IMG/VR virus record: IMGVR_UViG_3300023184_009405
Direction: 5' to 3' (one strand)
Length of the DNA stretch: 64,000 nucleotides
From: an uncultured virus (IMG/VR IMGVR_UViG_3300023184_009405)
Taxonomy: Duplodnaviria; Heunggongvirae; Uroviricota; Caudoviricetes
The position numbers were made by a program, and so were the translations under genes. The notes beneath the pieces were generated by a model. The model searched no databases. It was not told the origin of the DNA and saw only the letters and a program-made list of their open reading frames with translations. Positions within the stretch are counted from its first letter, which is position 1. The number at the start of each line of letters is the position of its first letter. Below, piece by piece: positions 1 through 64,000 of this stretch.

Positions 1-2346
1 AGGAGGCGGGGGCGTAGTAGGCGGTGGCGTAGTAGGCGGTGGCGTAGTAGGCGGTGGCGTAGTAGGCGGTGGCGTAGTAGGCGGTGGCGTAGTAGGCGGT
101 GGTGTAGTAGGAGGTGGCGTAGTAGGCGGTGGTGTAGTAGGTGGTGGTGTAGTAGGTGGTGGTGTAGTAGGTTCTGGAGTAGTAGGTGGTGGTGTAGTAG
201 GTGGTGGTGTAGTGGGTTCTGGAGTAGTAGGTGGTGGCGTAGTAGGCGGTGGAGTAGTAGGTTCTGGTGTAGTAGGTGGTGGAGTAGTAGGTGGTGGAGT
301 AGTAGGTGGTGGAGTAGTAGGTTCTGGAGTAGTAGGCGGTGGAGTAGTAGGTGGTGGTGTAGTAGGTTCTGGTGTAGTAGGTGGTGGTGTAGTAGGTTCT
401 GGTGTAGTAGGTGGTGGAGTAGTAGGTTCTGGTGTAGTAGGTGGTGGAGTAGTAGGCTCTGGTGTAGTAGGTGGTGGAGTAGTAGGCTCTGGTGTAGTAG
501 GTGGTAGTGTAGTGCCAGTACAGTTGCCACTAAAACTCATTGTAATTTCAGCAACTTTTCCATTTCCTGATCCTGGAGGATCAACATAAAAAATTTGTCC
601 AATTACAATTTTGTTGAAAGCTTCAAGACATTGACATACTACTACTCTTAAAAGAGGACCATTTAGATTAAGTGTAGTAATTGGATTTGCACCTGAAAAC
701 AAATGTGAATTAACATAATTAACTACATATAATTCACCAGCCGATGGATCACCACAAATTGCATTATAATCATTTGGATAATAAGCAGTTAAATTATAAC
801 TAATGCCATCCCAATTGTTTGTAAGCTTTAATTTTTCTTTTGAGACATTGCAATTTCCATCGAATTTTATATAAATAAATCCTATTTCATCACATGAACA
901 ATTGTAATTATATTGTCCTATCATTGCTTCTAATGGTTCATTGCATTGACATACAACGGCTCTCATTTCTGAGCCTTGAATATGTGAAATTGGCTTAGCA
1001 GCACCGCATGGCAGTGATGGCGGTAAATTAGAGTTGAAATAATTTATTACATGTTGTTCTCCTATGATTGGATTTTTACAAATTACAGAAACATCAATAG
1101 GATAAGAAGCAATTATTGTGTATTTTTTAGATATTGGATCAAATTCATGTGTTAAATTTAACTTATTATATTTTTCTATGTCGTTAGTTAAATGTTTTTT
1201 CTTTTTCAAATAAGAAAAAACATTTTTTTCTTTTTCTTTATCCCAGTTAGCAAGTGGCTTTGGCGTAGTTGTAATTTCTAAGAATGATTCTTTCCAATAT
1301 ATTTTTAATTTTAATTCTATGTTTTTTTCTAATGTACTATGAATAAGTTCTAGGTTATCGTCTAGATAAATATCAAACGGAGGTATTGATTTTAAATCTT
1401 CTACAATAATTTCTTTTTTTGAATGACTGTATATTTTAATCCAGTTGGTTCCATCCCATTTTAAATGGTTTAAATTTTTATAATTTCTAAAAATTGAACT
1501 TTTTAATTTTGCTTTTTCTTTTTCCTCTAAAACTTCTTTTTCGCTAATATAAATCCATACAGGATTTTCTTTTTTGCTTTTTTTTAATGAAAATATTTTT
1601 GATTTAAAATAAGGAATTAAATTTTTATATTTAAAAGGCAAAGGCAGAGGTGTAGTAATTAATCCATTGATATTTGAATTTAAAAATTCATCAACATCAT
1701 AGAAATTTTTTTCATTTGCAGGCAGTCCGCAATTTAAATTAAAAGTTGTTTCATTTTCAAATGGGCCACAAATAATATTGGTTTCAAAAGGATAATTTGG
1801 TTTATGTTTTTCAATATAATCACAAAAATAAAATTTTTGATCATTATCAACAGTTCCTTCTATTTGATAAAATCCTTCTGCTAGAATTGGTAATATAGCA
1901 ATGTTAGGATTTGAATTATTCAAAGGTGTTGGAGTAGTTATTGTAAATTTAGATTGGAATTTTGTTGATGGGTTTTCAGTAGTTGTAATTGCAATTGATT
2001 TTGAATTAGTTAAAGGTATTGGAGTAGTAAATGTAAACTTAGGCTGATTTTTTATTAATGGAAGCTCGGTAGTTGTAGTTGTAGTTGTAGTTGTAGTTGT
2101 AGTAGCTGTTTTATGTTTTTTAATAAATTTAGATGAAAATCTATTCATAGCGGAAGAAGTTGTACTTGGTTGACTAGTAGGACTACAGTTACATCCGCCT
2201 TTAGTATAAGGATTTACTATAAGTAATACTTCTGCCTCATTACAAAATGGTGGAGGGCAGCACTTGCAATCACATTTACAAAACCCACCCTTGCCAGTTA
2301 CAGGAAAAGGACCATTGCAAGAATGTGGTATTGGAGTTGTATTCAT
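1..2346 (-). CDS. Large Cys-rich, Pro/Thr-repeat (mucin-like) protein, probably virion-associated; runs off the window start (>=782 aa)
   Basis: Absent from the ORF track because no stop lies in the window. ATG at 2346 gives MNTTPIPHSCNGPFPVTGKGGFCKCDCKCCPPPFC..., a poly-Thr run, two related Cys domains (YP...IC.P..GE..V.NY.NS...VVCQC.E....IGQ), then PTTPP/PTTPE repeats in the same frame. TAAATA lies just upstream. Confidence 0.8.
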   Translation of the reverse strand, partial: MNTTPIPHSCNGPFPVTGKGGFCKCDCKCCPPPFCNEAEVLLIVNPYTKGGCNCSPTSQPSTTSSAMNRFSSKFIKKHKTATTTTTTTTTTTTELPLIKNQPKFTFTTPIPLTNSKSIAITTTENPSTKFQSKFTITTPTPLNNSNPNIAILPILAEGFYQIEGTVDNDQKFYFCDYIEKHKPNYPFETNIICGPFENETTFNLNCGLPANEKNFYDVDEFLNSNINGLITTPLPLPFKYKNLIPYFKSKIFSLKKSKKENPVWIYISEKEVLEEKEKAKLKSSIFRNYKNLNHLKWDGTNWIKIYSHSKKEIIVEDLKSIPPFDIYLDDNLELIHSTLEKNIELKLKIYWKESFLEITTTPKPLANWDKEKEKNVFSYLKKKKHLTNDIEKYNKLNLTHEFDPISKKYTIIASYPIDVSVICKNPIIGEQHVINYFNSNLPPSLPCGAAKPISHIQGSEMRAVVCQCNEPLEAMIGQYNYNCSCDEIGFIYIKFDGNCNVSKEKLKLTNNWDGISYNLTAYYPNDYNAICGDPSAGELYVVNYVNSHLFSGANPITTLNLNGPLLRVVVCQCLEAFNKIVIGQIFYVDPPGSGNGKVAEITMSFSGNCTGTTLPPTTPEPTTPPPTTPEPTTPPPTTPEPTTPPPTTPEPTTPPPTTPEPTTPPPTTPPPTTPEPTTPPPTTPPPTTPPPTTPEPTTPPPTTPPPTTPEPTTPPPTTPPPTTPEPTTPPPTTPPPTTPPPTTPPPTTPPPTTPPPTTPPPTTPPPTTPPPTTPPPTTPPPP
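13..510 (-). repeat. 15-bp tandem coding repeat encoding PTTP(P/E), about 33 units
   Basis: GTAGTAGG(C/T)GGTGG(C/T/A) and GTAGTAGGTTCTGG(A/T) units; variation falls mainly at third codon positions of the minus-strand frame. Confidence 0.95.
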
Positions 2347-2376
2347 TTATAATAAGTATTAAGTATTTAAAAATTT

Positions 2377-2604
2377 TTATTCTTTAAAAAGATGTTCTGG
2401 ATATTCTATTTTTATTGTTTTTTGATTATCTTTTCCTTCTTCAAACCATCTAATTTGTTCTACTGGTATTTTTAATTCATCCATATGACAGCTATCATTT
2501 GGATCGACTGGTAAATTAAATTTTTCACCATCAATTAATATTGCAACTTTGCATAATTTTTTTTCTTTATCAAACAATAAACAGTTTTTACATTCTTTTT
2601 CCAT
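2377..2604 (-). CDS. Small Cys-containing hypothetical protein
   Basis: 75-aa ORF, CxxC...C...C pattern, AACTATAAT upstream. Confidence 0.65.
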   Translation of the reverse strand: MEKECKNCLLFDKEKKLCKVAILIDGEKFNLPVDPNDSCHMDELKIPVEQIRWFEEGKDNQKTIKIEYPEHLFKE

Positions 2605-2699
2605 ATTTTTATTATAGTTTAGCAGAAGAACTATTGTAAAATCTTGAGTTTTAAATTAAAATAAAATAATACTTAGTGTTTATAGTCGAAAGGAAATAA

Positions 2700-3332
2700 A
2701 TGAAAATTATTTGTGCGTTTGGTCAATTAATGAATGGCAAAGATGTTTTCTCTGATTATTTAAAAATAAAACTGGATGAATTAAACGGTATTTTTTGGGA
2801 AAGAGCTTCTTTTGCTAATGCTGTTAAAAATGTTTATGAAAATGCATTTGGCGTAGATAGGAGTTTTATTGAAAAGTACAAAAGAATGCCAATTAATCCG
2901 CCTGGAATGCAAATGAATGTAAGGCAATCATTGCAATTTATTGGTGATGGATTTAGAAAAATTAAAGGGGATATATGGATTGAAATAGCATTGAGAGACA
3001 AGAAAAGAAATATAATAATTTCTGATGGCAGATATGTTAACGAAGCTAAAAAAGTTAATGAAAACAGTGGCTTAAATATTTTAATTTTTAGAAAAAATTA
3101 TTTAAATGACGATCAGAATCCTTCTGAATCAGGATTAAGGCCATTGGTTGAATTTTGTAATAATAATTGTGAAGATGGTTTAATTAATAAAACTATGGTA
3201 AATATACCAGAAGAATTAAAGCCATTTGATATTTTTATTAGAAACGATGGTGATTTACAAGATTTTTATAATAAAATTGATAATATTATTTTACCTTTAA
3301 TAAAAGAAAGGTTTTATAATGAAGCTAACTAA
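2700..3332 (+). CDS. Deoxynucleoside monophosphate kinase (phage dNMP kinase-like)
   Basis: P-loop-like GQLMNGKD, SFA..K, R..LQ.IG...R, ISDGRY.NE and NDG motifs; AAGGA RBS. Confidence 0.8.
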   Translation: MKIICAFGQLMNGKDVFSDYLKIKLDELNGIFWERASFANAVKNVYENAFGVDRSFIEKYKRMPINPPGMQMNVRQSLQFIGDGFRKIKGDIWIEIALRDKKRNIIISDGRYVNEAKKVNENSGLNILIFRKNYLNDDQNPSESGLRPLVEFCNNNCEDGLINKTMVNIPEELKPFDIFIRNDGDLQDFYNKIDNIILPLIKERFYNEAN

Positions 3333-3681
3333 GTTTTATGAAGTTCCAAAAGGATGGGGAAAAGAAATTTGGTTTTGGAATTCTGATAAATATTGCTATA
3401 AGCACTTATGTTTTGATAAAGATAAAAAGTGTTCATTTCACTATCACATGAAAAAGGATGAAATATTTCATGTTTTAAAGGGTAAGTTAACTATTAAATA
3501 TTCTTTTGGAGATGATATTAATCAAGCTGAATCTATTGTTTTAAATGAAAATGAAGTGTTTCATGTTCCTTGTGGTTTAAGACACATGATGATAGCAGAT
3601 CAAGGAGAAAATGTTATTTTAATTGAAGTTAGTACAACTCACGAAGATTTAGATTCTTACAGAATTATAAAAGGAGATTAA
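3319..3681 (+). CDS. Cupin (mannose-6-phosphate isomerase type II C-terminal-like)
   Basis: KGWG.E, SFHYH..KDE, HVP.G..H, EVST...DSYR. Confidence 0.8.
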   Translation: MKLTKFYEVPKGWGKEIWFWNSDKYCYKHLCFDKDKKCSFHYHMKKDEIFHVLKGKLTIKYSFGDDINQAESIVLNENEVFHVPCGLRHMMIADQGENVILIEVSTTHEDLDSYRIIKGD

Positions 3682-3710
3682 TTTTACAATATAACTTTAT
3701 ATATAATTTC

Positions 3711-4640
3711 ATGGAAGAAGAAAAAAATACAAACTGTTTGTTGAAATTTAGCAAGCCAAATGCAAAAATAGATGATTGGAGTTTTAGTTTGCCAGCAGGA
3801 TTTTCATGTCCTGGTGCTCAAAATTGTTTAACAAAAATTAATAGAATAACTGGTAAAATAGAGGGAGAAGCTGTAAAGGGCGAAGAAGATTTCAGATGTT
3901 TTGCTGCAAGTCAAGAATTAATATACCCAGCAACAAGAGAGCAAAGATGGAGTAACTATAAGGCATTACAAGCTTTAAAAACTACCGAAAATATGGCTAG
4001 AGCATTAACAGTAAGTATTTTAGATCAACCACAGTTGAAAGCTTCTGAGAGAATAAGAATTCATGTTGGTGGAGATTTTTTCAATGAAGAATATCTTGAA
4101 GCTTGGAAGACAGTAGCAAGGTTTTTCCCTGAAAAAACTTTTTATGCTTACACCAAAAGTGTACCATATTTTATTGGTAATACTCTTCCAGATAATTTTA
4201 AAATTACATTTTCCTATGGTGGTAAATATGATGATTTGATTGATAAGTATAGATTGAAATTTTCAGCAGTAGTAAATAGTGAAGAAGAAGCAAGAAATTA
4301 TGTTTGGTACGACAAAGAAGGCAATGAAAATATTGGGTTAGAAATAGATCATGATGATAGTCATGCTTGGAAAGATGACAAACCATTTGCTTTGCTTATA
4401 CATGGAGTGCAGCAAGCTGGAAGTCCAGCATCAATAGCACTTCAAAAACTTAGAAAGGCTGGAGTAAGTTCTGGCTACGGCAAAGAAGCTAAAGAAGAAA
4501 GAGCTAGAGAAAAAAAAGAAAAAGCAGAAAAGTCTTTTGATGATTTTATTTCAAAACAAAAATCCAAACAACCTATTAGTTTACCTGTTATAGAAGGATT
4601 TAATTTTAAAAATTGGTTAATTTATCAAGAAACTATTTAA
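3711..4640 (+). CDS. Phage GP88-like Cys-cluster protein
   Basis: FSLPAGFSCPGA..C...CFA, RIHVGGDF and YAYTK motifs; C-terminal FKNWLIYQE tail. Confidence 0.7.
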   Translation: MEEEKNTNCLLKFSKPNAKIDDWSFSLPAGFSCPGAQNCLTKINRITGKIEGEAVKGEEDFRCFAASQELIYPATREQRWSNYKALQALKTTENMARALTVSILDQPQLKASERIRIHVGGDFFNEEYLEAWKTVARFFPEKTFYAYTKSVPYFIGNTLPDNFKITFSYGGKYDDLIDKYRLKFSAVVNSEEEARNYVWYDKEGNENIGLEIDHDDSHAWKDDKPFALLIHGVQQAGSPASIALQKLRKAGVSSGYGKEAKEERAREKKEKAEKSFDDFISKQKSKQPISLPVIEGFNFKNWLIYQETI

Positions 4641-5283
4641 ATTTTCTTTGTAGTTCTTTCAATCCTTTTTCTGTATAAACCATAAATTCTATGTTTCTAT
4701 TTTTACAATAATTGTTAGCATATGTCCATTTTGCTTGATTTTTTGGCAAAGTAGTTTGATGTTTTGGTTTTATTTCCCAGAGTTCTTTTTTACCATTAAT
4801 ATATTCAACTAAAATATCTGGAATATAATTATGTGTAAATCCTTCGAAAAAATATTCAATTTTAAATGGTTCTGGTTTATATTTTAAAACATCTTTCATT
4901 TTTTCAAGAACAATATAGAATTGTAATTCTAATCCAGATCTATAAAAAAGCTTTTCATTATTATTTTTCTTAGATACAAAATGTCCTTCTTTGAACTTTC
5001 TTTTAACTTTAACTTTATTAGTTTTTTTACAAACATCTCTCCAGACTATAGCCTTGTATTGTTCGCATTTTGGAAGAGTTTCTTGTGGGTGTTTTGCTTT
5101 AAAATGGCTTCTTATATCTCGCACAGGACATCCACATCTTTTTAAAGGACAAAGAACAAAATCTCTGCCTAAATCATGAGTATTTATAATGTGCTTTTTA
5201 AATTCTTCATAGTCTAAGAATTCTTCTGAGCAAACAAAACAAAGGTATTTTGGAATATTTCTATGAGAATTAATGAATGTCAT
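4633..5283 (-). CDS. C2H2 zinc fingers plus TnsA-like / T4 gp4 head-completion PD-(D/E)xK nuclease
   Basis: CxxC...H...H twice; YRSGLE, HNYIPD, EIKP, K...A..YC. Confidence 0.8.
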   Translation of the reverse strand: MTFINSHRNIPKYLCFVCSEEFLDYEEFKKHIINTHDLGRDFVLCPLKRCGCPVRDIRSHFKAKHPQETLPKCEQYKAIVWRDVCKKTNKVKVKRKFKEGHFVSKKNNNEKLFYRSGLELQFYIVLEKMKDVLKYKPEPFKIEYFFEGFTHNYIPDILVEYINGKKELWEIKPKHQTTLPKNQAKWTYANNYCKNRNIEFMVYTEKGLKELQRKFK

Positions 5284-5300
5284 AATAAATATTTATTATG
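5281..5300. promoter_or_regulatory. Perfect 20-bp palindrome holding both divergent ATGs and a TAAATA on each strand
   Basis: CATAATAAAT|ATTTATTATG. Confidence 0.7.
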
Positions 5301-5732
5301 AACTTCAAAGAATTTATAGAACAAGAAGAAAAAAAAGAAGAAGCCCCGCCTTCTTATTTTAAATCTCTTCTTCCAACTTTACACATACAGCCAAAAGATG
5401 TAATTGATTTTTATGATAAAACGCCCATTACTTTAAGTAATTTAATTTTTAATAATGGCAAAGAAAAAGCTTCTTTAAATACAATATTATTGAAATTAAA
5501 TGATAAATTAAAAGGAGCAAAGGCAAAAGTTTTTACCCCTAAAGGTAATGCTGCAATAATTTACACGAAAAATAATAAGCCAATATTTAAAAAATCTAAA
5601 GAAGATCATTTGAGGAAAGATACATTTCCACTAAGTACTCAAACGGCTATAGATATAGCATTACAGCCTTTTGGAAATCAACAGGCTGGATCATCTAAAT
5701 TAGGAGGTTCATTTGGAGCAGGAGTTGTGTAA
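5298..5732 (+). CDS. Hypothetical protein with N-terminal FKEFIE motif (possible head-packaged protein)
   Basis: MNFKEFIEQEE; TAAATA immediately upstream. Confidence 0.75.
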   Translation: MNFKEFIEQEEKKEEAPPSYFKSLLPTLHIQPKDVIDFYDKTPITLSNLIFNNGKEKASLNTILLKLNDKLKGAKAKVFTPKGNAAIIYTKNNKPIFKKSKEDHLRKDTFPLSTQTAIDIALQPFGNQQAGSSKLGGSFGAGVV

Positions 5733-5922
5733 ATTGGATTTTAAAACATGGTTACATGAAAATGGAACTTCTACTGCTTCTATCGCAGCAGTCCCAAATC
5801 GTTTATTTGGTCCTCCAAGTATACCAGGTGGATTCCAGCAACCTATTAAAAATTATAGGAATTGTGGCCTTGCTGGTTGTTTAAAGAAGCAAGTACACAC
5901 AAGAGAAAAGTTTTTTAATTAA
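5713..5922 (+). CDS. Small hypothetical protein with FKTWLHE motif
   Basis: 69-aa ORF overlapping the previous gene. Confidence 0.65.
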   Translation: MEQELCKLDFKTWLHENGTSTASIAAVPNRLFGPPSIPGGFQQPIKNYRNCGLAGCLKKQVHTREKFFN

Positions 5923-7301
5923 TTTTTATATTTTTCTAAAATTGATGTTGTTGATATATCAATTTTCTTTGGACAAATATACTTTTCAGAAACAAGATCA
6001 GACCCAACAATTTCTTTTGCGTTATAAGGATGGCTTTTGATTAAAACATCTGGTTTGATGGTTTTAATTATTTCTAATGGAGTATCTTCTTCAAAAGAAA
6101 CTACATAATCAACAAAATCAAGACTTGCCAACATATTCATTCTTGTTTTAATGTTATTTACAGGTCTTTCGCTTCCTTTTAATCTTCGGACAGAAGCATC
6201 TGAGTTTACTGCTACTACTAGCTTGTCTGCTTTGCTTTTAGCAAATTTCAAAGATTGCAAATGACCTTCATGGAGAATATCAAAGCATCCATTTGTAAAT
6301 GCAAGCTTGGTTTTTCTTGTTTGAAGTATCTTGGGATTATAAATGATTTTATCATAATCTTCACATGATTCTAATATATCCAACAAGCAAACAGTTTCAT
6401 TATGTTTGTTTTTTACATAAGAAATTCCTGCATTGAATGCAATTTTAGAACAATCTTCCAGAGAAAACCCATGAGAATATGAAAGTGCCAAAAATGCTGT
6501 GAAGCAATCACCAGCCCCAATTACAGATCTGACATCAATATTTTTTATTTTTGGTCTTATTTCAAAATAATTATCAGGTGATTCAACACAACCACAAAGA
6601 CCTTGCCCAGATTGAGTAATAATAACAGCTTTGCACTTTACTTTTTTCATTATAAAGTCTAACTGATCTTTTATTTCTTTTTTACCGCTAATATTTTGGG
6701 CTTCTATAGAATTAGGCTTGAAAATCGTACAGTTTTGCCATTTTTCGCCATTTTTTTTTGGATCTACAATTGTTATATTGTTTTTTAAATATTTTTTATA
6801 CCAAGGAGTATAAAAAATTCCTTTGCCGTAAGCGGAAAAAACAATAATATCTGATTTTGGAATTTCTAAAGAATTAATAGTATCTTCATAAGATTTTTCA
6901 TCAAGATTGTATCTATCTGTTTCACAATCCCATCTTACTAGTGGAAAGTCTTCATGATAAAATCTTTTTTTCCTTGGAACCATAGATCCCCAAGGCATTA
7001 TACAGCAGTCAACATTAATATTTTTATTAAAAATTTCATAACTATAAGAATCTAAAATTGAAACTAGCTTGCTTTCTACATTTTGATATTCAAGCTGTCT
7101 GATAACATTAGCAGCACCGCCTGCTACAACTTTAAATGGCTCTTCAGATTTTGATTTTAAAATTGGTATTGGAAATTCAGGGCTTATACGATTTGATGCT
7201 ACTTGGTAGTATTCATCAATCATTGAATCACCAACAATGGTTATTTTTTTTCTAGATGTGGAACTTTTTTGATGAAGTTTATCAATTAATTTTCTATACA
7301 T
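5919..7301 (-). CDS. hldE: Bifunctional heptose-7-phosphate kinase / heptose-1-phosphate adenylyltransferase
   Basis: PfkB kinase half (GDSMIDEY, GGAANV, GAGD) fused to cytidylyltransferase-like half (FTNGCFDILHEGH, NSDASVRRLKG..RP, STT). Confidence 0.92.
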   Translation of the reverse strand: MYRKLIDKLHQKSSTSRKKITIVGDSMIDEYYQVASNRISPEFPIPILKSKSEEPFKVVAGGAANVIRQLEYQNVESKLVSILDSYSYEIFNKNINVDCCIMPWGSMVPRKKRFYHEDFPLVRWDCETDRYNLDEKSYEDTINSLEIPKSDIIVFSAYGKGIFYTPWYKKYLKNNITIVDPKKNGEKWQNCTIFKPNSIEAQNISGKKEIKDQLDFIMKKVKCKAVIITQSGQGLCGCVESPDNYFEIRPKIKNIDVRSVIGAGDCFTAFLALSYSHGFSLEDCSKIAFNAGISYVKNKHNETVCLLDILESCEDYDKIIYNPKILQTRKTKLAFTNGCFDILHEGHLQSLKFAKSKADKLVVAVNSDASVRRLKGSERPVNNIKTRMNMLASLDFVDYVVSFEEDTPLEIIKTIKPDVLIKSHPYNAKEIVGSDLVSEKYICPKKIDISTTSILEKYKN

Positions 7302-7331
7302 ATATTAAATAATAAGTGAAAGGAAAAAAAT

Positions 7332-7559
7332 ATGCAATGGTTTATGATTATATTTTATTTTTTATTTGCTGTTAATTTATTATCGGCAAATGAATTGCCT
7401 GAAGTTTCTTACAAAGGACAGCCACCTTTGATTATCAAGGAAGCTAAGGCAACTATAATAAAATTTGAAAAATTAATTGAATTAAATGAAAAAAACATAA
7501 TTCCTAAAGGTAAAATCAATTACAAGGAATGTACTTCTGGATTTAGGTGAAAAAATTAA
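7332..7559 (+). CDS. Small secreted protein; candidate selenoprotein ending ...ECTSGFR-U-KN (72 aa if UGA is a stop, 75 aa if read through)
   Basis: Signal-peptide-like N-terminus; TGA 7548-7550 followed by AAA AAT TAA; hairpin 7556-7590 with GTT loop. Confidence 0.6.
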
Positions 7560-7590
7560 TAAAAAAACTTAGTTTAAGTTTTGTTATTAA
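7556..7590 (+). promoter_or_regulatory. SECIS-like hairpin (alternatively a terminator)
   Basis: TTAATAA-A-AAAACTTA GTT TAAGTTTT-G-TTATTAA; loop begins with GU, 21 nt after the UGA. Confidence 0.45.
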
Positions 7591-7642
7591 AATGTTCAAA
7601 GATATAATTAAAGTAGAGATTTTTTAATTATGGAGAACTAAA

Positions 7643-8389
7643 GTGTTTAAAAATTTATCTTATGCAGTAATATTTGTTTGTTTAATTTCTTTTTCTTTGA
7701 GTGCAGCTGAGCCTCAAATTTTTCAGCTTTCAAAAGATGCTCCAGTAGTTCCAACAAACAATAAAGCAAATAAAGTAGATGGCTTAGAAATTCCCGCAGA
7801 TCTAGAAGTTACTCCAGATGAAGGATTTGTTGCCTTGCAAGCAATTACAAAAGGCACAGTAAAGTGGCTTGTAATAAGTCAGTCTAAAGTAAAGTTTCTT
7901 ACAAATGATTCTTCGAATACAATAATTATTTCAGTTCCTCAAAGTGGTCAAATTAATGTATTTGCAGTTGCTTTAGCTGAAAACAAGCTTACTGATTTTG
8001 CCAAAACAACTATAACTATTAAGGGAATCAATCCAGATCCTAAGCCAAATCCAGATCCCAAACCAAATCCAGATCCCAAACCAAGTGGATTGCCTTTACA
8101 TGTTACTTTTGTATTCGATGTAAATGAAAACACACCAGATATTGCAGCTGTTTTAAATAGTCAAGATTTAAGAAAAATTGTTTCTGAAAATAAGAGTTTT
8201 TTAAGAGTATATGATGTTAACAGCGATGTAGTTAAGAATAAGAAGCTTGATACATTATTACCAAAAGTTGGTGGTAGTAATATGATGGTTCTTCAAGAAG
8301 CAGATGGAACATTATTATATGCTTCTCCAATACCAAAGAATGATAAAGAAGCTATTGATATTGTAAAAAAATATTTACCAAAGAATTAA
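7643..8389 (+). CDS. Secreted protein with PDPKPN linker and C-terminal thioredoxin-like (Cys-less) domain
   Basis: GTG start with GGAG RBS, signal peptide, (NPDPKP)x3 near 8030-8083; fold call is by eye. Confidence 0.7.
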   Translation: MFKNLSYAVIFVCLISFSLSAAEPQIFQLSKDAPVVPTNNKANKVDGLEIPADLEVTPDEGFVALQAITKGTVKWLVISQSKVKFLTNDSSNTIIISVPQSGQINVFAVALAENKLTDFAKTTITIKGINPDPKPNPDPKPNPDPKPSGLPLHVTFVFDVNENTPDIAAVLNSQDLRKIVSENKSFLRVYDVNSDVVKNKKLDTLLPKVGGSNMMVLQEADGTLLYASPIPKNDKEAIDIVKKYLPKN

Positions 8390-8408
8390 TTAAATAGGAG
8401 AATGTAAA

Positions 8409-9218
8409 ATGGCTAGTAATTTTCCCGCAGTATTTTTTGATGGAATGTGGCGTGTACTTGCTTATGTTCCATCTGATAACAACCATGCTTTTCCAAAGCT
8501 TTCATCAATGCCTCAAGCTCAATCAAATTTTGAGCTTAGAGAAACAGATTTATCATGGCAAGGCAATAGAATTATGGATCAAGGATCAACATCAAGCTGT
8601 GTTGGTCATGGTGCAGTAGCTGGCATGGAAATTTCATGGAAGCAAGGTGGTAATGAAGCTAGAAAGTTTTCGCCTTTTTTTACTTATGCTTTGATAAATG
8701 GTGGCAGTGATAATGGAGCTATGGTTTATGATGCATTGAAAGTATTGCAGAAATATGGAGCTTGTCCTTTAGAAGTTATGCCAAAAGGCGTTATGTACGA
8801 AAGACAGCTTCCAAAAATTACTTACGAAGATGCAAAAAGATTTAGAATTTCACAGGCTTATCAATGCGATAGTTATGATGAAGTTTGCCAGGCTATTAAT
8901 TTAGGATTTCCTGTTCCGCTTGGTATTTATGTTGGAGATAATTTTTCTGATATTGATTCTGAAGGAATAAGTCCTTTACCTAGAGGTGGTGGTGGCGGTC
9001 ATTGTATTTTGGGATGTGGTTTAAAGAAATCTAATAAATATGGATGGGTAATTAAAATCCAAAATTCATGGGGAAGTAATTTTGGAGTTAATGGATATAG
9101 TTATATTAGGAAAGAACATTTTAAAGGCATGAGTCCAGATGCGTTTGCAATGCAAGCTACATTTGATGATCCAAAAGATAGTAATATACAAGATGATGTG
9201 CCAGTTTTAAAAAATTAA
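8409..9218 (+). CDS. Papain-like (C1A) cysteine peptidase
   Basis: DQGSTSSCVG (oxyanion Gln and catalytic Cys), GGHC (His), QNSWG (Asn). Confidence 0.92.
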   Translation: MASNFPAVFFDGMWRVLAYVPSDNNHAFPKLSSMPQAQSNFELRETDLSWQGNRIMDQGSTSSCVGHGAVAGMEISWKQGGNEARKFSPFFTYALINGGSDNGAMVYDALKVLQKYGACPLEVMPKGVMYERQLPKITYEDAKRFRISQAYQCDSYDEVCQAINLGFPVPLGIYVGDNFSDIDSEGISPLPRGGGGGHCILGCGLKKSNKYGWVIKIQNSWGSNFGVNGYSYIRKEHFKGMSPDAFAMQATFDDPKDSNIQDDVPVLKN

Positions 9219-9234
9219 TTAAGGAGATATAAAA

Positions 9235-9954
9235 ATGATTGAAGAAAATAAAAATTCTATATATTCACAGACTTTTTGGCAAAATGAGCTTTTTAATAGT
9301 AGTGCATTTGAAATGCAATCTAAAATAGAAGTATTATCTGTCGAACAAGTAGAAAGTCTTAAGTTTTCTGCTCAAGATTTAGGAGCTTCTGATACTTGGA
9401 TTGCAGATATATTGCAGACATATGGAGCAAGTGCATTAGCAAGTGCGATTGAATTTTTAAGAAATGGTGCTTCTCCAACATTCATTTGGAGTACACTTCA
9501 ATTATTTGGCCCTGCTTTTCTTGGATTTTTAATTGATTTGTACAATGAATCTAGAAAGAAGGCTATTGTCCAATTAGAGGATGGTAAATTTGAAAATCAA
9601 AAGGTTGGAAGTTTATCAGGTGCTATTATTACTTTGATTCTAGTTAAAGTAATGCCTATTTTAATTCAAAAATATGGGCCACAAATTCTAAATTCATTGC
9701 TTGCTTTGTTCATGAATGTTTTTTCAGAAGAAAGTAAAGCAGAGAATTTTGATGTAGCTTCTGGGAAATATGGGGACCAAGAAAAATTTAAAGGATTTAC
9801 CAGTGAATTAGTTGAATTGGTTGCAACTAAAGTAATGCCAATAATTTTCGAAAAATATGGATCAGATATTTTAAATACTATTAATAATGCATTAATTAAT
9901 GCAGCTAAAGGTGAGAGTTCCAAAGGGGGTGGCAATTTATCTGTTGAACTCTAA
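9235..9954 (+). CDS. Membrane-associated protein with internal helical repeats
   Basis: Repeated (Y/F)G..(I/A/F)L units, e.g. KVMPILIQKYGPQILN and KVMPIIFEKYGSDILN; AAGGAG RBS. Confidence 0.7.
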   Translation: MIEENKNSIYSQTFWQNELFNSSAFEMQSKIEVLSVEQVESLKFSAQDLGASDTWIADILQTYGASALASAIEFLRNGASPTFIWSTLQLFGPAFLGFLIDLYNESRKKAIVQLEDGKFENQKVGSLSGAIITLILVKVMPILIQKYGPQILNSLLALFMNVFSEESKAENFDVASGKYGDQEKFKGFTSELVELVATKVMPIIFEKYGSDILNTINNALINAAKGESSKGGGNLSVEL

Positions 9955-9982
9955 CTTAAAAAATAGTATTTAATTTATTAAA

Positions 9983-10017
9983 AAAAGAGCAAGAAATTAT
10001 ATGTTTCTTGCTCTTTT
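9983..10017. terminator. Intrinsic terminator-like inverted repeat
   Basis: AAAAGAGCAAGAAA-ttatatg-TTTCTTGCTCTTTT. Confidence 0.8.
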
Positions 10018-10060
10018 AGTTTACATAATAATATTTTATGCATAATTAGAAAGGAATAAC

Positions 10061-10507
10061 ATGTTTAGTTTATTGATTAGTTTAATTTTAAATAGTAATA
10101 ATGATCTGCCAGCATTAAAAATTACAACTCCTATGGAATCAAATAAAATAGTTGTTTTAAAGGATGAAAATCCAAGGAAAACTGTACTTATTTATGAAGA
10201 GGATGTTCCAGTTGCAAAAGAAAGTATTTCTTTTGAAATTGTTAGATTTAATCCTTTAAAAAGAACTGTTGGTGCATTAAGAAAGTCTTTATCTGAGGTT
10301 GCAATTTTGCCAAGAAGAGGATCTGTAGTAAAAATTAACAATGGTTTTCCTGTATCAGAAGAAAAAACTGTTACTAAAATTGAAATAAATAAAACTATTG
10401 TTCCTGTAGAACAACAATCTTCTGAAGAACCAAGGTATATGATTCATGAAGACAGGAGATTATTTTCTGGAAGATTAAGAAATAGAATCTTCATAGGCAG
10501 TAGGTAA
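10061..10507 (+). CDS. Hypothetical exported protein with Arg-rich C-terminus
   Basis: MFSLLISLIL N-terminus, RRLFSGRLRNR tail, AAGGA RBS. Confidence 0.7.
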   Translation: MFSLLISLILNSNNDLPALKITTPMESNKIVVLKDENPRKTVLIYEEDVPVAKESISFEIVRFNPLKRTVGALRKSLSEVAILPRRGSVVKINNGFPVSEEKTVTKIEINKTIVPVEQQSSEEPRYMIHEDRRLFSGRLRNRIFIGSR

Positions 10508-10509
10508 TA

Positions 10510-11115
10510 TTGATGTTTAAAAAAAGAATATCAAATATAAACTTGATAATTGTTTGCAATGATTCAAAGCATAATGACGAATTGACTTTTTTAACTTGGT
10601 ATTCTTTCAATAAATGTTTTTCTGGAATTAAATCTTTGATACTTAAGTCTAACAGGAAAAACTCCAATATTAAATACTGGATTAATTCGTTTAAAATTCA
10701 TTGTAAATTTGGAAGCCTAAGTTTAGATGAAATTAAAAAATTTGAATTTTTAGATGATTCTTATTTTGTAATAAAGGCAGGAATTGTTTTTTTGAAGCCT
10801 GAAATTGATTTAGAAAATTCATTTGATTTTTTTGAAAGCAAAGGCATATATTACAATTGCAAAAATTCTTTTTCAGAAACAGAAAATAAATATTTAATTG
10901 GAACGCTAGAAGATGATGTATCTTTTAATTTTATAGATTTAAATCCCTGGATTAAAAAATTAAATGAATTAAAATTAATAGATAGATTGTCTCTGTGTTA
11001 TGGAGAGCCTGAATTTACAAATGGAAAAGGAAATCCAAATGAAATTAATTTTGGTTATTTATTAAAAGATGCTCAAAAAGTTTACAATAATTTCCCAGAG
11101 GTTTTAAATGTCTAA
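10510..11115 (+). CDS. Hypothetical protein
   Basis: 201-aa ORF in operon. Confidence 0.65.
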   Translation: MMFKKRISNINLIIVCNDSKHNDELTFLTWYSFNKCFSGIKSLILKSNRKNSNIKYWINSFKIHCKFGSLSLDEIKKFEFLDDSYFVIKAGIVFLKPEIDLENSFDFFESKGIYYNCKNSFSETENKYLIGTLEDDVSFNFIDLNPWIKKLNELKLIDRLSLCYGEPEFTNGKGNPNEINFGYLLKDAQKVYNNFPEVLNV

Positions 11116-11407
11116 TAAATTTTCCGATGATAATTTTGAAGAAGAAGATGAAAACGAAGAAGAAATGTTTTATACTGAAGATGAGTATAATGATTTGCTT
11201 GATGAAAACATAGAATTGAAAAAAGAGTCTTTCTTTATATCTTTACAGGAGCTTAATGAAAGATTAATCAAAGACTCAATATCTATTTGCTCTAATAATT
11301 GGTTTTGGTCATTTAAAAATTATAGATATAAAATAAAAGAAATAAAGAATACTTTTAATAAATTAAAAGAAATGATAGATGACGATATTGATCCTATAGA
11401 TTTATAA
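11108..11407 (+). CDS. Acidic hypothetical protein
   Basis: 99-aa ORF, overlapping start. Confidence 0.65.
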   Translation: MSNKFSDDNFEEEDENEEEMFYTEDEYNDLLDENIELKKESFFISLQELNERLIKDSISICSNNWFWSFKNYRYKIKEIKNTFNKLKEMIDDDIDPIDL

Positions 11408-11456
11408 TTTTTTAATATAAAATAAATATCGTCTTATATGTTAAATCTAAATATTC

Positions 11457-11783
11457 TTATTTAACTTTTCCGAAGTTTTTACCTGATTTTATATCATCAA
11501 GTGGTACATAGGCAGGTATTGTATCTTGTGTTGCTTTTTCAGCAGCCCTGCGTTCGCTTTTAGCTTTTTCCATGTTATAGCCAGCACGATATTCAAAACT
11601 TTCAAATTTGCTTGTACCAACAGGATTTGAAAAAGTTACTATTGCTGCACTTACTAATTTTTCTTTCTTTTTTGATTTACAATGTGGGCATTCAACATCT
11701 TTATATTTTTCAGTAGGGTCATACTTGCAAAGATCTTCATATTCACTGTTACATTTTTTACATATAAATTCATAAAAAGGCAT
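11457..11783 (-). CDS. FmdB-family zinc-ribbon protein
   Basis: MPFYEFICKKC...CPHC...KLVS; GGAG RBS. Confidence 0.85.
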   Translation of the reverse strand: MPFYEFICKKCNSEYEDLCKYDPTEKYKDVECPHCKSKKKEKLVSAAIVTFSNPVGTSKFESFEYRAGYNMEKAKSERRAAEKATQDTIPAYVPLDDIKSGKNFGKVK

Positions 11784-11885
11784 AATACTCCTAGTATCAT
11801 AAGAAATTTTCGTGCTATAATTATAATAGTGGTTTTAATTTAATTTAAACTACAATAAGTAAAATTGATTATTTTTGAGGTAAAA

Positions 11886-13955
11886 ATGAGTTTATTAAAT
11901 AAAGTAGCAGAAAAATTTGACAAGAATAAATTTCACAATCTTAACGAAGAATTCACTTTCTCTGAATACTTAGAAAGATGTTATAAGAACCCAAAAGTAA
12001 TCAGGACAGCATATCAAAGAATTTATGATATGATTATTGCTAAAGGATATAAAGAATTTGAAAAATATAGAAAAACTTTAGTGCATTATAATTTTTTTGA
12101 TGATAGTGAAATTCCAATTTTTGGGCTTGAAGAAACAATTGATAGATTGATGAAATTTATAAAAGGTGCAGCTGGTGGATTTGGCACAGAAAAAAGAATT
12201 CTTCTTCTTCATGGGCCTGTTGGTTCTTCTAAGTCAACCATTCTTAGACTTTTAAAAAAGGGAATGGAAAGATACTCTCAGACAGATGATGGTTCTTGGT
12301 ATACATTTAAATGGATTAATCTTCCAACTGGTCCAGATGGAATTTATATTTCTGATTGTGACGAATGTCCAATGCATGAAGATCCGATTAAATTAATTCC
12401 TATTGATATTAGAAAAGGAATAATAGATGAGCTTAATGAAATTTATAGAAACAGCTTCAATGAAAAAGAAAGTATTAATGCTTATAAATTAAGAGTTGAT
12501 GGAGAGCTTGATCCAAGATGCAAGCTTTTCATGAACATGCTTTTGAAAAAATATAATGGTGATTGGGAAAAAGTAATAGAGAATCATATTGTTGTAATTA
12601 GAAAAGTTTATTCTGAATCTGATCGTTGTGGAATTGCTACATTTCAACCAAAAGATGAAAAAAATCAAGATAGTACAGAGTTAACAGGAGATATTAATTT
12701 TGCAAAGATTAGTCATTTTGGATCTGATTCTGATGCAAGATGTTTTTCTTTTGATGGTGAATTGAATGTTGGTAATCGAGGAATCTGCGAATTTATTGAA
12801 ATGCTAAAATTAGAACAAGCATTTTTGTATGATTTACTTGGTGCTTCGCAAGAAAGAAATATTAAACCTAAGAAGTTTTCTCAAATTTCTGTAGACATGT
12901 GTATTTGTGGACACACTAATTCTCCAGAGTTTGAAAAACTAAAGAACAATCCTTTTATGGAAGCATTGAGAGATAGAACTGTGAAAATTGATGTGCCTTA
13001 TTTACTTACATTGAAAGATGAAATTAAAGTTTTAGAACAAGATTATGGCAGTGATAAAATAAGACAGCATGTTGCTCCGCACACTTTGGAAGTTGCAGCT
13101 TTGTGGGCTATTTTAACAAGGCTTGAAGAAGACAGAGATAATAAAATTTCACCAGTAGACAAGGCTGAGCTTTATAACGGTAAGACTTTGTCAGGGTGGA
13201 CTGAAGATTCTGTAAAGGAAATGAGGGATAAATATCCAAACGAGGGAATGTCTGGTGGTATAAGTGCAAGATATGTTCAAGATAAAATTGCAAATTGTTT
13301 AAGTGATAATCATGATTACATCAATCCTTTTATGGTTTTAAATGAAATTAGAGATGGAATTGAAAATCATAGTTTAATTACAAATAAAGATCAAATTACT
13401 AAGTACATGAATTGTATTGATTTGACAATGAAGAAGCTTGATGAAATTCTTAAAACAGAAGTTCAAAAAGCTCTTGTTGGCGATGAAGAAGCAATTGTAA
13501 GATTGTGTGCTAATTATATTGATAATTTAATGGCTTATATTAATAAAAGCAAAGTTAAGAATCCTTATACTGGTAGAGAGGAAACTCCTGATGAAAGACT
13601 AATGCGTAGTATAGAAACTAAGATTGATATACCAGAAACTGGTGCTGATGATTTCAGAAGAATGGTTGCAGCTTTTATTGGCGACCTTGCACATAAAGGT
13701 AAAACCTTTAGTTGGAATTCTAATGTTCAATTAGGCAAGGCTTTTGAAGCTAAGTTGTTCGAGGACACCAAAGATCATATCAAGCTTTCATCTTTGAGTA
13801 ATTCTGGTGTTTTTGTAGCTGATGAACATCATCAGGAAAAAATTGATGCTGTTAAGTCAAGATTGATAAAGCTATTTGGCTATAATGAGAAATCAGCAAC
13901 TGATGTTTTGGATTATGTTTCTAGTCTTTATTCTCGTGGAAGTGCAGGTGATTAA
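11886..13955 (+). CDS. prkA: PrkA/YeaG AAA+ serine kinase/ATPase
   Basis: LLHGPVGSSKS Walker A, CPMHEDP, FQPKDEKNQDSTELTG, NRG..EFIE, EALRDR; likely start at ATG 11886 after GAGG. Confidence 0.93.
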   Translation: MSLLNKVAEKFDKNKFHNLNEEFTFSEYLERCYKNPKVIRTAYQRIYDMIIAKGYKEFEKYRKTLVHYNFFDDSEIPIFGLEETIDRLMKFIKGAAGGFGTEKRILLLHGPVGSSKSTILRLLKKGMERYSQTDDGSWYTFKWINLPTGPDGIYISDCDECPMHEDPIKLIPIDIRKGIIDELNEIYRNSFNEKESINAYKLRVDGELDPRCKLFMNMLLKKYNGDWEKVIENHIVVIRKVYSESDRCGIATFQPKDEKNQDSTELTGDINFAKISHFGSDSDARCFSFDGELNVGNRGICEFIEMLKLEQAFLYDLLGASQERNIKPKKFSQISVDMCICGHTNSPEFEKLKNNPFMEALRDRTVKIDVPYLLTLKDEIKVLEQDYGSDKIRQHVAPHTLEVAALWAILTRLEEDRDNKISPVDKAELYNGKTLSGWTEDSVKEMRDKYPNEGMSGGISARYVQDKIANCLSDNHDYINPFMVLNEIRDGIENHSLITNKDQITKYMNCIDLTMKKLDEILKTEVQKALVGDEEAIVRLCANYIDNLMAYINKSKVKNPYTGREETPDERLMRSIETKIDIPETGADDFRRMVAAFIGDLAHKGKTFSWNSNVQLGKAFEAKLFEDTKDHIKLSSLSNSGVFVADEHHQEKIDAVKSRLIKLFGYNEKSATDVLDYVSSLYSRGSAGD

Positions 13956-13958
13956 CAT

Positions 13959-14171
13959 ATGACACCAAGTAATTATTGGTTAGGAAGGCTTTGCACAAAA
14001 GATGATCTTAAAAAACTCGATGATTATTTGATGGAAGCTTGGTCTAATGATGCAACTGTTGACGAAGTCTTGTCTAACATGCCAAGTGAAATTAAATACT
14101 TTTTCTTGCAATTAAAAATAGGGTGTCCAAATCCTGCCAAAGATGGCATACAAATTACTTTTGATATTTAG
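13959..14171 (+). CDS. Small hypothetical protein within the prkA operon
   Basis: 70-aa ORF tightly packed between prkA and yeaH. Confidence 0.6.
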   Translation: MTPSNYWLGRLCTKDDLKKLDDYLMEAWSNDATVDEVLSNMPSEIKYFFLQLKIGCPNPAKDGIQITFDI

Positions 14172-14183
14172 AAAGGGGTTTTA

Positions 14184-15380
14184 GTGCCTCGAAGAATAAC
14201 TGAAGATCATAACCAGTTTAGAGATGTTGTATCTGGTAAGATTAGAAAAGGACTTAAGAAGTTTATCAAAAGTGGCCAGATTTTTAAAAATCGAGGCAAA
14301 AATGGTAAAATTTCAATTAACATTCCAAGGATTGATATTCCTCATATTGTTTACGGAGATAATCCATCTGGCGTAGGTAGAGGAGGAGGTAAAAAAGGAG
14401 ATGTAATTGGAAAAGATGATGACAAGAATAACAAAGCAGGACAAGGTGATGCAGAAGGAATAACGATAAATTTAGATTTAGAAGAAGTATTAAAATTCAT
14501 GCAACATGAATTAGAACTTCCAGATTTAAAACCAAAAGAAAATGGAACATTTGAAGATGTAAAAATTAAATATAATAATATAAGTTTAGTTGGACCTGAT
14601 TCTTTAAGGCATACTAGGCGAACAATGTTACAAGCTTTAAAAAGATTATGTAGCACTGGAGAAATTAATAAGCTGTATGAAATACCAGGGTATAAAGATA
14701 AAGTTAAATTATTAACGCCAATTAATTCCGACAAAAGATTTAGACAATATAAAGAAATTAAGACACCTTCTAACAATGCATTGATTATTTACGCAAGAGA
14801 TGGCTCTGGTTCTATGGGTGCAGAGAAATGTGAAATTGTTAGTGATATGTGTTGGTGGATAGATGTTTGGATTAAAAGATTTTATAAAAGAGTGGAAAGA
14901 ATGTTTGTTTGGCATGATAATAATGCCATGGAAGTAGATGAGGATAAATTTTATAGGTATAGACAAGGAGGTGGAACAACTTGTTCTTCTGCCTTTAAAT
15001 TAATTTCTCAACAATTTGAAAACAGATTTCCACCTCGCAATTGGAACATTTATGTTTTTTATTTTACAGATGGTGATAACTGGGATGATGACAATAATGA
15101 TTTGCTTCAAACTATTGATAAAAATTTTAAATCTAGCGATGTTAATCTTCTTGGTGTAACTCAAATTTATTCTTTTGATACAAAAACCAGCGTTAAAAAT
15201 GTTTTAGATGAAGGCATGGCTAGCAATAAAATTAATAATGTAAATTTGAAAACTTATGATATTAATAGTGGAAGTGGAAATTTTGATTTGGCAAATAATG
15301 AAGAATTAAGAAATAATCAAATATTAGATGCAATTAAGCATTTACTTGGAACATCTAAACAAAAACATATAATTTTTTAG
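14184..15380 (+). CDS. yeaH: YeaH/YhbH (DUF444) vWA-domain protein
   Basis: DH..FR, Gly-rich linker, LELPDL, MIDAS-like DGSGSM...GGT...FTDGDNW. Confidence 0.9.
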   Translation: MPRRITEDHNQFRDVVSGKIRKGLKKFIKSGQIFKNRGKNGKISINIPRIDIPHIVYGDNPSGVGRGGGKKGDVIGKDDDKNNKAGQGDAEGITINLDLEEVLKFMQHELELPDLKPKENGTFEDVKIKYNNISLVGPDSLRHTRRTMLQALKRLCSTGEINKLYEIPGYKDKVKLLTPINSDKRFRQYKEIKTPSNNALIIYARDGSGSMGAEKCEIVSDMCWWIDVWIKRFYKRVERMFVWHDNNAMEVDEDKFYRYRQGGGTTCSSAFKLISQQFENRFPPRNWNIYVFYFTDGDNWDDDNNDLLQTIDKNFKSSDVNLLGVTQIYSFDTKTSVKNVLDEGMASNKINNVNLKTYDINSGSGNFDLANNEELRNNQILDAIKHLLGTSKQKHIIF

Positions 15381-15389
15381 GTCAATAAA

Positions 15390-18215
15390 ATGTCAAATAA
15401 ATTTTTTCACGGATCTTCTATTTTACATGGAAATGGTACAGTTCCTGGCGTTCCACTTCCAGAAGAACTCAAAAAACTTATACCTACAATTTTTAAAGAA
15501 TGTAAAGATTATGGTTTAGATTATTATCCAACTATTGTACAGATGCTTTCTTATGATGAAATTAGTGAAATAGCATCATATGGTGGATTTCCTGTAAGAT
15601 ATCCTCATTGGAAATGGGGCATGGAATACGAGGAATTACAGCGTGGGTATGAATATGGAATGCATCGTATTTTTGAAATGGTTGTAAATTGCGTACATCC
15701 AGATACAAAAATACCTACCAATAAAGGCTCTATTGAAGCTAAACATGTTAAAGAAGGCGATAAAGTATTTTCAAATAATGGTGAAAAATTAGTTGCTAAA
15801 GTAGTAAAGCAAAAAAAGTCAAAAACACTTAAAATTAAACTAAGGGATCAAATCAGAGATTTGGTTTGCACTGAAAACCATAAATGGTTGACTTTAACAG
15901 AAAACGGCAATGAATGGAAGGAAACTAGAGATTTAAAGCCAAACGATCTTTTGATTGGTGGTAATATTTATAGTTATTTTTTAAAAACTCCATGCCAATT
16001 AAATACTAATTTTACAAAAGAAATGTCTTTAGAGCTAGCTGAGTTTCTAGGTGCATTTTATGCATCTAGTCCTGTTTTAAAAAACAATGAACTTTCTATT
16101 AGCTTTGAATCTGGAGATAAATCATTTGATAAACTAACATATATTTTAAAATTTTCTTTCGAATTATTTAATTCTCAAGTAAAAATTTTAATGGAAAACA
16201 ATTCAATTAAAATATTTTTTACTGATTCTAATACTTTAAATTTCTTTAATTTTATTGGATTATCTAATAAAATACCTGATGTAATAAGTTTGTCTTCAAA
16301 TGAATACAAGGCAGCTTTCGCAAGAGGATATTTTAGTTTTTCTGCTAAAATATTCAAAGATAATAAGTATGTTTTACATTTTACGCAAATTGAAAAAAAC
16401 ATAGCTTCAGATCTTCAACTTGTCTTAGCAGAATTTGGAATTTATACTATAGCTAAAGAAGAAGAAAGTAAATTTTTTGAAATTAGTATTTGTGGCAAGA
16501 AAAATTTAATAAGTTTTTTGAAATATATAAATTTGTTTTTTCATAAAAAAGACGCAGATATGATTCTTTTTAATTATGAAGGTTATAGTTATAATATAAA
16601 ATCTGAAATTATACAGAACAAAGTCTTAGAAACTTTAAATAAAATTAATAATGTTGCATTTTTTATCAACAATAGAAGTACAATAGATGATCTTAGAAAA
16701 GCTCCTCAGAACTTGAGCTACATAGAAGCTTTTTTGGAAAATAACTTTATTGATTATTATGTAAAAGAGTTCGAAGAAATATTACAATATTTCAGCAATC
16801 CGCTTTTCCAAATAGAATCAATTAATGAAGATGTAGAACAAGAGACAATAGACATTGCGTTATTTGATGAAAATCATGATTTCATGGCAAACGGTATCAT
16901 TAGTCATAATACTAATCCATGTTATATTTACTGCTTAAATAGCAATACGCTTGTTGATAATGTAACTGTTATTGCACATGCATTAGGTCATAATCACTTT
17001 TTTAAAAATAATATTTATTTTTCGCCAACTAGTCAAAATATGATGAATGAATTTGCCAATAATGGCATAAGAATAAAAAAATACATGGCTAGGTATGGCA
17101 AAGAAAAAGTTACTGAATTTATTGATTGTATTTTGAAAATTGATACTTTGATAGACCCAGCTAAAGCTTGGGAAAATAAAACAATTAAAGATCCAATTAT
17201 AAAAGACGAAAAGAAATATATTTATCCAAGTAGAATAAAATTAAAAAATGATAGATTACACTTAGATCCTTGGATTAATTCTAGAGAAAGCATTGAAAAG
17301 GAAAACAAGTTAATTAAAGAACAGGAAGCTAAAGAAGAAATAGGATTATTTCAAGATCCAACAAAAGATATTCTTGGATATCTTAGAGATAACGCAAATC
17401 TAAAGCCATGGCAAAGAGATATTGTATCAATGCTTTATGAAGAAGCATTATATTTTTATCCACAGGCTATGACTAAAACATGCAATGAAGGATGTGCTAG
17501 TTTTATTGATTATCAAATTATGGCAAGAAATGGATTGGTTGGCTTGGGACAAAAGTCTCATGATGATGGAATTATAGAATATGCCAAACATAAAATGTCA
17601 GTTCTTGGAGGTAAGTATTCTATGAATCCTTACAAGCTAGGATTTTATTTACTGCTTGATATTGAAGAAAGATGGAATAAAGGCAAGTTTGGCAAAGAAT
17701 ACGATGAATGTCAGGATGCCAATCAAAAAGAAAAATGGGATAAGAATTTAGGATTAGGCAAAGAAAAAGTATTTGAAATATGGAAATATTACGATGATGT
17801 TAATTTCATTAATGAATTTTTCACTCCTGAGTTTTGTCAAAAGAATGAGTTTTTTGAATGGGAGAAACATCCAAATGGGGAATATGTAATTTCTTCTAAG
17901 GACTCTGTAAAAATAAAAAGAAAATTAATGCAAAAGCATTTAAATAGAGGATTACCAGAAATTAAATTAATTGATCCAAATCATAAAAATAAAGGATATT
18001 ATCTACTTGAGCATACTTGGGATGGAAGAGTTATTTATCAGCCTTATGTTGGAGAGGTTTTATCTGCAATTTTTATTTTAACTGGCAAACCTGTTGTGCT
18101 GACAACAAAAAACAAAAACAACGAAGATATTGTTTATGTAGCTCCAACTAAAAAAGCAGACGATTTGCAAGTTTATAGAAAAGAAGAATATTTTAAAAAA
18201 TGGAACATGTTTTAA
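15390..18215 (+). CDS. spoVR: SpoVR/YcgB family protein containing an intein
   Basis: GFPVRYPHW..G..Y, IFEMVVN|intein|TNPC, AHALGHNHFFKNN, TK..NEG.AS, NPYKLG. Confidence 0.92.
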   Translation: MSNKFFHGSSILHGNGTVPGVPLPEELKKLIPTIFKECKDYGLDYYPTIVQMLSYDEISEIASYGGFPVRYPHWKWGMEYEELQRGYEYGMHRIFEMVVNCVHPDTKIPTNKGSIEAKHVKEGDKVFSNNGEKLVAKVVKQKKSKTLKIKLRDQIRDLVCTENHKWLTLTENGNEWKETRDLKPNDLLIGGNIYSYFLKTPCQLNTNFTKEMSLELAEFLGAFYASSPVLKNNELSISFESGDKSFDKLTYILKFSFELFNSQVKILMENNSIKIFFTDSNTLNFFNFIGLSNKIPDVISLSSNEYKAAFARGYFSFSAKIFKDNKYVLHFTQIEKNIASDLQLVLAEFGIYTIAKEEESKFFEISICGKKNLISFLKYINLFFHKKDADMILFNYEGYSYNIKSEIIQNKVLETLNKINNVAFFINNRSTIDDLRKAPQNLSYIEAFLENNFIDYYVKEFEEILQYFSNPLFQIESINEDVEQETIDIALFDENHDFMANGIISHNTNPCYIYCLNSNTLVDNVTVIAHALGHNHFFKNNIYFSPTSQNMMNEFANNGIRIKKYMARYGKEKVTEFIDCILKIDTLIDPAKAWENKTIKDPIIKDEKKYIYPSRIKLKNDRLHLDPWINSRESIEKENKLIKEQEAKEEIGLFQDPTKDILGYLRDNANLKPWQRDIVSMLYEEALYFYPQAMTKTCNEGCASFIDYQIMARNGLVGLGQKSHDDGIIEYAKHKMSVLGGKYSMNPYKLGFYLLLDIEERWNKGKFGKEYDECQDANQKEKWDKNLGLGKEKVFEIWKYYDDVNFINEFFTPEFCQKNEFFEWEKHPNGEYVISSKDSVKIKRKLMQKHLNRGLPEIKLIDPNHKNKGYYLLEHTWDGRVIYQPYVGEVLSAIFILTGKPVVLTTKNKNNEDIVYVAPTKKADDLQVYRKEEYFKKWNMF
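15690..16910 (+). mobile_element. Intein (407 aa) with a degenerate LAGLIDADG homing endonuclease
   Basis: Block A CVHPDT, block B CTENHKW, terminal ANGIISHN with Thr at +1; removal restores SpoVR ...EMVVN-TNPC... Confidence 0.92.
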
Positions 18216-18251
18216 TTTTTATAGAATAAAAACAAGAAAACTGATAAACTT

Positions 18252-19100
18252 TTATGGGTGTAGTAGTTTATTTAGATTAATATACCTACTTAAACATTTT
18301 TTTGTTTTTAAGTTTGAATAAAAATAATTGCATAATCTACGAGAGCTAGATCCTTCGTTTGACTTAATTATTATTGAATCTTCTGGAAGCGATTGAGTTG
18401 CTATTATTGATAACGAACTATCTATTCCAATAAATCCTTTTGAATTTTTAACTATTTCAATTGCTTCAAAATAATTTGTTTTTCCTGTTAGATTTATAAA
18501 ACAATCTTCTTTAAGTATTTCTTTGAACCACAAGTTATTCAAGTACCAATTTTGATTATTTAAGATAACTCCTTTGATATTACTTGATTTTAATATTTTT
18601 ATTGTTTCTTGCCAGTCTTCAATTTCAAATAATCTTTTTTTTGTCCATGAATATGTCCATCCTGATATTGAAATATATTTGTCTGGAAGTTTAAATTTAT
18701 CAATTTCACATAATTTTTCTTTAACAAAAGAATAGTTTTTAATGTTTTCTTTTTCTAGTAATTGTTCATATTTTCCTTCATAGAAATTCCAATCTATTAA
18801 AACTTTATCTTTGTTTATTTCTTGATTTTCATGAAAGTAATGATTTATTGAATTGTTTTTAATTTCAATTTTATTTATTCCGTGTGGTATTTTAACAGTT
18901 GTTTTTTTACAATTTTTATTATAAAATTTACTTTTGCTCATGCATTCAAAGTGTGGAATAGTTTCATTGCTGCTTAAGTAGATTACTTCTTTTAAATTTA
19001 TTTTTTCTTTGTCAGTTAGAAATGATTCAAAAGCAATGAAATCTCCTATTGCTTTTGATATTACTATGTATTCGTAAAAAAATCTTTCTTCGTTGTTCAT
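18252..19100 (-). CDS. GT9 (heptosyltransferase-like) glycosyltransferase
   Basis: AIGD, INLTGKT...EAIEIV...FIGIDS.LS..A. Confidence 0.8.
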   Translation of the reverse strand: MNNEERFFYEYIVISKAIGDFIAFESFLTDKEKINLKEVIYLSSNETIPHFECMSKSKFYNKNCKKTTVKIPHGINKIEIKNNSINHYFHENQEINKDKVLIDWNFYEGKYEQLLEKENIKNYSFVKEKLCEIDKFKLPDKYISISGWTYSWTKKRLFEIEDWQETIKILKSSNIKGVILNNQNWYLNNLWFKEILKEDCFINLTGKTNYFEAIEIVKNSKGFIGIDSSLSIIATQSLPEDSIIIKSNEGSSSRRLCNYFYSNLKTKKCLSRYINLNKLLHP

Positions 19101-19133
19101 AATTTATGTATTGTAATTTAATATACTTTTTAA

Positions 19134-19161
19134 TTGCAATTACTATCTGACATCATATAAT
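19134..19161 (+). promoter_or_regulatory. Sigma70-like promoter for the dnaE N-half
   Basis: TTGCAA-16 bp-TATAAT. Confidence 0.6.
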
Positions 19162-19191
19162 GATATTTTCTTTTAAAGGATTAAATGAACT

Positions 19192-20565
19192 ATGGCTGTT
19201 AAAGTTATTGGATTTGAACATTTGCATTTGCATACTACTACAGGAAGCTTACTTGATGGTTTTGGATTGCCAATTGAATATGCTAATCGCTGGCAACATC
19301 ATGGTCAGTTTTTATGTATAAGTGATCACGGTACATTAAATGCAGTACCGCTTCAAATTAAAGCTTGTGATGAAATAAATGATAGTAAAAAAACAAAGGC
19401 ATTACAGCCAATTTACGCATGTGAACTTTATGTAAATCGCATGCATTTTGAGCCTACTGCAAATGAAAAACAAAGAAGCGTTTTTATGGAAAGGCTATCT
19501 CCAGAAGAATTAAGTGAATTTAAGATTAAAGGCAATCACCTTCTTGCGATAGCAATTAATCAAGAAGGATACAAGAACCTTGTTAGAATGAGTTCTTGGG
19601 GGTTTATGAATGGGTTTTATTCTAAACCAAGAGTCAACTATGAAATATTAATTAAACACAAGGAAGGCATCATATTTACTTCTTGTTGTTATGCAAGCGA
19701 AATAGGCAGAGCATTTGAAAATAAAGGATGTGAAGCTGCTGAAGAAGTATTAGTTAGATATATGGGTATGTTTAAAGGGCAGTTTTATTTAGAGATTATG
19801 CTTTTGGATTTTAAAAAACAAAAACCATATGATATTTTTATTTTGAAAATGAAAGAAAAATATAATCTTCCTTTGATAGTAAGCAACGATGTGCATTATT
19901 GCCTACCAGAAGATTCTCATTATCAAAGATTAATGTTAATGATACAAACTGGCAGAACAGTTCCAGAAATAAAAAAAATGATTGAATCTAAAGATGATTC
20001 TGTAAACGATTTATTTGAATTACAAGATTCAAATCTTTGGATGAAAACCGAAGAAGAATTAAATCAAATGTGGCTTGAAAAATATAGTGATGCTATTCCT
20101 TTGGAAATATTTGAAGAAGCAAAAAAGACAACTGTAGATATTTGTCAGATGGCAAAAGGTGTAGAGTTAGACAGGAGATTGAAGTTTCCGCAATTACCAA
20201 ATGAAGAAGAATTATTAAAAGAAGAAATCAACAAAGGTGTTAAATTTAGAAATATTCCAAGAACAAAAGAATACCTTCTCAGAATACAAGAAGAATATGA
20301 CTTGGTTTGCAGGAAAGGATTTGCTTCTTATTTTTTAATAGTTCAAAAAATGACAAGTGAAGCAAGAAGAGTGGCACCAAAAATACTAGGGTTTGGCGAT
20401 GGGCGGGAAGCTGTTGGTCCTGGCAGAGGTTCGGCTGTGGGATCTTTGGTTTTATATTTAATGGGAGTTACTGATGTTGATCCAATAAAAGAAGACTTGT
20501 TGTTTAGTAGGTTTTTAAGTGATGCCCGTGGTGGCAAACAGTACAAATTAAGATTTTCTGATTAA
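19192..20565 (+). CDS. dnaE: DNA polymerase III alpha, N-terminal half (PHP domain plus start of palm)
   Basis: HLHLHT..SLLDG, ISDHG, NDVHY, GFASYFL, GPGRGSAVGSLV, DP...LLFSRFL, then stop. Confidence 0.92.
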   Translation: MAVKVIGFEHLHLHTTTGSLLDGFGLPIEYANRWQHHGQFLCISDHGTLNAVPLQIKACDEINDSKKTKALQPIYACELYVNRMHFEPTANEKQRSVFMERLSPEELSEFKIKGNHLLAIAINQEGYKNLVRMSSWGFMNGFYSKPRVNYEILIKHKEGIIFTSCCYASEIGRAFENKGCEAAEEVLVRYMGMFKGQFYLEIMLLDFKKQKPYDIFILKMKEKYNLPLIVSNDVHYCLPEDSHYQRLMLMIQTGRTVPEIKKMIESKDDSVNDLFELQDSNLWMKTEEELNQMWLEKYSDAIPLEIFEEAKKTTVDICQMAKGVELDRRLKFPQLPNEEELLKEEINKGVKFRNIPRTKEYLLRIQEEYDLVCRKGFASYFLIVQKMTSEARRVAPKILGFGDGREAVGPGRGSAVGSLVLYLMGVTDVDPIKEDLLFSRFLSDARGGKQYKLRFSD

Positions 20566-21140
20566 TCTAAATTATTTATTATTTTTTGTATTTCATTCAT
20601 TATTTCTTTTGTTAATACATCAGCTACTTTTTCATAGGTAGCACTTGGATGAAAATCAACATAAATTTTTATTCTGTGATTGTGAGGTTCAAAATCTTCA
20701 AGTTTTTTCAGATAGTGTTTTCTCATTCCACCTACCTCTGGTATTGTTTTGGCATAATCTAATTTTGATTGATAATCAGATTGTGCTTCTTCTTTTTCTT
20801 TTGCTATACCCATGTGATAAAAATCATTTATATTCACAGGTTTATCGAAATTTTTAAATTTATAATTCTTGTAATCAAGTAAAGCTTCGTCATGGTTGAA
20901 ACTATCATCAATTTCAGTTAACGATAGAAATAATGTAACATCTATGTCTTTTAATTCATTTTTATTGGTTTTATATGAAATGACAAAATCTTCAAAATCA
21001 GGATGATCTGTTTTTGGGTTTTTATTTGAGAAATATTTTTGAATTGCTTTTTTAATGATGGATTCAGAATCTTTTAGAATAACAGGATGTACCGATGCTT
21101 CTAAATAAAGTTTATTGTAAAAATCGTAAAAACTTCTCAT
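20562..21140 (-). CDS. Hypothetical protein with FYDFYNKLYLE N-terminal motif
   Basis: 192-aa ORF, AAGGA RBS; lies between the dnaE halves. Confidence 0.7.
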   Translation of the reverse strand: MRSFYDFYNKLYLEASVHPVILKDSESIIKKAIQKYFSNKNPKTDHPDFEDFVISYKTNKNELKDIDVTLFLSLTEIDDSFNHDEALLDYKNYKFKNFDKPVNINDFYHMGIAKEKEEAQSDYQSKLDYAKTIPEVGGMRKHYLKKLEDFEPHNHRIKIYVDFHPSATYEKVADVLTKEIMNEIQKIINNLD

Positions 21141-21185
21141 GCTTTTCCTTATTAATTGGTTGTCTAAATTATATTAATTTTATTG

Positions 21186-21203
21186 AATCATTGACCAATG
21201 ATT
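21186..21203 (-). promoter_or_regulatory. Bacterial SECIS-like hairpin
   Basis: UGA + 11 nt + AAUCAUU-GGUC-AAUGAUU; GGUC occupies positions 22-25 counting the U of UGA as 1. Confidence 0.7.
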
Positions 21204-22000
21204 TAAAATTTACCTCATCCTTTTTTAGACTTCTTCATTTCCATTTCTTCTGGTTGATTCTCTGGGTCTTCGATTGTAGTAATAATATCTTCTACATCAG
21301 TTTCGCCAGTATCAATATTTGTATCTCCTTCGTCTTCTTCACGATTATCCTCTTCTTCACCATTACTGATTTTTTCGAATTCTGGGAATTTCATCATAGC
21401 TTTGCACATTTTACCAAAGCAACCCTTACGCCTTGCTTCATGCATTAAAGCTCTTACGATATGGGGGTTTTTATTCATTACATAAACTAAATATTGAATT
21501 GCTTGGATTGGATCTGGATGGGAATTACCTGCATAGTAAGAAGTAATATGTGGAGCAATTTCATTTTCGCAGCCACAATGTTCATTTACCATTGTATTTA
21601 TAAAATCTTTAGTAGAAAAATCTTTAGTTGCTTCTATAAATGATTCATTATTTAATTTTGTAAAATTTACAATGTTATCTTTATCACCAACATTAGCAAG
21701 ACCATTTTCTAATTCCTTTGCAGAAGGTTGTTTAGCAGGTGCATAATAAGGATTTGGAGATGGTTTTACAGATTTTGGAACATCATAGCCTAAATTTTTA
21801 GAAATGTTTTTTTCTGGAGATTTGGGCTGTGAAGTTGGTATTTTATTCTTGTGTGCCAATGTTTTTTCATAATTATCAGCAGATACCTTTGAAGGATCTT
21901 TGTTGGTTTTTGAAATATCAAGATCAGCAGCTAAATTATCTGGCTTTGATTTAATTTTCTTTTTATTATCGAAATATTCGCTAAATTTTTTGAAGCTCAT
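21203..22000 (-). CDS. Protein with FKKFSE N-terminal motif; candidate selenoprotein ending ...KKSKKG-U-GKF (261 aa if UGA is a stop, 265 aa if read through)
   Basis: GGA TGA GGT AAA TTT TAA followed by the SECIS-like hairpin; TAAATA and AAGGGG upstream; internal CGC and C.....C. Confidence 0.7.
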
Positions 22001-22097
22001 GTTTATCCCCTTTTAAAATAAATTCTTATTGTATTTATGCTTTTTTGTGCTAAAATTAAAAGAATTATTAATAAAAAGGATTTAGAAAGGATTTAGC

Positions 22098-24641
22098 ATG
22101 TCAGAACAAGAAGTTTTGAAAAATTTATGCTTTGAAAATCTCAAAGTAAAAGTAAATCAAGATGATTACAAATTATATTCAAAAAGGCTAACCAATGAGC
22201 TTATTCAAATTGAAGTACAAGAAGAAACTAAATATTTTTTAGAATTATATAATATTTGTAAGAAATATGAAAAAAATCAAAATAATCTTATTGTTCCTTG
22301 GCTTTTAAATATTTGCTCTGATTTTAATATTAGTGAGGAAGCCAATTATAAGATGGGTGAATTACCAGATATTGATATAGATTATTTGCCACAAGTAAGA
22401 GATTATTTAAAAAATGAATGGGCTATCAATGAATTTGGCAGAGAATATGTTTGTAATATTGGAAACTATGGAACTTTTGGTCTTAAATCTACTTTCATTG
22501 ACATGGCTAGGGTTCATGGATTGGATAGAGGTGAAATATTAAATATAACTAAACAATTAAGACTTAAAGATGATGAAGGTCATGCCTTGGGATTTGAAAA
22601 AGCTTTAGAATTATATCCTGAATTGAAGATTTATTGTGAAAAATATCCTGATATTGCTTTGGCTGTTCAAAAATTGCTTCATAGAAATCGTTCTATGGGA
22701 AGGCATGCTGGTGGATTAATTATATCTTCAGAAAGGATTGATAATTTTGTTCCTCTTGCAAAAAATGCAAAAGATGAAACTTGTGCTAGTGCATGGGGTG
22801 AGGGATTGCATGGACAAGATTTAAGCCCTGTTGGTCTTATTAAAATGGACATGCTTGTAATTGATGTTTTGAATCAAATAGCATTAGCTTGTAAAATGAT
22901 CAAAGAGAGACATGACATACAAAATATTTCTGCTAATGTTGGAGAATGGGATTGGAGTGATTTAAGTTATTTAAACGATGAAGTATGCTTGAAAGCTGCC
23001 AGCGATGGAGATTTAAAAGGAATATTTCAATTTGATGGTGAAGGCATTAGAAATTTAGCAAGACATGCAAAAATAACTTCTTTTGATGATTTAGCTGCAT
23101 TAAATGCACTTTATAGACCTGGTTGTTTGTTAATGGGTATGGATAAAGCTTTTGCAAATAGAAAAAACAAAAGAGAAGATTATGAAATCCATCCATTACT
23201 TAAGCCAATTCTTGGAAAAACCTACGGAGTAATTTTATATCAGGAACAAGTCATGCAAGTTTTAAATGTTGCAGGAAGTATTCCTTTGCGTGATTGTTAT
23301 CAAGTGTTGAAGGCTATTTCTAAAAAGAAAGGATCAATTTTTGAAAAATATAAAAATATATTTTTAGAAAATGGAAAAATAAATTTAGGCTATAACGATG
23401 AAGAAATTAAAAATCTTTATGATTACCTTTTAAGTTTTTCTGAATACGGCTTCAATAAAAGTCATGCGTATGCTTACACATACATATCTGCACGACAGCT
23501 TTTTTTAAAATGTTACTACCCAATTGAATTTTTCTGTGCTTCTTTAATCACTGAAAAATCTGAATTAAAAGCAAAGGAAATGATAGTTGAAACAAATAAA
23601 AAAGGTATAGAAGTCTTGCCTATTTCTATAAATGCTTCTAATGTTGATTATGCAATTCAAGAAGGTAAAATTACAATTGGTTTTTCAAATATAAAAGGAA
23701 TAGGTATTGAGAAAGCCGAAAGAATTGTTGCGAACAAGCCATATATTGATTTATTTGATTTCTTACAGCGTTATGGTTCAGATGCAAATGTTTTAAAATC
23801 TTTGATTGCCTTGAATGTTTTTGCTGAATTTGAAAAAGATAAAACCAAAGAACAAATTTATATTTATTGGCTTAAATATTGTTACTTAGAGAAAAACATA
23901 AAAGATAAAATCAAAAGAAATCAAGTTTCTTTTGAAAATTTAAAAGAGAAAACAAAAGAGTTTTTACCAAGCAATTATTATGAAAAGATGCCATTTAAAT
24001 CTTCGGCATTTCAAAAATTGATTGCTTACTTTGAGTCTTTGAAAGAGCCTGAAAAATACAAAACTTCTATAAGTGGTCTAAAAAAAATATTAAAAAGTCT
24101 TCAAAGAATAGAAGATTATAAGCCAGAGAGCATCGTCAGAAAAATGGTTGAAGATATTCCAGATAATAAAGTTACCATAGACAAAGAATACATTGATTCT
24201 TTGTCACAAAATAATTATTGCGAAGAAAAATATTATGGTTTCATATGGAAGACAAATATTGAAACATCTCCTGATTTTATTGGTGGTTATACTGTAGAAG
24301 CATACAACCAATTGATTGAAGATGGTTATACTTTTGGAGTTTTAGAATTAGAAATTGAAAAAATAGAAAAAAGAAAAGGTCAAAAGAACAATTATTATCA
24401 AGTAACAGCATCTGATTTTAATTGTGAAAAAATAAAAATAAACATTTGGATGGATGATTATGAATTTTTTAAAGAAGAATTAAAACAAAGTAACTTAATT
24501 AAAGTACAACTTGAACCACCATCTGGTGGATTTCCTACATATTCTTTGAAGAGATTGTCGTGGGAAGAAAAAAGATCGAAGAAAAGGACAAAAAGTTCTG
24601 ATTTTAGAATTGTTTTAATGAGGAAGCAGATAAATGATTGA
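22098..24641 (+). CDS. dnaE: DNA polymerase III alpha, C-terminal half (catalytic palm, thumb, fingers, HhH, OB-like)
   Basis: LPDIDID, GRHAGG, LIKMDML, GIFQF, ALYRPG, YQEQVM, YGFNKSHAYAY, IKGIG. Confidence 0.93.
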   Translation: MSEQEVLKNLCFENLKVKVNQDDYKLYSKRLTNELIQIEVQEETKYFLELYNICKKYEKNQNNLIVPWLLNICSDFNISEEANYKMGELPDIDIDYLPQVRDYLKNEWAINEFGREYVCNIGNYGTFGLKSTFIDMARVHGLDRGEILNITKQLRLKDDEGHALGFEKALELYPELKIYCEKYPDIALAVQKLLHRNRSMGRHAGGLIISSERIDNFVPLAKNAKDETCASAWGEGLHGQDLSPVGLIKMDMLVIDVLNQIALACKMIKERHDIQNISANVGEWDWSDLSYLNDEVCLKAASDGDLKGIFQFDGEGIRNLARHAKITSFDDLAALNALYRPGCLLMGMDKAFANRKNKREDYEIHPLLKPILGKTYGVILYQEQVMQVLNVAGSIPLRDCYQVLKAISKKKGSIFEKYKNIFLENGKINLGYNDEEIKNLYDYLLSFSEYGFNKSHAYAYTYISARQLFLKCYYPIEFFCASLITEKSELKAKEMIVETNKKGIEVLPISINASNVDYAIQEGKITIGFSNIKGIGIEKAERIVANKPYIDLFDFLQRYGSDANVLKSLIALNVFAEFEKDKTKEQIYIYWLKYCYLEKNIKDKIKRNQVSFENLKEKTKEFLPSNYYEKMPFKSSAFQKLIAYFESLKEPEKYKTSISGLKKILKSLQRIEDYKPESIVRKMVEDIPDNKVTIDKEYIDSLSQNNYCEEKYYGFIWKTNIETSPDFIGGYTVEAYNQLIEDGYTFGVLELEIEKIEKRKGQKNNYYQVTASDFNCEKIKINIWMDDYEFFKEELKQSNLIKVQLEPPSGGFPTYSLKRLSWEEKRSKKRTKSSDFRIVLMRKQIND

Positions 24642-25101
24642 AGAAAAAGTTTTAATCGAAGAATCTAATGTAGACAATGATTTAATTATAGATGAAAGTA
24701 ATTTCTCGCAATATTTTCGAGATGCTTCTAAATTTGCTCCACAAAAAGGGGATGTCTTGGTTTGTTACAGAGCAAATGCTGATTTTGTTTATGGTGATTT
24801 AAAAAAAGATGTAGTTGATTTATTGTCTAATTCAACATTTGGGGCTAAAACTAGCATACAAATTATTAAAAAATTGGCTAAAACTAATGAAAAAGAAGCT
24901 GTTTTATTGACTAGAAAAATATGTGAAGATTTATATGGTGGTATGACAGAAGATGAAGTATTAGCAAAACCATATTCTTATTTATTTGAAATGTTTTTCT
25001 TTGCTAAAAAACAACATATTCCAGCTGATGATAAGCATTGGGAATGCATGACTATAACTAATCTAGGCGAATATTTAGAAAAGAGGGGGAGCTTGTCTTG
25101 A
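24634..25101 (+). CDS. Hypothetical protein
   Basis: 155-aa ORF coupled to dnaE. Confidence 0.7.
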   Translation: MIEEKVLIEESNVDNDLIIDESNFSQYFRDASKFAPQKGDVLVCYRANADFVYGDLKKDVVDLLSNSTFGAKTSIQIIKKLAKTNEKEAVLLTRKICEDLYGGMTEDEVLAKPYSYLFEMFFFAKKQHIPADDKHWECMTITNLGEYLEKRGSLS

Positions 25102-25283
25102 ACCCAGTAGCAATGATAAAATGTAACAAGTGTAATTTCTATAAACTAATTAACAAAGGAGAAGAGTTTGGTATTAAAGATATTTTCGAATATCCTAATT
25201 CATGCTCATCTTGTGTATCAACAAGGAAATTCAGATGTCCAACTTGCGGGAAGATAATAAAATTAATAAAAATAAGAAATTGA
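25098..25283 (+). CDS. Small zinc-ribbon protein
   Basis: Three CxxC pairs; TTG start after GAGGGGG. Confidence 0.65.
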   Translation: MNPVAMIKCNKCNFYKLINKGEEFGIKDIFEYPNSCSSCVSTRKFRCPTCGKIIKLIKIRN

Positions 25284-26497
25284 AAAATTTTGTGTTTTTC
25301 AACAGAGATTATACAGCTGGTGATTACAAATTAACAAAAAAAGAAAAAAGATTAAAAAATATTAATTTTAAAAAAGTTATATTTAATAAATCTAAAGGAA
25401 ATAATAAAAATTTAATAGTTTGTTGTTTCAGTGAATTTGGATGTGAAACAGTTGGCATACATTATGTTTTACCAAGAATCAGAAAAAATAACCCAGATAA
25501 AAGAATTATAGTTGTTGGTTGGGTAGGAAGAAGTTTTTTATATTCTCATTTAGCAGATGAATTTTGGGAAATTGATTCTGATTTAATGTGGCTTAAAGAT
25601 TATTCTAGAGCTTTTCATCATGAATCTAAAAACATCAAATGGGTTGAAAAACATTTGAAAAAATTTGGAGAAGTTATTACAAGTGTAGAATTGGGTAATA
25701 TTGCTTTAATTGGAAAATGTAGAAATTGTAATAATGTATTCGGATCAGACAGAGTTTATACAAATTGCGAACATTGTAATTCTGATAATTTAGAACTTTC
25801 TTTATTTTCTGATACTCCAAATACAAGAAATACCTACAGATCTGTGTCTTATCCAAGACTATCAAAGATTAAAAAGGCTGGTAAAATAGTAAAAGAAAAC
25901 ACTGTTGCTTTATTTGTAAGAGGAAGAAATGTTTATGGAAGAAACTTAACTCCTGAGCAATACTATCTTGTAGTTTCTGATTTAATAAAAAGCGGTTATA
26001 ATGTTTTATGGCTTGGTGAAAAGTATACTACTTTTGATTTAAAAGGTGATTTTGGAGATAAGTTTTATAATTTGTGTAATCATCCTGATTTTAACGATAT
26101 TGAGTTTGTCTTGGCTGCACTTACACATTGTAAGTTTTCTTTGCAATTTTGGACTGCATCTACAAGGCTTTCGTCAATGGTAAATCTTCCGTATGTTTTG
26201 ATTGAATCACCAGATCAAATTGTTGGCAGAGGACAGGAAGGCACAAGATTGATTCTTACTACGAGAGATGAGGCAAACAAAAAAATAATATTTTGCAATC
26301 ACTTGAATGTAGTTGAAAATTTCTGGGATTTTAGAGGTTTGTTGAAAAATAGTATTTTTAATTTTGTAGTTAATCGTGATTTTACAGATGTTATAGGCAT
26401 GGTTGATAATTTTGAAACTGTAAAAAGTAATTATTTTCATAACGATGGATTTTGGAATAAAATATTTAAAAATTCAATGGCTAAATTTATTTATTAA
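25280..26497 (+). CDS. GT-B/GT9-like glycosyltransferase with a zinc-ribbon insert
   Basis: SEFG.E, VVGW.GR..LY, RGR..YGRN, WLGE; CxxC...CxxC insert; likely TTG start at 25280 (track extends to 25202). Confidence 0.55.
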   Translation: MKNFVFFNRDYTAGDYKLTKKEKRLKNINFKKVIFNKSKGNNKNLIVCCFSEFGCETVGIHYVLPRIRKNNPDKRIIVVGWVGRSFLYSHLADEFWEIDSDLMWLKDYSRAFHHESKNIKWVEKHLKKFGEVITSVELGNIALIGKCRNCNNVFGSDRVYTNCEHCNSDNLELSLFSDTPNTRNTYRSVSYPRLSKIKKAGKIVKENTVALFVRGRNVYGRNLTPEQYYLVVSDLIKSGYNVLWLGEKYTTFDLKGDFGDKFYNLCNHPDFNDIEFVLAALTHCKFSLQFWTASTRLSSMVNLPYVLIESPDQIVGRGQEGTRLILTTRDEANKKIIFCNHLNVVENFWDFRGLLKNSIFNFVVNRDFTDVIGMVDNFETVKSNYFHNDGFWNKIFKNSMAKFIY

Positions 26498-26505
26498 GGT
26501 AAAAA

Positions 26506-27651
26506 TTGAGCAGCTTAACTGTATCTGATTTTTTGAAAATAACCTCTAACAAATTAAATTTCGTTAGAGAAAAATATGTAGAAAAAAATATACCAAATAA
26601 CTTTGATCAAATATGCATATTTTTTAACATTGGTGATTTAAGAAGCACTGTTTCTCTTTCTTCTATGCTATTGCCTAGGTTTAGAAAAGAAGCAAAATCT
26701 CTGAGATATTTTATTGTTTTTGGATATGCTGGGTTTAGTGCTTTGTATCCTTACGCAGATGAATATTGGTCATTTAATACTGATAATTTTGCAAAAGTTT
26801 ATAACTCTTCATCTAATTATGATAATAATTCTGAATTTAAAAATATTTATTTGAGACATTTAAACGAAAACTTTAGAGAAGTAATAAAGGCTGATGTATT
26901 TTCAGAAGTGTATAATACTTTTTTTCTAAATAAATTTTGGGAAAAAAACAAAAATATTAGAATTATATTGCCTCAAGTAATGAATAATCTTGCTAACGAT
27001 GATGTTATAACTGCTAGATTTAATGGATTGAAAAACAAAAGAAAATTATTTATTTTTCCTAATAAGACAATGCAAGTAATTAGGAAGGGGACTCTTGTAC
27101 ATCAAGAAATAAAGCAAGAATTTTGGGTGAATCTTGTAGAAAGATTACTGCAAAACAATGTTGATTTGGTGTGTGTTAAACATTATTTAACACATGATAT
27201 TTCTTCGAACTTCATAGACAATAATAATATTTTATTTTTCAATGAAAAAGATATTAATAAAATTATGTCATTGATGAGAATGACTGGAATTACTCTTGAT
27301 TTTTTCTCTGGAATTTCAAGGCTATCAAATATTGCTAGAGTTCCTTTCATTCTTGTAGACGAAAGAATTAGATATTTCAATCATAGAGAATATGAATTTG
27401 AAGATGTTATTGGCAATGAAGTATTAGACAACGAAAGATTTTTTATATTCGCAGATTTAATTAATGTTAATAATGACTTGTATAGTAATATTGCTGGTAA
27501 TATAATAAGTAAGATTGATAAAATATTAAATATTAATAATGGAGTTTTATATTCAGAATACTCTGATAAATTATCTAATTATCAAAATGTTCGGTATCAT
27601 CAGTCTAAAAAAATGGGTCTTAAATTTTTAAAATTTCCAAAGGTAAATTAA
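26506..27651 (+). CDS. GT9-like glycosyltransferase (divergent)
   Basis: IGDL, G...LYPYADEYW, FSGISRL..IARVP; paralog-like to the upstream gene. Confidence 0.5.
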   Translation: MSSLTVSDFLKITSNKLNFVREKYVEKNIPNNFDQICIFFNIGDLRSTVSLSSMLLPRFRKEAKSLRYFIVFGYAGFSALYPYADEYWSFNTDNFAKVYNSSSNYDNNSEFKNIYLRHLNENFREVIKADVFSEVYNTFFLNKFWEKNKNIRIILPQVMNNLANDDVITARFNGLKNKRKLFIFPNKTMQVIRKGTLVHQEIKQEFWVNLVERLLQNNVDLVCVKHYLTHDISSNFIDNNNILFFNEKDINKIMSLMRMTGITLDFFSGISRLSNIARVPFILVDERIRYFNHREYEFEDVIGNEVLDNERFFIFADLINVNNDLYSNIAGNIISKIDKILNINNGVLYSEYSDKLSNYQNVRYHQSKKMGLKFLKFPKVN

Positions 27652-27652
27652 A

Positions 27653-27988
27653 ATGAGAAGAAAATATAATGTCAGAGTTGAAGTTAAAGGTTATCATTAC
27701 AATTCTTCAAGCACGACAACAGAAAAACAATTTAAAATTTTAATGTCAGAATTTCGCAAAGCTTGTCATGCTTCTGGTATTATTAAAGAAATGAAGAAGC
27801 GTGAATTTTATGAATCTCCAAGCGAAAAGAAAAGAAGACTTAAAAAAGAACAAGAATTAAATTTGTTTAAACAAAAAATGAAGGAAAGTTTTGTTTCTAG
27901 TGGCAATGGTTCTAATATAAGTGGATCTAATTTCAGTGGACCTAATAATAGCGGTAACAGTTTTAATAAAAAACCAAAAGGCAAGTAA
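27653..27988 (+). CDS. rpsU: Ribosomal protein bS21 with Asn/Gly/Ser-rich C-terminal extension
   Basis: FRKAC..SGIIKEMKKREFYESPSEKKRR. Confidence 0.88.
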   Translation: MRRKYNVRVEVKGYHYNSSSTTTEKQFKILMSEFRKACHASGIIKEMKKREFYESPSEKKRRLKKEQELNLFKQKMKESFVSSGNGSNISGSNFSGPNNSGNSFNKKPKGK

Positions 27989-27990
27989 TA

Positions 27991-28257
27991 ATGCGACCTA
28001 TTAAAAAAGAAAAGAATTTTTGGGTTTCTCTTGATAATGAAGATTACGAAAAGCTAAATATTTTGGCTGAATCTAAAAATATTCCATTAAAAGAATTTGC
28101 TGGAAGCATTTTAAAGAAAAATTTAATTTGCGACAAAGAAATTGCTGTAATTTTAAAAATACCAAAGGAAAAAATTAGTTCCACGGAGAGCTTGCAAGAA
28201 TGGATGAGTCAGCAAACAAAAGTATTAATTGGTTTATTAAGCAAAAAAAAGAACTAG
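27991..28257 (+). CDS. Small hypothetical protein (possible ribbon-helix-helix)
   Basis: VSLDNEDYEKLNILA...PLKEFA..IL. Confidence 0.55.
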   Translation: MRPIKKEKNFWVSLDNEDYEKLNILAESKNIPLKEFAGSILKKNLICDKEIAVILKIPKEKISSTESLQEWMSQQTKVLIGLLSKKKN

Positions 28258-28742
28258 AAGTAGTTTCTGCTTTAAATATCCCAATTAAAGAAGATGTTTT
28301 ATATGCTAAAGATCAGAATCTTATAGAGATAGCCAAAATTTCTTTGTTAATGCAAAATATTTGCTTGAAAGAAAATGGAGTTGGTTTATCTGCTGTGCAA
28401 CTTGGAATACCTTATAAGATTTTTATTGCTAAAAATTATGATATATCAAATGAATTTTATACTTTTGTAGATTGTCAATATGAAGGCATTGGCAATAAAA
28501 ATACATCTATTGAAGGATGTTTAAGTTTAAAAACCAAATCAAATCAGATTAAAAGATATAAACTTGAGAGATTTCCATCAGTTGTATTAAAAGGTCTATA
28601 TTTTAGCTTTGAAAATAACATGAATTTAATTCCTTTTGAAAAACAATATGATGGCTTTTTCTCAAGCATTCTTCAGCATGAAATAGATCATCAAAATGGC
28701 ATTTTGATTTCTGATATTGGAAAAGAAATGGATTTATATTAA
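28200..28742 (+). CDS. def: Peptide deformylase
   Basis: GVGLSAVQLG, EGCLS and QHEIDH motifs; exact start uncertain. Confidence 0.92.
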   Translation: MDESANKSINWFIKQKKELEVVSALNIPIKEDVLYAKDQNLIEIAKISLLMQNICLKENGVGLSAVQLGIPYKIFIAKNYDISNEFYTFVDCQYEGIGNKNTSIEGCLSLKTKSNQIKRYKLERFPSVVLKGLYFSFENNMNLIPFEKQYDGFFSSILQHEIDHQNGILISDIGKEMDLY

Positions 28743-29002
28743 TGCCATTATCTTTAAAGCAAATTGAATATATTTGTTTGCATGAAAATACCGATGGTAA
28801 AAAATGCAGATATTTGGCAAGAGATTCTAAAAAATCTAATAATTGGATTTGCTTAAAAAAAACAAATAAAAGACTGCTTATAGATAGAGAAGTTAATGAT
28901 TATAAATTAACAATGAAAAATTATATGACAGAAGAAATGCCTCCACTTGGAGATAACTGCGAAGGTTTTACAATAATGAAGCATTTAACTCAAGGCATTT
29001 GA
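28742..29002 (+). CDS. Cys-containing hypothetical protein
   Basis: 86-aa ORF, TAATG coupling. Confidence 0.65.
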   Translation: MPLSLKQIEYICLHENTDGKKCRYLARDSKKSNNWICLKKTNKRLLIDREVNDYKLTMKNYMTEEMPPLGDNCEGFTIMKHLTQGI

Positions 29003-29022
29003 AAAGTTTTTTAAAAAACTTA

Positions 29023-29050
29023 TTGACAATAAAAAATATTGAAATATCAT
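29023..29050 (+). promoter_or_regulatory. Sigma70-like promoter
   Basis: TTGACA-16 bp-TATCAT. Confidence 0.6.
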
Positions 29051-29103
29051 CTCTGTAAAGCTAAAGATTTAGCTTATTTAACATTTTAAGAAAGGATTTC
29101 AAG

Positions 29104-29481
29104 ATGATTAATTCTTTTGCCGAAGTTGAAGATTTTGATGAAGAAGGCATTGACGATAGTATTGTAAACTATTTTTATAATGCGATTAGATCGTACTTTA
29201 AAGATAAAGTTGATCAAAATCAAGTTCCTTTTTTAAATAAATTTAATCACTTTCCATCTGATGAAGATATTAATTTTATTAAAGAAACTAACTTGTCAAT
29301 AGTATTAGATTATTGCTACCCTTTGCTTAGTAAATTCATTAAAGAAGATGAAAACTTAGGTAGTGTTACATCTGATGTTAAAATTGTACTAGATATATTA
29401 AATGACATGTCAAGAAAGAATGTACCAAAAGAAATTTCAGCAGGAATGCTATATTATTTGATAAAACATTGTTATAATTAA
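29104..29481 (+). CDS. Hypothetical protein
   Basis: 125-aa ORF, AAGGA RBS. Confidence 0.7.
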   Translation: MINSFAEVEDFDEEGIDDSIVNYFYNAIRSYFKDKVDQNQVPFLNKFNHFPSDEDINFIKETNLSIVLDYCYPLLSKFIKEDENLGSVTSDVKIVLDILNDMSRKNVPKEISAGMLYYLIKHCYN

Positions 29482-29489
29482 GGTATTTT

Positions 29490-29795
29490 ATGCATGAAAA
29501 AGAAATGATTTTTCTGTGGGGTAATTTCGAAGAAGATAAATTACCCCCAGAAAAACAGTTTTTAAAAAAATACTTTAAAACAAAACCTCAAAGAATATTT
29601 TTGAATTATTATAATATTTTTCAAGAAAAATCAAATTTTATAGATCATACTGGTATTTTTATTTCAAAAACATTGATTTATGATCTTGAATCTAAATATA
29701 ATAAATTATTAGAAGTTCACAGTGAAGCAAAATTAAACTTCGATTTTGATAAAATATCTAAAATTGAATCAGGAAAATATAAGTTTGAAAAATAA
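29490..29795 (+). CDS. Hypothetical protein
   Basis: 101-aa ORF. Confidence 0.65.
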   Translation: MHEKEMIFLWGNFEEDKLPPEKQFLKKYFKTKPQRIFLNYYNIFQEKSNFIDHTGIFISKTLIYDLESKYNKLLEVHSEAKLNFDFDKISKIESGKYKFEK

Positions 29796-30195
29796 GCAAA
29801 TAATTACACAGAAATTAATAAGCAATCTTAATATAAAATTTTACAAAGGCAAGACGGTTATTTATATTTATTGTGTTAATAAATTGCATGAAAGTAATAA
29901 TTTCACAAAAATTAATTGTCAAAATTTAACACCAATTACTTCTCATGTTTATGAGATTTCAAATAATACTATTAATTTATTGAATCATGATTTTGAGCTT
30001 GTTGGAAATATTGATTTTGTAATGAAATATAAATTTAAAAATTGTTCCATGTCATATCAAGCAATGCCAGTGCCAAATAATTTAATTTATTCCCATTTAA
30101 ATTTAAAATCAAAGAATAAATATAATATGTTTAAGAGAAAGTATAATAAAAAAGGAATTTATAAAATAGAATTTTTTCAATTAATAAATATCTAA
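29746..30195 (+). CDS. Hypothetical protein (start uncertain)
   Basis: 149-aa ORF. Confidence 0.5.
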   Translation: MIKYLKLNQENISLKNKQIITQKLISNLNIKFYKGKTVIYIYCVNKLHESNNFTKINCQNLTPITSHVYEISNNTINLLNHDFELVGNIDFVMKYKFKNCSMSYQAMPVPNNLIYSHLNLKSKNKYNMFKRKYNKKGIYKIEFFQLINI

Positions 30196-30198
30196 ACT

Positions 30199-30948
30199 AT
30201 GTCAAATTGTAATTCAAACGGTTGTAATTTTAATTATTATAATGGCAGTAGCAATTGCTATGATCCATGTAGTGGTTTAACTACTTGTTATGATTTTATC
30301 ATAAAAAGACACGATGCCATACCAGAATTTAAATTAGAAATAACTGATTGTGATGAGCCTATTGATTTGACTAATTTAATTGCAGAAGCAAATATGTGGA
30401 GTTGTGCAAAATTAAAATCTAACATAACAGATGATCAAACTATAATACAGTTCGCAGATAATATAGGATTTGATCAAATAATTCAAAATACAATTATTCA
30501 AGCTGGTCTTGGTAGAAATTTTGAAAGAATGAATGTAATAGGATTTGATGAAGAAAAAAAAGAAATTTATGTTGAGCGAGGATATAAAAACACTACTCCT
30601 TTTCCTTGGGAAAAAGGAGCAAGTTTAAGGTTGTTAAGATTTTTAAATAACCCAGCTATTACCGAGATGACTTTTGAAGATATTGCTAATGTAGATGGAA
30701 CTATATCCAAGAACCAACTAGCACATAGTTATTTGGTTTATCGCTGGAATCCAGAAGATACTTGCTTAGCTGGTTCTTTTTTCTTTGAATTTAAATTATT
30801 AAAGATGCTTGATTTAGGCACATCTCAGCCTCCTATTCCAAGCTATTCTCCTTGTGACTGGGGACATGGTGTTCAGTGGACAAGAAGGTTTCCAATTGAT
30901 AAAGATGGTTTTGTAATTCAAGTTTATAATTCTCCAACTGGTGAATAA
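30199..30948 (+). CDS. Probable virion structural protein (baseplate BppU-like)
   Basis: FIIKRHD..P.F......PIDLT, V.RG..NT, Y.W...DT..AG.F..EF, FP; TAAATA immediately upstream. Confidence 0.55.
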   Translation: MSNCNSNGCNFNYYNGSSNCYDPCSGLTTCYDFIIKRHDAIPEFKLEITDCDEPIDLTNLIAEANMWSCAKLKSNITDDQTIIQFADNIGFDQIIQNTIIQAGLGRNFERMNVIGFDEEKKEIYVERGYKNTTPFPWEKGASLRLLRFLNNPAITEMTFEDIANVDGTISKNQLAHSYLVYRWNPEDTCLAGSFFFEFKLLKMLDLGTSQPPIPSYSPCDWGHGVQWTRRFPIDKDGFVIQVYNSPTGE

Positions 30949-30955
30949 CTAATTT

Positions 30956-31483
30956 ATGTTTAATAAAAATTTCAAGCATCGTACCAACTATAATATTAAA
31001 TCTTCATCGGTAAGGGTATTTAAAGAGCAACAATCTTTAGGAATTTTGCCTATTGATCAAGCCATAAAAATAGCTTTTGATGAAAATTTAACGCTTGTAG
31101 AATTAGTTCCAAATGCTAAGCCTCCTGTTTGTCATATTATGGATTATGGCAAATATTTATATGAAGAGAAAATTAAAGAAAAAGAAAAAGCAAGGAAACA
31201 AAGAGAGTCTGTTACTTTGATTAAGGACATTAGGCTATCTCCTGTGATTAGTGAGCATGATATAGAAACAAAATTAAATAATGCTATTGTATTTTTAGAA
31301 GATCATAAAAAAGTTCAATTTAATATGCAGTTTAAAAGTAGGCAAATTTACACGGGTAAAGAAGATGGCCTGAAAATTATGCAACGGATTATTGATGGGT
31401 GTGGCATTCGTGGTAATGTTGAGTATGGTCCAAAGTTCGAAGGAAATAAATTAATTTGTAGAATCACACCAAAACAGCTATAA
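30956..31483 (+). CDS. infC: Translation initiation factor IF-3
   Basis: N..I....VR, LVELVPNAKPPVCHIMDYGKYLYE, I.EHD..TK; ATG start. Confidence 0.93.
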   Translation: MFNKNFKHRTNYNIKSSSVRVFKEQQSLGILPIDQAIKIAFDENLTLVELVPNAKPPVCHIMDYGKYLYEEKIKEKEKARKQRESVTLIKDIRLSPVISEHDIETKLNNAIVFLEDHKKVQFNMQFKSRQIYTGKEDGLKIMQRIIDGCGIRGNVEYGPKFEGNKLICRITPKQL

Positions 31484-31518
31484 TTAATTAGTTTAATTTA
31501 TATGCAAAGGAATTTAAA

Positions 31519-31854
31519 ATGTCTAAAGAATGTTGCGGTGGAAATACTAAAGGTTCTTCTGAATTAAAATCTTTAATAGCTGTAAAACCAGCTGGTAATC
31601 AAGTTTTATTAGAACTTTTAACTGCTCAAGAAGTTTTTGGAACCAAGATTATTGTTAAGGAATCAAAAACTTATAAAGAATTTCAAGCTATTGTAATAGA
31701 CGAAGGCCCATTAGCTAAATGCGATCAATATGGATTTAAAATCGGTGATCGTGTAATCTTGTCTGGCAATGGTGTCCCAGTGCCTAATCTTGATAATACT
31801 GGGCGTGATAGGGTTTTAATGGAACCAAATTGCGTAAAAGCAGTATTGGTTTAA
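31519..31854 (+). CDS. groES: GroES-like co-chaperonin
   Basis: VKPAGNQVLLE, VI..GP, FKIGDRVI, I/V.AV C-terminus. Confidence 0.75.
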   Translation: MSKECCGGNTKGSSELKSLIAVKPAGNQVLLELLTAQEVFGTKIIVKESKTYKEFQAIVIDEGPLAKCDQYGFKIGDRVILSGNGVPVPNLDNTGRDRVLMEPNCVKAVLV

Positions 31855-31858
31855 TAAA

Positions 31859-32809
31859 ATTAATGATTATTATTCGATCCTTGGTTTAGATAGTAATTCC
31901 AATAAGGATGATATTGTTTCTGCTTATAGAAATTTAGTAAAACAATATCATCCTGACAGGAACATTGGCGATAAAGAAGCTGAAGGAAAATTTAAAAAAG
32001 TACAAGAAGCTTATGATTCATTAATAGACCAGCTTAAAAACCAAGAAGATTCTATAGAAATACAATTTGATATATTCTCAGAAAACAAAACAGAAAAAAT
32101 TTGTGGCAAGGACATTTCATACATATGCGATATATCCTTGCAAGAAGGTTTTTTTGGAATTGTAAGAGAAATAATTTTTAATAAACCGAAGTTGTGTGAT
32201 GGTTGTAATGGTGTAGGATTTAAAAATATTGACAGTTGTATTCACTGTAATGGCTCAGGAAAAATTAAAAAAATAATTCAGCAGCCATTTAACTTTGAAT
32301 TATTATGTCATTTCTGCCAAGGTAGTGGTAAAGCATATAAAGATATTTGTTCAATTTGCAAGAGTAGAAGATTTTTTGGTCAAGAAATAGTAAAATTAAA
32401 TTTAAAAATTCCTGCTGGTATTAATGAAGATCAAAATTTATTAATTGAAGGGCATGGAGAACCATCTTCAGATGGCAAGAATGGAAATCTTGTAGTTTCA
32501 ATTAGATTTAAAAAAGATGAATTATTCACTAAAAATAATTTAGACTTGCATTTGGATTTATTTATTCCTTATTCAACATTAGTGTTAGGAGGCAAAATAA
32601 TAATTCCAACTATTGAAAACGAAACAATCGAGATTGAAATCCCAGAAGGAACACAGGTTGGTACTAGTCTTAAAATTAAAAATAAAGGTTATTTTAATTT
32701 AAATAATAAAAAACACAGAGGCGATATTATTGTAAAAATTAAAGTTAATGTTCCAAGAGAAAACATTAATTATGAATTATTTAAATATCTTAAACAAGGC
32801 GGATATTAG
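31859..32809 (+). CDS. dnaJ: DnaJ chaperone (J domain, Zn finger, C-terminal domain) with no ATG/GTG/TTG start; ATT start proposed
   Basis: In-frame sequence upstream of the track ORF (32138) reads I-N-DYYSILGL...YHPDRN...EGKFKKVQEAY; CxxCxGxG repeats follow; in-frame TAA at 31835. Confidence 0.85.
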   Translation: MNDYYSILGLDSNSNKDDIVSAYRNLVKQYHPDRNIGDKEAEGKFKKVQEAYDSLIDQLKNQEDSIEIQFDIFSENKTEKICGKDISYICDISLQEGFFGIVREIIFNKPKLCDGCNGVGFKNIDSCIHCNGSGKIKKIIQQPFNFELLCHFCQGSGKAYKDICSICKSRRFFGQEIVKLNLKIPAGINEDQNLLIEGHGEPSSDGKNGNLVVSIRFKKDELFTKNNLDLHLDLFIPYSTLVLGGKIIIPTIENETIEIEIPEGTQVGTSLKIKNKGYFNLNNKKHRGDIIVKIKVNVPRENINYELFKYLKQGGY

Positions 32810-33260
32810 GATAATTTATTGAATTTTGAATTTTGTGTAATTTTTTATGCCCATTATCACCAATAAAAACAGCTTTGCAAAAATTTATTTTTGATGGCAT
32901 TGAATATAAGCTAGTTGGCAAAGTTTGAAAAGATATCTCTAGTCTTGTTAATTTTGGCACTAAAGGCAAGTCTCCTTGTATTCTTTTATATTCATCGTAA
33001 GTGAAATACAAGGCTGTTCCATCATCTAAAATTACAGTAATTGGATCTTTGTTAAAAATAAACTCTTTTACAATTCCTGATTTTTTTAATTCTGGAGTTA
33101 TTGTGCCTTCTGGAGGCAAGGCAATATCAATGTCTGGCAAGTTTAACGGATGTCCTGTTAGGCCCATAGTATCAGATGCTTGTGAGCCAGTCCATGTTGT
33201 TGGCAACATAGATCCTGCACCAATACTTTCATGGAAATATTTTTTAAAATTTAAAATCAT
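32790..33260 (-). CDS. Hypothetical protein with FKKYFHE motif
   Basis: 156-aa ORF. Confidence 0.7.
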   Translation of the reverse strand: MILNFKKYFHESIGAGSMLPTTWTGSQASDTMGLTGHPLNLPDIDIALPPEGTITPELKKSGIVKEFIFNKDPITVILDDGTALYFTYDEYKRIQGDLPLVPKLTRLEISFQTLPTSLYSMPSKINFCKAVFIGDNGHKKLHKIQNSINYPNIRLV

Positions 33261-33323
33261 AAATTATTTATTATTTTAAAAGAAAAAACATAGATATATT
33301 ATATCAAACAAAGGAAAAAAAAT

Positions 33324-34019
33324 ATGGATACTCCAAGATTCAATAGCTGGGAAGGTCAAAAAGATGAATTTCAAGATTATGTTAATAAGTGGGAAGATGC
33401 TTTGAAAAAGGGAATTTTTGAAACTCCAAGAAATCCTAATGGTGATAAAGAAGATTCATTTTTTGATATGATTAAAAAAGAACCAAAGGCAGAATTTAAT
33501 TCTAATGATGTAGATTATTGGAATAAAATTCAAGATATGGATGTTAATGATGCAAATGTAGAAATTATCAACGAAGAAAATAAATCTTATAAAGATAAAA
33601 AAAATAAAAAGTCAAAATTTAAAAACCCAGCAGTTTCAGATAAAAATTCAGCAGCTAATTTTAAAACTGTAGACAATTCTTTGGCAAATGATAAAAGTAA
33701 AAACAATATTAAAAAGAAAGCTAGTAAATTAGGAAACAACCCAAATCCTATACATCATGATTCTTACGGCAATGATACTAGAGATGAATCTGGCAAAACT
33801 AGAATTACTGCTGGTTTCTCTGCTGATGATAGGCTTCCAGCATTGCAGGACTTATACAAGTCTTTGTATCAACTAGAAGTAAAGATGAGCAATAAAGAAG
33901 GTTTAAACAAAAAGCTTTCTGAGAAGATGCAAGCTAAAATAAACAAAGTAAAAGATTCAATTTCTGAAATTAGTGATTCTATGGGCGGTGATTTTAAATC
34001 TGCTACTGACTATAATTAG
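33324..34019 (+). CDS. Hypothetical protein (coiled-coil C-terminus)
   Basis: 231-aa ORF, AAGGA RBS. Confidence 0.7.
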   Translation: MDTPRFNSWEGQKDEFQDYVNKWEDALKKGIFETPRNPNGDKEDSFFDMIKKEPKAEFNSNDVDYWNKIQDMDVNDANVEIINEENKSYKDKKNKKSKFKNPAVSDKNSAANFKTVDNSLANDKSKNNIKKKASKLGNNPNPIHHDSYGNDTRDESGKTRITAGFSADDRLPALQDLYKSLYQLEVKMSNKEGLNKKLSEKMQAKINKVKDSISEISDSMGGDFKSATDYN

Positions 34020-34021
34020 TC

Positions 34022-34339
34022 ATGAATATTGAAAGATTATATTTTGTTCAGCCTGTAGTCGTTGAATACAGAAATGAAGATAATTTAATAAAGAGAAAAC
34101 TAGTTTATTTTGACATGGCAAGCAAAGCTGTAATTAATCCTTTTATTGATAATAACAATTTTGAATTGATCAATGAATTAGTTGATTTGATGGAAATTTC
34201 AAAAAAAATAAATGAAGTTATAAGTAAAGTACCTGAAATAAAAGAAGATAATAATTTTATTTTCGAAAAACAAACTATTTTAGATGGTATAGTTAAAAAC
34301 ATTCAGGAAAGTCCCATAGATGAACTCAGAAAAACTTAA
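34022..34339 (+). CDS. Hypothetical protein
   Basis: 105-aa ORF in operon. Confidence 0.65.
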   Translation: MNIERLYFVQPVVVEYRNEDNLIKRKLVYFDMASKAVINPFIDNNNFELINELVDLMEISKKINEVISKVPEIKEDNNFIFEKQTILDGIVKNIQESPIDELRKT

Positions 34340-34799
34340 TTTTAATATTGGAAACTTTTCAGATAAATATTTATCTGAAAGAGAAAAATCTTTAAGGTCT
34401 AAATCACGAATAAAAATATTTACACTTGAAGAAGTCCAGTCATTTGTAACAAATCAAAATGTTACCGATGAAATCAAAAAAGATTTATTGATTTTACTTA
34501 ATAAATATCCACACGCTGCGTACAATAATTTTATTGAAAATATTAATAAAAATATTCAAGTTATTATGGAAAAAAGAAGTGAATATATTAGACAAAATAA
34601 TCCAAATTACAAAGAATCTTTAAATAAAAAAAACAATAATAAAATAAAAAAAATATCATTTGAAGATATTGATGAAGAAGCTTTAAAAGAAGAAGTTTTA
34701 AACGAAGAATCATTAAAAGAAGAAGTCTTAAATGAAGAAAAAATATTAGAAGATTCTAGTAAAAGCATTTTAGATGAGTTGAAAGAAGAATTTAACTAG
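34320..34799 (+). CDS. Hypothetical protein with EE(A/S)LKEEVLN tandem repeat
   Basis: 159-aa ORF with a 30-bp repeat near 34673-34738. Confidence 0.65.
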   Translation: MNSEKLNFNIGNFSDKYLSEREKSLRSKSRIKIFTLEEVQSFVTNQNVTDEIKKDLLILLNKYPHAAYNNFIENINKNIQVIMEKRSEYIRQNNPNYKESLNKKNNNKIKKISFEDIDEEALKEEVLNEESLKEEVLNEEKILEDSSKSILDELKEEFN

Positions 34800-34813
34800 G
34801 CATATAATTAAAT

Positions 34814-35050
34814 ATGAAAAATAGAACAGTTTTTGTTGCTGTAACTGTTGCCAATGAATTTAATGGCACTGTTACTTTAGTAAAAGTAGAAAAGATATTT
34901 TCTTCTGCAAAAGATGCTCAAGATTATATGACAAAAGAAAAGAAAAATTGGCGAGAAAATATAACTATAAATAATTCCTCTATAGATTGTATTTGCGAAA
35001 GAGGAATACAAGAAACAATTTTTGAAGACAAGGAAAGCAAAGATGAGTAA
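34814..35050 (+). CDS. Hypothetical protein
   Basis: 78-aa ORF. Confidence 0.6.
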   Translation: MKNRTVFVAVTVANEFNGTVTLVKVEKIFSSAKDAQDYMTKEKKNWRENITINNSSIDCICERGIQETIFEDKESKDE

Positions 35051-35777
35051 TGAAATTCCACATAATCCACTTGAAGGTCAAAAGCCTGATCTTGTAGTTA
35101 ATGTGCATGATAATTCCGATGAACAAATATCAATTATTGTTGTTCATCGTGAAAGACCTGAGTATTTGAATATTTGTTTGCAATCTATAGCTGTAAATTC
35201 AAATAATAATAATTATGAATTAATAGTCGTAGATAATGGTTCTGGTGCAGAAACACAAGATTTTTTAAACCAACTTGAAAAAGATTGTAAAGTCATTAGA
35301 AATGAACAAAATTTATATTTTAGTAAAGCAGCAAATATTGGTGCTCAACATGCTAATCCCAATAGCAAATATTTTGTATTTTTACATTCTGATATAGTAA
35401 TTTTAAATCCTGCATGGCTTGATCTTCTTATAAATGTTTCAGAAGCATCTTCATCTGGACTTGTAGGCATTGATACATCTTCTTATTACATGGGTGGTCA
35501 AAAAATTGATTTCATTCAAGAATATTGTTTATTAATGACTAGAGACTGCTTCAGTGGAATAAATGGATTCATGGAAGAGCTTCCACAGATCGGGAATGCC
35601 TTTATTATGACTTTAAAGGCACAAACATTAGGCTATAAGCCACAAGTAATGAAAAATAATATTTTGCATCATTATAGAATATTTAGCTTAGATGTAAATG
35701 AATTTGAAAGAATGACTGAAAAGGCTATGAATTCTTTACCGAAAATTGTTCAGCAAATTCAAACAAAGACTGTTTAG
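35043..35777 (+). CDS. GT2 family glycosyltransferase
   Basis: ISIIVV...YL..CL.SI, ELIVVDNGS, N..FSKAAN.G, FLHSD. Confidence 0.85.
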   Translation: MSNEIPHNPLEGQKPDLVVNVHDNSDEQISIIVVHRERPEYLNICLQSIAVNSNNNNYELIVVDNGSGAETQDFLNQLEKDCKVIRNEQNLYFSKAANIGAQHANPNSKYFVFLHSDIVILNPAWLDLLINVSEASSSGLVGIDTSSYYMGGQKIDFIQEYCLLMTRDCFSGINGFMEELPQIGNAFIMTLKAQTLGYKPQVMKNNILHHYRIFSLDVNEFERMTEKAMNSLPKIVQQIQTKTV

Positions 35778-37222
35778 GCTTGTTGTTTGCCTGTTATTGC
35801 TCCTCGTATATCTTCTTGCTTTAATGCAATTTCTGGCCTGTAATATGATTCTAATATAGCTGGTGTACTATATACAAATATGTTGAAATATGGGTCATTA
35901 AGCCAGTTTCCAGAACTAAATAGTTTTATATTGTCTTTGAAAACATTTATATTAGCATTAATTATTTTATCTTTATATTTATTGTAAATAATTAATTCAC
36001 TTAAATTTACTCTATTATAAAATTCAATAGCATCAATTTTCGAACAAATCAGATTGTAAGGCAGAAGTATAGCTAATTTACTTTCTAAGCTTGTAGTTTT
36101 TTTACTATCATAAATCTTTCTTGTTATCGAACATGAAAATAACCATAATTTATTTTTTCTTAAATCTAATTGATTAGTGCAATTTAATGTTGTTGTTATA
36201 TTCCAGTTTTCTTTACTTCCTTCTAATAAACTTAATCCATCAAATTTAATTGAATTAAAATAATGTTGATTATTATTATCATAATAAAGAGTGATTATGT
36301 CACTGCCAGACAAATTATTCCTATATAAAAATTTATCCAATAATGAATTTCTTTTAAATATACTATTTGAAAAATAAATAACATTTTTCAATGTTGGGCA
36401 ACTGCATGCAGTTGCCAAGACATTGTTATTTGCTATTGGATTAAATATATTTAATTGTTTATAATTGTTAAAATTAGTTACTTCAAGGCTTCCTATTGCT
36501 AAGAATTCTATAGTTCCTAGATCATTATTTTGACTGCTAGAGCCAATTTTTATCTTAACACTACCAGATCCCTTATAGCTTTTTGTTGGAAGTAAATTAG
36601 TCCCAGATGTGATTGCAAAACCAGTGAATTTTATTTTGTTTTTTCTTTTTAATTTAACTTTATAAGAATAAACAGTTGCTTGAATAATTTTTCCATGGCC
36701 TTTTATTTTAAATTCACCGCTACCAATAAATTCCTTAGAATAATTTACAGTTAAATCACCTTTTCCAATGAACTCATAAGAATAATTACAATAATCACTG
36801 GCTTCTGGTAATTTACAAAATTCTTTTGTTACATCAATAAATCCATAATTGTTTGGGTCAACTATGCCATCATTAACATCATTTACAAAATCTTTGTTAA
36901 AAATTGCTTTTTCGTATTTGTAAACTTTGTAAACATAGCCTGAGAATTCTTGTTTTTTTAATTGTAAAGGAACTTCTTCTATGCTTCTTGCAAATATATT
37001 ATAAATTTGTGAATATACTATTTGATTATTAAAATCTTTGGCTGGCTTGAATAAATACGGAAGTCTTCCTCTTCCACTAACTCTATAAACATATAAGGGC
37101 ATTAAGCCTAAATCATATCTGATCTTAAGATTGTTGCTGTATTTTTCGTAGAAATGACATTCTGTAGAAGACGATATCTTTACAGAACCTTTTCCTTTGT
37201 ATTTTTTTACTGTTAGCCACAT
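35774..37222 (-). CDS. Hypothetical late protein, possibly structural (repeated YxGxGxxKI units)
   Basis: 482-aa ORF; TAAATA 4 nt before the ATG. Confidence 0.6.
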   Translation of the reverse strand: MWLTVKKYKGKGSVKISSSTECHFYEKYSNNLKIRYDLGLMPLYVYRVSGRGRLPYLFKPAKDFNNQIVYSQIYNIFARSIEEVPLQLKKQEFSGYVYKVYKYEKAIFNKDFVNDVNDGIVDPNNYGFIDVTKEFCKLPEASDYCNYSYEFIGKGDLTVNYSKEFIGSGEFKIKGHGKIIQATVYSYKVKLKRKNKIKFTGFAITSGTNLLPTKSYKGSGSVKIKIGSSSQNNDLGTIEFLAIGSLEVTNFNNYKQLNIFNPIANNNVLATACSCPTLKNVIYFSNSIFKRNSLLDKFLYRNNLSGSDIITLYYDNNNQHYFNSIKFDGLSLLEGSKENWNITTTLNCTNQLDLRKNKLWLFSCSITRKIYDSKKTTSLESKLAILLPYNLICSKIDAIEFYNRVNLSELIIYNKYKDKIINANINVFKDNIKLFSSGNWLNDPYFNIFVYSTPAILESYYRPEIALKQEDIRGAITGKQQA

Positions 37223-37243
37223 GAATTATTTAGGCTTTAATCA

Positions 37244-37927
37244 TTAAATTTTCTTGATAATAGAACTAATTATAGGATGTCTCACTATTGCATCAGAAGA
37301 AAATTCAATAATTCCTATTCCTTTTATTCCTCTAAGCTTTTCTACTACTTCCATAAGGCCACTTGCTTGCCCTAGATCACTTTGTTTTGGATCTCCTGTA
37401 ATTAAAAGCTTACTGCCCATACCTATTCTTGTTAAAAATAATTTTAACTGAGTTTTAGTTGCATTTTGTGCTTCATCAAGAATAGCTATAGAATTCTTGA
37501 ATGTTCTACCTCTTAGATACGCTATTGGAGCTACTTCAAGACATTTGTTTACATATTCCCTTTGCAAGCCTTCCTTGCCTACTAAATCATCTAAAGTATC
37601 GTAAATAGGAAGCATGTATGGTAAAACTTTTTCGTCAAAAGTACCTGGCAAAAATCCAAGTTTTTCCCCAGCTTCAACTATAGGTCTTGATATTACTATT
37701 TTTCTAGTTTTTTTAGATAACAAAGAAGATAATGCAAATGCGGTTGATAGGAATGTTTTCCCACTCCCTGCTTCTCCTATTAAAAATACTATTTCATTTT
37801 TCATAAAAACTTCGTATGAGTTTTTTTGTTCTAAATTCAAAAATTCTAAATGAAATGTTGAATCTTGCTTATATTGTGCTTTTTGTCTTGGTTCTGATTG
37901 AGATTTATTTTTATTTTTCTTTGTCAT
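37244..37927 (-). CDS. phoH: PhoH-like ATPase
   Basis: GEAGSGKT, RPIVEAGEKLGFLPG, YLRGRTF, DEAQN, GDPKQSDL, VRHP. Confidence 0.95.
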   Translation of the reverse strand: MTKKNKNKSQSEPRQKAQYKQDSTFHLEFLNLEQKNSYEVFMKNEIVFLIGEAGSGKTFLSTAFALSSLLSKKTRKIVISRPIVEAGEKLGFLPGTFDEKVLPYMLPIYDTLDDLVGKEGLQREYVNKCLEVAPIAYLRGRTFKNSIAILDEAQNATKTQLKLFLTRIGMGSKLLITGDPKQSDLGQASGLMEVVEKLRGIKGIGIIEFSSDAIVRHPIISSIIKKI

Positions 37928-37960
37928 ATGAAATATATATTATGCAAAGGAAAATAATAT

Positions 37961-38440
37961 ATGTTAAACTTTTATTTATTATTGGAAAAAATGGAAACAG
38001 AAGAGCATAAAAATATTCATGCTACTTTGAAGAGGTTGCCATTTAAACATCGAGAGTTAATGCGTGGTTTTAAAGTTAAATTAACATCAAATAACACTAT
38101 AAAAAACGATGATCAGCATATAGGATGGATTTACAAGAAGAAAATAACAATTTCTGCACCTTGGAATTATGGCAGAGAAATGGTTTTTCTGCATGAAATA
38201 GCTCACATGGTTTGGGAAAAATTTATGACACCTGAATTGAAAAAAGAGTGGAAGAATTTATTGAAAGATACTAAACCAGAGCAAATTAAAAAAAATGGAA
38301 CTTTGAGAAAAAAAGCATTGAGCCAAAATGACGAAGAAATATTTGCTATGGCATATGCAACTACTTATTCTCAACACATGCCAATGACATATTCTAATAA
38401 AGAATGGCAAAATTTTATTAAAATTAAAGTTCCACATTAA
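37961..38440 (+). CDS. HExxH zincin-like protein
   Basis: FLHEIAH...EEIFA. Confidence 0.65.
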   Translation: MLNFYLLLEKMETEEHKNIHATLKRLPFKHRELMRGFKVKLTSNNTIKNDDQHIGWIYKKKITISAPWNYGREMVFLHEIAHMVWEKFMTPELKKEWKNLLKDTKPEQIKKNGTLRKKALSQNDEEIFAMAYATTYSQHMPMTYSNKEWQNFIKIKVPH

Positions 38441-38478
38441 TAATTTGGTTTTATTATATTTTAAACATAAAATATAAT

Positions 38479-38946
38479 ATGGACAACATTGTAATTTTAA
38501 TTTTGTGTATTTGCTCTATCATCGTTAGCTTTATTTCTTTTATTTCATCAATTATGATTTTTTACTTGATAAATAAAAATTTTAAAAATTTAAATAATAA
38601 AATTGATAGTAATGCTTTAGATTTAAGTGATGCTTTAACAAAAATGATTGAATTAATTGTTAAAGAGTCTGGTGCTTCCTTAGAAATACATCAGAAGCTT
38701 ACTGATTGGCAGCATAGTATGTTTGAGAAGCTCATACAAAATTCTTCTGAGAATTTTAATTTTATGGCCAAACAAGAATATTTTGGTCAAAGTTTACTTA
38801 GTAATTTACTAGATTCATTAGGGTTTAGAAGTAGATTTGAGGAAAATAATATTGAAAAGCCGAAAAGGACTTATGCTGATCCACCATCACCAGTAACATT
38901 AGAAGGCTTGAAAATAAAAGATGGAAAATCAGATGCAAAAAAATGA
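38479..38946 (+). CDS. Single-pass membrane protein
   Basis: Hydrophobic N-terminal helix. Confidence 0.7.
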   Translation: MDNIVILILCICSIIVSFISFISSIMIFYLINKNFKNLNNKIDSNALDLSDALTKMIELIVKESGASLEIHQKLTDWQHSMFEKLIQNSSENFNFMAKQEYFGQSLLSNLLDSLGFRSRFEENNIEKPKRTYADPPSPVTLEGLKIKDGKSDAKK

Positions 38947-39169
38947 AGAAATATTATTGGGATTAGTTAAAAGATATAAGTGTAATCCAGTATTTGTTTT
39001 AAGAAATTTTGATAAATTAAATTCTCTGGGTAATATTTTTGATACTCTTGAGGATTATTCTTCTAAGAATAACTTATCTTGGAATAGCGATTTTGGCATT
39101 TGGGAAGAAGTAGAATTGAAAGAAAGTAAAGTAAGTAATTGTTTTAAAGCTGAAAATAACAATGAGTAA
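38921..39169 (+). CDS. Hypothetical protein
   Basis: 82-aa ORF. Confidence 0.6.
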   Translation: MENQMQKNEEILLGLVKRYKCNPVFVLRNFDKLNSLGNIFDTLEDYSSKNNLSWNSDFGIWEEVELKESKVSNCFKAENNNE

Positions 39170-39812
39170 TTTCATTCTTGAAAAATATTGTAAAGAAAAT
39201 AATTTAAATATTAATAATATTTTTCTACCTAATAAAAAAAATATTTTTTTCTTAAATATTTCAGATGAACATAAGTACAGTTGGAATATCATTGATTTTT
39301 CTTGGTATAAAACAAGTTCACAACCAAGCTATTATATTATAAGCAGAAAATTGCCTAAAAAGGGTGCATTTAAAGATTCTTATGGAGAAAACTTTTATAA
39401 AGATTATCATAAAGAATCATGTTGGAATCAAATAGAATATGATTTAACCTTTTATATTAAGTCTTTAAATGTAGATTACAAGAAAATAATTAAACACAAA
39501 TATGAGGCAAAGATAATTGCTTGGAATTTTTTTTCTTACTGTATGAGTTCTTGGTTTAATTTTATTGATAAAACATTACAAGATAAAATTTCTGATAATT
39601 ATTTTTTTGATTTTTTTCAATTTAAATCTTATGAAAATGAAGTAGATAAACTTTTGATCGGTATTAAAAGAAACCATAAAATACTTTATGATTATTGGGA
39701 AAATTTCTTTGAGAATGATTTATTAGGAAGTTATAGCTATTCATCTTATGATTATTTAAAAAAAATCTTTGAAACTAATTTGATATCTACTAAAATATAT
39801 TATACATATTAA
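39162..39812 (+). CDS. Hypothetical protein
   Basis: 216-aa ORF. Confidence 0.65.
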   Translation: MSNFILEKYCKENNLNINNIFLPNKKNIFFLNISDEHKYSWNIIDFSWYKTSSQPSYYIISRKLPKKGAFKDSYGENFYKDYHKESCWNQIEYDLTFYIKSLNVDYKKIIKHKYEAKIIAWNFFSYCMSSWFNFIDKTLQDKISDNYFFDFFQFKSYENEVDKLLIGIKRNHKILYDYWENFFENDLLGSYSYSSYDYLKKIFETNLISTKIYYTY

Positions 39813-39839
39813 TTTTTAAAATTAAAAGGGAATATTAAA

Positions 39840-40103
39840 ATGAGGAAAGAAATTGAAGAATATTGTCGTGAGATTGGAGCTAATACCTTATTTGCAGAAG
39901 GATTTGATGATGCAATCATAGGATTGGTAAGATGTTTGAATTCTTATAAAGTACTATATGACACTGATAAGATAATTTCAATGTTAAGAGAAAAAACTAA
40001 TTCAACTAAAAAGCAAGCAAGAGAATATTTTTTAATAAATATTGCAGGATCTAATCTTGGTGAAGAAACTCCTGTTTTTCTTGAAAATATTAAAGATGTT
40101 TAA
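39840..40103 (+). CDS. Small phage-type hypothetical protein
   Basis: GFDDAIIG...YD..KII...A.EYF..NI.G..LGE.TPVF pattern, recognised by eye as phage-like. Confidence 0.7.
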   Translation: MRKEIEEYCREIGANTLFAEGFDDAIIGLVRCLNSYKVLYDTDKIISMLREKTNSTKKQAREYFLINIAGSNLGEETPVFLENIKDV

Positions 40104-40186
40104 TGTTAATATGCTTTAGAAATATGCTTTAGATTAAAAAAATATGTAAATGTAAAAATTGTAACGATTGCTTAATATATAATTTT

Positions 40187-40564
40187 ATGAGCAATGAAAA
40201 TATTTTAACATCGACATCGCCAGTTCCAAACATATTACCAAATCTTATTGATGCTGGTGCAACACCTACATCACCAATCCCAAATCCTATTGATGCTAGT
40301 GCAACTACTCAAAATTCAGAAAATAATATATTTAAATTTATTAATAATTTATTTTTCTTTTTGCTTTCTAGATTTTTCGTATTATGCTTCGGAATATTTA
40401 TTGGCATAGGTATTGTTGTTAAGTTTTCTCCACAAGTAAAAAGTTTAAATCAACAAATTAAAATATTGAATAAAGAAAATGCTGAATTGAAAAGTAGGCT
40501 TGATAAAAGTTCTTCTAATGTAAATTGGGGAAGTATAAAAGATTCATTTATTTTTAAAAATTAG
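40187..40564 (+). CDS. Membrane protein with TSP.PN repeats and a coiled coil
   Basis: TSPVPN..IDA / TSPIPN.IDA; transmembrane helix. Confidence 0.65.
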   Translation: MSNENILTSTSPVPNILPNLIDAGATPTSPIPNPIDASATTQNSENNIFKFINNLFFFLLSRFFVLCFGIFIGIGIVVKFSPQVKSLNQQIKILNKENAELKSRLDKSSSNVNWGSIKDSFIFKN

Positions 40565-40674
40565 AATTTTTCTATTGCAATTAAATTTTTATTCATTAAA
40601 GTCTTTTTGTATAAGTGTATGCAAGCTGTATTTGCATACAAGCTTTATTTGTATATTTTAAAAAGGATTTTTTC

Positions 40675-40920
40675 ATGGATGAAGCAGAAGTCATTGCAAA
40701 AAAAGATTTTTTTAAACCTACATTGAACAAGACAAAAAAAGAATTTAAAGTTAAGTGTCTTGGATGGTGCGATAAAGAATTTATGTCTGAAAGTAAATTC
40801 ATAAGGTTTTGTGAAAGATGCAAAGCTAAAAAAACGAAAATATCTGAAGATAATTGTCGGTTAGATATTAAAAGTACTCCCAGTGGAATGTTTGTTGAAA
40901 AAGAAGGTTTTAATTTTTAA
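40675..40920 (+). CDS. Small zinc-binding protein
   Basis: KCLGWC..EF.S....RFCERC; ATG after AAGGA. Confidence 0.65.
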   Translation: MDEAEVIAKKDFFKPTLNKTKKEFKVKCLGWCDKEFMSESKFIRFCERCKAKKTKISEDNCRLDIKSTPSGMFVEKEGFNF

Positions 40921-40929
40921 TTAAGGAGA

Positions 40930-41430
40930 TTGACAATGTCAAGGAAGATTATTTCAAATATTAGTGAGTCTTTAGAATATCTCTTGTATCAAGATATTTT
41001 GATTTCATTTGAAGATATTTATATTGATAAAGAAGATTTACTTTTTTGTCTTGATTTTTTAGATCATGATGACAATGAGGATAATTACTATTATTCTTTT
41101 GAAGAATTGTTTAATGAATTAAAACAAAAAATACCTTGTTTGAAAGAATGTAATTTCAAACAACAAGATTGTTTTGATTATTGTTCTGAACAAGTTAAAA
41201 AAAGCTTGCGTCAATTAATTGATCTTGGATTCAAGATTGAATCAAAGATAGCTTTATCTTTGGAAAAATCATTATCAGGAGATTATATTGTTGAATTTAT
41301 TGGATATGATTTCTTGCCAGATGAAAAAAAGGGAATAACAGTTAAGAATTATGAAAATTTAACATCTGCATGTGAAAAGTTTGAAAAAATACATAATTCT
41401 TTTTTGCTTAGCATTAAACAAAAGGTATAA
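40930..41430 (+). CDS. Hypothetical protein
   Basis: 166-aa ORF, AAGGAG RBS. Confidence 0.7.
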   Translation: MTMSRKIISNISESLEYLLYQDILISFEDIYIDKEDLLFCLDFLDHDDNEDNYYYSFEELFNELKQKIPCLKECNFKQQDCFDYCSEQVKKSLRQLIDLGFKIESKIALSLEKSLSGDYIVEFIGYDFLPDEKKGITVKNYENLTSACEKFEKIHNSFLLSIKQKV

Positions 41431-41436
41431 TTAATA

Positions 41437-41682
41437 ATGGATGAAAAAGAAAAACAAAGAAGAGATTCATTAAGGCACATTCAAGCTTGTGATCAAGCTG
41501 GTGCCTTAATGGTTCAAATTGCACTTGTTATGTCTTCTTATTTCAAGGCTTTGCTTGAAAATGGATTAACCAGAGAAGAAGCTTTGACACTTACTAACTC
41601 CTATCAAAATATATTTTTATCTCATAGTTTAAATCAAAAATTTATTCCGCCAAATGATGATTTTAAAAATGAAGAGTACTAA
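41437..41682 (+). CDS. Hypothetical protein
   Basis: 81-aa ORF (YFKALLENGLTREEAL). Confidence 0.65.
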   Translation: MDEKEKQRRDSLRHIQACDQAGALMVQIALVMSSYFKALLENGLTREEALTLTNSYQNIFLSHSLNQKFIPPNDDFKNEEY

Positions 41683-41692
41683 TACATAATTT

Positions 41693-42328
41693 ATGTACGC
41701 AGAAAAGCTTTATTTACCAGTATTAGTTTTAAATAAAAATTGGAATCCAATTGGAACAACTCCACTTCACAGAGCAATTAATTTATTAATTTCATGTAAT
41801 AAAAATAAAATAAAAAAAGCCGAAGTAATTGATGCTTATTCTGTTCCTTTTACTTGGGAAGAATGGTCTAAAGCAAAGCCTTGTAGTGAAAGAAAAACTA
41901 TTCATTCTGTTTCAGGTTCTTTTAGAATACCAGAGATTATAAAACTAAATGATTATGAGAAATTGAAAATATTTAAAGTTGTTTTTTCCAGAGCAAATTT
42001 ATTTAAAAGAGATCAGTATAAGTGTCAATATTGTGGCGAGAAACCTGGCACTGAAGAATTATCAATAGATCATATAATTCCAAAATTTCTTGGAGGCAAA
42101 ACAACATGGGAAAACTGTGTTATATGCTGTGTTTCTTGTAATACTTTAAAATCTAATAAGCTAATGCAAAATGTTATAAATGATAAGTTTCCTAGTGGAA
42201 TGAAACTTATGAAGAAGCCTAAAATGCCAAATCATAATGATATAAAATTTAAAGTAAAATATAAATCTTGGCTACAATGGATTAATACTTCTTATTGGAA
42301 TATTGAACTAGAAAATGATTTAGATTAA
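41693..42328 (+). CDS. HNH endonuclease (McrA-like)
   Basis: VLVLN..W.PI, FSRANLFKRD.Y.CQYCG, SIDHIIP...GG.TTWEN.V..C..CN..K. Confidence 0.92.
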   Translation: MYAEKLYLPVLVLNKNWNPIGTTPLHRAINLLISCNKNKIKKAEVIDAYSVPFTWEEWSKAKPCSERKTIHSVSGSFRIPEIIKLNDYEKLKIFKVVFSRANLFKRDQYKCQYCGEKPGTEELSIDHIIPKFLGGKTTWENCVICCVSCNTLKSNKLMQNVINDKFPSGMKLMKKPKMPNHNDIKFKVKYKSWLQWINTSYWNIELENDLD

Positions 42329-42340
42329 CTATATTATTTT

Positions 42341-42532
42341 ATGAATATAGATAGCATTTTAAATGATGATTACTTTAAAATTCAAGATGAATTAAAAGAA
42401 ATTCACATTGAGATAAAAAAACTTAATGAAGAAGCCAAGGCATATTTAAATAATCTTAATAATAAAAAACAAGTTTTGAAAGATCAAGCTGAAAAGTTAT
42501 TAGGGCAAGTTAACTTAAAACATAATCAATAA
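42341..42532 (+). CDS. Small coiled-coil protein
   Basis: 63-aa ORF. Confidence 0.55.
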   Translation: MNIDSILNDDYFKIQDELKEIHIEIKKLNEEAKAYLNNLNNKKQVLKDQAEKLLGQVNLKHNQ

Positions 42533-43361
42533 ATTCAAACCCTATTTCTTCAGGCGTTACAATTTCAATGTTTAAACTATTTTTGATTTTTTCAAATATT
42601 AATTTGTTATCAAAAAAGAAACTTTCTGGTTTGCTTTCTATTACATGTCTTTCATTTATTTTTAAATCTAAACTATAAAATAATCTAAAATATTCGGTTT
42701 CTGTAGTTAATTCTTTGCATGTTCTTTTGCCAGATAAACAACCAACTTTTAATTTTTCTTTATCATCGAAAATTAAATGTGTATATGCTTTGTTTAAATG
42801 TTCATAGTTATGATCATGGTATCTAGAACTAAATGGATGTGTCCTTATGTAAATGGGACCATTACTTTTTCTTAAATTTTTAATTATAGTCATTATTTTT
42901 TCAGGATGTTGATTGCAATGTTCTATAAAATCATAGCATATAATGACATCGTAAGATCCATGCTTTAATACATCATCAAAATTACTTGTAAGAATTAATT
43001 TTGATTCTTCTGTTTCATTTGTTTTAAATATATTGTTTTTGTTTTCTGAATAGCAAACCGCTTTGTTAGCTTTTTTATCTAACATATAGGCAAAAAATAA
43101 TTCAGCTTCTGCTCCTAGAAATAATACATCCAACCTTTCTAAGTTTATTAAATTAGCAGTGAATTTATAAAAGCATTCTTGGAAATCATAAGTTTCTTTG
43201 TTTGGAATAGATTCAGGCCACACATCAGACTTTAATATTTGTCTTAGTGAACTAAAATCTTTTAAATTAAAATTCAATATACTTTTTTTTGTTTTTAACA
43301 AATCTATAATTTCATATAGTGAAGAAATTAAATTATCTGTTTTTTCATCTTCTCTATTCAT
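42510..43361 (-). CDS. Class I SAM-dependent methyltransferase-like protein
   Basis: VLFLGA, YDVIICYDFIEH, L...G.IYIR.HP. Confidence 0.65.
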   Translation of the reverse strand: MNREDEKTDNLISSLYEIIDLLKTKKSILNFNLKDFSSLRQILKSDVWPESIPNKETYDFQECFYKFTANLINLERLDVLFLGAEAELFFAYMLDKKANKAVCYSENKNNIFKTNETEESKLILTSNFDDVLKHGSYDVIICYDFIEHCNQHPEKIMTIIKNLRKSNGPIYIRTHPFSSRYHDHNYEHLNKAYTHLIFDDKEKLKVGCLSGKRTCKELTTETEYFRLFYSLDLKINERHVIESKPESFFFDNKLIFEKIKNSLNIEIVTPEEIGFEFIDYVLS

Positions 43362-43376
43362 TTTACAAAGGACTTT

Positions 43377-43826
43377 ATGTTAAATTATTGGTTGCCAAAA
43401 GCAGAGACTTCAGATGACTTACATTCACTTGTTTTAAACAAAGAACCCGTTTTAACTTTGAACTTTTGCTATGTGCCACTAATGCCTCTGTATTATAATA
43501 GTCAGGCAAATAAAAAGTTTTGGATTAAAAACTTGTATAGAAAACTTGATTATTTAAAAAATGATTTAGTTAATTTTCATGGTGTTGTGAAAAATGAATT
43601 TTTTTTTGGTGATCTTGATTTTGTTTGTAATAAATTTGAATCTTCAAATTTTTTCAATGAGAATGATTTGCTTTTAGTTAGGAATCTTTTAATGATACAT
43701 GCTAAAGAAATAACTTTTGATTATTTTGTAATTCTAAGTAATAAAAAAATTAATTTAAATCATATTAATTTTTTAAAAATAAAGAATGTTATGGAGCTTT
43801 CTTATGATGAATTTAATAATAATTAA
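43377..43826 (+). CDS. Hypothetical protein
   Basis: 149-aa ORF. Confidence 0.6.
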   Translation: MLNYWLPKAETSDDLHSLVLNKEPVLTLNFCYVPLMPLYYNSQANKKFWIKNLYRKLDYLKNDLVNFHGVVKNEFFFGDLDFVCNKFESSNFFNENDLLLVRNLLMIHAKEITFDYFVILSNKKINLNHINFLKIKNVMELSYDEFNNN

Positions 43827-43845
43827 TAATTAACTATTATAATTC

Positions 43846-44625
43846 ATGGAAGAAAACAATGTAAGAATAGCTAGAAATATAAAAGAACAATTTTTAAATT
43901 ATCAAAATAAAATTGATATTATTATTCCTTATTACAATGAACAAGGATCATTAGTTCAGTTAGTCGAAAGCATAATTAAATTCACAAGGAATATTGAATA
44001 TACCATTTACTTAGTAAATGATGGCTGCAATTCTACTGACATTAAGTTCTTCTTTGATAAATATAATAAACACATAAAAATTTTGGATCTCCCTAAAAAT
44101 TCTGGATTTGGTGCAGCTGTAAACTATGGTCTTAGAAATTCTTTTGAAAAATTAAAAGTAGTATTGCATTCTGATTGCCTTGTTGAAAATTCAGTGTGGC
44201 TTTCAAGCCTTTATTCTTCTTATGTTGAATTAAGTAAGCAAGGCTGTGCTTTAGTCACATCAAAAACTAATAATTCTGGAACAAAATTTAATATTTTAGA
44301 AAATTTAAATACTGATAATATTAATGATATTACATTAGATGTTTCTTATGTTCCATTTTATTCTGCAATGTTTTCAATTGATTTAATTGGCAAAATTGGA
44401 TTTATAAAACCATATCCTTATATGGGATATGAAAACGAAGAATTTTGTGCTAGATTGTTAAAAGCTGGTTATAAAATTGGATTAAGCGGTAAGAGTTTCA
44501 TTAAGCATCATGGTGGCAAAACTATTTCAAAGATTTGTTCTAAGAATCCTAATATAAAAAATATAATAAAATCAAATAGGGATTTGTGTAAAAATGATAT
44601 AAAATTACTTTTTGCAAAAAAATAA
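43846..44625 (+). CDS. GT2 family glycosyltransferase
   Basis: IDIIIPYYNE, LVNDG, NSGFGAAVNYG, LHSD, GYE..EFC.R. Confidence 0.85.
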   Translation: MEENNVRIARNIKEQFLNYQNKIDIIIPYYNEQGSLVQLVESIIKFTRNIEYTIYLVNDGCNSTDIKFFFDKYNKHIKILDLPKNSGFGAAVNYGLRNSFEKLKVVLHSDCLVENSVWLSSLYSSYVELSKQGCALVTSKTNNSGTKFNILENLNTDNINDITLDVSYVPFYSAMFSIDLIGKIGFIKPYPYMGYENEEFCARLLKAGYKIGLSGKSFIKHHGGKTISKICSKNPNIKNIIKSNRDLCKNDIKLLFAKK

Positions 44626-44655
44626 GCCTCTTAATTTAATCAAGAGGCTTATTTT
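44619..44655. terminator. Bidirectional terminator between convergent genes
   Basis: AAAATAAGCCTCTT...AAGAGGCTTATTTT. Confidence 0.8.
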
Positions 44656-44666
44656 ATTATTTTAAA

Positions 44667-44831
44667 TTATGCATAAAGCCCAAGTTGACACATAGTTACA
44701 GCAGGTAAATATGCACCTTTGTATGGATTACAAAGGTAAGAGTAATACTTAGGACATTGAACATAAAATATCCTTATTTTTATCTGTTTGTAAGTCTGAG
44801 TTAATGAATCATAGCAATTAAATTCTTTCAT
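44667..44831 (-). CDS. 54-aa Cys/Tyr-rich small protein (below ORF-track cutoff)
   Basis: MKEFNCYDSLTQTYKQIKIRIFYVQCPKYYSYLCNPYKGAYLPAVTMCQLGLYA; GAAGGGA RBS, TAAATA upstream, terminator downstream. Confidence 0.7.
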   Translation of the reverse strand: MKEFNCYDSLTQTYKQIKIRIFYVQCPKYYSYLCNPYKGAYLPAVTMCQLGLYA

Positions 44832-44910
44832 AGGTTCCCTTCAAATTAATTTAAAAGACAAATCTTCTAAAAGTATTTATTAATTTGATTTATTTTTTAA
44901 AATTAAAAAC

Positions 44911-44938
44911 TTGCATATTGAATAATACTTTCTATACT
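44911..44938 (+). promoter_or_regulatory. Sigma70-like promoter
   Basis: TTGCAT-16 bp-TATACT. Confidence 0.55.
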
Positions 44939-45020
44939 ATCACTTGTTGGGAGTTTTTAAATGTTTTTTCCAGTTAAATTATAGCATGAAGAGCTATTTT
45001 TTTTAAAAAGGAGTTTGTTT

Positions 45021-46265
45021 ATGTATGAAGTTATTGATCTTAAAAATTTAGAAAATGGCAATGTTTATCTTGTGAATTTCAACGACATTATTGTTGATTA
45101 TCCAAAAGATGAAAAGCAATTATTGAAAATTGAAGAAATTAAATTTTTTAATCCAAGATTCTTAACTGGCACTAAGTCAAACCCTTATGGACTTGGCTTT
45201 GAAAAAGAAAACATGGAAAATCAACGAGAATCTATTATTAATAATGGATTAATAAATCCATTGATCGGAAGGATTGACTCGAATGGGAAGATTCAATTAA
45301 TTGATGGCCACAGAAGAAGAGAAAACATTAATTATTGTAGAAAAAACAACATTGATTGCCTTGACCCAGTTACTAATGAATATGTTGATGCATATTCATT
45401 ATATGAAAAAGTACCTGTGAAAATTTATAAAAATTTAACTGATTATGATGCATTCGCATTGGCTTTTAATGAAGAAAAAACCAAAGTAAAATTTGGACCA
45501 GAAGCTGAAATAAAGTTTTTAATGCTTTGTCAAAGATCGGGAATACCAGAAAAAGAAATTGTTAATTGTTTAGGAAAAAGTGTATCTTGGTACAACTCTG
45601 TGATATTATATTTGAAAAAACTTAAAGATGACAATGTTACTTTGGAATCTTTAATATCTGGCGAGATAAATCAAGTTTCTGCTAAATTATTGGCAGAAAT
45701 TGATGATATTGATGCTAGGCATAAAGTTTTGGAAATATCAAAGGAAAAAACAAAAGATAAGGCAGAAGACAAAAAGAAGAAAATTGATGAAAGCATTAAT
45801 AAGTCTTTAGAGCAAAAAGAAATTCTTCTTGCAAAAAAAGCACATGCAGAATTTTTTGCAGATGATAAAGCTATAGAAGAATCTATAGATGATATTGAAG
45901 AAGTAGAAGATAAGATAGAAGAAAAGCAGGAAAAGAAATCTAAAGTGTCTTCTAAAAAAGTAGGATCTAAAGAAGTAAAAGAAGCCTTGAGAGATTTAAA
46001 TCTTGAAGATAAAATAAATCAAGAATCTAAATTAAATGATGATTCTGATTATGACGATAATTCTGATGATGATGACGATTATGTTAAAGATTTATGGCTA
46101 GATCCATTAAAAGAGTTGCAGTTAAATAATGGCAAAGATGAATCTGGTGAAGTTGCTATAAAAAATCAAGTTTTCATTGATGCTATGATTGATTTAGTTT
46201 CTTGTATTTCAAATAAATCAGGTGACTTGAAAACATTTTTAATGAATTGGTGTGATAAAATTTAA
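45021..46265 (+). CDS. ParB/Srx N-terminal domain protein with acidic coiled-coil tail
   Basis: NPR, SI..NGLINPL, LIDGHRR; HTH-like LGKSVSW. Confidence 0.8.
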   Translation: MYEVIDLKNLENGNVYLVNFNDIIVDYPKDEKQLLKIEEIKFFNPRFLTGTKSNPYGLGFEKENMENQRESIINNGLINPLIGRIDSNGKIQLIDGHRRRENINYCRKNNIDCLDPVTNEYVDAYSLYEKVPVKIYKNLTDYDAFALAFNEEKTKVKFGPEAEIKFLMLCQRSGIPEKEIVNCLGKSVSWYNSVILYLKKLKDDNVTLESLISGEINQVSAKLLAEIDDIDARHKVLEISKEKTKDKAEDKKKKIDESINKSLEQKEILLAKKAHAEFFADDKAIEESIDDIEEVEDKIEEKQEKKSKVSSKKVGSKEVKEALRDLNLEDKINQESKLNDDSDYDDNSDDDDDYVKDLWLDPLKELQLNNGKDESGEVAIKNQVFIDAMIDLVSCISNKSGDLKTFLMNWCDKI

Positions 46266-46278
46266 ATTGTAAAAGTAA

Positions 46279-46318
46279 ATAAGTATATTGCGGAATTTTA
46301 AAACCGCAATATACTTAT
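46279..46318. terminator. Long inverted repeat (terminator or operator)
   Basis: ATAAGTATATTGCGG-10 nt-CCGCAATATACTTAT. Confidence 0.7.
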
Positions 46319-46324
46319 AAAAAT

Positions 46325-46705
46325 ATGATAATAAGCTTTGATTTTGATGGAACATTATGTTGGATTAACAAGAAAAATATTTCTATATTTCGTAGGAATA
46401 TCAAATTATTTAATATTTTAATAAAACATTTAAAAAATAAAGATGAAGTAATTATCGTTACTTTCAGAAATCCTGATAACGAAAACGAAGAATTTAAAAT
46501 AAAAGAAAATAGAGTTCTTATTAATGATTATATAAAAAAATATAATTTAAATATTAATAAAATCATATTTACAAATCACAAGCCTAAGAAGAAATATTTA
46601 TTGGAAAACAAAGTTAATATTCACTATGATGATTGTGTTGATACAATAAAAAGCTTAATAGGTACTAACATTAAAGGCATTTTAGCTGAAAAGAAAATAA
46701 AATGA
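46325..46705 (+). CDS. HAD-superfamily phosphatase-like protein
   Basis: SFDFDGTL, IVT.R, K, HYDD. Confidence 0.8.
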   Translation: MIISFDFDGTLCWINKKNISIFRRNIKLFNILIKHLKNKDEVIIVTFRNPDNENEEFKIKENRVLINDYIKKYNLNINKIIFTNHKPKKKYLLENKVNIHYDDCVDTIKSLIGTNIKGILAEKKIK

Positions 46706-46986
46706 TTATAATATGTCCATATTGTAGCGTTGATTTAAATAGACCACTTAATGATGGAATATCTTATTGTTCTAATTGCAATCATGAAATTACTGCAAAT
46801 ATCAAAACAAAGATTTTATCATTATTTAAATATATTAAAAAATCTAATAATTTAAATATTGATAAAATTAAATTTGAAACTAGAAGTGAAATAGATGAAA
46901 TACTATTTGCTTATTCTTTTGCCATTGATCATAATTATTCTAATGATGAATTTTCAAAGATGCTTAATAAATTCTTTGATAACTAA
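46702..46986 (+). CDS. Zinc-ribbon protein
   Basis: CPYC...CSNC. Confidence 0.65.
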   Translation: MIIICPYCSVDLNRPLNDGISYCSNCNHEITANIKTKILSLFKYIKKSNNLNIDKIKFETRSEIDEILFAYSFAIDHNYSNDEFSKMLNKFFDN

Positions 46987-47150
46987 TTTCCAAGCGTTAA
47001 TTCTTCTCTAAGAATAGTAAATTCAGTACCAGCAGAAATTCCAATTTTTACTTTCTTATTCTCAATTTTAATAATCGTTATTTTAATTTCTTTTTGATCT
47101 GGAGTATTGATGATAATTGATTCTTCGGATTTTCTTGATAAAACTAGCAT
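46983..47150 (-). CDS. csrA: CsrA/RsmA translational regulator
   Basis: MLVLSRK..ESI.I...VKIGI.A....ILREEL; start at ATG 47150 after AGAGGA. Confidence 0.92.
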   Translation of the reverse strand: MLVLSRKSEESIIINTPDQKEIKITIIKIENKKVKIGISAGTEFTILREELTLGN

Positions 47151-47361
47151 AATTTTAATCCTCTTGATTAGTTTTACTATTACAATTATTTTTACTATTA
47201 CAATTATTATTGTAACCTTGATATAAGTATTTAACAAGAATAATTTTAACATAAATTCATATATTTTCTTTCATAAAAAGTTGCCTTTTATTTTTAGAAA
47301 TCTATATTAATACGGTATCAGTCAAAGCTGAATTTCAATAAACTTTTTTTGAGGTGTAATC

Positions 47362-47793
47362 ATGGATCAGATTAGTATCACAGAAAGTGATATTCAAGAC
47401 GCAAAGACATTAGTAGATTTGCATGCTTCAAGGCTTAAAAGTTTACAAGAACTTTATGATATTGAAGAAAAAATTAAGAATCTTGAATCCAATAGATCTG
47501 AATGGGTTAAGATTTGTTCTGGGACAGACGAAAAGATTGTTAAAAAACAAACTGGCAAGCATAAGACTCTTAGTAAAATAATTAATGAGATTTTACTAAG
47601 TCATCCAGATGGAATTTCTTTAGAAGAAATTACTAAACTTTCTTTGGAGCAATCAACTAAAACAAGCAAAAATTTTGTATCAACTTGCAGACAATACATT
47701 TACAACATGAAAAAAGATAGAGTTATTAATAGAGATGAAAAAACATTTAAGTATTTTTTAAATAAAAATGCAAACGATGAAATACAGCAGTAA
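47362..47793 (+). CDS. Coiled-coil plus winged-helix-like DNA-binding protein
   Basis: TL..II.EIL..HPDG..L.EI; GAGG RBS; TTGCCT/TATATT promoter near 47281-47308. Confidence 0.55.
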   Translation: MDQISITESDIQDAKTLVDLHASRLKSLQELYDIEEKIKNLESNRSEWVKICSGTDEKIVKKQTGKHKTLSKIINEILLSHPDGISLEEITKLSLEQSTKTSKNFVSTCRQYIYNMKKDRVINRDEKTFKYFLNKNANDEIQQ

Positions 47794-47849
47794 GTGTTTT
47801 ACTGTTGGTGGTTCTAGAGTGTGTTGGTAATTTTTTAAAGGAGTTTTAT

Positions 47850-48263
47850 ATGTCAGAAAATGCTGTTAGTTCTACTGTTGGCTCTAATGAGCTTATGTCA
47901 ATTTCTGAAGCTACCCGCAAGGTGCTTGGAAAGAATTCTGTTATATCTGTGGCAGATGTAATGCTAGCTGTCAAACAAATTACTGGTAAAGCACCTAGCA
48001 AGGCTTTGGTTTATCAAATTAAGGCTAAGCTTAAAAATGCTGTTAATTCTAAGGCTCCAAAAGCAAAGCTTAAGAAGGTTCAAGTAAAGCATGAGGAAGT
48101 TTTAGTTAAAGAATCTTTAGTATCTAAAGAATCTTTAAAATGGGTTGCTGTAAATCAGGATAATAATCTTGATGTTGCAATAGTCAAAATTTCAAAGATT
48201 CGTGAATACATAAAAGAATTTGGAAGTAAAGAAAACTTAATCGCTTGGGCTAATATTTCTTAG
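47850..48263 (+). CDS. Small basic protein (possible nucleoid-associated)
   Basis: SISEATRKVL...PSKALVYQIK; ATG after AAGGAG. Confidence 0.65.
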   Translation: MSENAVSSTVGSNELMSISEATRKVLGKNSVISVADVMLAVKQITGKAPSKALVYQIKAKLKNAVNSKAPKAKLKKVQVKHEEVLVKESLVSKESLKWVAVNQDNNLDVAIVKISKIREYIKEFGSKENLIAWANIS

Positions 48264-48280
48264 TTATTGTTAGTAATTTT

Positions 48281-48315
48281 AAACCTCGCTTCTTAAAAAG
48301 GAGCGAGGTTTTTTT
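48281..48315 (+). terminator. Intrinsic terminator
   Basis: AAACCTCGCTTC...GGAGCGAGGTTTTTTT. Confidence 0.85.
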
Positions 48316-48384
48316 GTTGATATATTGAAACACTTGTGCTATAAAGATGTAATAGAAAGATACTTTTGAATAATTGAGGTAAAA

Positions 48385-49665
48385 ATGCCTAAGAATAAAA
48401 TGGTTTGTTGTAATTTTTGTGAAAAAAAAAGCAATCAAGTTAATTCGATGATTGAAGGAAGTCCAAATATTGATAAAATTATTCAAAAATCTTACATATG
48501 CATTGATTGTGTTAAAATGTGTTATGAAATACTTTTTAATGAAGAAAAATCAGTTAAAGAAAAGGTTAAAAAAGGATTGATTAAAAAAGACATGGGATCT
48601 GTTTTTCAAGAAAAGTTATTAATACCAAAGAACATTGTAAAATATTTAGATAAAGTTATTATTGGACAATTTGAATGTAAAAAACAATTAGCTATTGCTA
48701 TATCTAATCATTACAAAAGAATATTTTTCGATAAGCAAGATAAGAAAATCGAAGAATTTAAAGATACTAAAATTGAAAAAAGCAATGTACTTTTAATAGG
48801 TCCAACTGGTAGCGGTAAAACCTTATTGGCAAAAACTTTGGCAGAGATGCTGGATGTTCCATTTGCTATTGCCGATGCAACCTCTTTGACTGAAGCTGGT
48901 TATGTCGGGGAAGATGTGGAAAGTATTATCACAAAATTACTTCGTAATTGTGATTTTGATGTATCTAAAGCACAAAAAGGAATAGTGTTTATAGATGAAA
49001 TAGATAAAATTGCCAAAAAAGGTCAAGGACAAAGTGTTTCTAGAGATGTTAGTGGCGAAGGAGTACAGCAAGGACTTCTTAAAATTATAGAAGGCTCTGT
49101 AATAGCTGTTCCACCACAAGGAGGTCGCAAGCATCCAGAACAGAAGTTTATCTATGTAGATACTACAAATATTTTATTTATTTGCAGTGGTTCATTTGTA
49201 GGAATAGAAAATATTATTAAGAAAAGATATGGAAAAAGTGGAATTGGATTTTCTAATATAAACAAAATAGAAGATATTTTCGATCAATATCACATTAGCC
49301 AAGAAGACTTGATAGAATTTGGATTAATACCAGAGTTTGTTGGGAGATTGCCAATTATTTCTAAGACTGACAAATTAAGTACGGAAAATTTAATAAGAAT
49401 TTTAGAAGAGCCAAGAGATGCTTTGGTAAAACAATACAAGAAAATTTTAAAAATGGACAATGTTGATATTAATTTTTCTTCTGATGCTATTATCTGCATA
49501 GCTGAACTTGTGCATGGATTTGGAACTGGTGCAAGAGGGTTGCGAAGAGTCATGGAAATGATTTTAGATAATTACTTATTTAATATTGATCAATTTAAAA
49601 ATAAAAAAATTAATATATCTAGAGATGAGGTTGAATCAATTTTAACTCATAAAAAGGTCTTATAA
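48385..49665 (+). CDS. clpX: ClpX ATP-dependent unfoldase
   Basis: N-terminal C4 Zn finger, [56 protein letters not shown] loop, GARGLR. Confidence 0.96.
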
Positions 49666-49684
49666 ACAAATGGGTAAATAATTA

Positions 49685-50212
49685 ATGATAGAAAATATTA
49701 TTTATGTGGATTATATTAAAGACACTAAGGAATTATCTTCTATAGATTTTAATAAGTTTGAAAATAAGAAATTTTATTTATTTATTGATGATAAAATTAA
49801 TATTAATTTTAAGAATGTAAATTTATTAGTATTGAATAATTATAATAATTTTCCAAAAGAATTATCGTGTTTAATGCAGATTTTAGATATTGTAAACAAA
49901 GATTATTATTATTATTTGAATTTTGAACCAATTAACAATATTGATTTATATGTTAATATTGATTCAATAGATGATGATTTTAAATTTTATGGCAATGAAA
50001 TCAGTGATATTTCTATTTGTTTAGCAAATTACAGAGATCAAGTCATGTTTTCTTCTAAAAACAACTATTTAAAACATGGATTCCCACTCTTAATTAAAGG
50101 GGATAAATTAAAATTTATCTTACAATTCATTAAAATATTCTTAGATCTTAATATTTTTAACTATAATATTGAAGGAATTTTCTCAATACTTAAAAATTTA
50201 AAATATGTATAA
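49685..50212 (+). CDS. Hypothetical protein
   Basis: 175-aa ORF; TAAATA upstream. Confidence 0.55.
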   Translation: MIENIIYVDYIKDTKELSSIDFNKFENKKFYLFIDDKININFKNVNLLVLNNYNNFPKELSCLMQILDIVNKDYYYYLNFEPINNIDLYVNIDSIDDDFKFYGNEISDISICLANYRDQVMFSSKNNYLKHGFPLLIKGDKLKFILQFIKIFLDLNIFNYNIEGIFSILKNLKYV

Positions 50213-50534
50213 TTTTATTTATTTCTTATTATTTTTGGCAATTTTTTCTTCAGCAATAATATTATTTTTTTTAATAAAAAAAGATCAAGAAAAAAAATTA
50301 AAAGAATATTTTTTTAAAAAAAAGACAATGTCTGATGACAGTCTTGAATTAATATCTACCTACGAAATTATAAAAGAACTTAAAAAGAGAGAAAATCCAC
50401 CGCTATTTATAGCTTGGATAGATAAAGATGATTATAATAAAATAAATTATTTTATATTCAAGAAAAACATTGAAAAGAAAATAAGTTTATTAATATTAAA
50501 TAAAATGATAAGAGATATAGAATATTTTAGTTGA
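50205..50534 (+). CDS. Membrane-anchored hypothetical protein
   Basis: N-terminal transmembrane helix. Confidence 0.6.
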   Translation: MYNFIYFLLFLAIFSSAIILFFLIKKDQEKKLKEYFFKKKTMSDDSLELISTYEIIKELKKRENPPLFIAWIDKDDYNKINYFIFKKNIEKKISLLILNKMIRDIEYFS

Positions 50535-50599
50535 CATTATTAAAAAACCATATTATAAATTATACTTAGTGATATTAATTACAAGAGGATTTAATAATA

Positions 50600-51541
50600 A
50601 TGTCTGAAGATTTAATGTTTAACGATGAATTAATTCAAAGTATATTAAGTGATAAATTTAAAGTTTGGGCTGTAGATGAATTTAAATCAAGTAAATTCGA
50701 AAAAATAATATTTGCACAATTACCAGATTCAGATGAGTTTAAGAAAAATAAAAAAGCCATAAAAGAAAGTAGCTTGAAAAATGTAATTCCAGAATTAAAA
50801 CATTTTTATGAATTTCCTCTTTTAAATAAAAATCAAGAATTTCATCTGTTTAGACAAATGAATTTTTTTAAAAATAAATGTAAAAAGTTTGCAAAGAAAT
50901 ATATTAAAAATAATTCTAATTTAAAAAAAGAAGAATTAATTAGTTTATATAAAAAATATTTAGAAGTTAGAGAATTTATTATTAAATGTAATTTAAGATT
51001 ATCTTATCAAATGTTTAAACATCGTAAAGATTTTTATGGACATAATACAAATGATCTATTGAGTGATTGTTTTATTAATATTTTAAAAGCAGTTGATGGT
51101 TTTGATTACACCAGAGGATTTAAATTTTCTACTTATTGTACTTGGTGTCTGCTTAATAATTCTATTCGAGATCAAAATTCTAATAAAAAATTTGAATCTT
51201 TAATTTCAACTAACTTAGAAGAAAATAATTATGATTCAAAACTTGATTTAAAAGATCAAGAAATAATTGATAGATTTGATAAAAATGAAAGCGTTCAACA
51301 TGATTGGAATAAAATAAAAGATATTTTTGCAAGTCAGAATAACGAAAGAAGCTTTTATATTTTGACACAGATATTTGGAATAGGATGTAATAAGAAAACT
51401 CTTAAAGAATTAAGCGAAGAATTAAAATTAACCAAAGAAAGAGTGCGACAAATAAAGGAAAAAACGATTCAGAATTTAAAAGATTTAGTTAAAAATGGAG
51501 ATTTAAAATTAATTTTTGAAAGTGATTATGATAAAGAATAA
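50600..51541 (+). CDS. Sigma70-family RNA polymerase sigma factor
   Basis: PLL...QE.HLFRQMN, NLRL, AVDGFDYTRGFKFSTY (region 2), TLKEL...L.LTKERVRQI (region 4). Confidence 0.92.
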   Translation: MSEDLMFNDELIQSILSDKFKVWAVDEFKSSKFEKIIFAQLPDSDEFKKNKKAIKESSLKNVIPELKHFYEFPLLNKNQEFHLFRQMNFFKNKCKKFAKKYIKNNSNLKKEELISLYKKYLEVREFIIKCNLRLSYQMFKHRKDFYGHNTNDLLSDCFINILKAVDGFDYTRGFKFSTYCTWCLLNNSIRDQNSNKKFESLISTNLEENNYDSKLDLKDQEIIDRFDKNESVQHDWNKIKDIFASQNNERSFYILTQIFGIGCNKKTLKELSEELKLTKERVRQIKEKTIQNLKDLVKNGDLKLIFESDYDKE

Positions 51542-51812
51542 GTATAAATTTTATGTTTTTTCTATAGCTTTTTTTATTTTGCTGCTAATGCTTGCAGCAA
51601 CACCAACTACAGAAAACAGTAATAAATTCATAGCTGGAATGTGTTTGGGATTTATGCTTTCACAAGCAGTTTTTCTTTTATGGACACAAGAAAACAAAGA
51701 AGTAAAAGAAGAAGAAAAAGATAATAATATTAATAAAAATCATCCTTACAACAATGAATATTGGTGGAATTCAGGTAATCCACCAAAGTTTACTGATGGA
51801 GATTCAGATTAA
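51516..51812 (+). CDS. Two-TM membrane protein
   Basis: Two hydrophobic helices; start uncertain. Confidence 0.65.
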   Translation: MKVIMIKNKYKFYVFSIAFFILLLMLAATPTTENSNKFIAGMCLGFMLSQAVFLLWTQENKEVKEEEKDNNINKNHPYNNEYWWNSGNPPKFTDGDSD

Positions 51813-51955
51813 TTTTCAGAACATTTGCAATTTTTGCATTTGCAATTTTCGCAAGTGCAGTTTGCACAATCTTCTTTTTTACAAGATTCACAACCACATT
51901 GACATTCAGTAGATTTTTCTTCAAATTCTAAGAATTTCTTAAAGTTTTCGTACAT
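51809..51955 (-). CDS. Metallothionein-like 48-aa protein (below ORF-track cutoff)
   Basis: MYENFKKFLEFEEKSTECQCGCESCKKEDCANCTCENCKCKNCKCSEN; 11 Cys; AAGGAG RBS. Confidence 0.85.
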   Translation of the reverse strand: MYENFKKFLEFEEKSTECQCGCESCKKEDCANCTCENCKCKNCKCSEN

Positions 51956-52095
51956 GTAACTCCTTATCTGACTAAATAGTTTCTAAATTTATATATGTTT
52001 TTCTTTTAAAATAAAATAATTAGTTGTTTTTTGTTTATAGAATTATATCATAACTTATGATACTTATGATAAGTTTAATTTTTTATGGAGTAAAT

Positions 52096-52971
52096 ATGAA
52101 ATCATTGCGATTTTTATTGTTTGTATTATCATTTATTTTATTAATAAATTCTCAAAAAGCTAAAGCTGGTTGAGGTGACCAGCCAGCACTTGGCCAGTTT
52201 GGTCAAAACAAATTAAATAATCAGCCTAAACCAAATAATCAAAACAGGAATATGCCAAATCAATTTAATTCATCTACAGGAACTATTCATATAAGAAATG
52301 AAAATGTGGTTTTTGTAAGTAAAATTGATGGATCTGAAACACCAGGTAGACTTGATCAAAATGGAAATTTTGTACCATTAAACGCTCCTAAAGGACAAGC
52401 AAACAATTCTAATAATTTTGGATTATCAAATAATGATTTAATGTATACAAAAATACAATACAAACAATTATGTAATTGTGATTGCGAAGATATTATTCTA
52501 GCTTTGGATACAAAAGACCCAAGAATAGTAGCAGCAGCTTGTCTTGCTGCTGGTGAATATGATCTTGATGTCAACGAAAGACTAGTTGATTTATTGGGAG
52601 GAGAAAGTGATTTTGTATCTCAGTCTGCAAGGAAAGCATTAATGATGAAATCTTTTTATATGTTAAATAAAATTAAAAAAGAAAATGGAGAAAAGAATAT
52701 TTTTACTTTAAAGCCTAATCCTGTTAATTTAGAGAAATTTACTAATAGTAATAACTTAGACATAGGAAGAGACTATGTTGACTTTGGGCCTATGCAAAAT
52801 GATGATAATGTCGCCATTAATACTTCTGTTTTTAGATGGCAAGCTTGGATTAAAAAAAATGAAAGTAAGTTGTCTGGCATGAAAAATAAAAAAGAAAAAG
52901 TAAGCTTGGAAAAAGAAGAAAAAGTTACTGAATATAAAAAAGAAGATACAAAAGTTCATTCTGTAAAATAA
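52096..52971 (+). CDS. Secreted HEAT-repeat-like protein with in-frame UGA at codon 26 (candidate selenoprotein, 291 aa)
   Basis: GGAG RBS, then MKSLRFLLFVLSFILLINSQKAKA-G-UGA-GDQPALGQFGQ..., in frame with track ORF 52252; C-terminal L.DLL..E...V..SARKAL...DFGP...W..W. Confidence 0.75.
52182..52203 (+). promoter_or_regulatory. Bacterial SECIS-like hairpin
   Basis: GCCAG[C]ACU-UGGCC-AGUUUGGU; bulge at position 17, G22/G23 in loop (U of UGA = 1). Confidence 0.6.
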
Positions 52972-52989
52972 TCTTCAAGCTAATTCATT

Positions 52990-53027
52990 AAAAAAAGCAA
53001 CAATTATTTAAAATTGTTGCTTTTTTT
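52990..53027. terminator. Intrinsic terminator
   Basis: AAAAAAAGCAACAATT...AATTGTTGCTTTTTTT. Confidence 0.8.
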
Positions 53028-53180
53028 ATTTTAAATTATGTTTTCTAAATTAGCAACCTTATCTAATGTGATATTTTTTAAAAAATATAATAATTTTGTT
53101 GCTTTCTAAATTGTTTTTGCTAACATAAAAATATCAATTGATGCAATGGTTGCATCATGTTTTTGTCAGGAGGATTTGTG

Positions 53181-53465
53181 ATGAAGAATTTTGTGTTTGG
53201 TTTTGCGGTATTGTCTATCTTAGCAATTGCTAATGATAGTTTTGCTGGTTGCCGTGGCTGTGGTCGTTCTGGGCTTGGCATTCGTGCAAATAAAAGCAGT
53301 TGTTCTGCTGCTCCAAAAGCTGCTTGTTCTGCTCCTAAAGCAGCACCTGTTGCTGCTGCACCTGCTGTAACCAAAGCTGCTGAACCTAAAGCTGCTGCAT
53401 CTGCTTGTGCAAATGGTTCTTGTGGAATTGCTAGTGGTCTTCGTGGTAAGCTTCGTCTTCGCTAG
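53181..53465 (+). CDS. Small secreted Ala/Cys-rich protein
   Basis: Signal peptide ...SFA-GCRGC, CS(A)APKAA repeats, CANGSC, Arg-rich tail; AGGAGG RBS. Confidence 0.8.
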   Translation: MKNFVFGFAVLSILAIANDSFAGCRGCGRSGLGIRANKSSCSAAPKAACSAPKAAPVAAAPAVTKAAEPKAAASACANGSCGIASGLRGKLRLR

Positions 53466-53482
53466 GATAATTTTATAAACTT

Positions 53483-53520
53483 AAATCTGTCACAATATTT
53501 AATATTGTGACAGATTTTTT
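53483..53520. terminator. Inverted repeat between convergent genes
   Basis: AAATCTGTCACAATATT-T-AATATTGTGACAGATTT. Confidence 0.75.
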
Positions 53521-53547
53521 ATTAATTATTACTTTTTAAATGTCAAT

Positions 53548-54078
53548 TTAAAGAGAATATATGTAACTATTAATTTTTATAATTTCTTCATTTTTTAAAG
53601 TATTATTTTTACCCATGCCTTTAATTGTAATAGGTAAAAGCAATGGAAATTTTAAGTTGTTATTTTCATAATTATAAGATGTAAACTTATTAGTTTTTAA
53701 AAGTAATTCTCTATAATTAGTATTTTCATCATACTGAAATCCATTATTGTAAAAAGGATATAGATTAAGACTTAGACTTACATCAACTCTAGTTTTGTTT
53801 GATTTTTTATTAATAAAAAATCCTACAATTACAGAAAATAAAGAATGAGAATAAAATTCTATATTTTTACGATATTTAAATAAATTATTGATTTTTGGAC
53901 AAAGATATGTATCTGGAAAAAAAGTAGTGTAAATATAAGCAACTTCAGTTTCTCCTTCAAGAAAAGAATATTCATTTTTTTTCAAAGCATAATAATTTTT
54001 AATACCATCTTTTTTGAATTTAATAATAAATTCATTTGTTTTTATTTCAGGTAGATATTTTTTTTCTATAGGTTTCAT
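53548..54078 (-). CDS. Hypothetical protein
   Basis: 176-aa ORF. Confidence 0.6.
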   Translation of the reverse strand: MKPIEKKYLPEIKTNEFIIKFKKDGIKNYYALKKNEYSFLEGETEVAYIYTTFFPDTYLCPKINNLFKYRKNIEFYSHSLFSVIVGFFINKKSNKTRVDVSLSLNLYPFYNNGFQYDENTNYRELLLKTNKFTSYNYENNNLKFPLLLPITIKGMGKNNTLKNEEIIKINSYIYSL

Positions 54079-54090
54079 ATTTTATTTTTT

Positions 54091-54945
54091 TTATGGATAC
54101 ATTAAACTAAAATCTTCTTTATCTTTATTAGATAATGCAAAATTAATTTTGCTACCAATTTTTTCAATAGTTGCATTTTTATTCCAAGCATAAACCATAA
54201 TTGAATCAGGATCATACTCTCCATGATTAAGATCAGGCATTTTAAATGTTGTTATGTAATTTGATTTTACTGACTCCCAACTATCTAACCCTAGTACATT
54301 TATATTTGCTTTCATCCATTCGATGTCCCAAGTAAAAGGCCTATCTTGTCTTTGATGCTCGTGAATAATCCCAAAGGCATGTCCAAATTCATGCAATATG
54401 GCATGCTGTACATATTTACGGTTAGGATCTATTTGTGGATAATTATCTATGCCCCACAATGAACTTGTATCTCCTATTGAAGGAATTAGCCAAGTTGGAT
54501 CAATATTCATTGAATTTTTGCCGTTTTTTGTTCGTATTTTTGAATCTGTGCCAAGATAAGAAAAGGTTCCTATGAATGGCGTAAAACCAATTAAAATATC
54601 ATATTCTTCAGGATTGTTACTTATTTCTAAATCAATAGAGCCATGATTACACCATTGAATTGCTAAATTAATTATTTGATTTTTAAATTCACTCCTAGAG
54701 TTCAAAGGAATGCAGTAATCTTCAAAATTGAAGCCTACTTTTAATGTTGAATTTGGATTCCATAATGTGTCTGTAAACCCAGCAAGTGTTAAATTTTTTC
54801 TAATGTATTTTTTTAAAAGATCTTTGTTTTGATTTCTTTCTTTTTCAGAAAGTCTTTTAATTTGACACTTTGGTAAATAATGTTTTTTAAAATTTTTATT
54901 TTTTAAATTTAAAAATTTTTTAATTTCATTCATATTCATATTCAT
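54091..54945 (-). CDS. Astacin-like (M12) metzincin metallopeptidase
   Basis: HEFGHAFGIIHEHQR, YDPDSIMVY Met-turn, LS..D. Confidence 0.88.
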   Translation of the reverse strand: MNMNMNEIKKFLNLKNKNFKKHYLPKCQIKRLSEKERNQNKDLLKKYIRKNLTLAGFTDTLWNPNSTLKVGFNFEDYCIPLNSRSEFKNQIINLAIQWCNHGSIDLEISNNPEEYDILIGFTPFIGTFSYLGTDSKIRTKNGKNSMNIDPTWLIPSIGDTSSLWGIDNYPQIDPNRKYVQHAILHEFGHAFGIIHEHQRQDRPFTWDIEWMKANINVLGLDSWESVKSNYITTFKMPDLNHGEYDPDSIMVYAWNKNATIEKIGSKINFALSNKDKEDFSLMYP

Positions 54946-54961
54946 ATTTATTCGATATTGT

Positions 54962-55354
54962 TTATTTTAAAAACTTTAATTTATATAATGTTTGATAAGT
55001 TAACCCTACGATCTCATCTAATATATTATGAAGATGAGTATCTTTTTTATCAAAGCTATTATGTCCTATTTTGAAAATTTCAGCTGCTTCTTCTAAATAA
55101 ACAGTTATTTCATCTGGATTTATATTTGGAATATCAATTTTGTAATCTGTAACTAATCCATATTGTCCTTGATATGTTTCAACCAATGTATCAGTTAAGC
55201 CAGTAATGTCATCATAAAAGCCATTTAAAGCCTTGTGAACGGCATAAGATTTAGTTTTTAAATGAACACTATGTGCAACCTGCCTTGATTCAAATAACTT
55301 TTCAATTAAACCTTTTGTTTCTTTTGAATTTTTATAACTTTCTAATGAAATCAT
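54962..55354 (-). CDS. Ferritin/Dps-like four-helix protein (phage type)
   Basis: H..H..T.SYA.HKAL..FYD....D..VE.YQG.YG...NI.DEI......YKL.FL. Confidence 0.75.
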   Translation of the reverse strand: MISLESYKNSKETKGLIEKLFESRQVAHSVHLKTKSYAVHKALNGFYDDITGLTDTLVETYQGQYGLVTDYKIDIPNINPDEITVYLEEAAEIFKIGHNSFDKKDTHLHNILDEIVGLTYQTLYKLKFLK

Positions 55355-55432
55355 TTTTACCTCTTGTGTTTTGTTTGTCTTTTATATATTATATCAAAAT
55401 GTTTATTCTTTAATAAAAAGGAGTTTTATAAG

Positions 55433-55864
55433 ATGTTGTCATTAATTTTGTCAGTTGTTTTATCACAACAGTATTATGAAAAGGAAATTAATATTCCTTT
55501 TGTTAAAAAAGAAGTTGTTAACAGTGCAAATAATTGCTTTAAAACAGAATGTCTTGATTATTGGGTTAAAAACTGGAAGCCAATTCCTGTATATTTATTA
55601 ATTGGCGATAAAGAAGAAATTGTAGGAACTGCTGTTTGTGCTCATATACAAAATGATTGGATTGTTGCGAAAATAGAATTAAAACAACCAATTCCTAGAA
55701 CTTATGTTTGCAGACCACATAGTAAACCAGTAAAAGTTGAAGTTACAGATGGTTGCTTTTTTAATATATATAGAGCAGAATTAGTTAGACTTTTAATTGT
55801 AAATCCACTTCATTCTTCTAAATATCCTGACGAAAATCAAAATAAAATTTTGATTGGAAATTAA
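55433..55864 (+). CDS. Hypothetical exported protein
   Basis: MLSLILSVVLSQ after AAGGAG. Confidence 0.6.
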   Translation: MLSLILSVVLSQQYYEKEINIPFVKKEVVNSANNCFKTECLDYWVKNWKPIPVYLLIGDKEEIVGTAVCAHIQNDWIVAKIELKQPIPRTYVCRPHSKPVKVEVTDGCFFNIYRAELVRLLIVNPLHSSKYPDENQNKILIGN

Positions 55865-56919
55865 TTAAACAAAGATTCGATTTGATCAATTATTTTTGCT
55901 GAAACATCAGGATCAGCAGTAGTAACAGCAGGAGTGTGGCTAGCAAGAGATTCTGGTACATTAGCAATAGCTTTATCAAATAAAATTCTCATTTTTGGAA
56001 CATTGGTACTATTACCATCATAAATTTTTTCAAAAAGTTTTTTAACATCATTTAAGTGATTGGTTATAAGATCTTTTGTATAAACCATATTTAATTTTGG
56101 GTTGCTTATTAATGCTCTAGTTGTACCATCTGTTAAAGGTAATTTAGTTGGAGTTGGATTTGAAGTTGGATTAATTCCACCAACAATTGTATTTAATAAT
56201 GCATATCCATCTGCTACTTTAGTAGGATCATTAAAATCAGTTATTACCTTGGCGACAGTACTTTTAATTTTTTGAATAAATTCACCATGCTTGCTTGCAT
56301 CAAGAACTTTAAATGTTTTGAGTATATTTTGTCGAGATTGTAGTAAAATTCTGTTCAAATCTGCTTTTTTATCGTTTGGTAATCTTCCTGATGATGAATA
56401 TGCATTTTTAAATGCTGTTTCTAATGTTCCATTAGTTTTTAACTCTGGGAACATTGCATCGAAATCAAATGATTGTTCGTCTTCATAGTTAGAAGCTCCA
56501 GTTATTTGTCCTCCGATTGCTTGCAATGAATTTTTTACTATAGGACTGTATTGATCTATCGCACCTTTAAGTTGACTAACTGCATTTTGCAATGCATTTT
56601 TTTTTGCTCCATCCAATGATACTTTGTTTTTCGTGAATATATTATTATTGCCAGGACCTAAATCAGCGTCTACAGCTTTTAAGTAATCCATTGCTTTTTG
56701 TAAATTATCTTGAACAACTCTAATTGATTTTCGGTATCTGCCAGCCCCTGTGCCTATTTTTTCTCCAGCCCAATCAGTCCAACTATCGGCTTCATTTAAT
56801 TTACCAAATTTAATTTTAGCTGTAAGTGCATTTATTTTTTGTGTAGATATATTGTTTTCAATGCAATAGTTTGTAATTTTTTCAATTATTAATTTGTTTT
56901 CAAAATTTTTGAATTCCAT
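55861..56919 (-). CDS. Hypothetical protein with FKNFE...IE N-terminus (possible head-packaged protein)
   Basis: ATG after AGAGGA; TAAATA upstream. Confidence 0.7.
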   Translation of the reverse strand: MEFKNFENKLIIEKITNYCIENNISTQKINALTAKIKFGKLNEADSWTDWAGEKIGTGAGRYRKSIRVVQDNLQKAMDYLKAVDADLGPGNNNIFTKNKVSLDGAKKNALQNAVSQLKGAIDQYSPIVKNSLQAIGGQITGASNYEDEQSFDFDAMFPELKTNGTLETAFKNAYSSSGRLPNDKKADLNRILLQSRQNILKTFKVLDASKHGEFIQKIKSTVAKVITDFNDPTKVADGYALLNTIVGGINPTSNPTPTKLPLTDGTTRALISNPKLNMVYTKDLITNHLNDVKKLFEKIYDGNSTNVPKMRILFDKAIANVPESLASHTPAVTTADPDVSAKIIDQIESLFN

Positions 56920-56988
56920 GTTTCCTCTTTGCATACAGTGTGATATATTTATTTAGTGTTCTAAAATTAATTTTTAAAAGGTTTTACC

Positions 56989-57975
56989 ATGTTTGAAATT
57001 AAATATTCTTTTGGATATGACAAGATTTGTTTAATACCTAGATTAAAATCAACTTTGACATCTAGAGATCACACAGATACAAATGTTTCTTTTGCAAACC
57101 ATAGCATTTCCTGCCCTTTAATTGCATCTCCAATGCCAGATGTTTGCGAAAGTGACATGGCTATAGCATTATTTAAACTAGGTGCATTTGGCATAATTCA
57201 CCGTTTTATGAGTAAAGAAGAGCAAGTAAGGCATTACAAAAAAGTTTTGGAAAATAATTGTAATGCTGCTAGTTCAATAGGAATTAATGGAGATTGGCAG
57301 GAAAGATATGAAGATTTAAAGCAAGCTGGATGTAATGTTTTTTGTATTGATGTTGCAAATGGTTTTAGTTCAAATGTTGAAAGCGTAATTGATTATTTAA
57401 AAAGAGATAATGTTTATATCATTGCTGGAAATGTTGCATCTAAAGAGGGATATCAATATTTGGATGATTTAGGAGTAAACGCTATAAGAGTAGGGATAGC
57501 TGGAGGTAAAGTTTGCAGTACCAAGGATGAAACTGGCGTTTTATCGCCAATGGCTTCTACTATTATTGAAATATCGGAATTTAAAAAAGAAAATAATTTA
57601 AAAGCATTAATTATTGCGGATGGTGGCATTAAGCAACCAGCAGATTTATGCAAAGCCTTAGCTTTAGGGGCAGATGTAGTTATGGCTGGAAGTATATTTG
57701 CAGGTACTGATGAAGCTCCAGGCAATGTAATAAAGGATAGTGCTGGTAAAATGCATAAGCTTTTCAGAGGTGCAGCATCTTTTTCAACGCAAAAATATAT
57801 TACTGGAAAGAAACCAACTTATGTAGAAGGAATTGAAACTTTTGTTGATTATGTTGGTTCTGTAGAAAAAATTGTAGAAAGATTTAACAGGGGACTAAAG
57901 TCATCTATGAGTTATTTTAATTCTTGCAACTTAAGTGAATATAAAGAAAATGTAAGCTGGTCTATAGTTTTATAA
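56989..57975 (+). CDS. IMP dehydrogenase / GMP reductase family, lacking CBS domains
   Basis: ASPM..V, GIIHRF, IDVANG, AGNV, VGIAGG..CST (catalytic Cys), IIADGGI, KALALGAD.VM.G, FRG. Confidence 0.9.
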   Translation: MFEIKYSFGYDKICLIPRLKSTLTSRDHTDTNVSFANHSISCPLIASPMPDVCESDMAIALFKLGAFGIIHRFMSKEEQVRHYKKVLENNCNAASSIGINGDWQERYEDLKQAGCNVFCIDVANGFSSNVESVIDYLKRDNVYIIAGNVASKEGYQYLDDLGVNAIRVGIAGGKVCSTKDETGVLSPMASTIIEISEFKKENNLKALIIADGGIKQPADLCKALALGADVVMAGSIFAGTDEAPGNVIKDSAGKMHKLFRGAASFSTQKYITGKKPTYVEGIETFVDYVGSVEKIVERFNRGLKSSMSYFNSCNLSEYKENVSWSIVL

Positions 57976-58057
57976 TAAATTAAAAAATAATTTATTAAAA
58001 TTAAAGTTAGTTATTATTATAAACAATAGATAATGTTAACTTTAAAAAAAGGCATGT

Positions 58058-58705
58058 ATGGAGAAGTATTTAGAATACGAATTTATTAAAGATAATGATT
58101 TAAATATTTGTTACAAGAAAGGTCTTGCATATCAAAATGATATGAAACAAAGTATAGATTATGACAATGATTATTTTGAACATTATGTAGTTTTAGAAGA
58201 CACAGAAATATCAAAAAGGATTAATGCTGTTAGAACTAATCTTACAGAAAAACATGTAAAATGTTTAATAGATGTTGGAATTGGTAGTGGAGAATTCATA
58301 AAAAAATCTAAATGTAAAACATATGGATTTGATATTAATCAAAAGGGAATTAGTTGGTTAAAGGAAAGGAATAAGTTTGTTGATATTTACAACGAAACTA
58401 TTCCTGAAGATGTTAAAGGATGGACTTTTTGGGATTGCTTGGAGCATGTCCCAGAGCATTCAAAAATATTTAATTTATTGCAAAAAGATCAATATTTATT
58501 TTTATCTTTGCCTTATTTTGAAAATTTGGATAAAATTAGAGAGAGTAAGCATTATAAGCCTAACGAGCATTATTATTACTTTACTCAAAATGGACTAATT
58601 GATTACATGCAAGATTGTGGTTTTGAATTAGTAGAATATAACTTCGATGAAACAAAAGCAGGAAGAAGCAACATAATAGCATGTTGTTTTAAGAAAAATG
58701 GCTAA
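58058..58705 (+). CDS. SAM-dependent methyltransferase
   Basis: IDVGIGSG, GFDIN, FWDCLEH, EH.YYF. Confidence 0.85.
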   Translation: MEKYLEYEFIKDNDLNICYKKGLAYQNDMKQSIDYDNDYFEHYVVLEDTEISKRINAVRTNLTEKHVKCLIDVGIGSGEFIKKSKCKTYGFDINQKGISWLKERNKFVDIYNETIPEDVKGWTFWDCLEHVPEHSKIFNLLQKDQYLFLSLPYFENLDKIRESKHYKPNEHYYYFTQNGLIDYMQDCGFELVEYNFDETKAGRSNIIACCFKKNG

Positions 58706-59603
58706 AAAAGTATTTGTTACTGGCGGATCTGGATTTGTAGGTTGGAATTTGACTAATTTTTTACTTGATCAGGGTTATAAAGTATTTACTACTTATAATG
58801 GTGGTGGAAACTTGCCTGATAAAAGGGCTGAGATAATTTCTAGAAATTATTTTGGCATAAATATAGAAAATCATAAATTCGATGTAGTTTTTCATACAGC
58901 AGCAAACAATGATGCTCGTTGTCAAAATGTAAAATATCTCTATGACTTAAATGTTAAAGATACAGAAACATTATTTAATGTTTGTTATAACAATGGCTGT
59001 AGGAATTTTATATATTCTTCAAGTACAGCTATTTATGGAAGTCAGCCTATTCCTTACATAGAAGATGAAACAAAAATTGATCCTTTGAATTATTATGGTT
59101 TATCTAAAGCTAATATGGAACATGCTGTAAATAGATTTTTGCAAAATAAAAAAGACTGTGTTGCAATTGCTTTGCGTTATTGTAATGTTTATGGATTTGG
59201 TGAATTTCATAAAAATAGTCGAGCTAGTATGATTTATCAAATGCTACACAAAAAGATTTTCAAGCAACCTTTGAGTTTATTTAAAGATGGAAATCAAAGA
59301 AGAGATTGGGTTTATGTAGAAGATGTAGTACAGGCAAATTATTTAGCTTCTAAATATGAAAAAAGTGATTATTTCAATGTTGGCTCTGGAATTTCTACAT
59401 CATTCAATGAATTGGTAGAAATAATGAATTTTAAAAATATAAATTATATTGATTGCCCATTTGAAAAAGAATATCAGAGTCACACTCTTTGTGGTTTAGA
59501 TAAAATAAGCAAATGCATTGGTTATAAACCAAAAAATGATATTAAAGTAAATATTTTGAATTTAGAAAAAAAATTAAGGGATTACTTTAAATTGAAAGAC
59601 TGA
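58698..59603 (+). CDS. NAD-dependent epimerase (HldD/RfaD-like)
   Basis: VTGGSGFVG, YSSSTAIYG, PLNYYGLSK, LRY.NVYG..E.HK...AS, RDWVYV.DV, NVGSG, YQ..T. Confidence 0.8.
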   Translation: MAKKVFVTGGSGFVGWNLTNFLLDQGYKVFTTYNGGGNLPDKRAEIISRNYFGINIENHKFDVVFHTAANNDARCQNVKYLYDLNVKDTETLFNVCYNNGCRNFIYSSSTAIYGSQPIPYIEDETKIDPLNYYGLSKANMEHAVNRFLQNKKDCVAIALRYCNVYGFGEFHKNSRASMIYQMLHKKIFKQPLSLFKDGNQRRDWVYVEDVVQANYLASKYEKSDYFNVGSGISTSFNELVEIMNFKNINYIDCPFEKEYQSHTLCGLDKISKCIGYKPKNDIKVNILNLEKKLRDYFKLKD

Positions 59604-60375
59604 AATTATTTTCTTGATAAATTTCTTTTAATTTATTAATTGCTTTTGAAAGAATAACTCTAAGTCCATAGTTTGAATAGCTTTTGCCATTTGATTTTAA
59701 AATTATATTTTTAGCTTCTTTAACCCATTGTCTTCCTAGTTTAAATTTAAGTTCTATAGCCTTTGTTTCTTTGTCATTTAAATTGCATTTGCTTATTATT
59801 TTTTCAAAAGAAAATTCTTCACTACTAAGATCAAATTGATTATTTTCTCCAAAGATTTCTTTGTAGATTGAGAATTGTTCAAAATTAACATGATTTGAAT
59901 AAAACTTAATGTCAATTTTGCAATTTTTTTGTCTGTATTTTATTTGTTGAATTTTTGAAGCTATTGCACGAAAAAGATAATTAGTGAATTTAATATTATT
60001 TTTTGTGTAATACCAAACGCATTTTTTGAAAACTATATAAGCTTCATTAATGAAATCACTATGCATGTAATAACTTTTACTTTTTTTGAAAAGTCTAGAA
60101 ACAGTATAAGTTATAAATTTTTTATATTTTTCAAACATAAAAGGTTCAAGTTTTGAAATTTGATTAATAACATGGAAGTCTTCTTCCCATTCTTTAATTT
60201 TTTCATTAGGTATTAAAGATTTAATGCTTTCAGGATTGCTCCAAAACATACATAAAAACTTAAAATGTTTTTTGCCAAAAAGAAGCTTGCTCCATTTAAA
60301 TGTAATTTTATTTGATTCTGCTAAAAAATCAAAAATTTCTTGATCACTAATAAATTTCGCATTCATTACACACAT
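59587..60375 (-). CDS. Divergent sigma-factor-like protein
   Basis: D...EAY..F.KCV..Y....IKF..Y (region 2-like); L...E..AIE.KF and C-terminal ..KAI.KLK (region 4-like). Confidence 0.55.
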   Translation of the reverse strand: MCVMNAKFISDQEIFDFLAESNKITFKWSKLLFGKKHFKFLCMFWSNPESIKSLIPNEKIKEWEEDFHVINQISKLEPFMFEKYKKFITYTVSRLFKKSKSYYMHSDFINEAYIVFKKCVWYYTKNNIKFTNYLFRAIASKIQQIKYRQKNCKIDIKFYSNHVNFEQFSIYKEIFGENNQFDLSSEEFSFEKIISKCNLNDKETKAIELKFKLGRQWVKEAKNIILKSNGKSYSNYGLRVILSKAINKLKEIYQENNFSLSI

Positions 60376-60412
60376 CCCTTTGTTTTATTCTATCTCAGCC
60401 ATAAAATAGAAT

Positions 60413-61243
60413 ATGAAATTATTTGAAGAGTTTGACACACAATACTTAGGATCAGAAAGATATTCTCTTTATCAATATAATAAGGTAGATAACTATCTGA
60501 TTAAAAATTCATTGAAGTTTTTCCTATTCAACACCAGTGAAAAAAACCTAGAAAACTGCTTAGTGCAATATGAGCTTTTAAGATCAATAGATGTTTCTCC
60601 GATCATACTGACTCCAAATTTAGATTACTTCATTAAAAACAAAATACCAGAAAAAAATCTTATAGAAACAGATGGCTTTTCTTATGTAAATTGCTTTAAC
60701 GAAATTATCAAATACTCCAGTTCAAATTATATTTTTATTATCAACTCAAATATAATATTAGATAATTTGGATCATATTGTCAATAGATTTTATGTAACAT
60801 ATCAGAATTTTTCTGATAAAGTTGCAGGATGGTCTATTAATATAAAAAATTCTTTTAAGAATAAAGTATATCATGAGTTTAAAATAGATGAGAATATTTA
60901 TTTTTCTCCTAGGCTTTCATTAGATTTCATTTGTGTTAAAAGCGAATATTTAAAAAAAATTGGTTTATTATCATACATTAGAGATAATGAAGAATGTCAA
61001 GGATTGGATTATTTATTGGGATGGCTAGTTCAGGCAAATGGAGAATATTTAATAAGCGATTTAAATATTGATTTAAATTTAATCGAAGAAAAAAACGATG
61101 AAGAATCTTTAACTGATGAACAAAAATTAAATAAAATTATAGAAAAACAATATTTTTTCTTTGAAGTAAATAAAAATGTTCATTGTTTAAATGAAGATTT
61201 TTTTGGTTTTTGGAAAGGAAATCTTGTTCAATTGGAATTATAA
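60413..61243 (+). CDS. Glycosyltransferase-like (degenerate GT-A) protein
   Basis: ...FN..I....YIFIINS.I and GLDY patterns; sits in a glycosylation cluster. Confidence 0.4.
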   Translation: MKLFEEFDTQYLGSERYSLYQYNKVDNYLIKNSLKFFLFNTSEKNLENCLVQYELLRSIDVSPIILTPNLDYFIKNKIPEKNLIETDGFSYVNCFNEIIKYSSSNYIFIINSNIILDNLDHIVNRFYVTYQNFSDKVAGWSINIKNSFKNKVYHEFKIDENIYFSPRLSLDFICVKSEYLKKIGLLSYIRDNEECQGLDYLLGWLVQANGEYLISDLNIDLNLIEEKNDEESLTDEQKLNKIIEKQYFFFEVNKNVHCLNEDFFGFWKGNLVQLEL

Positions 61244-61245
61244 AT

Positions 61246-62001
61246 TTAGGTTTTGATGGAATCAAATAATTTATTTACTAATTTCAAATAATCGTATTTA
61301 TAATGTGGATTTAAGATTATATCACCAATTTCAAATTTATTTTCTTTCTTTTGATTTTCTACAATTTCATTAGTTTCTTTAGCAAAATCACAAAGTTCAT
61401 AAGGTGCAATTCCAGAAGCATGATAACTTCCAGTTTGCGACCATCTATAAATATAAAAAATTTCGTTCTTCTTAATTTCAATACTTGGGTTTTTAATAAC
61501 TTTCGTTATGGTATTCAATAAAGAGCAATCTATTGATCCTTTATCAATGGTTAAGTAACCACCAATTTTTTCCCAGTTTTCTCTTGTTATAGCAAGATTA
61601 CAGTGAAAAACATTGTTGCTAAAAATTAATTTTTTGAAGTCTTCTTCAAAAATGCCTTGTCCTGTATGAAATAAACCATCATGCATATATCTTAAAGTTG
61701 TTGTCATTCTCCAAGGAAGATAAATATCATCATCTTCCCAAGGCATAAAAATATCACCAGTACATAAAGATACTGATTTGTTAAACTTTTCACCTAAAGG
61801 GGTTATTCTTTCGTTAATGTTGAAAATTTTAACTTGTGGATGTTCAAATATTATGTTCTGTTCCGCACAATCATTTAAGATTACAAGTTCCTTTTCTCCT
61901 TTGTAATCTTGTTGTAGGAAACTATGTACTGCTTCTTCTAGAACTCTAGGTCTTGCGAATGTGCAGCAATAACAACTTATTTTTGGCAGGGTTTCAATCA
62001 T
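61246..62001 (-). CDS. GT2 family glycosyltransferase
   Basis: ISCYCCTF.R...LEEAV.SFL.QDY.G.KELVILND, WEDDDIYLP. Confidence 0.85.
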   Translation of the reverse strand: MIETLPKISCYCCTFARPRVLEEAVHSFLQQDYKGEKELVILNDCAEQNIIFEHPQVKIFNINERITPLGEKFNKSVSLCTGDIFMPWEDDDIYLPWRMTTTLRYMHDGLFHTGQGIFEEDFKKLIFSNNVFHCNLAITRENWEKIGGYLTIDKGSIDCSLLNTITKVIKNPSIEIKKNEIFYIYRWSQTGSYHASGIAPYELCDFAKETNEIVENQKKENKFEIGDIILNPHYKYDYLKLVNKLFDSIKT

Positions 62002-62002
62002 A

Positions 62003-62794
62003 TTAATTTCCTTTATAATTATCAATTAAAAGTTTAAATACTTCAGAGTATGGATAATATCTTTCATCTAAAGATTGTTTTTCATAGTTTTCTTTTGGAA
62101 TATTACCAAGAACATTTTTCATTCTTTCATTTAAATTATTTTTTTCCATGAATTTAAAAAATGTATCATTTTTATTATCAATATATAAATTACTCGAACC
62201 TACTTTTCTTGAATGAATAGCTATAACATCATCAACAATAGCAATTTTTTTATCAGGGTAGCCTAATATTTTTGGCCATAAAAAATCTAAACCATGACCT
62301 ATTGGAGAACTGTCGAAGGTATTTATACATTTAGCTAGAGCATCAGATGAAAAGCATGGCATCATAATTTCAACAAAATTTGTATATCTTAACAAGTATT
62401 CAAATCTATTAAGTGTAATTAAATGAGAGTAATAGCCAATTAGTGAAGGCTGTGCTAATATTAAATGATGTTCATTGAATATTTTAAAGAAATCATTAAT
62501 AGTTTTTGTTTTTAAAAAAATGTCATCGTCAGGCATTAAAATATTTTTATATTTTTTGAAAAATTTAATATTTTCGTAATAATACTTCTTAATAATATTA
62601 AATTTATATCCTTTTATATTGATAAAATGATCATAAGTTTTAAATTTATTTTTGAATTTTTCTTTATTATCACCATAATAAATAACTAGTAATTCATATT
62701 TTCTTTCATTTTGATTTTCAAAAAATAAATGTGCTGGATTATCTCCAGCACACAATATTACCAAGTTTTTATCACCATAATTATTAAAAAGCAT
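62003..62794 (-). CDS. GT-A glycosyltransferase-like (DUF707-like) protein
   Basis: PDDD, LAQPSL, R.TNFVEIM.P.FS, G.GLD..W, IVD....H.R. Confidence 0.75.
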   Translation of the reverse strand: MLFNNYGDKNLVILCAGDNPAHLFFENQNERKYELLVIYYGDNKEKFKNKFKTYDHFINIKGYKFNIIKKYYYENIKFFKKYKNILMPDDDIFLKTKTINDFFKIFNEHHLILAQPSLIGYYSHLITLNRFEYLLRYTNFVEIMMPCFSSDALAKCINTFDSSPIGHGLDFLWPKILGYPDKKIAIVDDVIAIHSRKVGSSNLYIDNKNDTFFKFMEKNNLNERMKNVLGNIPKENYEKQSLDERYYPYSEVFKLLIDNYKGN

Positions 62795-62796
62795 AA

Positions 62797-63072
62797 TTAT
62801 AATTCAACAAATCCGCCAAACCTCATGGTTTCGCCAGTTTTATCAAATCCCATTCCTCCTAATAAATGTTTTATTTTTGTTTTATCTAAATCTACTTCGT
62901 ATTTGTTTCTTTCTATGAATTCTTCGAAAGCTTTTAAATCTATAAAATTGACTTTTTTCTTTTTTAGAGCATCAATACTTTTATTTAAAGAAATATTATC
63001 ATTTAAAATGGATGAAGATACCCATTTTTTAATTACATTAGGCAAGTTTGTATTTTTATATGCTTTTACCAT
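62797..63072 (-). CDS. Hypothetical protein
   Basis: 91-aa ORF, AAGGA RBS. Confidence 0.6.
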   Translation of the reverse strand: MVKAYKNTNLPNVIKKWVSSSILNDNISLNKSIDALKKKKVNFIDLKAFEEFIERNKYEVDLDKTKIKHLLGGMGFDKTGETMRFGGFVEL

Positions 63073-63133
63073 GAGTAATCCTTTTAATTAGAATTTATAT
63101 AATATTATTATAGTTTGATAAATTGTGTTTAAA

Positions 63134-64000
63134 TTAAATTTTTAAATTCTTTTTTACATTTGAAGAGAATTTTTTATAATTAACGAAATCATAGATAACA
63201 TTGTTGATGTTTTTTACTTTATTATAAAAATAAGGATGATTTAATCCATAGGTTTCAGTTTTAATTATTACTTTTAATTCATCAATACATTCAGTGGCAA
63301 CTATGCTTAAAAAACTATCAATGCCAATAAATGCATTTGCTTTTTTAACAATATCAATACTTTCGTTTATAGTTGTTTGTGTTGATAGATTAACAACATT
63401 ATGATGCGTGATATTCATTTCGTAACCAGATAATATTACACCTTGCATTTTTAATGTTTTGTCTAATATTTTAAATGTTTCTGTAAAATCCCAAGGTTTA
63501 AAACATCTATCTTGAGATGTAAATGGCACTATTACACAATATTTTTCTTTTATGAAAGAAAACTTTTTGTCTAATTTATTACCACATAAATCTTTGTGCC
63601 AATAACTTGAATTTGTAGGAATCCTTCTAAGTGTTTTTTTATAATTATTTAAAGATTGCATATCTTTAGTTGCATTTAGAAATATATCATGTTGTATAAA
63701 TATTTTATTTTTATTTAATTTTTCTTTTTCAACTATGTTGAAAATAATTGATCTTAACCAATGTAAATCGAAGCAAAATTTTATATTGTTTTGCGGATTA
63801 TACCCAGTATCAAATGGATAACTTAAAATTTTAATTTGTGTTTGCGGATTATAATTATAATTACTTCTAATTAATTTTTCTACTAAATTAGCTTTTGGAT
63901 TTAATGGATGAAATGGATTCCATATGTAAATTTTTTTTATTTTTGATCTTATTTCATTGTTTAAAAAGCTATCAAAAAGCAAGAAATCACCTATGGCACC
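63134..64000 (-). CDS. GT9-like glycosyltransferase, 5' end outside the window; paralog of 18252-19100
   Basis: Frame open to the edge (GAIGDFLLFDSFL vs KAIGDFIAFESFL); NLS..T...ESIDIV...FIGIDSFLS. Confidence 0.8.
   Translation of the reverse strand, partial: GAIGDFLLFDSFLNNEIRSKIKKIYIWNPFHPLNPKANLVEKLIRSNYNYNPQTQIKILSYPFDTGYNPQNNIKFCFDLHWLRSIIFNIVEKEKLNKNKIFIQHDIFLNATKDMQSLNNYKKTLRRIPTNSSYWHKDLCGNKLDKKFSFIKEKYCVIVPFTSQDRCFKPWDFTETFKILDKTLKMQGVILSGYEMNITHHNVVNLSTQTTINESIDIVKKANAFIGIDSFLSIVATECIDELKVIIKTETYGLNHPYFYNKVKNINNVIYDFVNYKKFSSNVKKNLKI

Follow-up and report, generated by a model that had tools for sequence, protein, structure and literature searches.

The DNA analyzed here is a stretch of 64,000 nucleotides, referred to as the window, from an uncultured freshwater phage with a low GC content (about 27%). 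Within it lies a gene (52096-52971) whose ATG is preceded by a GGAG 5 nt upstream and whose frame contains a TGA at codon 26. The gene, its parts, the hairpins around codon 26, and the two flanking genes are as follows.

51809 to 51955, minus strand: divergent neighbor, a 48-aa cysteine-rich (metallothionein-like) ORF conserved in 8/8 loci examined
52096 to 52971, plus strand: 291-codon gene whose product is a secreted HEAT-like repeat protein; codon 26 is an in-frame TGA; the readthrough protein is 100% covered by homologs
52096 to 52170, plus strand: part coding for the signal peptide (MKSLRFLLFVLSFILLINSQKAKAG), modeled as a helix over residues 2-20 and conserved in 6 full-length homologs
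52165 to 52187, plus strand: hairpin H1, GCUGG...CCAGC, enclosing the UGA; lineage-specific
52171 to 52173, plus strand: in-frame UGA, the recoding site; TGA in 9/9 loci
52190 to 52206, plus strand: hairpin H2, UUGGCCA-GUU-UGGUCAA, a SECIS candidate with 7 bp and a GUU loop, present in 9/9 loci
53181 to 53465, plus strand: downstream neighbor, encoding a small protein rich in Cys that has a signal peptide and a lipobox-like FAG|C; conserved in relatives

In the product of 52096-52971, the signal peptide is followed by a short, conserved arm, a variable linker rich in N, Q, and P, and a helical HEAT-like domain that carries the C-terminal motif DFGP...W..W..NE. Cleavage of the signal peptide likely occurs after A-K-A, as judged by inspection. 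The protein gives a weak HEAT_2 match, its structure model is a helical repeat (pLDDT 59), and fold comparison returns weak alphaRep/HEAT matches; the predicted fold is HEAT-like and not a redox fold. At the position of the UGA site, the distant homologs P0061 and P0067 carry an arm rich in Met, His, and Cys, and P0052, the nearest motif-less homolog, lacks the whole arm. A Cys lies five residues past the UGA site in two of the three sublineages.

Codon 26 is TGA in all nine homologous loci of these related lake phages, which span 44 to 100% protein identity, and in 2/2 contigs of run X9 that cover the site. Seven database homologs show a "W" at this codon, which is the code-4 reading of TGA, and P0004 is identical to the translation of locus L001. 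The adjoining Gly codon varies among GGT, GGC, and GGG, and codon 26 is never GGN or TGG. The UGA is not used interchangeably with Trp or Gly codons, because all remaining Trp codons of the gene in the homologous loci are TGG (18/18) and the window holds 177 TGG codons versus a single in-frame TGA. Past the TGA, the changes between relatives are synonymous in the 52096-52971 frame, and 4/9 loci contain no ATG, GTG, or TTG between the TGA and the domain, so the segment beyond it is translated. UGA 52171 is thus conserved and must be read through, with an amino acid placed at this codon. An earlier sequence-only reading had singled out four TGAs (7548, 21217 on the minus strand, 29000, and 52171), all of which lie where it placed them, and 52171 is the only recoding site among its candidates. 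Of the signs of conservation named in that reading, the UGA itself and a nearby covarying hairpin are present in the homologs; a Cys at codon 26 occurs in none of 15 close and 42 profile matches.

The region around 52171 has a GC content of 57% versus 27% for the genome, and of 1804 coding windows 0.2% have an MFE as low as that of the surrounding 67 nt (-21.0). In L008, one H1 pair is preserved because two synonymous substitutions turn U-A into A-U; H1 is lost in L009/L010. H2 starts 16 nt past the UGA, with its loop G at nt 27 (the U of UGA being 1) and a UGA-to-loop spacing of 23 nt (26 in L009/L010). In its alignment, 96.8% of cells are paired. Three pairs are altered yet still paired in L009/L010 (U-A to A-U, G-C to A-U, and G-U to A-U), two of them through changes on both sides. 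The resulting covariation score, which derives from two lineages only, is reached by 0/500 shuffles, and slid controls score lower. Third codon positions vary at 0/6 sites in H2 versus 9/16 in the flanks (P = 0.023), and the codons that make up the hairpin include two rare ones, CAG (18.8% of Gln) and GGC (18.3% of Gly). These observations show constraint on H2 as an RNA.

Set against the bSECIS rules given in PMC13188914, H2 agrees with three of four (a 3-nt loop on a 7-bp stem, a loop G-U, and the spacing) and falls short in energy, at -6.0 kcal/mol (-3.0 to -3.9 in L009) versus the limit of -7.5 in the legend to its Fig. 2. A four-rule bSECIS scan of the nine homologous loci gave 0/9 matches, and no Rfam family matched. 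The hairpin that the sequence-only reading described here is probably the window's own fold from the UGA, whose loop starts 12 nt past it and which is not the conserved H2.

Stop codons were counted in a greedy set of 90 ORFs from the window only, and the totals (TAA 69, TAG 12, TGA 9) agree with the initial impression that TAA or TAG ends nearly all genes. Each TGA stop is followed by a TAA or TAG 1 to 11 codons later. Such a back-up stop lies within 3 codons of 6/9 TGA stops versus 21/81 other stops (P = 0.019), and for intergenic cases alone the figures are 5/5 versus 9/25 (P = 0.014). The back-up TAA once cited as a mark of C-terminal selenocysteine (Sec) sites does exist, but it is a general feature of TGA stops. 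This clustering hints that UGA is leaky in the phage/host system, and a generally leaky or suppressed UGA fits it better than SECIS-specific decoding. Elsewhere in the phage group TGA is a true stop, as Sec decoding requires: ATGA-type overlaps place it at gene ends, and the stop that follows YP in one orthologous gene occupies the same codon throughout but is TAA in the window and TGA in L001, L009, and L010. In the 271-kb relative G001:C1, TGA accounts for 120/367 stops, and reading through it brings no rise in coding density. None of the 6 tRNAs of G001:C1 has a UCA anticodon, and neither the window nor 11 related loci contain a tRNA gene. SelA, SelB, SelD, and tRNA-Sec are likewise absent from the window, as already noted from the sequence, and from the 11 loci.

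The remaining three TGAs are plain stops, with homolog ends compared for 7548 and 21217 only.

7548 to 7550, plus strand: ordinary TGA stop of a 72-aa gene (7332-7550); 6/6 homologs end at the same residue; promoter-like site downstream
21215 to 21217, minus strand: ordinary TGA stop of a 261-aa gene (21215-22000); 17/17 close homologs stop at this position, with a variable last residue
29000 to 29002, plus strand: ordinary TGA stop of an 86-aa gene (28742-29002); promoter-like site downstream

The homologs of the 21215-22000 gene end in KKSKK followed by G, K, N, or E, and those of the 7332-7550 gene end in ...GFR; they show none of the extension proposed for these sites, where readthrough would add 2 to 3 unconserved residues. 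Sec at the C-terminal UGAs was rejected on these shared end points and on the interchange of TGA and TAA in the orthologous gene. Hairpins do follow 7548 and 21217. The hairpins past the C-terminal TGAs are located in AT-rich intergenic DNA with promoter-like sites: the loop at 21217 coincides with a -35-like hexamer, and a TTGACA/TATCAT promoter-like site lies 20 nt downstream of the 29000 stop. Across the window, the 50 nt beginning at the stop have a mean MFE of -4.0 for TGA (n = 9), -3.8 for TAA (n = 69), and -6.4 for TAG (n = 12) (Mann-Whitney P = 0.36). Under a loose SECIS-like rule (at least 5 bp, loop start 16 to 26 nt from the U, and a G in the loop), hairpins follow 2/9 TGA stops versus 7/81 TAA/TAG stops (Fisher P = 0.22). 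A strict scan with the four-rule bSECIS model matched 0/9 TGA stops, 1/81 TAA/TAG stops, and 11/2440 TGA trinucleotides, with no match at 52171. The association of hairpins with TGA that had motivated the sequence-only reading therefore disappears when TAA and TAG stops serve as controls.

A serious possibility, only a little less likely than Sec, is that a standard tRNA reads UGA 52171, by readthrough or suppression with a standard amino acid and not Sec. The tRNA could be a near-cognate tRNA-Trp in a leaky-UGA host or a suppressor tRNA(UCA) encoded by a part of the phage genome beyond the window, and the codon would serve as an expression gate, with the secreted protein made at a low level or late once suppression is on. 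The Q-beta coat gene provides an example of programmed UGA readthrough by tRNA-Trp, which at low frequency yields the extended protein A1, and its short and long products are both functional. Here too, a phage UGA would be read at low frequency to extend a protein, but nothing beyond the signal peptide would be present in the short product. A closed gate this near the 5' end would thus leave a harmless peptide, which favors the gate. Stop-recoded phages, as described in a preprint (bioRxiv 10.1101/2021.08.26.457843), read TGA as Trp with phage suppressor tRNAs, for which a late-infection switch has been proposed, and low GC with few TGA stops is their starting state for evolving TGA recoding. 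The window shares the low GC, the rarity of TGA as a stop (9/90), a possible timing or expression gate, and the back-up stops expected under occasional readthrough. The missing Cys homolog and redox fold also suit a standard tRNA, and since the window has no recognizable structural or lysis genes, heavy recoding of late genes elsewhere is possible. However, the preprint reports inner TGAs in 26 to 71% of the genes of recoded phages, whereas one of about 90 window genes has an inner TGA, and this same gene is alone in about 45 kb of related flanks. Unlike in those phages, the TGA here is one codon at a fixed position across diverged relatives, with TGG elsewhere (0/18 of the gene's other Trp codons become TGA), and it is accompanied by a conserved downstream hairpin and no suppressor tRNA in the window and 11 loci. 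Also counting against a standard tRNA are the frequent TGA stops, the coding density, and the lack of a UCA anticodon in G001:C1 and the TGA/TAA interchange as stops among relatives. Nor would such a tRNA lead one to expect H2, the frozen synonymous sites in it, or a G-U loop at SECIS distance.

A code in the phage or its host that reads every TGA as sense (Trp under table 4, Gly under table 25), with the TGA stops being sense codons ahead of the true stop, is unlikely. The W written by gene callers, the TAA or TAG shortly past every TGA stop, and the low-GC freshwater origin would suit such a code, but the 177 TGG codons versus one inner TGA, the YP-TAA/YP-TGA gene end, the ATGA-type overlaps, and the variable Gly codon beside an unvarying codon 26 speak against it. 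According to the preprint (bioRxiv 10.1101/2021.08.26.457843), about 90% of the genes in code-25 phages have an in-frame TGA.

Very unlikely is a real stop at 52171, marking either a pseudogene or a 25-codon leader and a second ORF reached by restart, short hop, or frameshift. Database gene callers did start at the window ATG at 52252 (P0003, 239 aa), and the UGA is part of a GAGGUGA that looks like a Shine-Dalgarno sequence. Translational bypassing of a stop is known from T4 gene 60 and from engineered GGU-stop-GGU hops, and the window UGA likewise stands between identical GGU codons, inside H1. The matching take-off and landing codons with H1, and the Shine-Dalgarno-like sequence, are nevertheless not conserved in L008 (GGG before the UGA), L009/L010 (GCU after it), or P0014 (Glu before it). 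The TGA is kept 9/9 in an otherwise intact, purified frame, 4/9 loci lack an in-frame start codon ahead of the domain, no second signal peptide is encoded past the TGA, and a frameshift is unnecessary because the frame stays in phase 0.

Least credible is the phage selenoproteome of the sequence-only reading, with Sec and a separate SECIS at 52171 and two C-terminal UGAs, for although hairpins follow 7548 and 21217 and Gly-UGA-GGU is common to 21217 and 52171, hairpins are equally frequent after TAA/TAG stops, C-terminal homologs end at the same residue (17/17, 6/6), Gly-UGA-GGU is not conserved even at 52171, and the H2 motif occurs once in the window; what stands is the conserved UGA and covarying hairpin at 52171, where Sec is a candidate reading.

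We tentatively read UGA 52171 as selenocysteine, with a confidence somewhat short of even. The prototype is E. coli fdhF, a bacterial selenoprotein gene with an in-ORF SECIS read by SelB. Like such genes, 52096-52971 has a conserved in-frame UGA with a small hairpin close behind it inside the coding sequence, and apart from this codon the phage, like bacteria with selenoproteins, uses TGA as a normal stop. The H2 loop opens with G-U 23 to 26 nt past the UGA, as in the bSECIS model in PMC13188914, which also states that nearly all selenoproteins possess Cys homologs. Unlike bacterial selenoprotein genes, 52096-52971 is phage-borne, and its residue lies not in a redox motif but in a disordered arm of a HEAT-like protein, beside the site of signal-peptide cleavage. 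Speaking against Sec at 52171 are the 0 Cys homologs, the lack of a redox fold, the absence of Sec machinery from the window and the 11 loci, an H2 weaker than the model energy limit, and the leaky-UGA sign from back-up stops.

We infer selenocysteine as the amino acid, the involvement of SelB, and a metal-related function of the arm. A ribosome arriving at the UGA would already have melted H1, and H2, with G-U exposed in the first loop positions, would be bound by host SelB carrying Sec-tRNA(Sec), which would deliver Sec to the ribosomal A site. The phage would borrow all of its Sec machinery from the host. Once the signal peptide is removed, the mature protein would carry Sec as its residue 2, within a flexible arm. 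Because the arms of distant cellular homologs are rich in Met, His, and Cys and the neighboring genes are Cys-rich, this position suggests that the Sec arm may act as a soft-metal or redox ligand.

A TGA codon at position 52171 (the site) interrupts, in frame, the gene for a secreted HEAT-like protein (52096-52971, plus strand; hereafter the UGA gene). The combination of a position-fixed in-frame UGA and a conserved hairpin marks it as a recoding event of some kind. The reading frame runs from ATG at 52096 to TAA at 52971, GGAG lies 5 bases 5' of the ATG, and the TGA is codon 26. By inspection, codons 1-25 look like a Sec-type signal peptide (MKSLRF, a hydrophobic core, and KAKA), and residues 2-20 form a helix in the structure model. 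The read-through protein, used as a query, recovered 15 proteins, six of which are full length, align across the whole N-terminus, and carry tryptophan at the site. This tryptophan is an artefact of gene calling under code 4, as the underlying metagenome loci have TGA; the database protein P0004 is, letter for letter, the translation of the related locus L001 with TGA read as W. The sequence-only reading had taken the UGA at 52171 to be a meaningful codon, and its conservation holds: TGA is found in all nine sequences that include the N-terminus, namely the window and eight related loci (L001-L005, L008, L009, and L010; 44-82% identity). Two further contigs covering codon 26 in metagenome run X9, the only run of four with coverage, both have TGA with no difference. 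The Gly codon next to the TGA varies (GGT, GGC, or GGG), and the codons directly after it change synonymously in frame (GAC/GAT, CCA/CCT, and AAC/AAT).

Folding the 67 nt that surround the site gives -21.0 kcal/mol, a value that 0.2% of 1804 coding windows match (z = -2.6 versus shuffles), and the core 42 nt of this region have a GC content of 57%. RNAalifold applied to the nine sequences yields two helices:

52165-52169 paired with 52183-52187, plus strand: H1, which encloses the UGA
52190-52196, loop GUU, 52200-52206, plus strand: H2, which is kept in all nine sequences

One H1 pair is preserved in L008 via two synonymous changes, and the helix is lost in L009 and L010. The covariation anticipated for a hairpin at 52171 is seen in H2, three pairs of which differ in L009 and L010 with pairing retained. 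H1 and H2 jointly have 92.6% of cells paired and a covariation score that is reached by none of 500 shuffles, with slid registers scoring lower; this covariation support comes from two or three lineages only. Among the seven closer sequences, third codon positions vary in none of the six codons within H2 and in 9 of the 16 codons flanking it (p = 0.023). The H2 codons CAG and GGC account for 18.8% and 18.3% of their respective codon families, and the H2 core motif occurs only once in the window. The window also has a stronger fold of its own that starts from the UGA (loop GCACU) and is probably the hairpin originally seen; its inner stem is lost in L001-L004 and L008, and we rejected it. The value of -11.7 for the 50 nt from the site UGA in the window arises via a non-conserved fold. 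No Rfam family reached its gathering score in the window, and matches around the site were at chance level only.

A 2026 review (PMC13188914) gives a model of the bacterial SECIS (bSECIS) in which the upper stem is 4-16 bp long and the apical loop 3-9 nt (Fig. 2 legend), G occurs in the first two loop positions and is usually followed by G or U, the apical loop lies 16-37 nt from the UGA, and the MFE is -7.5 kcal/mol or lower. The stem of H2 is 7 bp long, or 6 bp in L009 and L010, and closes a GUU loop that is invariant in 9/9 loci and lies 23 nt from the UGA (window group) or 26 nt from it (L009 and L010). It falls short of the model in energy, at -6.0 kcal/mol for H2 alone and -3.0 to -3.9 in L009, and a scan with all four rules matched none of the nine loci at the site; 11 of the 2440 TGA trinucleotides in the window matched. 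Cysteine, the other residue proposed for this position in homologs, is absent from all 15 close matches and from the 10 sequences read among 42 profile matches (from a search of 1.84 billion representatives), which is a weak test in so small a family; according to the review, Cys homologs exist for nearly every selenoprotein. P0052 (E = 1e-62), the closest homolog that does not have the motif, carries a signal peptide and lacks the arm, the short conserved stretch after the signal peptide that carries the site residue. As the sequence-only reading had observed, the window holds none of selA, selB, selC, and selD, and the related loci hold none either.

We give a little less than an even chance to the reading in which the site is decoded as selenocysteine (Sec) via H2 by host SelB. 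The product would be a secreted HEAT-repeat protein with Sec as its second mature residue, on a flexible arm with metal or redox activity, and host SelB would be hijacked through a minimal 17-nt SECIS with a GUU loop. The putative selenoprotein gene sits between two genes for small Cys-rich proteins:

51809-51955, minus strand: 48-aa ORF, metallothionein-like, about 12 Cys in CxC/CxxC runs; divergent, upstream of the UGA gene, in 8/8 loci
53181-53465, plus strand: small Cys-rich lipoprotein-like gene with a signal peptide and a lipobox-like FAG|C; downstream of the UGA gene, conserved

Given this Cys-rich context, we infer that Sec, as a soft ligand, makes more sense at the site than Trp. A Cys lies five residues past the site in two of the three phage sublineages. 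In the distant homologs P0061 and P0067, which have the HEAT-like part and a C-terminal DFGP...W..W..NE..L motif in common with the phage protein, Met/His/Cys-rich stretches take the place of the arm; the C-terminal part of P0067 is named rhodanese-related by its source. CRGCGRSG and SCG motifs occur in the 53181-53465 protein, as does a repeat rich in Ala, Pro, and Lys whose length varies.

No relative of the UGA gene turned up in viral_contigs, with either the alignment or the N-terminal 52 residues as query, in genome_contigs, in GenBank phages (tblastn), or in G001. Searches of PHROGs and Pfam assigned its protein to no family and gave only a sub-threshold HEAT_2 match. The structure model is poor (pLDDT 59), and a Foldseek search with it gave weak HEAT-like alphaRep matches, none of them reaching E <= 0.001. 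Look-alikes in the ESM Atlas are HEAT proteins, commonest in Planctomycetota, which we treat only as a lead to the host.

A rival of nearly equal weight, also below even, is that a standard amino acid is inserted by readthrough or suppression and that the UGA serves as an expression gate. A UGA that is leaky or occasionally suppressed would be expected to leave tandem TAA or TAG codons after TGA stops. TGA is indeed rare as a stop, as had been reported from the sequence (TAA 69, TAG 12, and TGA 9 among 90 greedily chosen ORFs), and a further TAA or TAG lies no more than three codons past 6/9 TGA stops versus 21/81 of the others (p = 0.019). When the count is limited to intergenic stops, such back-ups are found at all five TGA stops versus 9/25 others (p = 0.014). 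The trend is weak on G001:C1, a 271-kb contig related to the window (28/119 TGA versus 42/247 other stops, p = 0.09). Tandem stops after TGA may be a trace of leaky termination at UGA. For recoded phages, a preprint (bioRxiv 10.1101/2021.08.26.457843) describes a path that combines low GC, a scarcity of TGA stops, and a stop codon that gates late or lytic genes; the window itself has a GC content of about 27%. However, a gate predicts neither H2 nor the strict separation of TGA and TGG. As for a phage-encoded suppressor tRNA(UCA), the window, part of a longer contig, and the 11 related loci yielded no tRNA; G001:C1 has six tRNAs, none with a UCA anticodon.

That TGA is a general sense codon in this phage is improbable. 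The same preprint reports in-frame TGA in 26-71% of the genes of recoded phages, mainly late ones, whereas a single gene among about 90 has an inner TGA in the window, where no late genes are recognisable. Unlike in a code 4 phage, TGA and TGG are not interchangeable here: codon 26 is TGA in 9/9 loci, and the other two Trp codons of the UGA gene are TGG in all 18 cases across these loci. The window genes contain 177 TGG codons and one inner TGA (codon 26), and in about 45 kb of related flanks an inner TGA is found in the UGA gene only. On G001:C1, which uses the standard code, TGA accounts for 120/367 stops, and reading through it adds no coding density. The TGG and TGA counts, the single inner TGA, and the stop usage of G001:C1 together make a general code 4 or 25 unlikely.

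A dead or split gene, whether a pseudogene or two ORFs, is very unlikely; in-frame ATG, GTG, and TTG codons between the TGA and the conserved domain are absent in 4/9 loci. Reinitiation from the SD-like GAGGUGA was also rejected, as this motif is not conserved and the sole nearby GUG is out of frame. A prfB-type +1 frameshift at the UGA is incompatible with a conserved protein that stays in frame 0. A translational hop (GGU-UGA-GGU) was rejected because its take-off and landing codons are not conserved: they are GGU/GGU in 5/9 loci, GGC/GGU in L004, GGG/GGU in L008, and GGC/GCU in L009 and L010, and Glu precedes the site in the homolog P0014. A lipobox Cys at the site fits poorly by inspection, with K or S at -3 and G or E at -1, and the E at -1 in P0014 is incompatible with it.

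The selenoproteome of three UGA codons, each with a SECIS-like hairpin, that the sequence-only reading had proposed is the least credible account: its candidates contain one recoding site, not three. The four TGAs named (7548, 21217 on the minus strand, 29000, and 52171) are at the correct coordinates; 7548 and 21217 are ordinary stops, and so, probably, is 29000, which ends the gene 28742-29002. All 17 close homologs (P0017-P0033) of the 261-aa gene at 21215-22000 (minus strand) end at the position equivalent to 21217, with KKSKK followed by G, K, N, or E as the last residue and an extension in none; another 17 matches, distant or partial and without alignment to the tail, are outside this count. 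Likewise, 6/6 homologs of the 72-aa gene at 7332-7550 terminate at ...GFR. An astacin-like gene (54091-54945, minus strand) that ends in ...YP-TAA in the window has TGA in place of that TAA in L001, L009, and L010 (...YP-TGA), indicating that this phage group uses TGA and TAA interchangeably as stops. Promoter-like sequences that match at 10-11 of 12 positions lie in the AT-rich spacers downstream of the three terminal TGAs, and none of these is a G+C-rich terminator. Nor do hairpins set TGA apart: over 50 nt counted from the stop codon, the MFE averages -4.0 for TGA, -3.8 for TAA, and -6.4 for TAG (Mann-Whitney p = 0.36). A loosely defined SECIS-like hairpin occurs at 2/9 TGA stops versus 7/81 other stops (p = 0.22), and one that fits a stricter version of the published four-rule bSECIS model at 0/9 TGA stops and 1/81 TAA/TAG stops.

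The phage genome is probably much larger than the 64-kb window, in which genes are tightly packed. Pfam and PHROGs identify a PrkA/DUF444/SpoVR trio, a split DnaE, ClpX, PhoH, a sigma-70 factor, ParB-like and HNH proteins, several glycosyltransferases, and genes of translation and regulation, namely ribosomal protein S21 (27653-27988), IF3 (30956-31483), peptide deformylase (28200-28742), and CsrA (46983-47252); the same searches recognised no capsid, tail, or lysis genes in the window. Within the phage-borne PrkA-DUF444-SpoVR cluster, the SpoVR-like gene (15390-18215, plus strand) is split by an intein that includes a LAGLIDADG endonuclease domain. DnaE (DNA polymerase III alpha) is encoded by two plus-strand genes, 19192-20565 (PHP/N-terminal) and 22098-24641 (finger/HhH), with two minus-strand genes between them. 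At the window edge, a large open-ended ORF (1-2346, minus strand) ends in a long TTPEP/TTPPP repeat that yields spurious long ORFs in other frames at 1-589. The GenBank phage closest in DnaE is uncultured, 595 kb long, and 39.6% identical. The only genome match to PrkA lies on G001:C1 (72% identity; 36% GC), where a DnaE with 47% identity to that of the window occupies the same, syntenic neighbourhood. This contig (L016-L029) is filed in a MAG titled Acidimicrobiaceae, and since its companion contigs have 69-74% GC, we read it as a misbinned related large phage and not as the host. The window stretch is present in lake and freshwater metagenome runs (20 rows from 13 studies), one of which may be its source; no RNA run is among those listed. 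We tentatively propose, at short of even confidence, a freshwater and probably very large phage lineage with its own selenoprotein, in which Sec would sit on a metal- or redox-active arm and SelB would be hijacked via a SECIS.

Our literature search, by title and abstract, found no phage selenoprotein, and the words "phage" and "virus" appear nowhere in the main text of the 2026 review (PMC13188914). Standard annotation truncates the UGA gene, with loss of the signal peptide, and code-4 callers mistranslate it by placing Trp at the site. If the UGA is a gated readthrough codon, it would represent, reduced to one codon, the kind of stop-codon switch that has been proposed for recoded phages, and the tandem back-up stops would be its genomic footprint. 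If it encodes Sec, selenoprotein biology would extend to bacteriophages, cold-lake hosts with Sec machinery would be implied, and the phage would provide a new selenoprotein family without a Cys counterpart, together with an unusually small SECIS to study.

Follow-up and report, generated by a model that had tools for sequence, protein, structure and literature searches.

To our knowledge, selenocysteine (Sec) insertion is the only bacterial mechanism in which UGA is recoded by a hairpin at a spacing of the kind described here. In E. coli fdhF the UGA is followed by an 11-nt spacer and a short hairpin with G and U in its small loop, and SelB contacts G23 and U24 of this loop together with a bulged U17. 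A SECIS placed after the stop codon also works in E. coli for C-terminal Sec, as in the engineered mammalian thioredoxin reductase, where the UGA lies a few codons before the true stop and the Sec-Gly is carried on a flexible tail (Gly-Cys-Sec-Gly). A leaky UGA is used in the RNA phage Qbeta, in which a minority of ribosomes read through to give the A1 protein with an extension of about 200 residues, and we know of no conserved hairpin at a fixed spacing in that case. In T4-related phages, the gene for the gp43 DNA polymerase is split by inserted DNA. The bacterial SECIS itself is described as a stem-loop just past the UGA that has a small apical loop with guanosine (PMC1088965).

Here we analyse a stretch of 64,000 nucleotides of DNA from an uncultured virus (hereafter the window), in which a gene lying within a split polymerase locus ends in a UGA followed closely by a hairpin. 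As in the bacterial SECIS of fdhF, there is a UGA, an 11-nt spacer and a short hairpin with G and U in a small loop, and diverged homologs retain both the UGA and the offset of the hairpin. Unlike it, the A-U stem is no stabler than shuffled sequences and lacks the bulged U, the element is located beyond a backup stop, as a 3' UTR feature and not a coding one, it is phage-borne, and it is accompanied by no Cys/Sec pair, no visible Sec machinery and no Rfam match. The engineered thioredoxin reductase resembles the locus in having a UGA a few codons before the true stop and a hairpin past that stop, but it is artificial and has an adjacent Cys; the locus has none, and the residue ahead of its UGA varies. 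The proposed reading of a phage-gene UGA by few ribosomes, with a minor extended form beside the main product, is reminiscent of Qbeta A1, but the extension here would be only two to three residues and the virus is a dsDNA huge phage.

Genome features

The window has a GC content of 27% and uses the standard bacterial code, with 77 non-overlapping ORFs of at least 90 aa occupying 87.5% of its length; 61 of these end in TAA, nine in TAG and seven in TGA. Shine-Dalgarno sequences precede the genes, which include those coding for PrkA, DUF444, a SpoVR with an intein, ribosomal protein S21, peptide deformylase, IF3, a DnaJ-like protein, ClpX, a sigma-70 factor, PhoH, several glycosyltransferases, HNH and TnsA-like nucleases, and a DnaE polymerase in two pieces. 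The closest GenBank phage record is LR756511.1, a 595-kb uncultured phage (51% identity in DnaE-N), and matching DNA is present in runs from lake, freshwater and drinking-water metagenomes. The Shine-Dalgarno sites, the bacterial-type genes, the nearest record and the freshwater runs identify the window as belonging to a freshwater huge bacteriophage and not to a eukaryotic virus. The earlier note had suggested a TAAATA promoter and packaging of the product in the virion, and these find no support in a bacteriophage with Shine-Dalgarno sites and bacterial-type genes.

An alternative genetic code, with TGA read as Trp or Gly, was considered and rejected. No credible ORF in the window contains an internal in-frame TGA, coding coverage is 0.875 with code 11 and 0.890 when TGA is read through, and all seven TGA-ending ORFs meet another stop within 2 to 12 codons.

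The focal gene and its protein family

The focal ORF, taken up to and including the TGA, occupies 21215..22000 on the minus strand and codes for a 261-aa member of a large huge-phage protein family. The protein begins MSFKKFSEY and contains a CGC motif, in agreement with the FKKFSE and CGC of the earlier note. It matched no families in Pfam or PHROGs, no close relatives were found in IMG/VR or among GenBank phages, and the GTDB genomes yielded no close relative and one distant one. There are 34 relatives in the 90% protein collection, the family comprises 173 clusters at E<=0.001 in the 50% library, and the ESM Atlas has one viral cluster (0.76). AlphaFold models have a pLDDT of 60 when built from 40 sequences and 74 from 139 sequences; the predicted fold is largely disordered with a small helical core, and Foldseek searches of PDB and BFVD gave no match to it at E<=0.001 and no redox relative. 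The CGC motif is invariant, and 16 family representatives carry a C-terminal CxnC instead.

Eighteen sequences form a clade sharing one end column, with the sequence ...KKS(K/A)K-x where x is G, E, K or N, and a sister clade continues beyond that column with GD[KS]xYxKG[LI]SD[YF]A[ST]. The family is further marked by a basic patch followed by an aromatic residue: basic-basic-(basic)-F/W is present within the last 70 residues of 54 of the 135 family representatives of at least 200 aa, compared with 3.8 ± 2.0 in shuffled tails. Its usual form is PKKLKKKF-AHDHLLDAM, with MKKSSKKF in cluster P0172 and RRKF at the end of P0211. The window reads MKKSKKG-TGA-GKF-stop, such that the Lys-Phe past the TGA sits at the family's Lys-Phe site and G-TGA-G looks inserted in the basic patch. 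We regard this match as supportive and not decisive, since AAA TTT is an easy string in DNA of 27% GC.

Organization of the 3' end

On the minus strand, positions 21220..21181 read GGA TGA GGT AAA TTT TAA ATCATTGGTCAATGATTCAATA, and the letters and coordinates previously reported for this region are all correct. The TGA (21215..21217), whether stop or recoded, is also present in the two relatives L010 and L012 described below. Only three codons follow it in the window, GGT AAA TTT (Gly-Lys-Phe), before the backup stop TAA; tail and stop together span 21203..21214, with the TAA at 21205..21203. Counting the T of TGA as position 1, the spacer is 11 nt, a perfect 7-bp stem begins at position 15 and its loop is at positions 22-25. 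This upper hairpin (21186..21203, minus strand) is composed of the 5' arm AATCATT (21203..21197), the loop GGTC (21196..21193) and the 3' arm AATGATT (21192..21186), and it overlaps the backup TAA by the last A only. All stem pairs are A-U with the exception of one C-G. ViennaRNA predicts the same upper hairpin, and in the MFE and centroid structures from RNAfold it is enclosed, together with a 3-nt bulge, by a lower 7-bp stem (21210..21204 with 21182..21176), forming an extended two-tier hairpin (21176..21210).

Taken alone, the hairpin does not exceed chance. Its energy is -3.4 kcal/mol against a shuffle mean of -2.96 (z -0.25), and 68 of 200 shuffles are equally good. Perfect 7-bp hairpins number 175 in the window, compared with 99 ± 12 in 20 Markov simulations, and 15 of the 77 ORFs have a 7-bp hairpin within 70 nt after the stop. 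The Rfam SECIS families gave no match at E<=10 in either window positions 20400..22200 or L012 positions 3600..3900, in a search in which short hairpins score poorly.

Several other roles for the region were rejected. An intrinsic terminator was set aside on the absence of a U-tract after the hairpin, which had been noticed before and is confirmed here, and on a terminator scan that was negative at the hairpin. A tRNA hop across GGA-UGA-GGU would be possible in the window only, L012 having AAC-UGA-GGG, and a frameshift on the A-run is discounted in that the A-run is not kept in L012. An overlapping mini-ORF or translational coupling would depend on ATG AGG TAA, which is window-only, and no start lies at a workable distance from the GAGG. 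A repeated operator was rejected too, as the inverted repeat is unique within the window.

Comparison with related phages

The DNA comparison involves two independent lineages, one comprising the window and L010 (95% identical protein, with a 3' region identical to that of the window) and the other L012 (40% identical protein). In L012 the gene ends TGA GGG GCT TAA TAA and is then followed by a 7-bp hairpin (AAACTCA, loop GTT, TGAGTTT; -5.2 kcal/mol, z -1.04), which begins at +15, as in the window. Four-fold sites are identical between the window and L012 at 37 of 92 positions in DnaE-N and 54 of 124 in DnaE-C, where 0.40 is expected at saturation, and by this sequence measure neutral sites are saturated between the two lineages; G makes up only 5% of four-fold sites. 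The two 3' regions are unalignable by MAFFT and were compared in register from the T of the TGA, with 18 of 37 positions identical, the shared positions including TGAGG, TAAA at +13..16, C18, G22 and T24. Three of the seven stem pairs are identical and four differ on both sides. The Gly codon after the TGA is GGT in the window and GGG in L012, and the third tail codon is lost in L012 (TAA TAA). The background for such hairpins is 0.002-0.003 per position, and ortholog stops elsewhere vary, with DnaE-N and SpoVR using TAA, TAG and TGA and stops being constant only where genes overlap. Because neutral sites are saturated between the lineages, the shared features of the module are not explained by inheritance, and the comparison with relatives lifts the hairpin and the TGA above chance.

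Gene calls in the clade provide further information about the stop. Four clusters (P0063, P0077, P0081 and P0098) each have one JGI member, derived from contigs of 1.4-2.1 kb, that is 3 to 4 residues longer, and the extended ends are ...KKSKKK-W-GKF, ...KKSKKG-W-GKF, ...KKSKKN-W-GAY and ...KKSAKN-W-GA; the ENA and Logan members of these four clusters all end before the W. The last of these ends is from L012's own cluster, where the DNA proves that W is TGA, and for the other three clusters we infer the same from TGA=Trp gene calling on short AT-rich contigs. A TGA with a Gly codon and a short tail is found in 5 to 6 of the 17 clade clusters and another stop is documented in none, with 11 to 12 of the 17 being uninformative on the stop codon; two other clusters end in GKF, and the clade at 40% identity ends in GAY or GA. 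G, E, A, K and N all occur immediately before the UGA, and the G-U-G motif expected in the earlier note is therefore not conserved.

Among contigs of four runs, the TGA is unchanged while the preceding codon is altered to Glu or Ala. In diverged contigs of one set, X11, the Ser, Lys, Lys and Met codons leading up to the TGA differ in their third positions (21227, 21230, 21233 and 21236), and there is no listed change in 21188..21218 apart from one extra A-run base in one contig, an absence of changes that is soft evidence as X2 and X11 cover the region incompletely and differences at contig ends are unlisted. The proposed test of homolog ends thus gives a TGA kept in every lineage with a visible codon and, in L012, a hairpin at the same offset, and this outcome favours the earlier note's view of the UGA as out of the ordinary. 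As judged from these sequences, the TGA, the Gly codon, the two-codon remainder, the TAA at +13..15 and the hairpin at +15 constitute one conserved module.

Readings of the conserved UGA

We put the probability that the module is a UGA recoding signal at roughly one in two. Most ribosomes would stop at the UGA through RF2, and a minority would decode it as a residue, extending the protein by x-Gly-Lys-Phe (in the clade at 40% identity, by x-Gly-Ala-Tyr or x-Gly-Ala) and restoring the Lys/Arg-patch-plus-aromatic motif of the family; the phage would thereby make a short form and a slightly longer form of the protein. The observed conservation of the module and the observed match of its tail, as KF or AY, to the family motif suggest that the tail may be translated. 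Recoding accounts for the conserved UGA, for a Gly codon whose third base is free, for the fixed place of the TAA, for the Lys-Phe match and for a hairpin placed just outside a ribosome paused at the UGA. The TGA is kept across lineages though it ends so few of the window's ORFs (7/77), TGA-GG and the hairpin offset are common to the window and L012 despite saturated divergence, and the GGT/GGG difference is expected under coding constraint. In the X11 contigs the variable third positions of the Ser, Lys, Lys and Met codons stop short of 21188..21218, and across the clusters the stop identity and the extension are conserved without sense-codon variants, the only extended proteins being JGI calls with TGA as W. 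Other observations weigh against recoding: the loss of the third tail codon in L012 implies that the aromatic end is dispensable, the frozen synonymous sites of the tail in close relatives point beyond coding to a constraint on the RNA or DNA, the hairpin is no stabler than shuffles, and AAA TTT is a likely string at this GC content. Moreover, no ENA or Logan member has TGG or TGY at the site, which argues that termination is wanted there, and UGA followed by G is not known as a leaky context in E. coli.

Under recoding, the inserted residue could tentatively be Trp, supplied by a near-cognate tRNA-Trp or by a suppressor tRNA of the phage, the hairpin acting as a helper or 3' stabiliser. Trp would suit the family's preference for an aromatic residue after the basic patch; we know of no case of hairpin-assisted read-through in bacteria. 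Insertion of selenocysteine, as the earlier note had proposed, is in our view doubtful. Host SelB and Sec-tRNA would bind the hairpin 11 nt past the UGA, the product would end ...K-x-U-G-K-F, and, the UGA being fourth from the last among the codons, the SECIS would fall in the 3' UTR. Consistent with this are the conservation of the UGA, a hairpin offset that is retained despite changed stem sequences, the presence of G22 and U24 in both the window and L012 loops, and the C-terminal CxnC of the 16 family representatives, by which tail cysteines are seen to occur in the family. The loop letters and their positions at 22-25 are also those that we take E. coli fdhF to have, but in strict comparison with fdhF the window has G23 and U24 and no bulge (7 perfect pairs), and the L012 loop is GTT. 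A stem-loop right after the UGA with G in a small loop, as present in the window (GGTC) and L012 (GTT), fits the published SECIS description (PMC1088965). Almost every selenoprotein has Cys homologs, according to a 2026 review (PMC13188914), yet no Cys occupies the TGA column in the 18 clade sequences, the 40 aligned sequences or the tails of 147 representatives. In the alignments of 18 and 40 sequences the neighbouring columns have no Cys either, and none of the retrieved cluster members has an extension with Cys. In the sister clade Asp stands at that column (GD[KS]xY), five different residues (G, E, A, K or N) occur at the flanking position, the two hairpins, at -3.4 and -5.2 kcal/mol (z -0.25 and -1.04), are weak and without the bulged U, and the lack of a SECIS match in Rfam at E<=10 counts weakly in the same direction. 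The window has no selA, selB, selD or tRNA, Sel domains are absent from the 75 ORFs scanned, and five related viral records have no true tRNA-Sec, the sole model match over the cut-off being a tRNA-Ser(TGA); the predicted fold, too, has no redox relative. No natural phage selenoprotein was found in the portions of the literature searched, and the 2026 review has no mention of phages or viruses (PMC13188914). With no Cys at the column, a variable flank, no visible Sec machinery and no Rfam match, the selenocysteine claim is left unsupported. It is unlikely that the freshwater huge-phage clade makes a natural selenoprotein with a SECIS wholly in the 3' UTR and a disordered basic tail bearing Sec at four residues from its end, and we attach as little confidence to a tail selenol that would act with the invariant CGC site, a site that in other family members is replaced by a C-terminal CxxC.

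Ordinary termination at the UGA, with nothing translated beyond it and with UGAGG and the hairpin forming an RNA- or DNA-level element over the stop, is a real possibility at well short of even odds. The element could be a 3'-end stabiliser, a regulator site or a Shine-Dalgarno-like sequence that holds ribosomes, UGAGG being a Shine-Dalgarno core and, among AT-rich phages, the G-rich motif most commonly conserved. In the window's clade it could also be the -35 and operator of a promoter for the gene that follows. Close relatives show the synonymous sites of the tail to be just as frozen as the hairpin, which a nucleic-acid element would predict, and a promoter-like TGGTCA-18 nt-TATAAT (21168..21197, minus strand; 10 of 12 matches) lies upstream of the ORF at 20562..21140 with its TGGTCA (-35) overlapping the hairpin loop; the loose end of one diverged X11 contig has CATAAT at the same 18-nt spacing (one consensus). 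The arms form a 7-4-7 inverted repeat of typical operator shape, the L012 hairpin is in a convergent terminator region beside a strong bidirectional terminator (-19.8 kcal/mol, z -4.46), and post-stop hairpins are common in the window, as noted above (15/77 ORFs). However, such an element does not explain the exact start at the stop, the in-frame TAA at +13..15, the match of Lys-Phe to the family motif or the GGT/GGG difference, and no start codon lies at a workable distance past the GAGG in either lineage. In L012 that strand carries no gene further downstream, and conservation in this lineage therefore cannot be due to a promoter; promoter-like sites in the region number 11 compared with 11.2 in shuffles, and the inverted repeat has 28 matches in the window at up to 3 mismatches against 41.6 expected, with this copy being the only one at 0-1 mismatch. 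That an ordinary TGA stop simply precedes an AT-rich palindrome, its likeness to relatives being coincidental or inherited, is very improbable, even though the single-sequence statistics are unremarkable, 64 kb were scanned for anything striking, and GG and G22/U24 were picked post hoc. Inheritance cannot explain the shared features when neutral sites are saturated, and coincidence in L012 alone would combine a TGA (~0.09), GG (~0.02) and a hairpin at +15 ± 2 (~0.01-0.02), or about 1e-5. TGA-GGN is found in three more lineages besides, and neighbouring ortholog stops are not conserved unless genes overlap.

Should the UGA be recoded, the stop, three-codon tail and hairpin would represent a compact conserved recoding signal in a dsDNA phage, and either exploitation of the host's selenocysteine machinery by a phage or a bacterial read-through signal with a structured RNA; we know of no natural example of either described in such phages. 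Should the stop be an ordinary one, the locus would illustrate that AT-rich DNA can give rise to a SECIS of textbook appearance, and that tests for Cys/Sec pairs and machinery stay necessary.

The split DnaE locus

The focal gene is located antisense between two halves of DnaE, both of which are transcribed from the plus strand. The N-terminal half (19192..20565) contains the PHP domain and positions 3-98 of Pfam DNA_pol3_alpha, and the C-terminal half (22098..24641), which is divergent from the focal gene, contains DNA_pol3_alpha positions 99-259, the finger domain and HHH_6. The cut is between DNA_pol3_alpha positions 98 and 99, just ahead of the PDxDxDF catalytic motif, and DnaE is unsplit in LR756511.1, where it is a single 1179-aa ORF. 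A downstream ORF (20562..21140, minus strand; 192 aa) is co-directional with the focal gene, has no family match and is absent from the L012 lineage.

As with the split gp43 genes, a replicative polymerase is made in two separately translated halves and the insertion carries its own gene; here, by contrast, the polymerase is DnaE-type (family C), and the gene within the insertion runs antisense, is a member of a large conserved family and shows no nuclease domain. In huge phages, a large uncharacterised family (173 clusters at 50% identity) is thus linked to a replicative polymerase that is split. Among 24 loci, several of which are near-duplicates, the family member is flanked by both DnaE halves in 12, by at least one half in 21 and by none in three.

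Organization of the DnaE locus

The window DNA polymerase DnaE is encoded by two ORFs, each with its own start (19192–24641 in all), with the break lying immediately upstream of the PDxDxDF motif and the focal gene nested antisense between them. Among L001–L024, the 24 fetched loci of the focal family, a family member is flanked by both DnaE halves at 12, and the layout recurs in huge-phage contigs that are GC-rich as well as AT-rich; in the 595-kb uncultured phage LR756511.1, DnaE is unsplit, a single 1179-residue ORF (L033, 5001–8540). The C-terminal half carries about 86 additional N-terminal residues similar to the segment preceding the split. The junction of the halves showed no sign of an intein.

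Variation within the focal family

Sixteen family representatives (among P0198–P0258) end in a C-terminal CxnC motif; 14 of these lack CxC at any position, and the other two have it near the N-terminus only. Members with the core EHCGCE motif have no C-terminal cysteine pair. From these sequences, the pair thus seems to occupy one position or the other.

In four database proteins (P0063, P0077, P0081 and P0098), JGI gene calls from short AT-rich contigs render TGA as W, as the DNA shows for one cluster and as we infer for the other three; such calls expose the sequence past the TGA stop where the DNA cannot be fetched. Another database protein, P0032, fuses the focal-family N-terminus to the glycosyltransferase-9-like protein of 18252–19100; it is probably a chimera, created by misassembly or by deletion, in which the DnaE-N region is missing.

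Neighboring genes

The small gene 3' of DnaE-C (24634–25101) also stops at TGA in three lineages, and its counterparts in L003 and L008 have an identical TATTTG after the TGA, which probably reflects an overlapping feature.

This phage genome has a PrkA, DUF444 and SpoVR gene trio (11865–18215) adjoining the polymerase gene. The SpoVR-like gene (15390–18215) contains an intein that includes a LAGLIDADG domain (Pfam matches Intein_splicing, LAGLIDADG_3 and Hint), and alignment with the L012 homolog of its product begins at query residue 507, not earlier. A cluster of genes for translation and proteostasis (27653–33000 and 48385–51541) codes for ribosomal protein S21, peptide deformylase, IF3, a DnaJ-like protein, ClpX and a sigma-70-like factor. 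An ORF with a TnsA-like endonuclease domain (4633–5283) and an HNH endonuclease ORF (41693–42328) are possibly mobile.

What the first reader, a model, noticed from the sequence alone, without database searches (positions are those of the whole stretch)
52087..52254. Signal peptide separated from its protein by an in-frame UGA with a SECIS-like hairpin
A GGAG RBS and ATG 52096 encode a clean signal peptide ending AKA, then G-UGA-G, then 26 open codons running in frame into the 239-aa track ORF. A 25-aa signal peptide alone has no obvious use, so readthrough is the simplest reading. The locally GC-rich downstream sequence folds as GCCAG[C]ACU-UGGCC-AGUUUGGU, with a bulge at 17 and G22/G23 in the loop, matching fdhF geometry. 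A competing hairpin (GCUGGU/ACCAGC) would enclose the UGA itself. The next gene (53181) has signal peptide-G-C at the equivalent position, which supports Sec/Cys at +2 of the mature protein; a lipobox-like A-G-U is speculative.
Basis: partly seen in the sequence, partly recalled or inferred. Interest (0 to 1): 0.88.

Follow-up and report, generated by a model that had tools for sequence, protein, structure and literature searches.

The report
Likely selenocysteine codon in phage gene
A gene for an exported protein in an uncultured freshwater phage-like genome keeps a 'stop' codon right after its export signal in every relative examined, and the evidence points to that codon being read as the rare amino acid selenocysteine, something I found no report of for viruses of bacteria.

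Summary
ATG 52096 opens a 25-codon signal peptide, then TGA 52171-52173, then the frame runs open to TAA 52971 (291 codons). It is neither an error nor a recent mutation. All 9 sequences that cover the codon (window plus 8 metagenome loci, down to 44% protein identity) have TGA. All 25 Trp codons in these genes are TGG. Elsewhere in this lineage TGA alternates with TAA at gene ends, so it is a normal stop. Database homologs showing 'W' are code-4 gene calls of the same TGA. In remote homologs the TGA column aligns with the first Cys of a [C]-x-N-G-x-C-P motif; related phage clades have U-x4-C. One Cys form (TGC) lies on a 274-kb viral contig and has no local RNA structure. Around the TGA sits the most stable 56-nt RNA segment sampled in the window. 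It holds two conserved hairpins with three compensated pairs. The downstream hairpin meets three of the four published bacterial SECIS criteria; the fourth (energy) is borderline. Best reading: selenocysteine insertion by host machinery (about 0.6). Open points: host and Sec machinery unseen, few lineages. Rival: readthrough or suppressor decoding (about 0.2).

The parts
52087..52090 (+). Shine-Dalgarno-like GGAG, 5 nt before the ATG
   Evidence: Sequence. The same ATGGAGTAAAT-ATG arrangement appears upstream of the start in L001-L004 (translations and contexts).
52096..52170 (+). Signal peptide, codons 1-25 (n-region K2/R5, hydrophobic core, c-region A-K-A then G). Cleavage after A24 is inferred from the -3/-1 rule.
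   Evidence: AF2 models residues 2-19 as a helix. All TGA-form relatives keep a hydrophobic N-terminus ending in A-[G/E] before the TGA. SignalP was not available.
52171..52173 (+). In-frame TGA, codon 26, proposed selenocysteine codon
   Evidence: TGA in 9 of 9 sequences covering the codon. No variant in contigs of other studies. Aligns with Cys in remote homologs.
52165..52187 (+). Hairpin A: GCUGGU (52165-52170) pairs with GCCAGC (52182-52187). In the window's MFE fold it extends to U52171-A52181 and G52172-C52180, so the UGA lies inside the stem.
   Evidence: RNAalifold predicts it independently. Pairs are kept in 7 of 8 sequences, with one compensatory U-A to A-U change at two synonymous sites in L008. 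Energy is -14.0 kcal/mol in the window, -15.5 in L001, -8.1 in L008.
52190..52206 (+). Hairpin B, the SECIS candidate: UUGGCCA - loop GUU (52197-52199) - UGGUCAA, 23 nt between UGA and loop
   Evidence: 98.2% of cells paired in 8 of 8 sequences, with two pairs changed on both sides in L009. Energy is -7.0 kcal/mol alone. CAG-TTT-GGT is invariant in 6 of 6 compared sequences although CAG is the rarer Gln codon.
52096..52971 (+). Whole gene read through the TGA: 291 codons plus TAA. Layout: signal peptide, disordered N-terminal tether with U26, small beta domain (about residues 63-94), HEAT-like helical domain (112-196), DYVDFGP...W..W motif, and a long C-terminal helix (238-281).
   Evidence: mean pLDDT 80.1. 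Only weak HEAT/alphaRep fold matches. No Pfam, NCBIfam or PHROG family.
52989..53028 (+). Intrinsic-terminator-like hairpin plus T-run after the gene
53181..53465 (+). Conserved downstream partner gene: a 94-aa secreted Ala/Cys-rich protein (signal ...SFAG-C-RGCG, C-terminus ...C-ANGS-C-GIAS) carrying the same C-x-N-G-x-C motif
   Evidence: The Cys-form phage locus L012 has the same gene pair, with the partner ending C-ANGN-C-PIP.
51809..51955 (-). Divergently transcribed 48-aa Cys-rich (12 Cys) metallothionein-like protein, conserved next to the gene
   Evidence: tblastn finds it in L001-L005, L008 and L009. No Pfam, NCBIfam or PHROG hit.

Best explanation
52096-52971 is one gene of an uncultured, 27% GC, freshwater phage-like genome, most likely a huge phage. 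Its codon 26 (UGA, 52171) is most likely decoded as selenocysteine by the host's SelB/Sec-tRNA(Sec) system. That system would be recruited by the conserved hairpin B (52190-52206; loop GUU, 23 nt after the UGA). The product would be exported. Its signal peptide would be cut after A24 (inferred), leaving G-U-G-D... at the tip of a flexible N-terminal tether. The tether is attached to a small beta domain, a HEAT-like helical domain and a long helix. The Sec takes the place of the first Cys of a [C]-x-N-G-x-C-P motif that marks the mature N-terminus of this otherwise uncharacterised family. The same motif closes the small secreted protein encoded just downstream. That suggests a thiol/selenol redox or metal/chalcogen-binding tip working in the cell envelope. 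Shown: the conserved in-frame TGA; TGA is otherwise a stop in this lineage; the two conserved RNA hairpins; the Cys-for-TGA correspondence; the gene pair. Inferred: Sec as the inserted residue, SelB binding to hairpin B, the cleavage site, and the function. The role of hairpin A, which buries the UGA, is unknown.
For: (1) TGA is present in 9 of 9 sequences covering the codon: the window and L001-L005, L008, L009, L010. L008 and L009 are syntenic relatives whose ClpX is 93% and 68% identical to the window's. The protein itself is down to 44-48% identical. (2) TGA is not a Trp codon here. The two conserved Trp sites and one more are TGG in 25 of 25 cases across 12 sequences, never TGA. (3) TGA is a real stop in this lineage. 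No other gene in the 64 kb is joined by an in-frame TGA. Two genes end in TGA in the window but in TAA at the same place in L008. (4) 'W' in database homologs comes from code-4 calling. P0003 equals the table-4 translation of L001 letter for letter. Full-length 'W' forms sit on short contigs, and truncated forms of the same clusters sit on 16-30 kb contigs. (5) Sec/Cys correspondence. Remote homologs with the same architecture (E 1e-4 to 1e-8 in a profile search of 1.84 billion representatives) carry C-x4-C at the mature N-terminus: P0031, P0036, P0050, P0054, P0055. TGA-form clades have U-x4-C (P0013, P0016/L009) or U-x5-C (P0047). MAFFT puts the TGA column on the first or only N-terminal Cys in 9 of the 10 Cys-form sequences of that alignment, even with W left in. 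L012, on a 274,625-nt IMG/VR viral contig, has TGC there. (6) RNA. RNAalifold finds hairpins A and B unaided, and 3 pairs are changed on both sides and kept. The covariation score is reached by 1 of 500 shuffles and by none of the slid controls. The segment is the most stable of 660 sampled in the window. It is in the lowest 1-3% of its own locus in L001, L005 and L008. The Cys-form gene has no such structure: -6.2 kcal/mol against a locus mean of -7.5. (7) Hairpin B meets three of the four criteria of the published bSECIS consensus (PMC13188914, Fig. 2 legend, passage read). Its loop is 3 nt (3-9 allowed), its stem 7 bp (4-16), G followed by U is first in the loop, and spacing is 23 nt, or 26 in L009 (16-37).
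Against: No selA, selB, selD or tRNA-Sec was seen. The window and 11 loci hold 0 tRNAs, and no Sel family appears among the 77 ORFs scanned. The host is unknown, so its ability to decode Sec could not be tested. Only about five lineages have DNA available. The three compensated pairs come from two lineages (L008, L009), which is too few for a formal covariation test. Hairpin B alone is -7.0 kcal/mol in the window and -3.6 in L009, just short of the -7.5 consensus limit. L009's segment is not unusually stable for its locus (25th percentile). Hairpin A is not aligned in L009. The QFG codons inside hairpin B are also constrained as protein. The Cys-form homologs are remote (21-30% identity), and their N-termini align by a short motif. 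The window's own clade has lost the second Cys (U-GDQP-A). The DNA of P0013, P0034 and P0047 was not seen, so their 'W' = TGA is inferred. My searches found no precedent for a phage selenoprotein. That lowers the prior.
Confidence: 0.6

Rival explanations
1. Programmed readthrough or suppression with a standard amino acid. The UGA would be read by near-cognate tRNA-Trp, perhaps helped by the local RNA structure, or by a phage-encoded UGA suppressor tRNA expressed at a certain time. The stop would then act as a gate or attenuator that keeps the exported protein low or late.
For: Public gene calls translate it as W. Stop-codon recoding with suppressor tRNAs is described in phages and proposed to time late genes (bioRxiv 10.1101/2021.08.26.457843; title and abstract start seen in the listing). 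Only 64 kb of a probably much larger genome is visible, with no structural genes, so a suppressor tRNA and further recoded late genes could lie outside it. No Sec machinery was seen.
Against: The W calls are code-4 translations of TGA. There is 1 in-frame TGA in about 80 genes. TGA and TAA interchange at gene ends. TGG never alternates with TGA at Trp sites (0 of 25). The position corresponds to Cys, not Trp, in remote homologs. A gate needs no particular residue or conserved flanking A-G / G-D context, and does not explain why Cys forms lack the RNA structure.
Confidence: 0.22
2. Hairpin-directed insertion of cysteine, not selenocysteine, at the UGA by a tRNA-Sec-like tRNA-Cys.
For: The abstract of PMC5389517 (passage read) reports a delta-proteobacterial tRNA-Cys with an 8/4 structure that mimics tRNA-Sec. 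The position is Cys in homologs.
Against: No such tRNA was seen here. It would be a rarer mechanism than ordinary Sec insertion. Nothing in the data favours it over Sec.
Confidence: 0.04
3. The UGA is a true stop. The 25-codon signal-peptide ORF would be a separate leader or mini-protein, and the downstream part would be untranslated (a decaying gene) or made separately without an export signal.
For: Table-11 gene callers give exactly this (P0002, P0006-P0009, P0011, P0012). An ATG exists at 52252 in the window.
Against: ATG 52252 is not conserved, and truncated calls start at different residues in different relatives. The 26-80 codons between the TGA and those starts are conserved as protein and free of stops in all 9 sequences. 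No second stop or frameshift has accumulated even at 44% identity. Remote homologs have the signal peptide fused to the same domains in one ORF (P0017, P0031 and others).
Confidence: 0.06
4. Sequencing or assembly error, or a recent nonsense mutation in this one contig.
For: None beyond the prior for any single in-frame stop.
Against: The same TGA is found in 8 of 8 other loci from several metagenomes and in contigs of two further studies.
Confidence: 0.01

Closest known systems
Bacterial SECIS-directed selenocysteine insertion (E. coli fdhF paradigm; bSECIS consensus model as given in PMC13188914, Fig. 2 legend, read)
   Same: An in-frame UGA is conserved among orthologs and corresponds to Cys in homologs. 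A small hairpin lies in the coding sequence just downstream, with G-U at the start of a small apical loop, 23-26 nt from the UGA.
   Different: The gene is carried by a phage-like genome, not a cell. No Sec machinery was seen. The hairpin energy is marginal. A second conserved hairpin buries the UGA itself. The Sec sits at position 2 of the mature exported protein in a non-enzymatic-looking HEAT-like protein, not in a known redox enzyme.
Stop-codon recoding in phages (TAG to Gln, TGA to Trp with suppressor tRNAs; bioRxiv 10.1101/2021.08.26.457843 and PMC9523058, titles and abstract starts seen)
   Same: A phage gene needs a stop codon to be read as sense, and public pipelines call it under code 4.
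   Different: Recoded phages carry many in-frame stops and avoid that codon as a terminator. Here there is one TGA in about 80 genes, TGA ends other genes, and TGG is never swapped for TGA.
UGA readthrough giving the A1 protein of RNA phage Qbeta
   Same: A phage uses a leaky UGA to make a longer protein.
   Different: In Qbeta the short product is the major functional protein and the residue is Trp. Here the short product would be a bare signal peptide, and the position is Cys in homologs.
Selenoproteins of viruses of eukaryotes ('viral selenoprotein' occurs in PMC6769590 and ten other papers, listing only)
   Same: A virus would borrow its host's Sec machinery.
   Different: Those are eukaryotic viruses with 3'-UTR-type SECIS elements. 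In that search none of the five phage or bacteriophage selenoprotein phrases occurred in any paper.
Sec at the mature N-terminus of exported proteins of cellular bacteria, noted earlier in this scan (e1-2088385, e1-5153878, e1-2125329, e1-4672906; AI notes, unchecked)
   Same: A signal peptide is followed within a few residues by UGA, with U-x-x-C or similar tips and metal-related contexts.
   Different: The protein families differ (outer-membrane barrels, lipoproteins), they are in cellular genomes, and there is no sequence similarity to this gene.

Membership tests
Bacterial-type selenoprotein gene (SECIS-dependent UGA decoding) | In-frame UGA conserved among orthologs | tested here: met
   9 of 9 sequences covering the codon have TGA. 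It is unchanged in contigs of two other studies.
Bacterial-type selenoprotein gene (SECIS-dependent UGA decoding) | Homologs with Cys aligned to the UGA | tested here: met
   The TGA column aligns with the first or only N-terminal Cys in 9 of the 10 Cys-form homologs of the alignment. C-x4-C corresponds to U-x4-C. L012 has TGC. Caveat: these homologs are remote and the alignment rests on a short motif.
Bacterial-type selenoprotein gene (SECIS-dependent UGA decoding) | bSECIS consensus: 3-9 nt apical loop, 4-16 bp upper stem, G in the first two loop positions, 16-37 nt from UGA to loop (PMC13188914) | tested here: met
   Hairpin B has loop GUU, a stem of 7 bp (6 in L009) and spacing of 23 nt (26 in L009), and is present in 8 of 8 aligned sequences.
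Bacterial-type selenoprotein gene (SECIS-dependent UGA decoding) | bSECIS consensus: MFE of -7.5 kcal/mol or lower | tested here: inconclusive
   Hairpin B alone is -7.0 (window) and -3.6 (L009). The 60 nt from the UGA fold at -8.8 to -14.1 in the 9 sequences.
Bacterial-type selenoprotein gene (SECIS-dependent UGA decoding) | Structure supported by covariation | tested here: inconclusive
   3 pairs are changed on both sides and kept, and the score is reached by 1 of 500 shuffles. But there are only 8 sequences and the changes come from two lineages.
Bacterial-type selenoprotein gene (SECIS-dependent UGA decoding) | selA, selB, selC, selD available in the decoding cell | not testable with these tools
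   No whole genome is held and the host is unknown. None was found in the window or loci. The records behind L008-L010 are not searchable.
Bacterial-type selenoprotein gene (SECIS-dependent UGA decoding) | Selenium actually incorporated | not testable with these tools
   This needs 75Se labelling or mass spectrometry.
Stop-codon-reassigned phage (TGA read as Trp, code 4) | Many in-frame TGAs across genes | tested here: not met
   One candidate in 64 kb. None other in the 12.8-kb loci L008 and L009; an apparent one in L009 was a wrong frame.
Stop-codon-reassigned phage (TGA read as Trp, code 4) | TGA not used as a terminator | tested here: not met
   9 of 81 long frames end in TGA. TGA in the window corresponds to TAA in L008 at two gene ends.
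Stop-codon-reassigned phage (TGA read as Trp, code 4) | TGA and TGG interchangeable at Trp positions | tested here: not met
   25 of 25 Trp codons are TGG, and the recoded site is TGA in 9 of 9.
Stop-codon-reassigned phage (TGA read as Trp, code 4) | Suppressor tRNA with anticodon UCA in the phage | tested here: inconclusive
   0 tRNAs in the window and 11 loci, but the genome is incomplete.
Bacterial lipoprotein (lipobox; consensus [LVI][ASTVI][GAS]-C recalled) | Lipobox immediately before the Cys/Sec | tested here: not met
   Positions -3 to -1 are KAG, SAG, QAG and KAE in TGA forms. In Cys forms they are DPE, QGF, RAN, QQQ, PYG and NAP.
HEAT-repeat proteins (Pfam HEAT_2 / HEAT) | Match to a HEAT profile or fold | tested here: inconclusive
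   The window protein has 0 Pfam families. Remote homologs P0026, P0052 and P0039 match HEAT_2, P0026 below the cut-off. Atlas neighbours are HEAT clusters at 0.89-0.92. Foldseek gives only weak alphaRep/HEAT rows, the best at E 0.076.

The most novel reading that the evidence does not exclude
A lineage of freshwater huge phages encodes a genuine selenoprotein. It would be an exported HEAT-like protein whose mature tip carries Sec in place of the first Cys of a C-x-N-G-x-C motif, made by hijacking the host's SelB/tRNA-Sec through a phage-borne SECIS hairpin. That would be a selenoprotein family borne by a virus of bacteria. It would also tie expression of a phage envelope-directed module (Sec protein, small Cys-rich secreted partner, metallothionein-like peptide) to the host's selenium status and Sec competence.
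Probability: 0.55. Interest if true: 0.85.

Novelty: new variant of a known kind. Interest (0 to 1): 0.72.

Why it matters
If the reading holds, selenocysteine decoding is not confined to cells and a few viruses of eukaryotes. My searches found no paper using any of the phage or bacteriophage selenoprotein phrases. The terms phage, virus and viral occur 0 times in the main text of a 2026 review of prokaryotic selenoproteomes (PMC13188914).

It would mark these phages' hosts as Sec users, which is a new kind of host clue. It would define an uncatalogued selenoprotein family with Cys and Sec forms in different huge phages. It would also give a compact natural SECIS (17 nt) to test.

There is a practical point as well. 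Public protein sets hold this gene either truncated (table 11) or with a false Trp (table 4), depending on contig length. Selenoprotein and recoded-phage surveys could both misfile it.

Tried and rejected
**Genome-wide TGA reassignment (code 4 or code 25).** Rejected.

**A second in-frame TGA in the gene downstream of the L009/L010 homolog.** It was the wrong reading frame of the partner gene.

**A second recoding candidate at 47095.** It is antisense to a csrA gene.

**Frameshifting at the TGA.** The +1 frame hits TAA within 15 codons (read).

**Searches for relatives that found nothing:**
- tblastn against 50,697 phage records.
- Viral contigs with the protein and with alignment A1.
- Viral contigs with P0034.
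- Genome contigs with A1.

**Host clue through the GMP-reductase-like gene in genome contigs.** Nothing found.

**Rfam at E up to 10 over 51800-53600.** No hit at the site, and no bacterial SECIS family among the hits.

**Pfam, NCBIfam and PHROGs for the protein.** 0 families.

**Foldseek against PDB.** No match at E of 0.001 or better.

**tRNA-Sec.** None in the Cys-form viral record G001. The records behind L002 and L008-L010 are not held.

**The look-up of sequencing runs.** No RNA holder listed, so nothing can be said about expression.

**Complex prediction, 239-aa ORF with the mature partner protein.** No verdict (score 0.02). This is not evidence either way.

**Earlier-findings look-ups by place and by sequence of this gene.** Nothing.

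**Literature searches for phage selenoproteins.** No report found. Subscription-only papers and bioRxiv supplements were not searchable.

**Not available or not done.** SignalP was not available. No covariance model was built, because the window holds no other candidate to search for.
Full report
**What is in the sequence.**
- The window is 27.4% GC and densely coded under table 11.
- At 52087-52090 there is a GGAG, and at 52096 an ATG.
- Twenty-five codons follow that read as a signal peptide (MKSLRFLLFVLSFILLINSQKAKAG). Then comes TGA at 52171-52173.
- After the TGA the same frame stays open to TAA 52969-52971. Read through, it gives 291 codons.
- Table 11 yields only the 239-aa ORF that starts at ATG 52252.

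**What kind of genome this is.**
- No whole genome is held for the window.
- The 64 kb carries a DnaE-type polymerase split into two genes (19192-20565 and 22098-24641) and an intein-bearing SpoVR next to PrkA and DUF444.
- It also carries PhoH, GP88, HNH and TnsA-like endonucleases, bS21, peptide deformylase, IF3, a DnaJ C-terminal protein, ClpX, a sigma-70-type factor and several glycosyltransferases.
- 25 of 65 ORFs match PHROG families. There are no tRNAs, and no ribosomal operon among the ORFs scanned with Pfam.
- I read it as part of an uncultured huge phage of fresh water. The holders of the DNA are lake and freshwater metagenomes. No structural gene lies in the window, so 'phage' is an inference from gene content.

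**The TGA is real, old and specific to this codon.**
- A search of 5.8 billion proteins gave 15 relatives. Six are full length and show W at the position.
- The DNA tells another story. In all 8 metagenome loci that cover the codon (L001-L005, L008, L009, L010 of 11 loci found; L006, L007 and L011 are cut short) the codon is TGA.
- P0003 is letter for letter the table-4 translation of L001.
- Within clusters, full-length 'W' forms come from contigs of 0.7-2.9 kb, and truncated forms come from contigs of 16-30 kb. The W is therefore a by-product of per-contig choice of genetic code.
- L008 and L009 are syntenic relatives of the window phage, with ClpX 93% and 68% identical. The TGA has thus survived divergence at which synonymous sites have largely turned over.
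- Contigs from two further studies keep it too.
- The two conserved Trp residues of the protein, and one more in L009, are TGG in 25 of 25 cases.
- No other gene in the window is joined by an in-frame TGA. The only other structured candidate, 47095, is antisense to a csrA gene.
- TGA is a true terminator in this lineage. Two genes that end in TGA in the window end in TAA at the same place in L008.
- These results exclude assembly error, recent nonsense mutation and genome-wide reassignment (code 4 or code 25).

**Translation must continue through the TGA.**
- The stretch between the TGA and the first table-11 start is conserved as protein (GD[QK]PA[LIV]GQFGQNK, then a variable number of NNQPKGF-like repeats, then FNSSTGTIHIRN). 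It has no stops in any of the 9 sequences.
- ATG 52252 is not conserved, and truncated database calls start at different residues.
- Remote homologs have signal peptide and body in one uninterrupted ORF (P0017, P0031 and others).

**Which residue is inserted: the Cys correspondence.**
- A profile search of 1.84 billion representatives gave 42 proteins.
- The remote ones share the architecture: a hydrophobic N-terminus, a short Cys motif, a linker, a HEAT-like block (D.R.KAAA...V.Q.AR..L), then DFGP...W..W.
- Five carry C-x4-C at the mature N-terminus: P0031 C-VNGN-C-P, P0036 C-LNGN-C, P0054 C-NAPN-C, P0055 C-RNGQ-C and P0050 C-FDTI-C.
- Others carry a single or double Cys there (P0040, P0048, P0052, P0051).
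- The TGA-bearing clades read U-ANNQ-C-PP (L009/P0016), U-GDKP-C-PP (P0013) and U-DNNKI-C-PP (P0047). The window clade reads U-GDQP-A-L.
- MAFFT places the TGA column on the first or only N-terminal Cys in 9 of the 10 Cys-form sequences, even when the residue is left as W.
- One Cys form could be seen as DNA. L012, on a 274,625-nt IMG/VR viral contig, has TGC. It is followed by a small secreted protein ending C-ANGN-C-PIP.
- The window gene is likewise followed by a small secreted protein ending C-ANGS-C-GIAS.
- A UGA conserved among orthologs that corresponds to Cys in homologs is the classical signature of selenocysteine.
- The weak points are the remoteness of the Cys forms (21-30% identity), the short motif on which the N-terminal alignment rests, and the unseen DNA of P0013, P0034 and P0047.

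**RNA structure.**
- The 56 nt at 52160-52215 fold at -21.0 kcal/mol. The mean of 660 sampled windows is -5.5 (sd 3.1), and none is as low.
- The homologous segments are in the lowest 1-3% of their own loci in L001, L005 and L008. In L009 the segment is only at the 25th percentile.
- RNAalifold on 8 sequences predicts two hairpins unaided.
- Hairpin A pairs GCUGG(U) (52165-52170) with (G/A)CCAGC (52182-52187). In the window and L001-L004 it extends to pair the UGA itself (-14.0 and -15.5 kcal/mol). L008 keeps it through a U-A to A-U swap at two synonymous third positions (GCT...CCA to GCA...CCT). It is not aligned in L009.
- Hairpin B is UUGGCCA-GUU-UGGUCAA (52190-52206). It is present in 8 of 8 sequences with 98% of cells paired. 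L009 changes both sides of two pairs (G-C to A-U, U-A to A-U) through amino-acid replacements on both arms.
- The covariation score is reached by 1 of 500 column shuffles and by none of six slid controls. With eight sequences and two informative lineages this is suggestive, not proof.
The alignment shows uncompensated mismatches in L005, L008 and L009. It may still form transiently once the ribosome has opened hairpin A, but comparison does not support it.
- The Cys-form gene in L012 has no special structure at the same place (-6.2 against a locus mean of -7.5). That links the structure to the TGA.

**Comparison with the SECIS consensus.** The consensus was read in PMC13188914, Fig. 2 legend.
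- Apical loop 3-9 nt: hairpin B has 3.
- Upper stem 4-16 bp: it has 7 (6 in L009).
- G in the first two loop positions, mostly G[G|U]: it has GU.
- 16-37 nt between UGA and loop: it has 23 (26 in L009).
- MFE of -7.5 kcal/mol or lower: it has -7.0 alone in the window and -3.6 for L009's upper stem. The 60-nt folds from the UGA give -8.8 for L009 and L010 and -9.6 to -14.1 for the other seven sequences.
- Three criteria are met and one is borderline.
- Rfam has no matching family at the site. A preprint passage read says bacterial SECIS elements are poorly represented in Rfam.

**What could not be tested.**
- Sec decoding needs selA, selB, selC and selD. None is in the window or loci. The rest of the phage genome and the host are unknown, and attempts to reach them failed.
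- This is the main gap, and it keeps the readthrough or suppressor-tRNA rival alive.

**The protein.**
- AF2 (34-sequence alignment, mean pLDDT 80.1) gives a signal helix (2-19) and a disordered tether (22-59) that carries U26.
- It then gives a four-stranded beta unit (63-94), a helical repeat domain (112-196), the DYVDFGP motif and a 44-residue C-terminal helix.
- Foldseek finds only weak HEAT/alphaRep likeness. Atlas neighbours are HEAT clusters, commonest in Planctomycetota.
- Remote homologs add Met/His-rich stretches and, in P0032, a rhodanese domain.
- The gene sits in a conserved trio with a divergent 48-aa, 12-Cys metallothionein-like peptide and the Cys-rich secreted partner.
- I infer an envelope-located thiol/selenol module for metal or chalcogen handling or for disulfide exchange. 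This is the weakest part of the account.
- A complex prediction with the partner gave no verdict.

**Known or new.**
- The mechanism proposed is the ordinary bacterial one. What would be new is the carrier (a phage), the family (no Pfam, NCBIfam or PHROG model), and the second hairpin that hides the UGA.
- Searches for phage selenoproteins found only selenoproteins of eukaryotic viruses. A 2026 review of prokaryotic selenoproteomes does not contain the words phage, virus or viral in its main text.
- Earlier notes of this scan describe UGA just after signal peptides in cellular bacteria, but none in a phage and none similar in sequence.
- I rate it a new variant of a known kind.

**Verdict.**
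- Observation: confirmed.
Recoding and Sec/Cys are supported; the drawn SECIS fold and the lipobox are not.
- Selenocysteine: about 0.6.
- Readthrough or suppression with a standard residue: about 0.2.
- Cys by a Sec-like tRNA: about 0.04.
- True stop: about 0.06.
- Error: about 0.01.

Noticed in passing
window 46986-47150 (-): A 55-aa CsrA homolog (Pfam CsrA, E 4.5e-17) sits in what the 90-aa ORF list leaves as a gap. It is conserved in L008 and L009 (95% and 80% identity over 55 and 51 aa, rounded). It is a phage-borne post-transcriptional regulator.
   Followed up: partly
window 53139-53157 (+), and L009 about 7026-7044: A perfect 8-bp hairpin (UGAUGCA-AUGGU-UGCAUCA) followed by a U-run lies just before the Shine-Dalgarno of the partner gene 53181. 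It is identical in ten loci. In L009/L010 it keeps pairing through a double change (GAUGCA/UGCAUC to GGUGCA/UGCACC). It could be a candidate attenuator, a terminator-like 5' element or a protein-binding site.
   Followed up: partly
window 51809-51955 (-): A 48-aa peptide with 12 Cys in CxC/CxxC runs looks like a metallothionein. It is conserved and divergently transcribed from the TGA gene in L001-L005, L008 and L009. No family matches it.
   Followed up: partly
window 52210-52250; L001-L005 equivalents: Between the TGA module and the beta domain, the number of NNQPKGF-like repeats varies from about 1 to 4 among close relatives (alignment; sequences). This is a length-variable tether.
   Followed up: no
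window 15390-18215 and 19192-24641: SpoVR carries an intein with a LAGLIDADG domain. The DnaE-type polymerase is split into two genes separated by two minus-strand ORFs of unknown function (20562-21140, 21215-22000).
   Followed up: no
window 11865-18215: A complete PrkA / DUF444 (YeaH-like) / SpoVR trio, a bacterial starvation-linked module, is carried by the phage-like genome.
   Followed up: no
window 27653-32809: A translation and proteostasis block holds bS21, peptide deformylase, IF3 and a DnaJ C-terminal-domain protein without a J domain, with ClpX further on at 48385. An earlier scan note (e1-5652935) describes a similar block in a freshwater T4-like phage.
   Followed up: no
protein clusters of P0013 and P0034: The same gene appears in public protein sets as a full-length 'W' form on short contigs and as a truncated form on long contigs. 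The genetic code was evidently chosen per contig. This artefact could mislead surveys of recoded phages and of selenoproteins.
   Followed up: partly
window 46703 region; L009 87-92: The stop of gene 46325-46705 is TGA in the window and TAA in L008. In L009 it is TGT followed directly by TAA, a one-codon extension with Cys.
   Followed up: no
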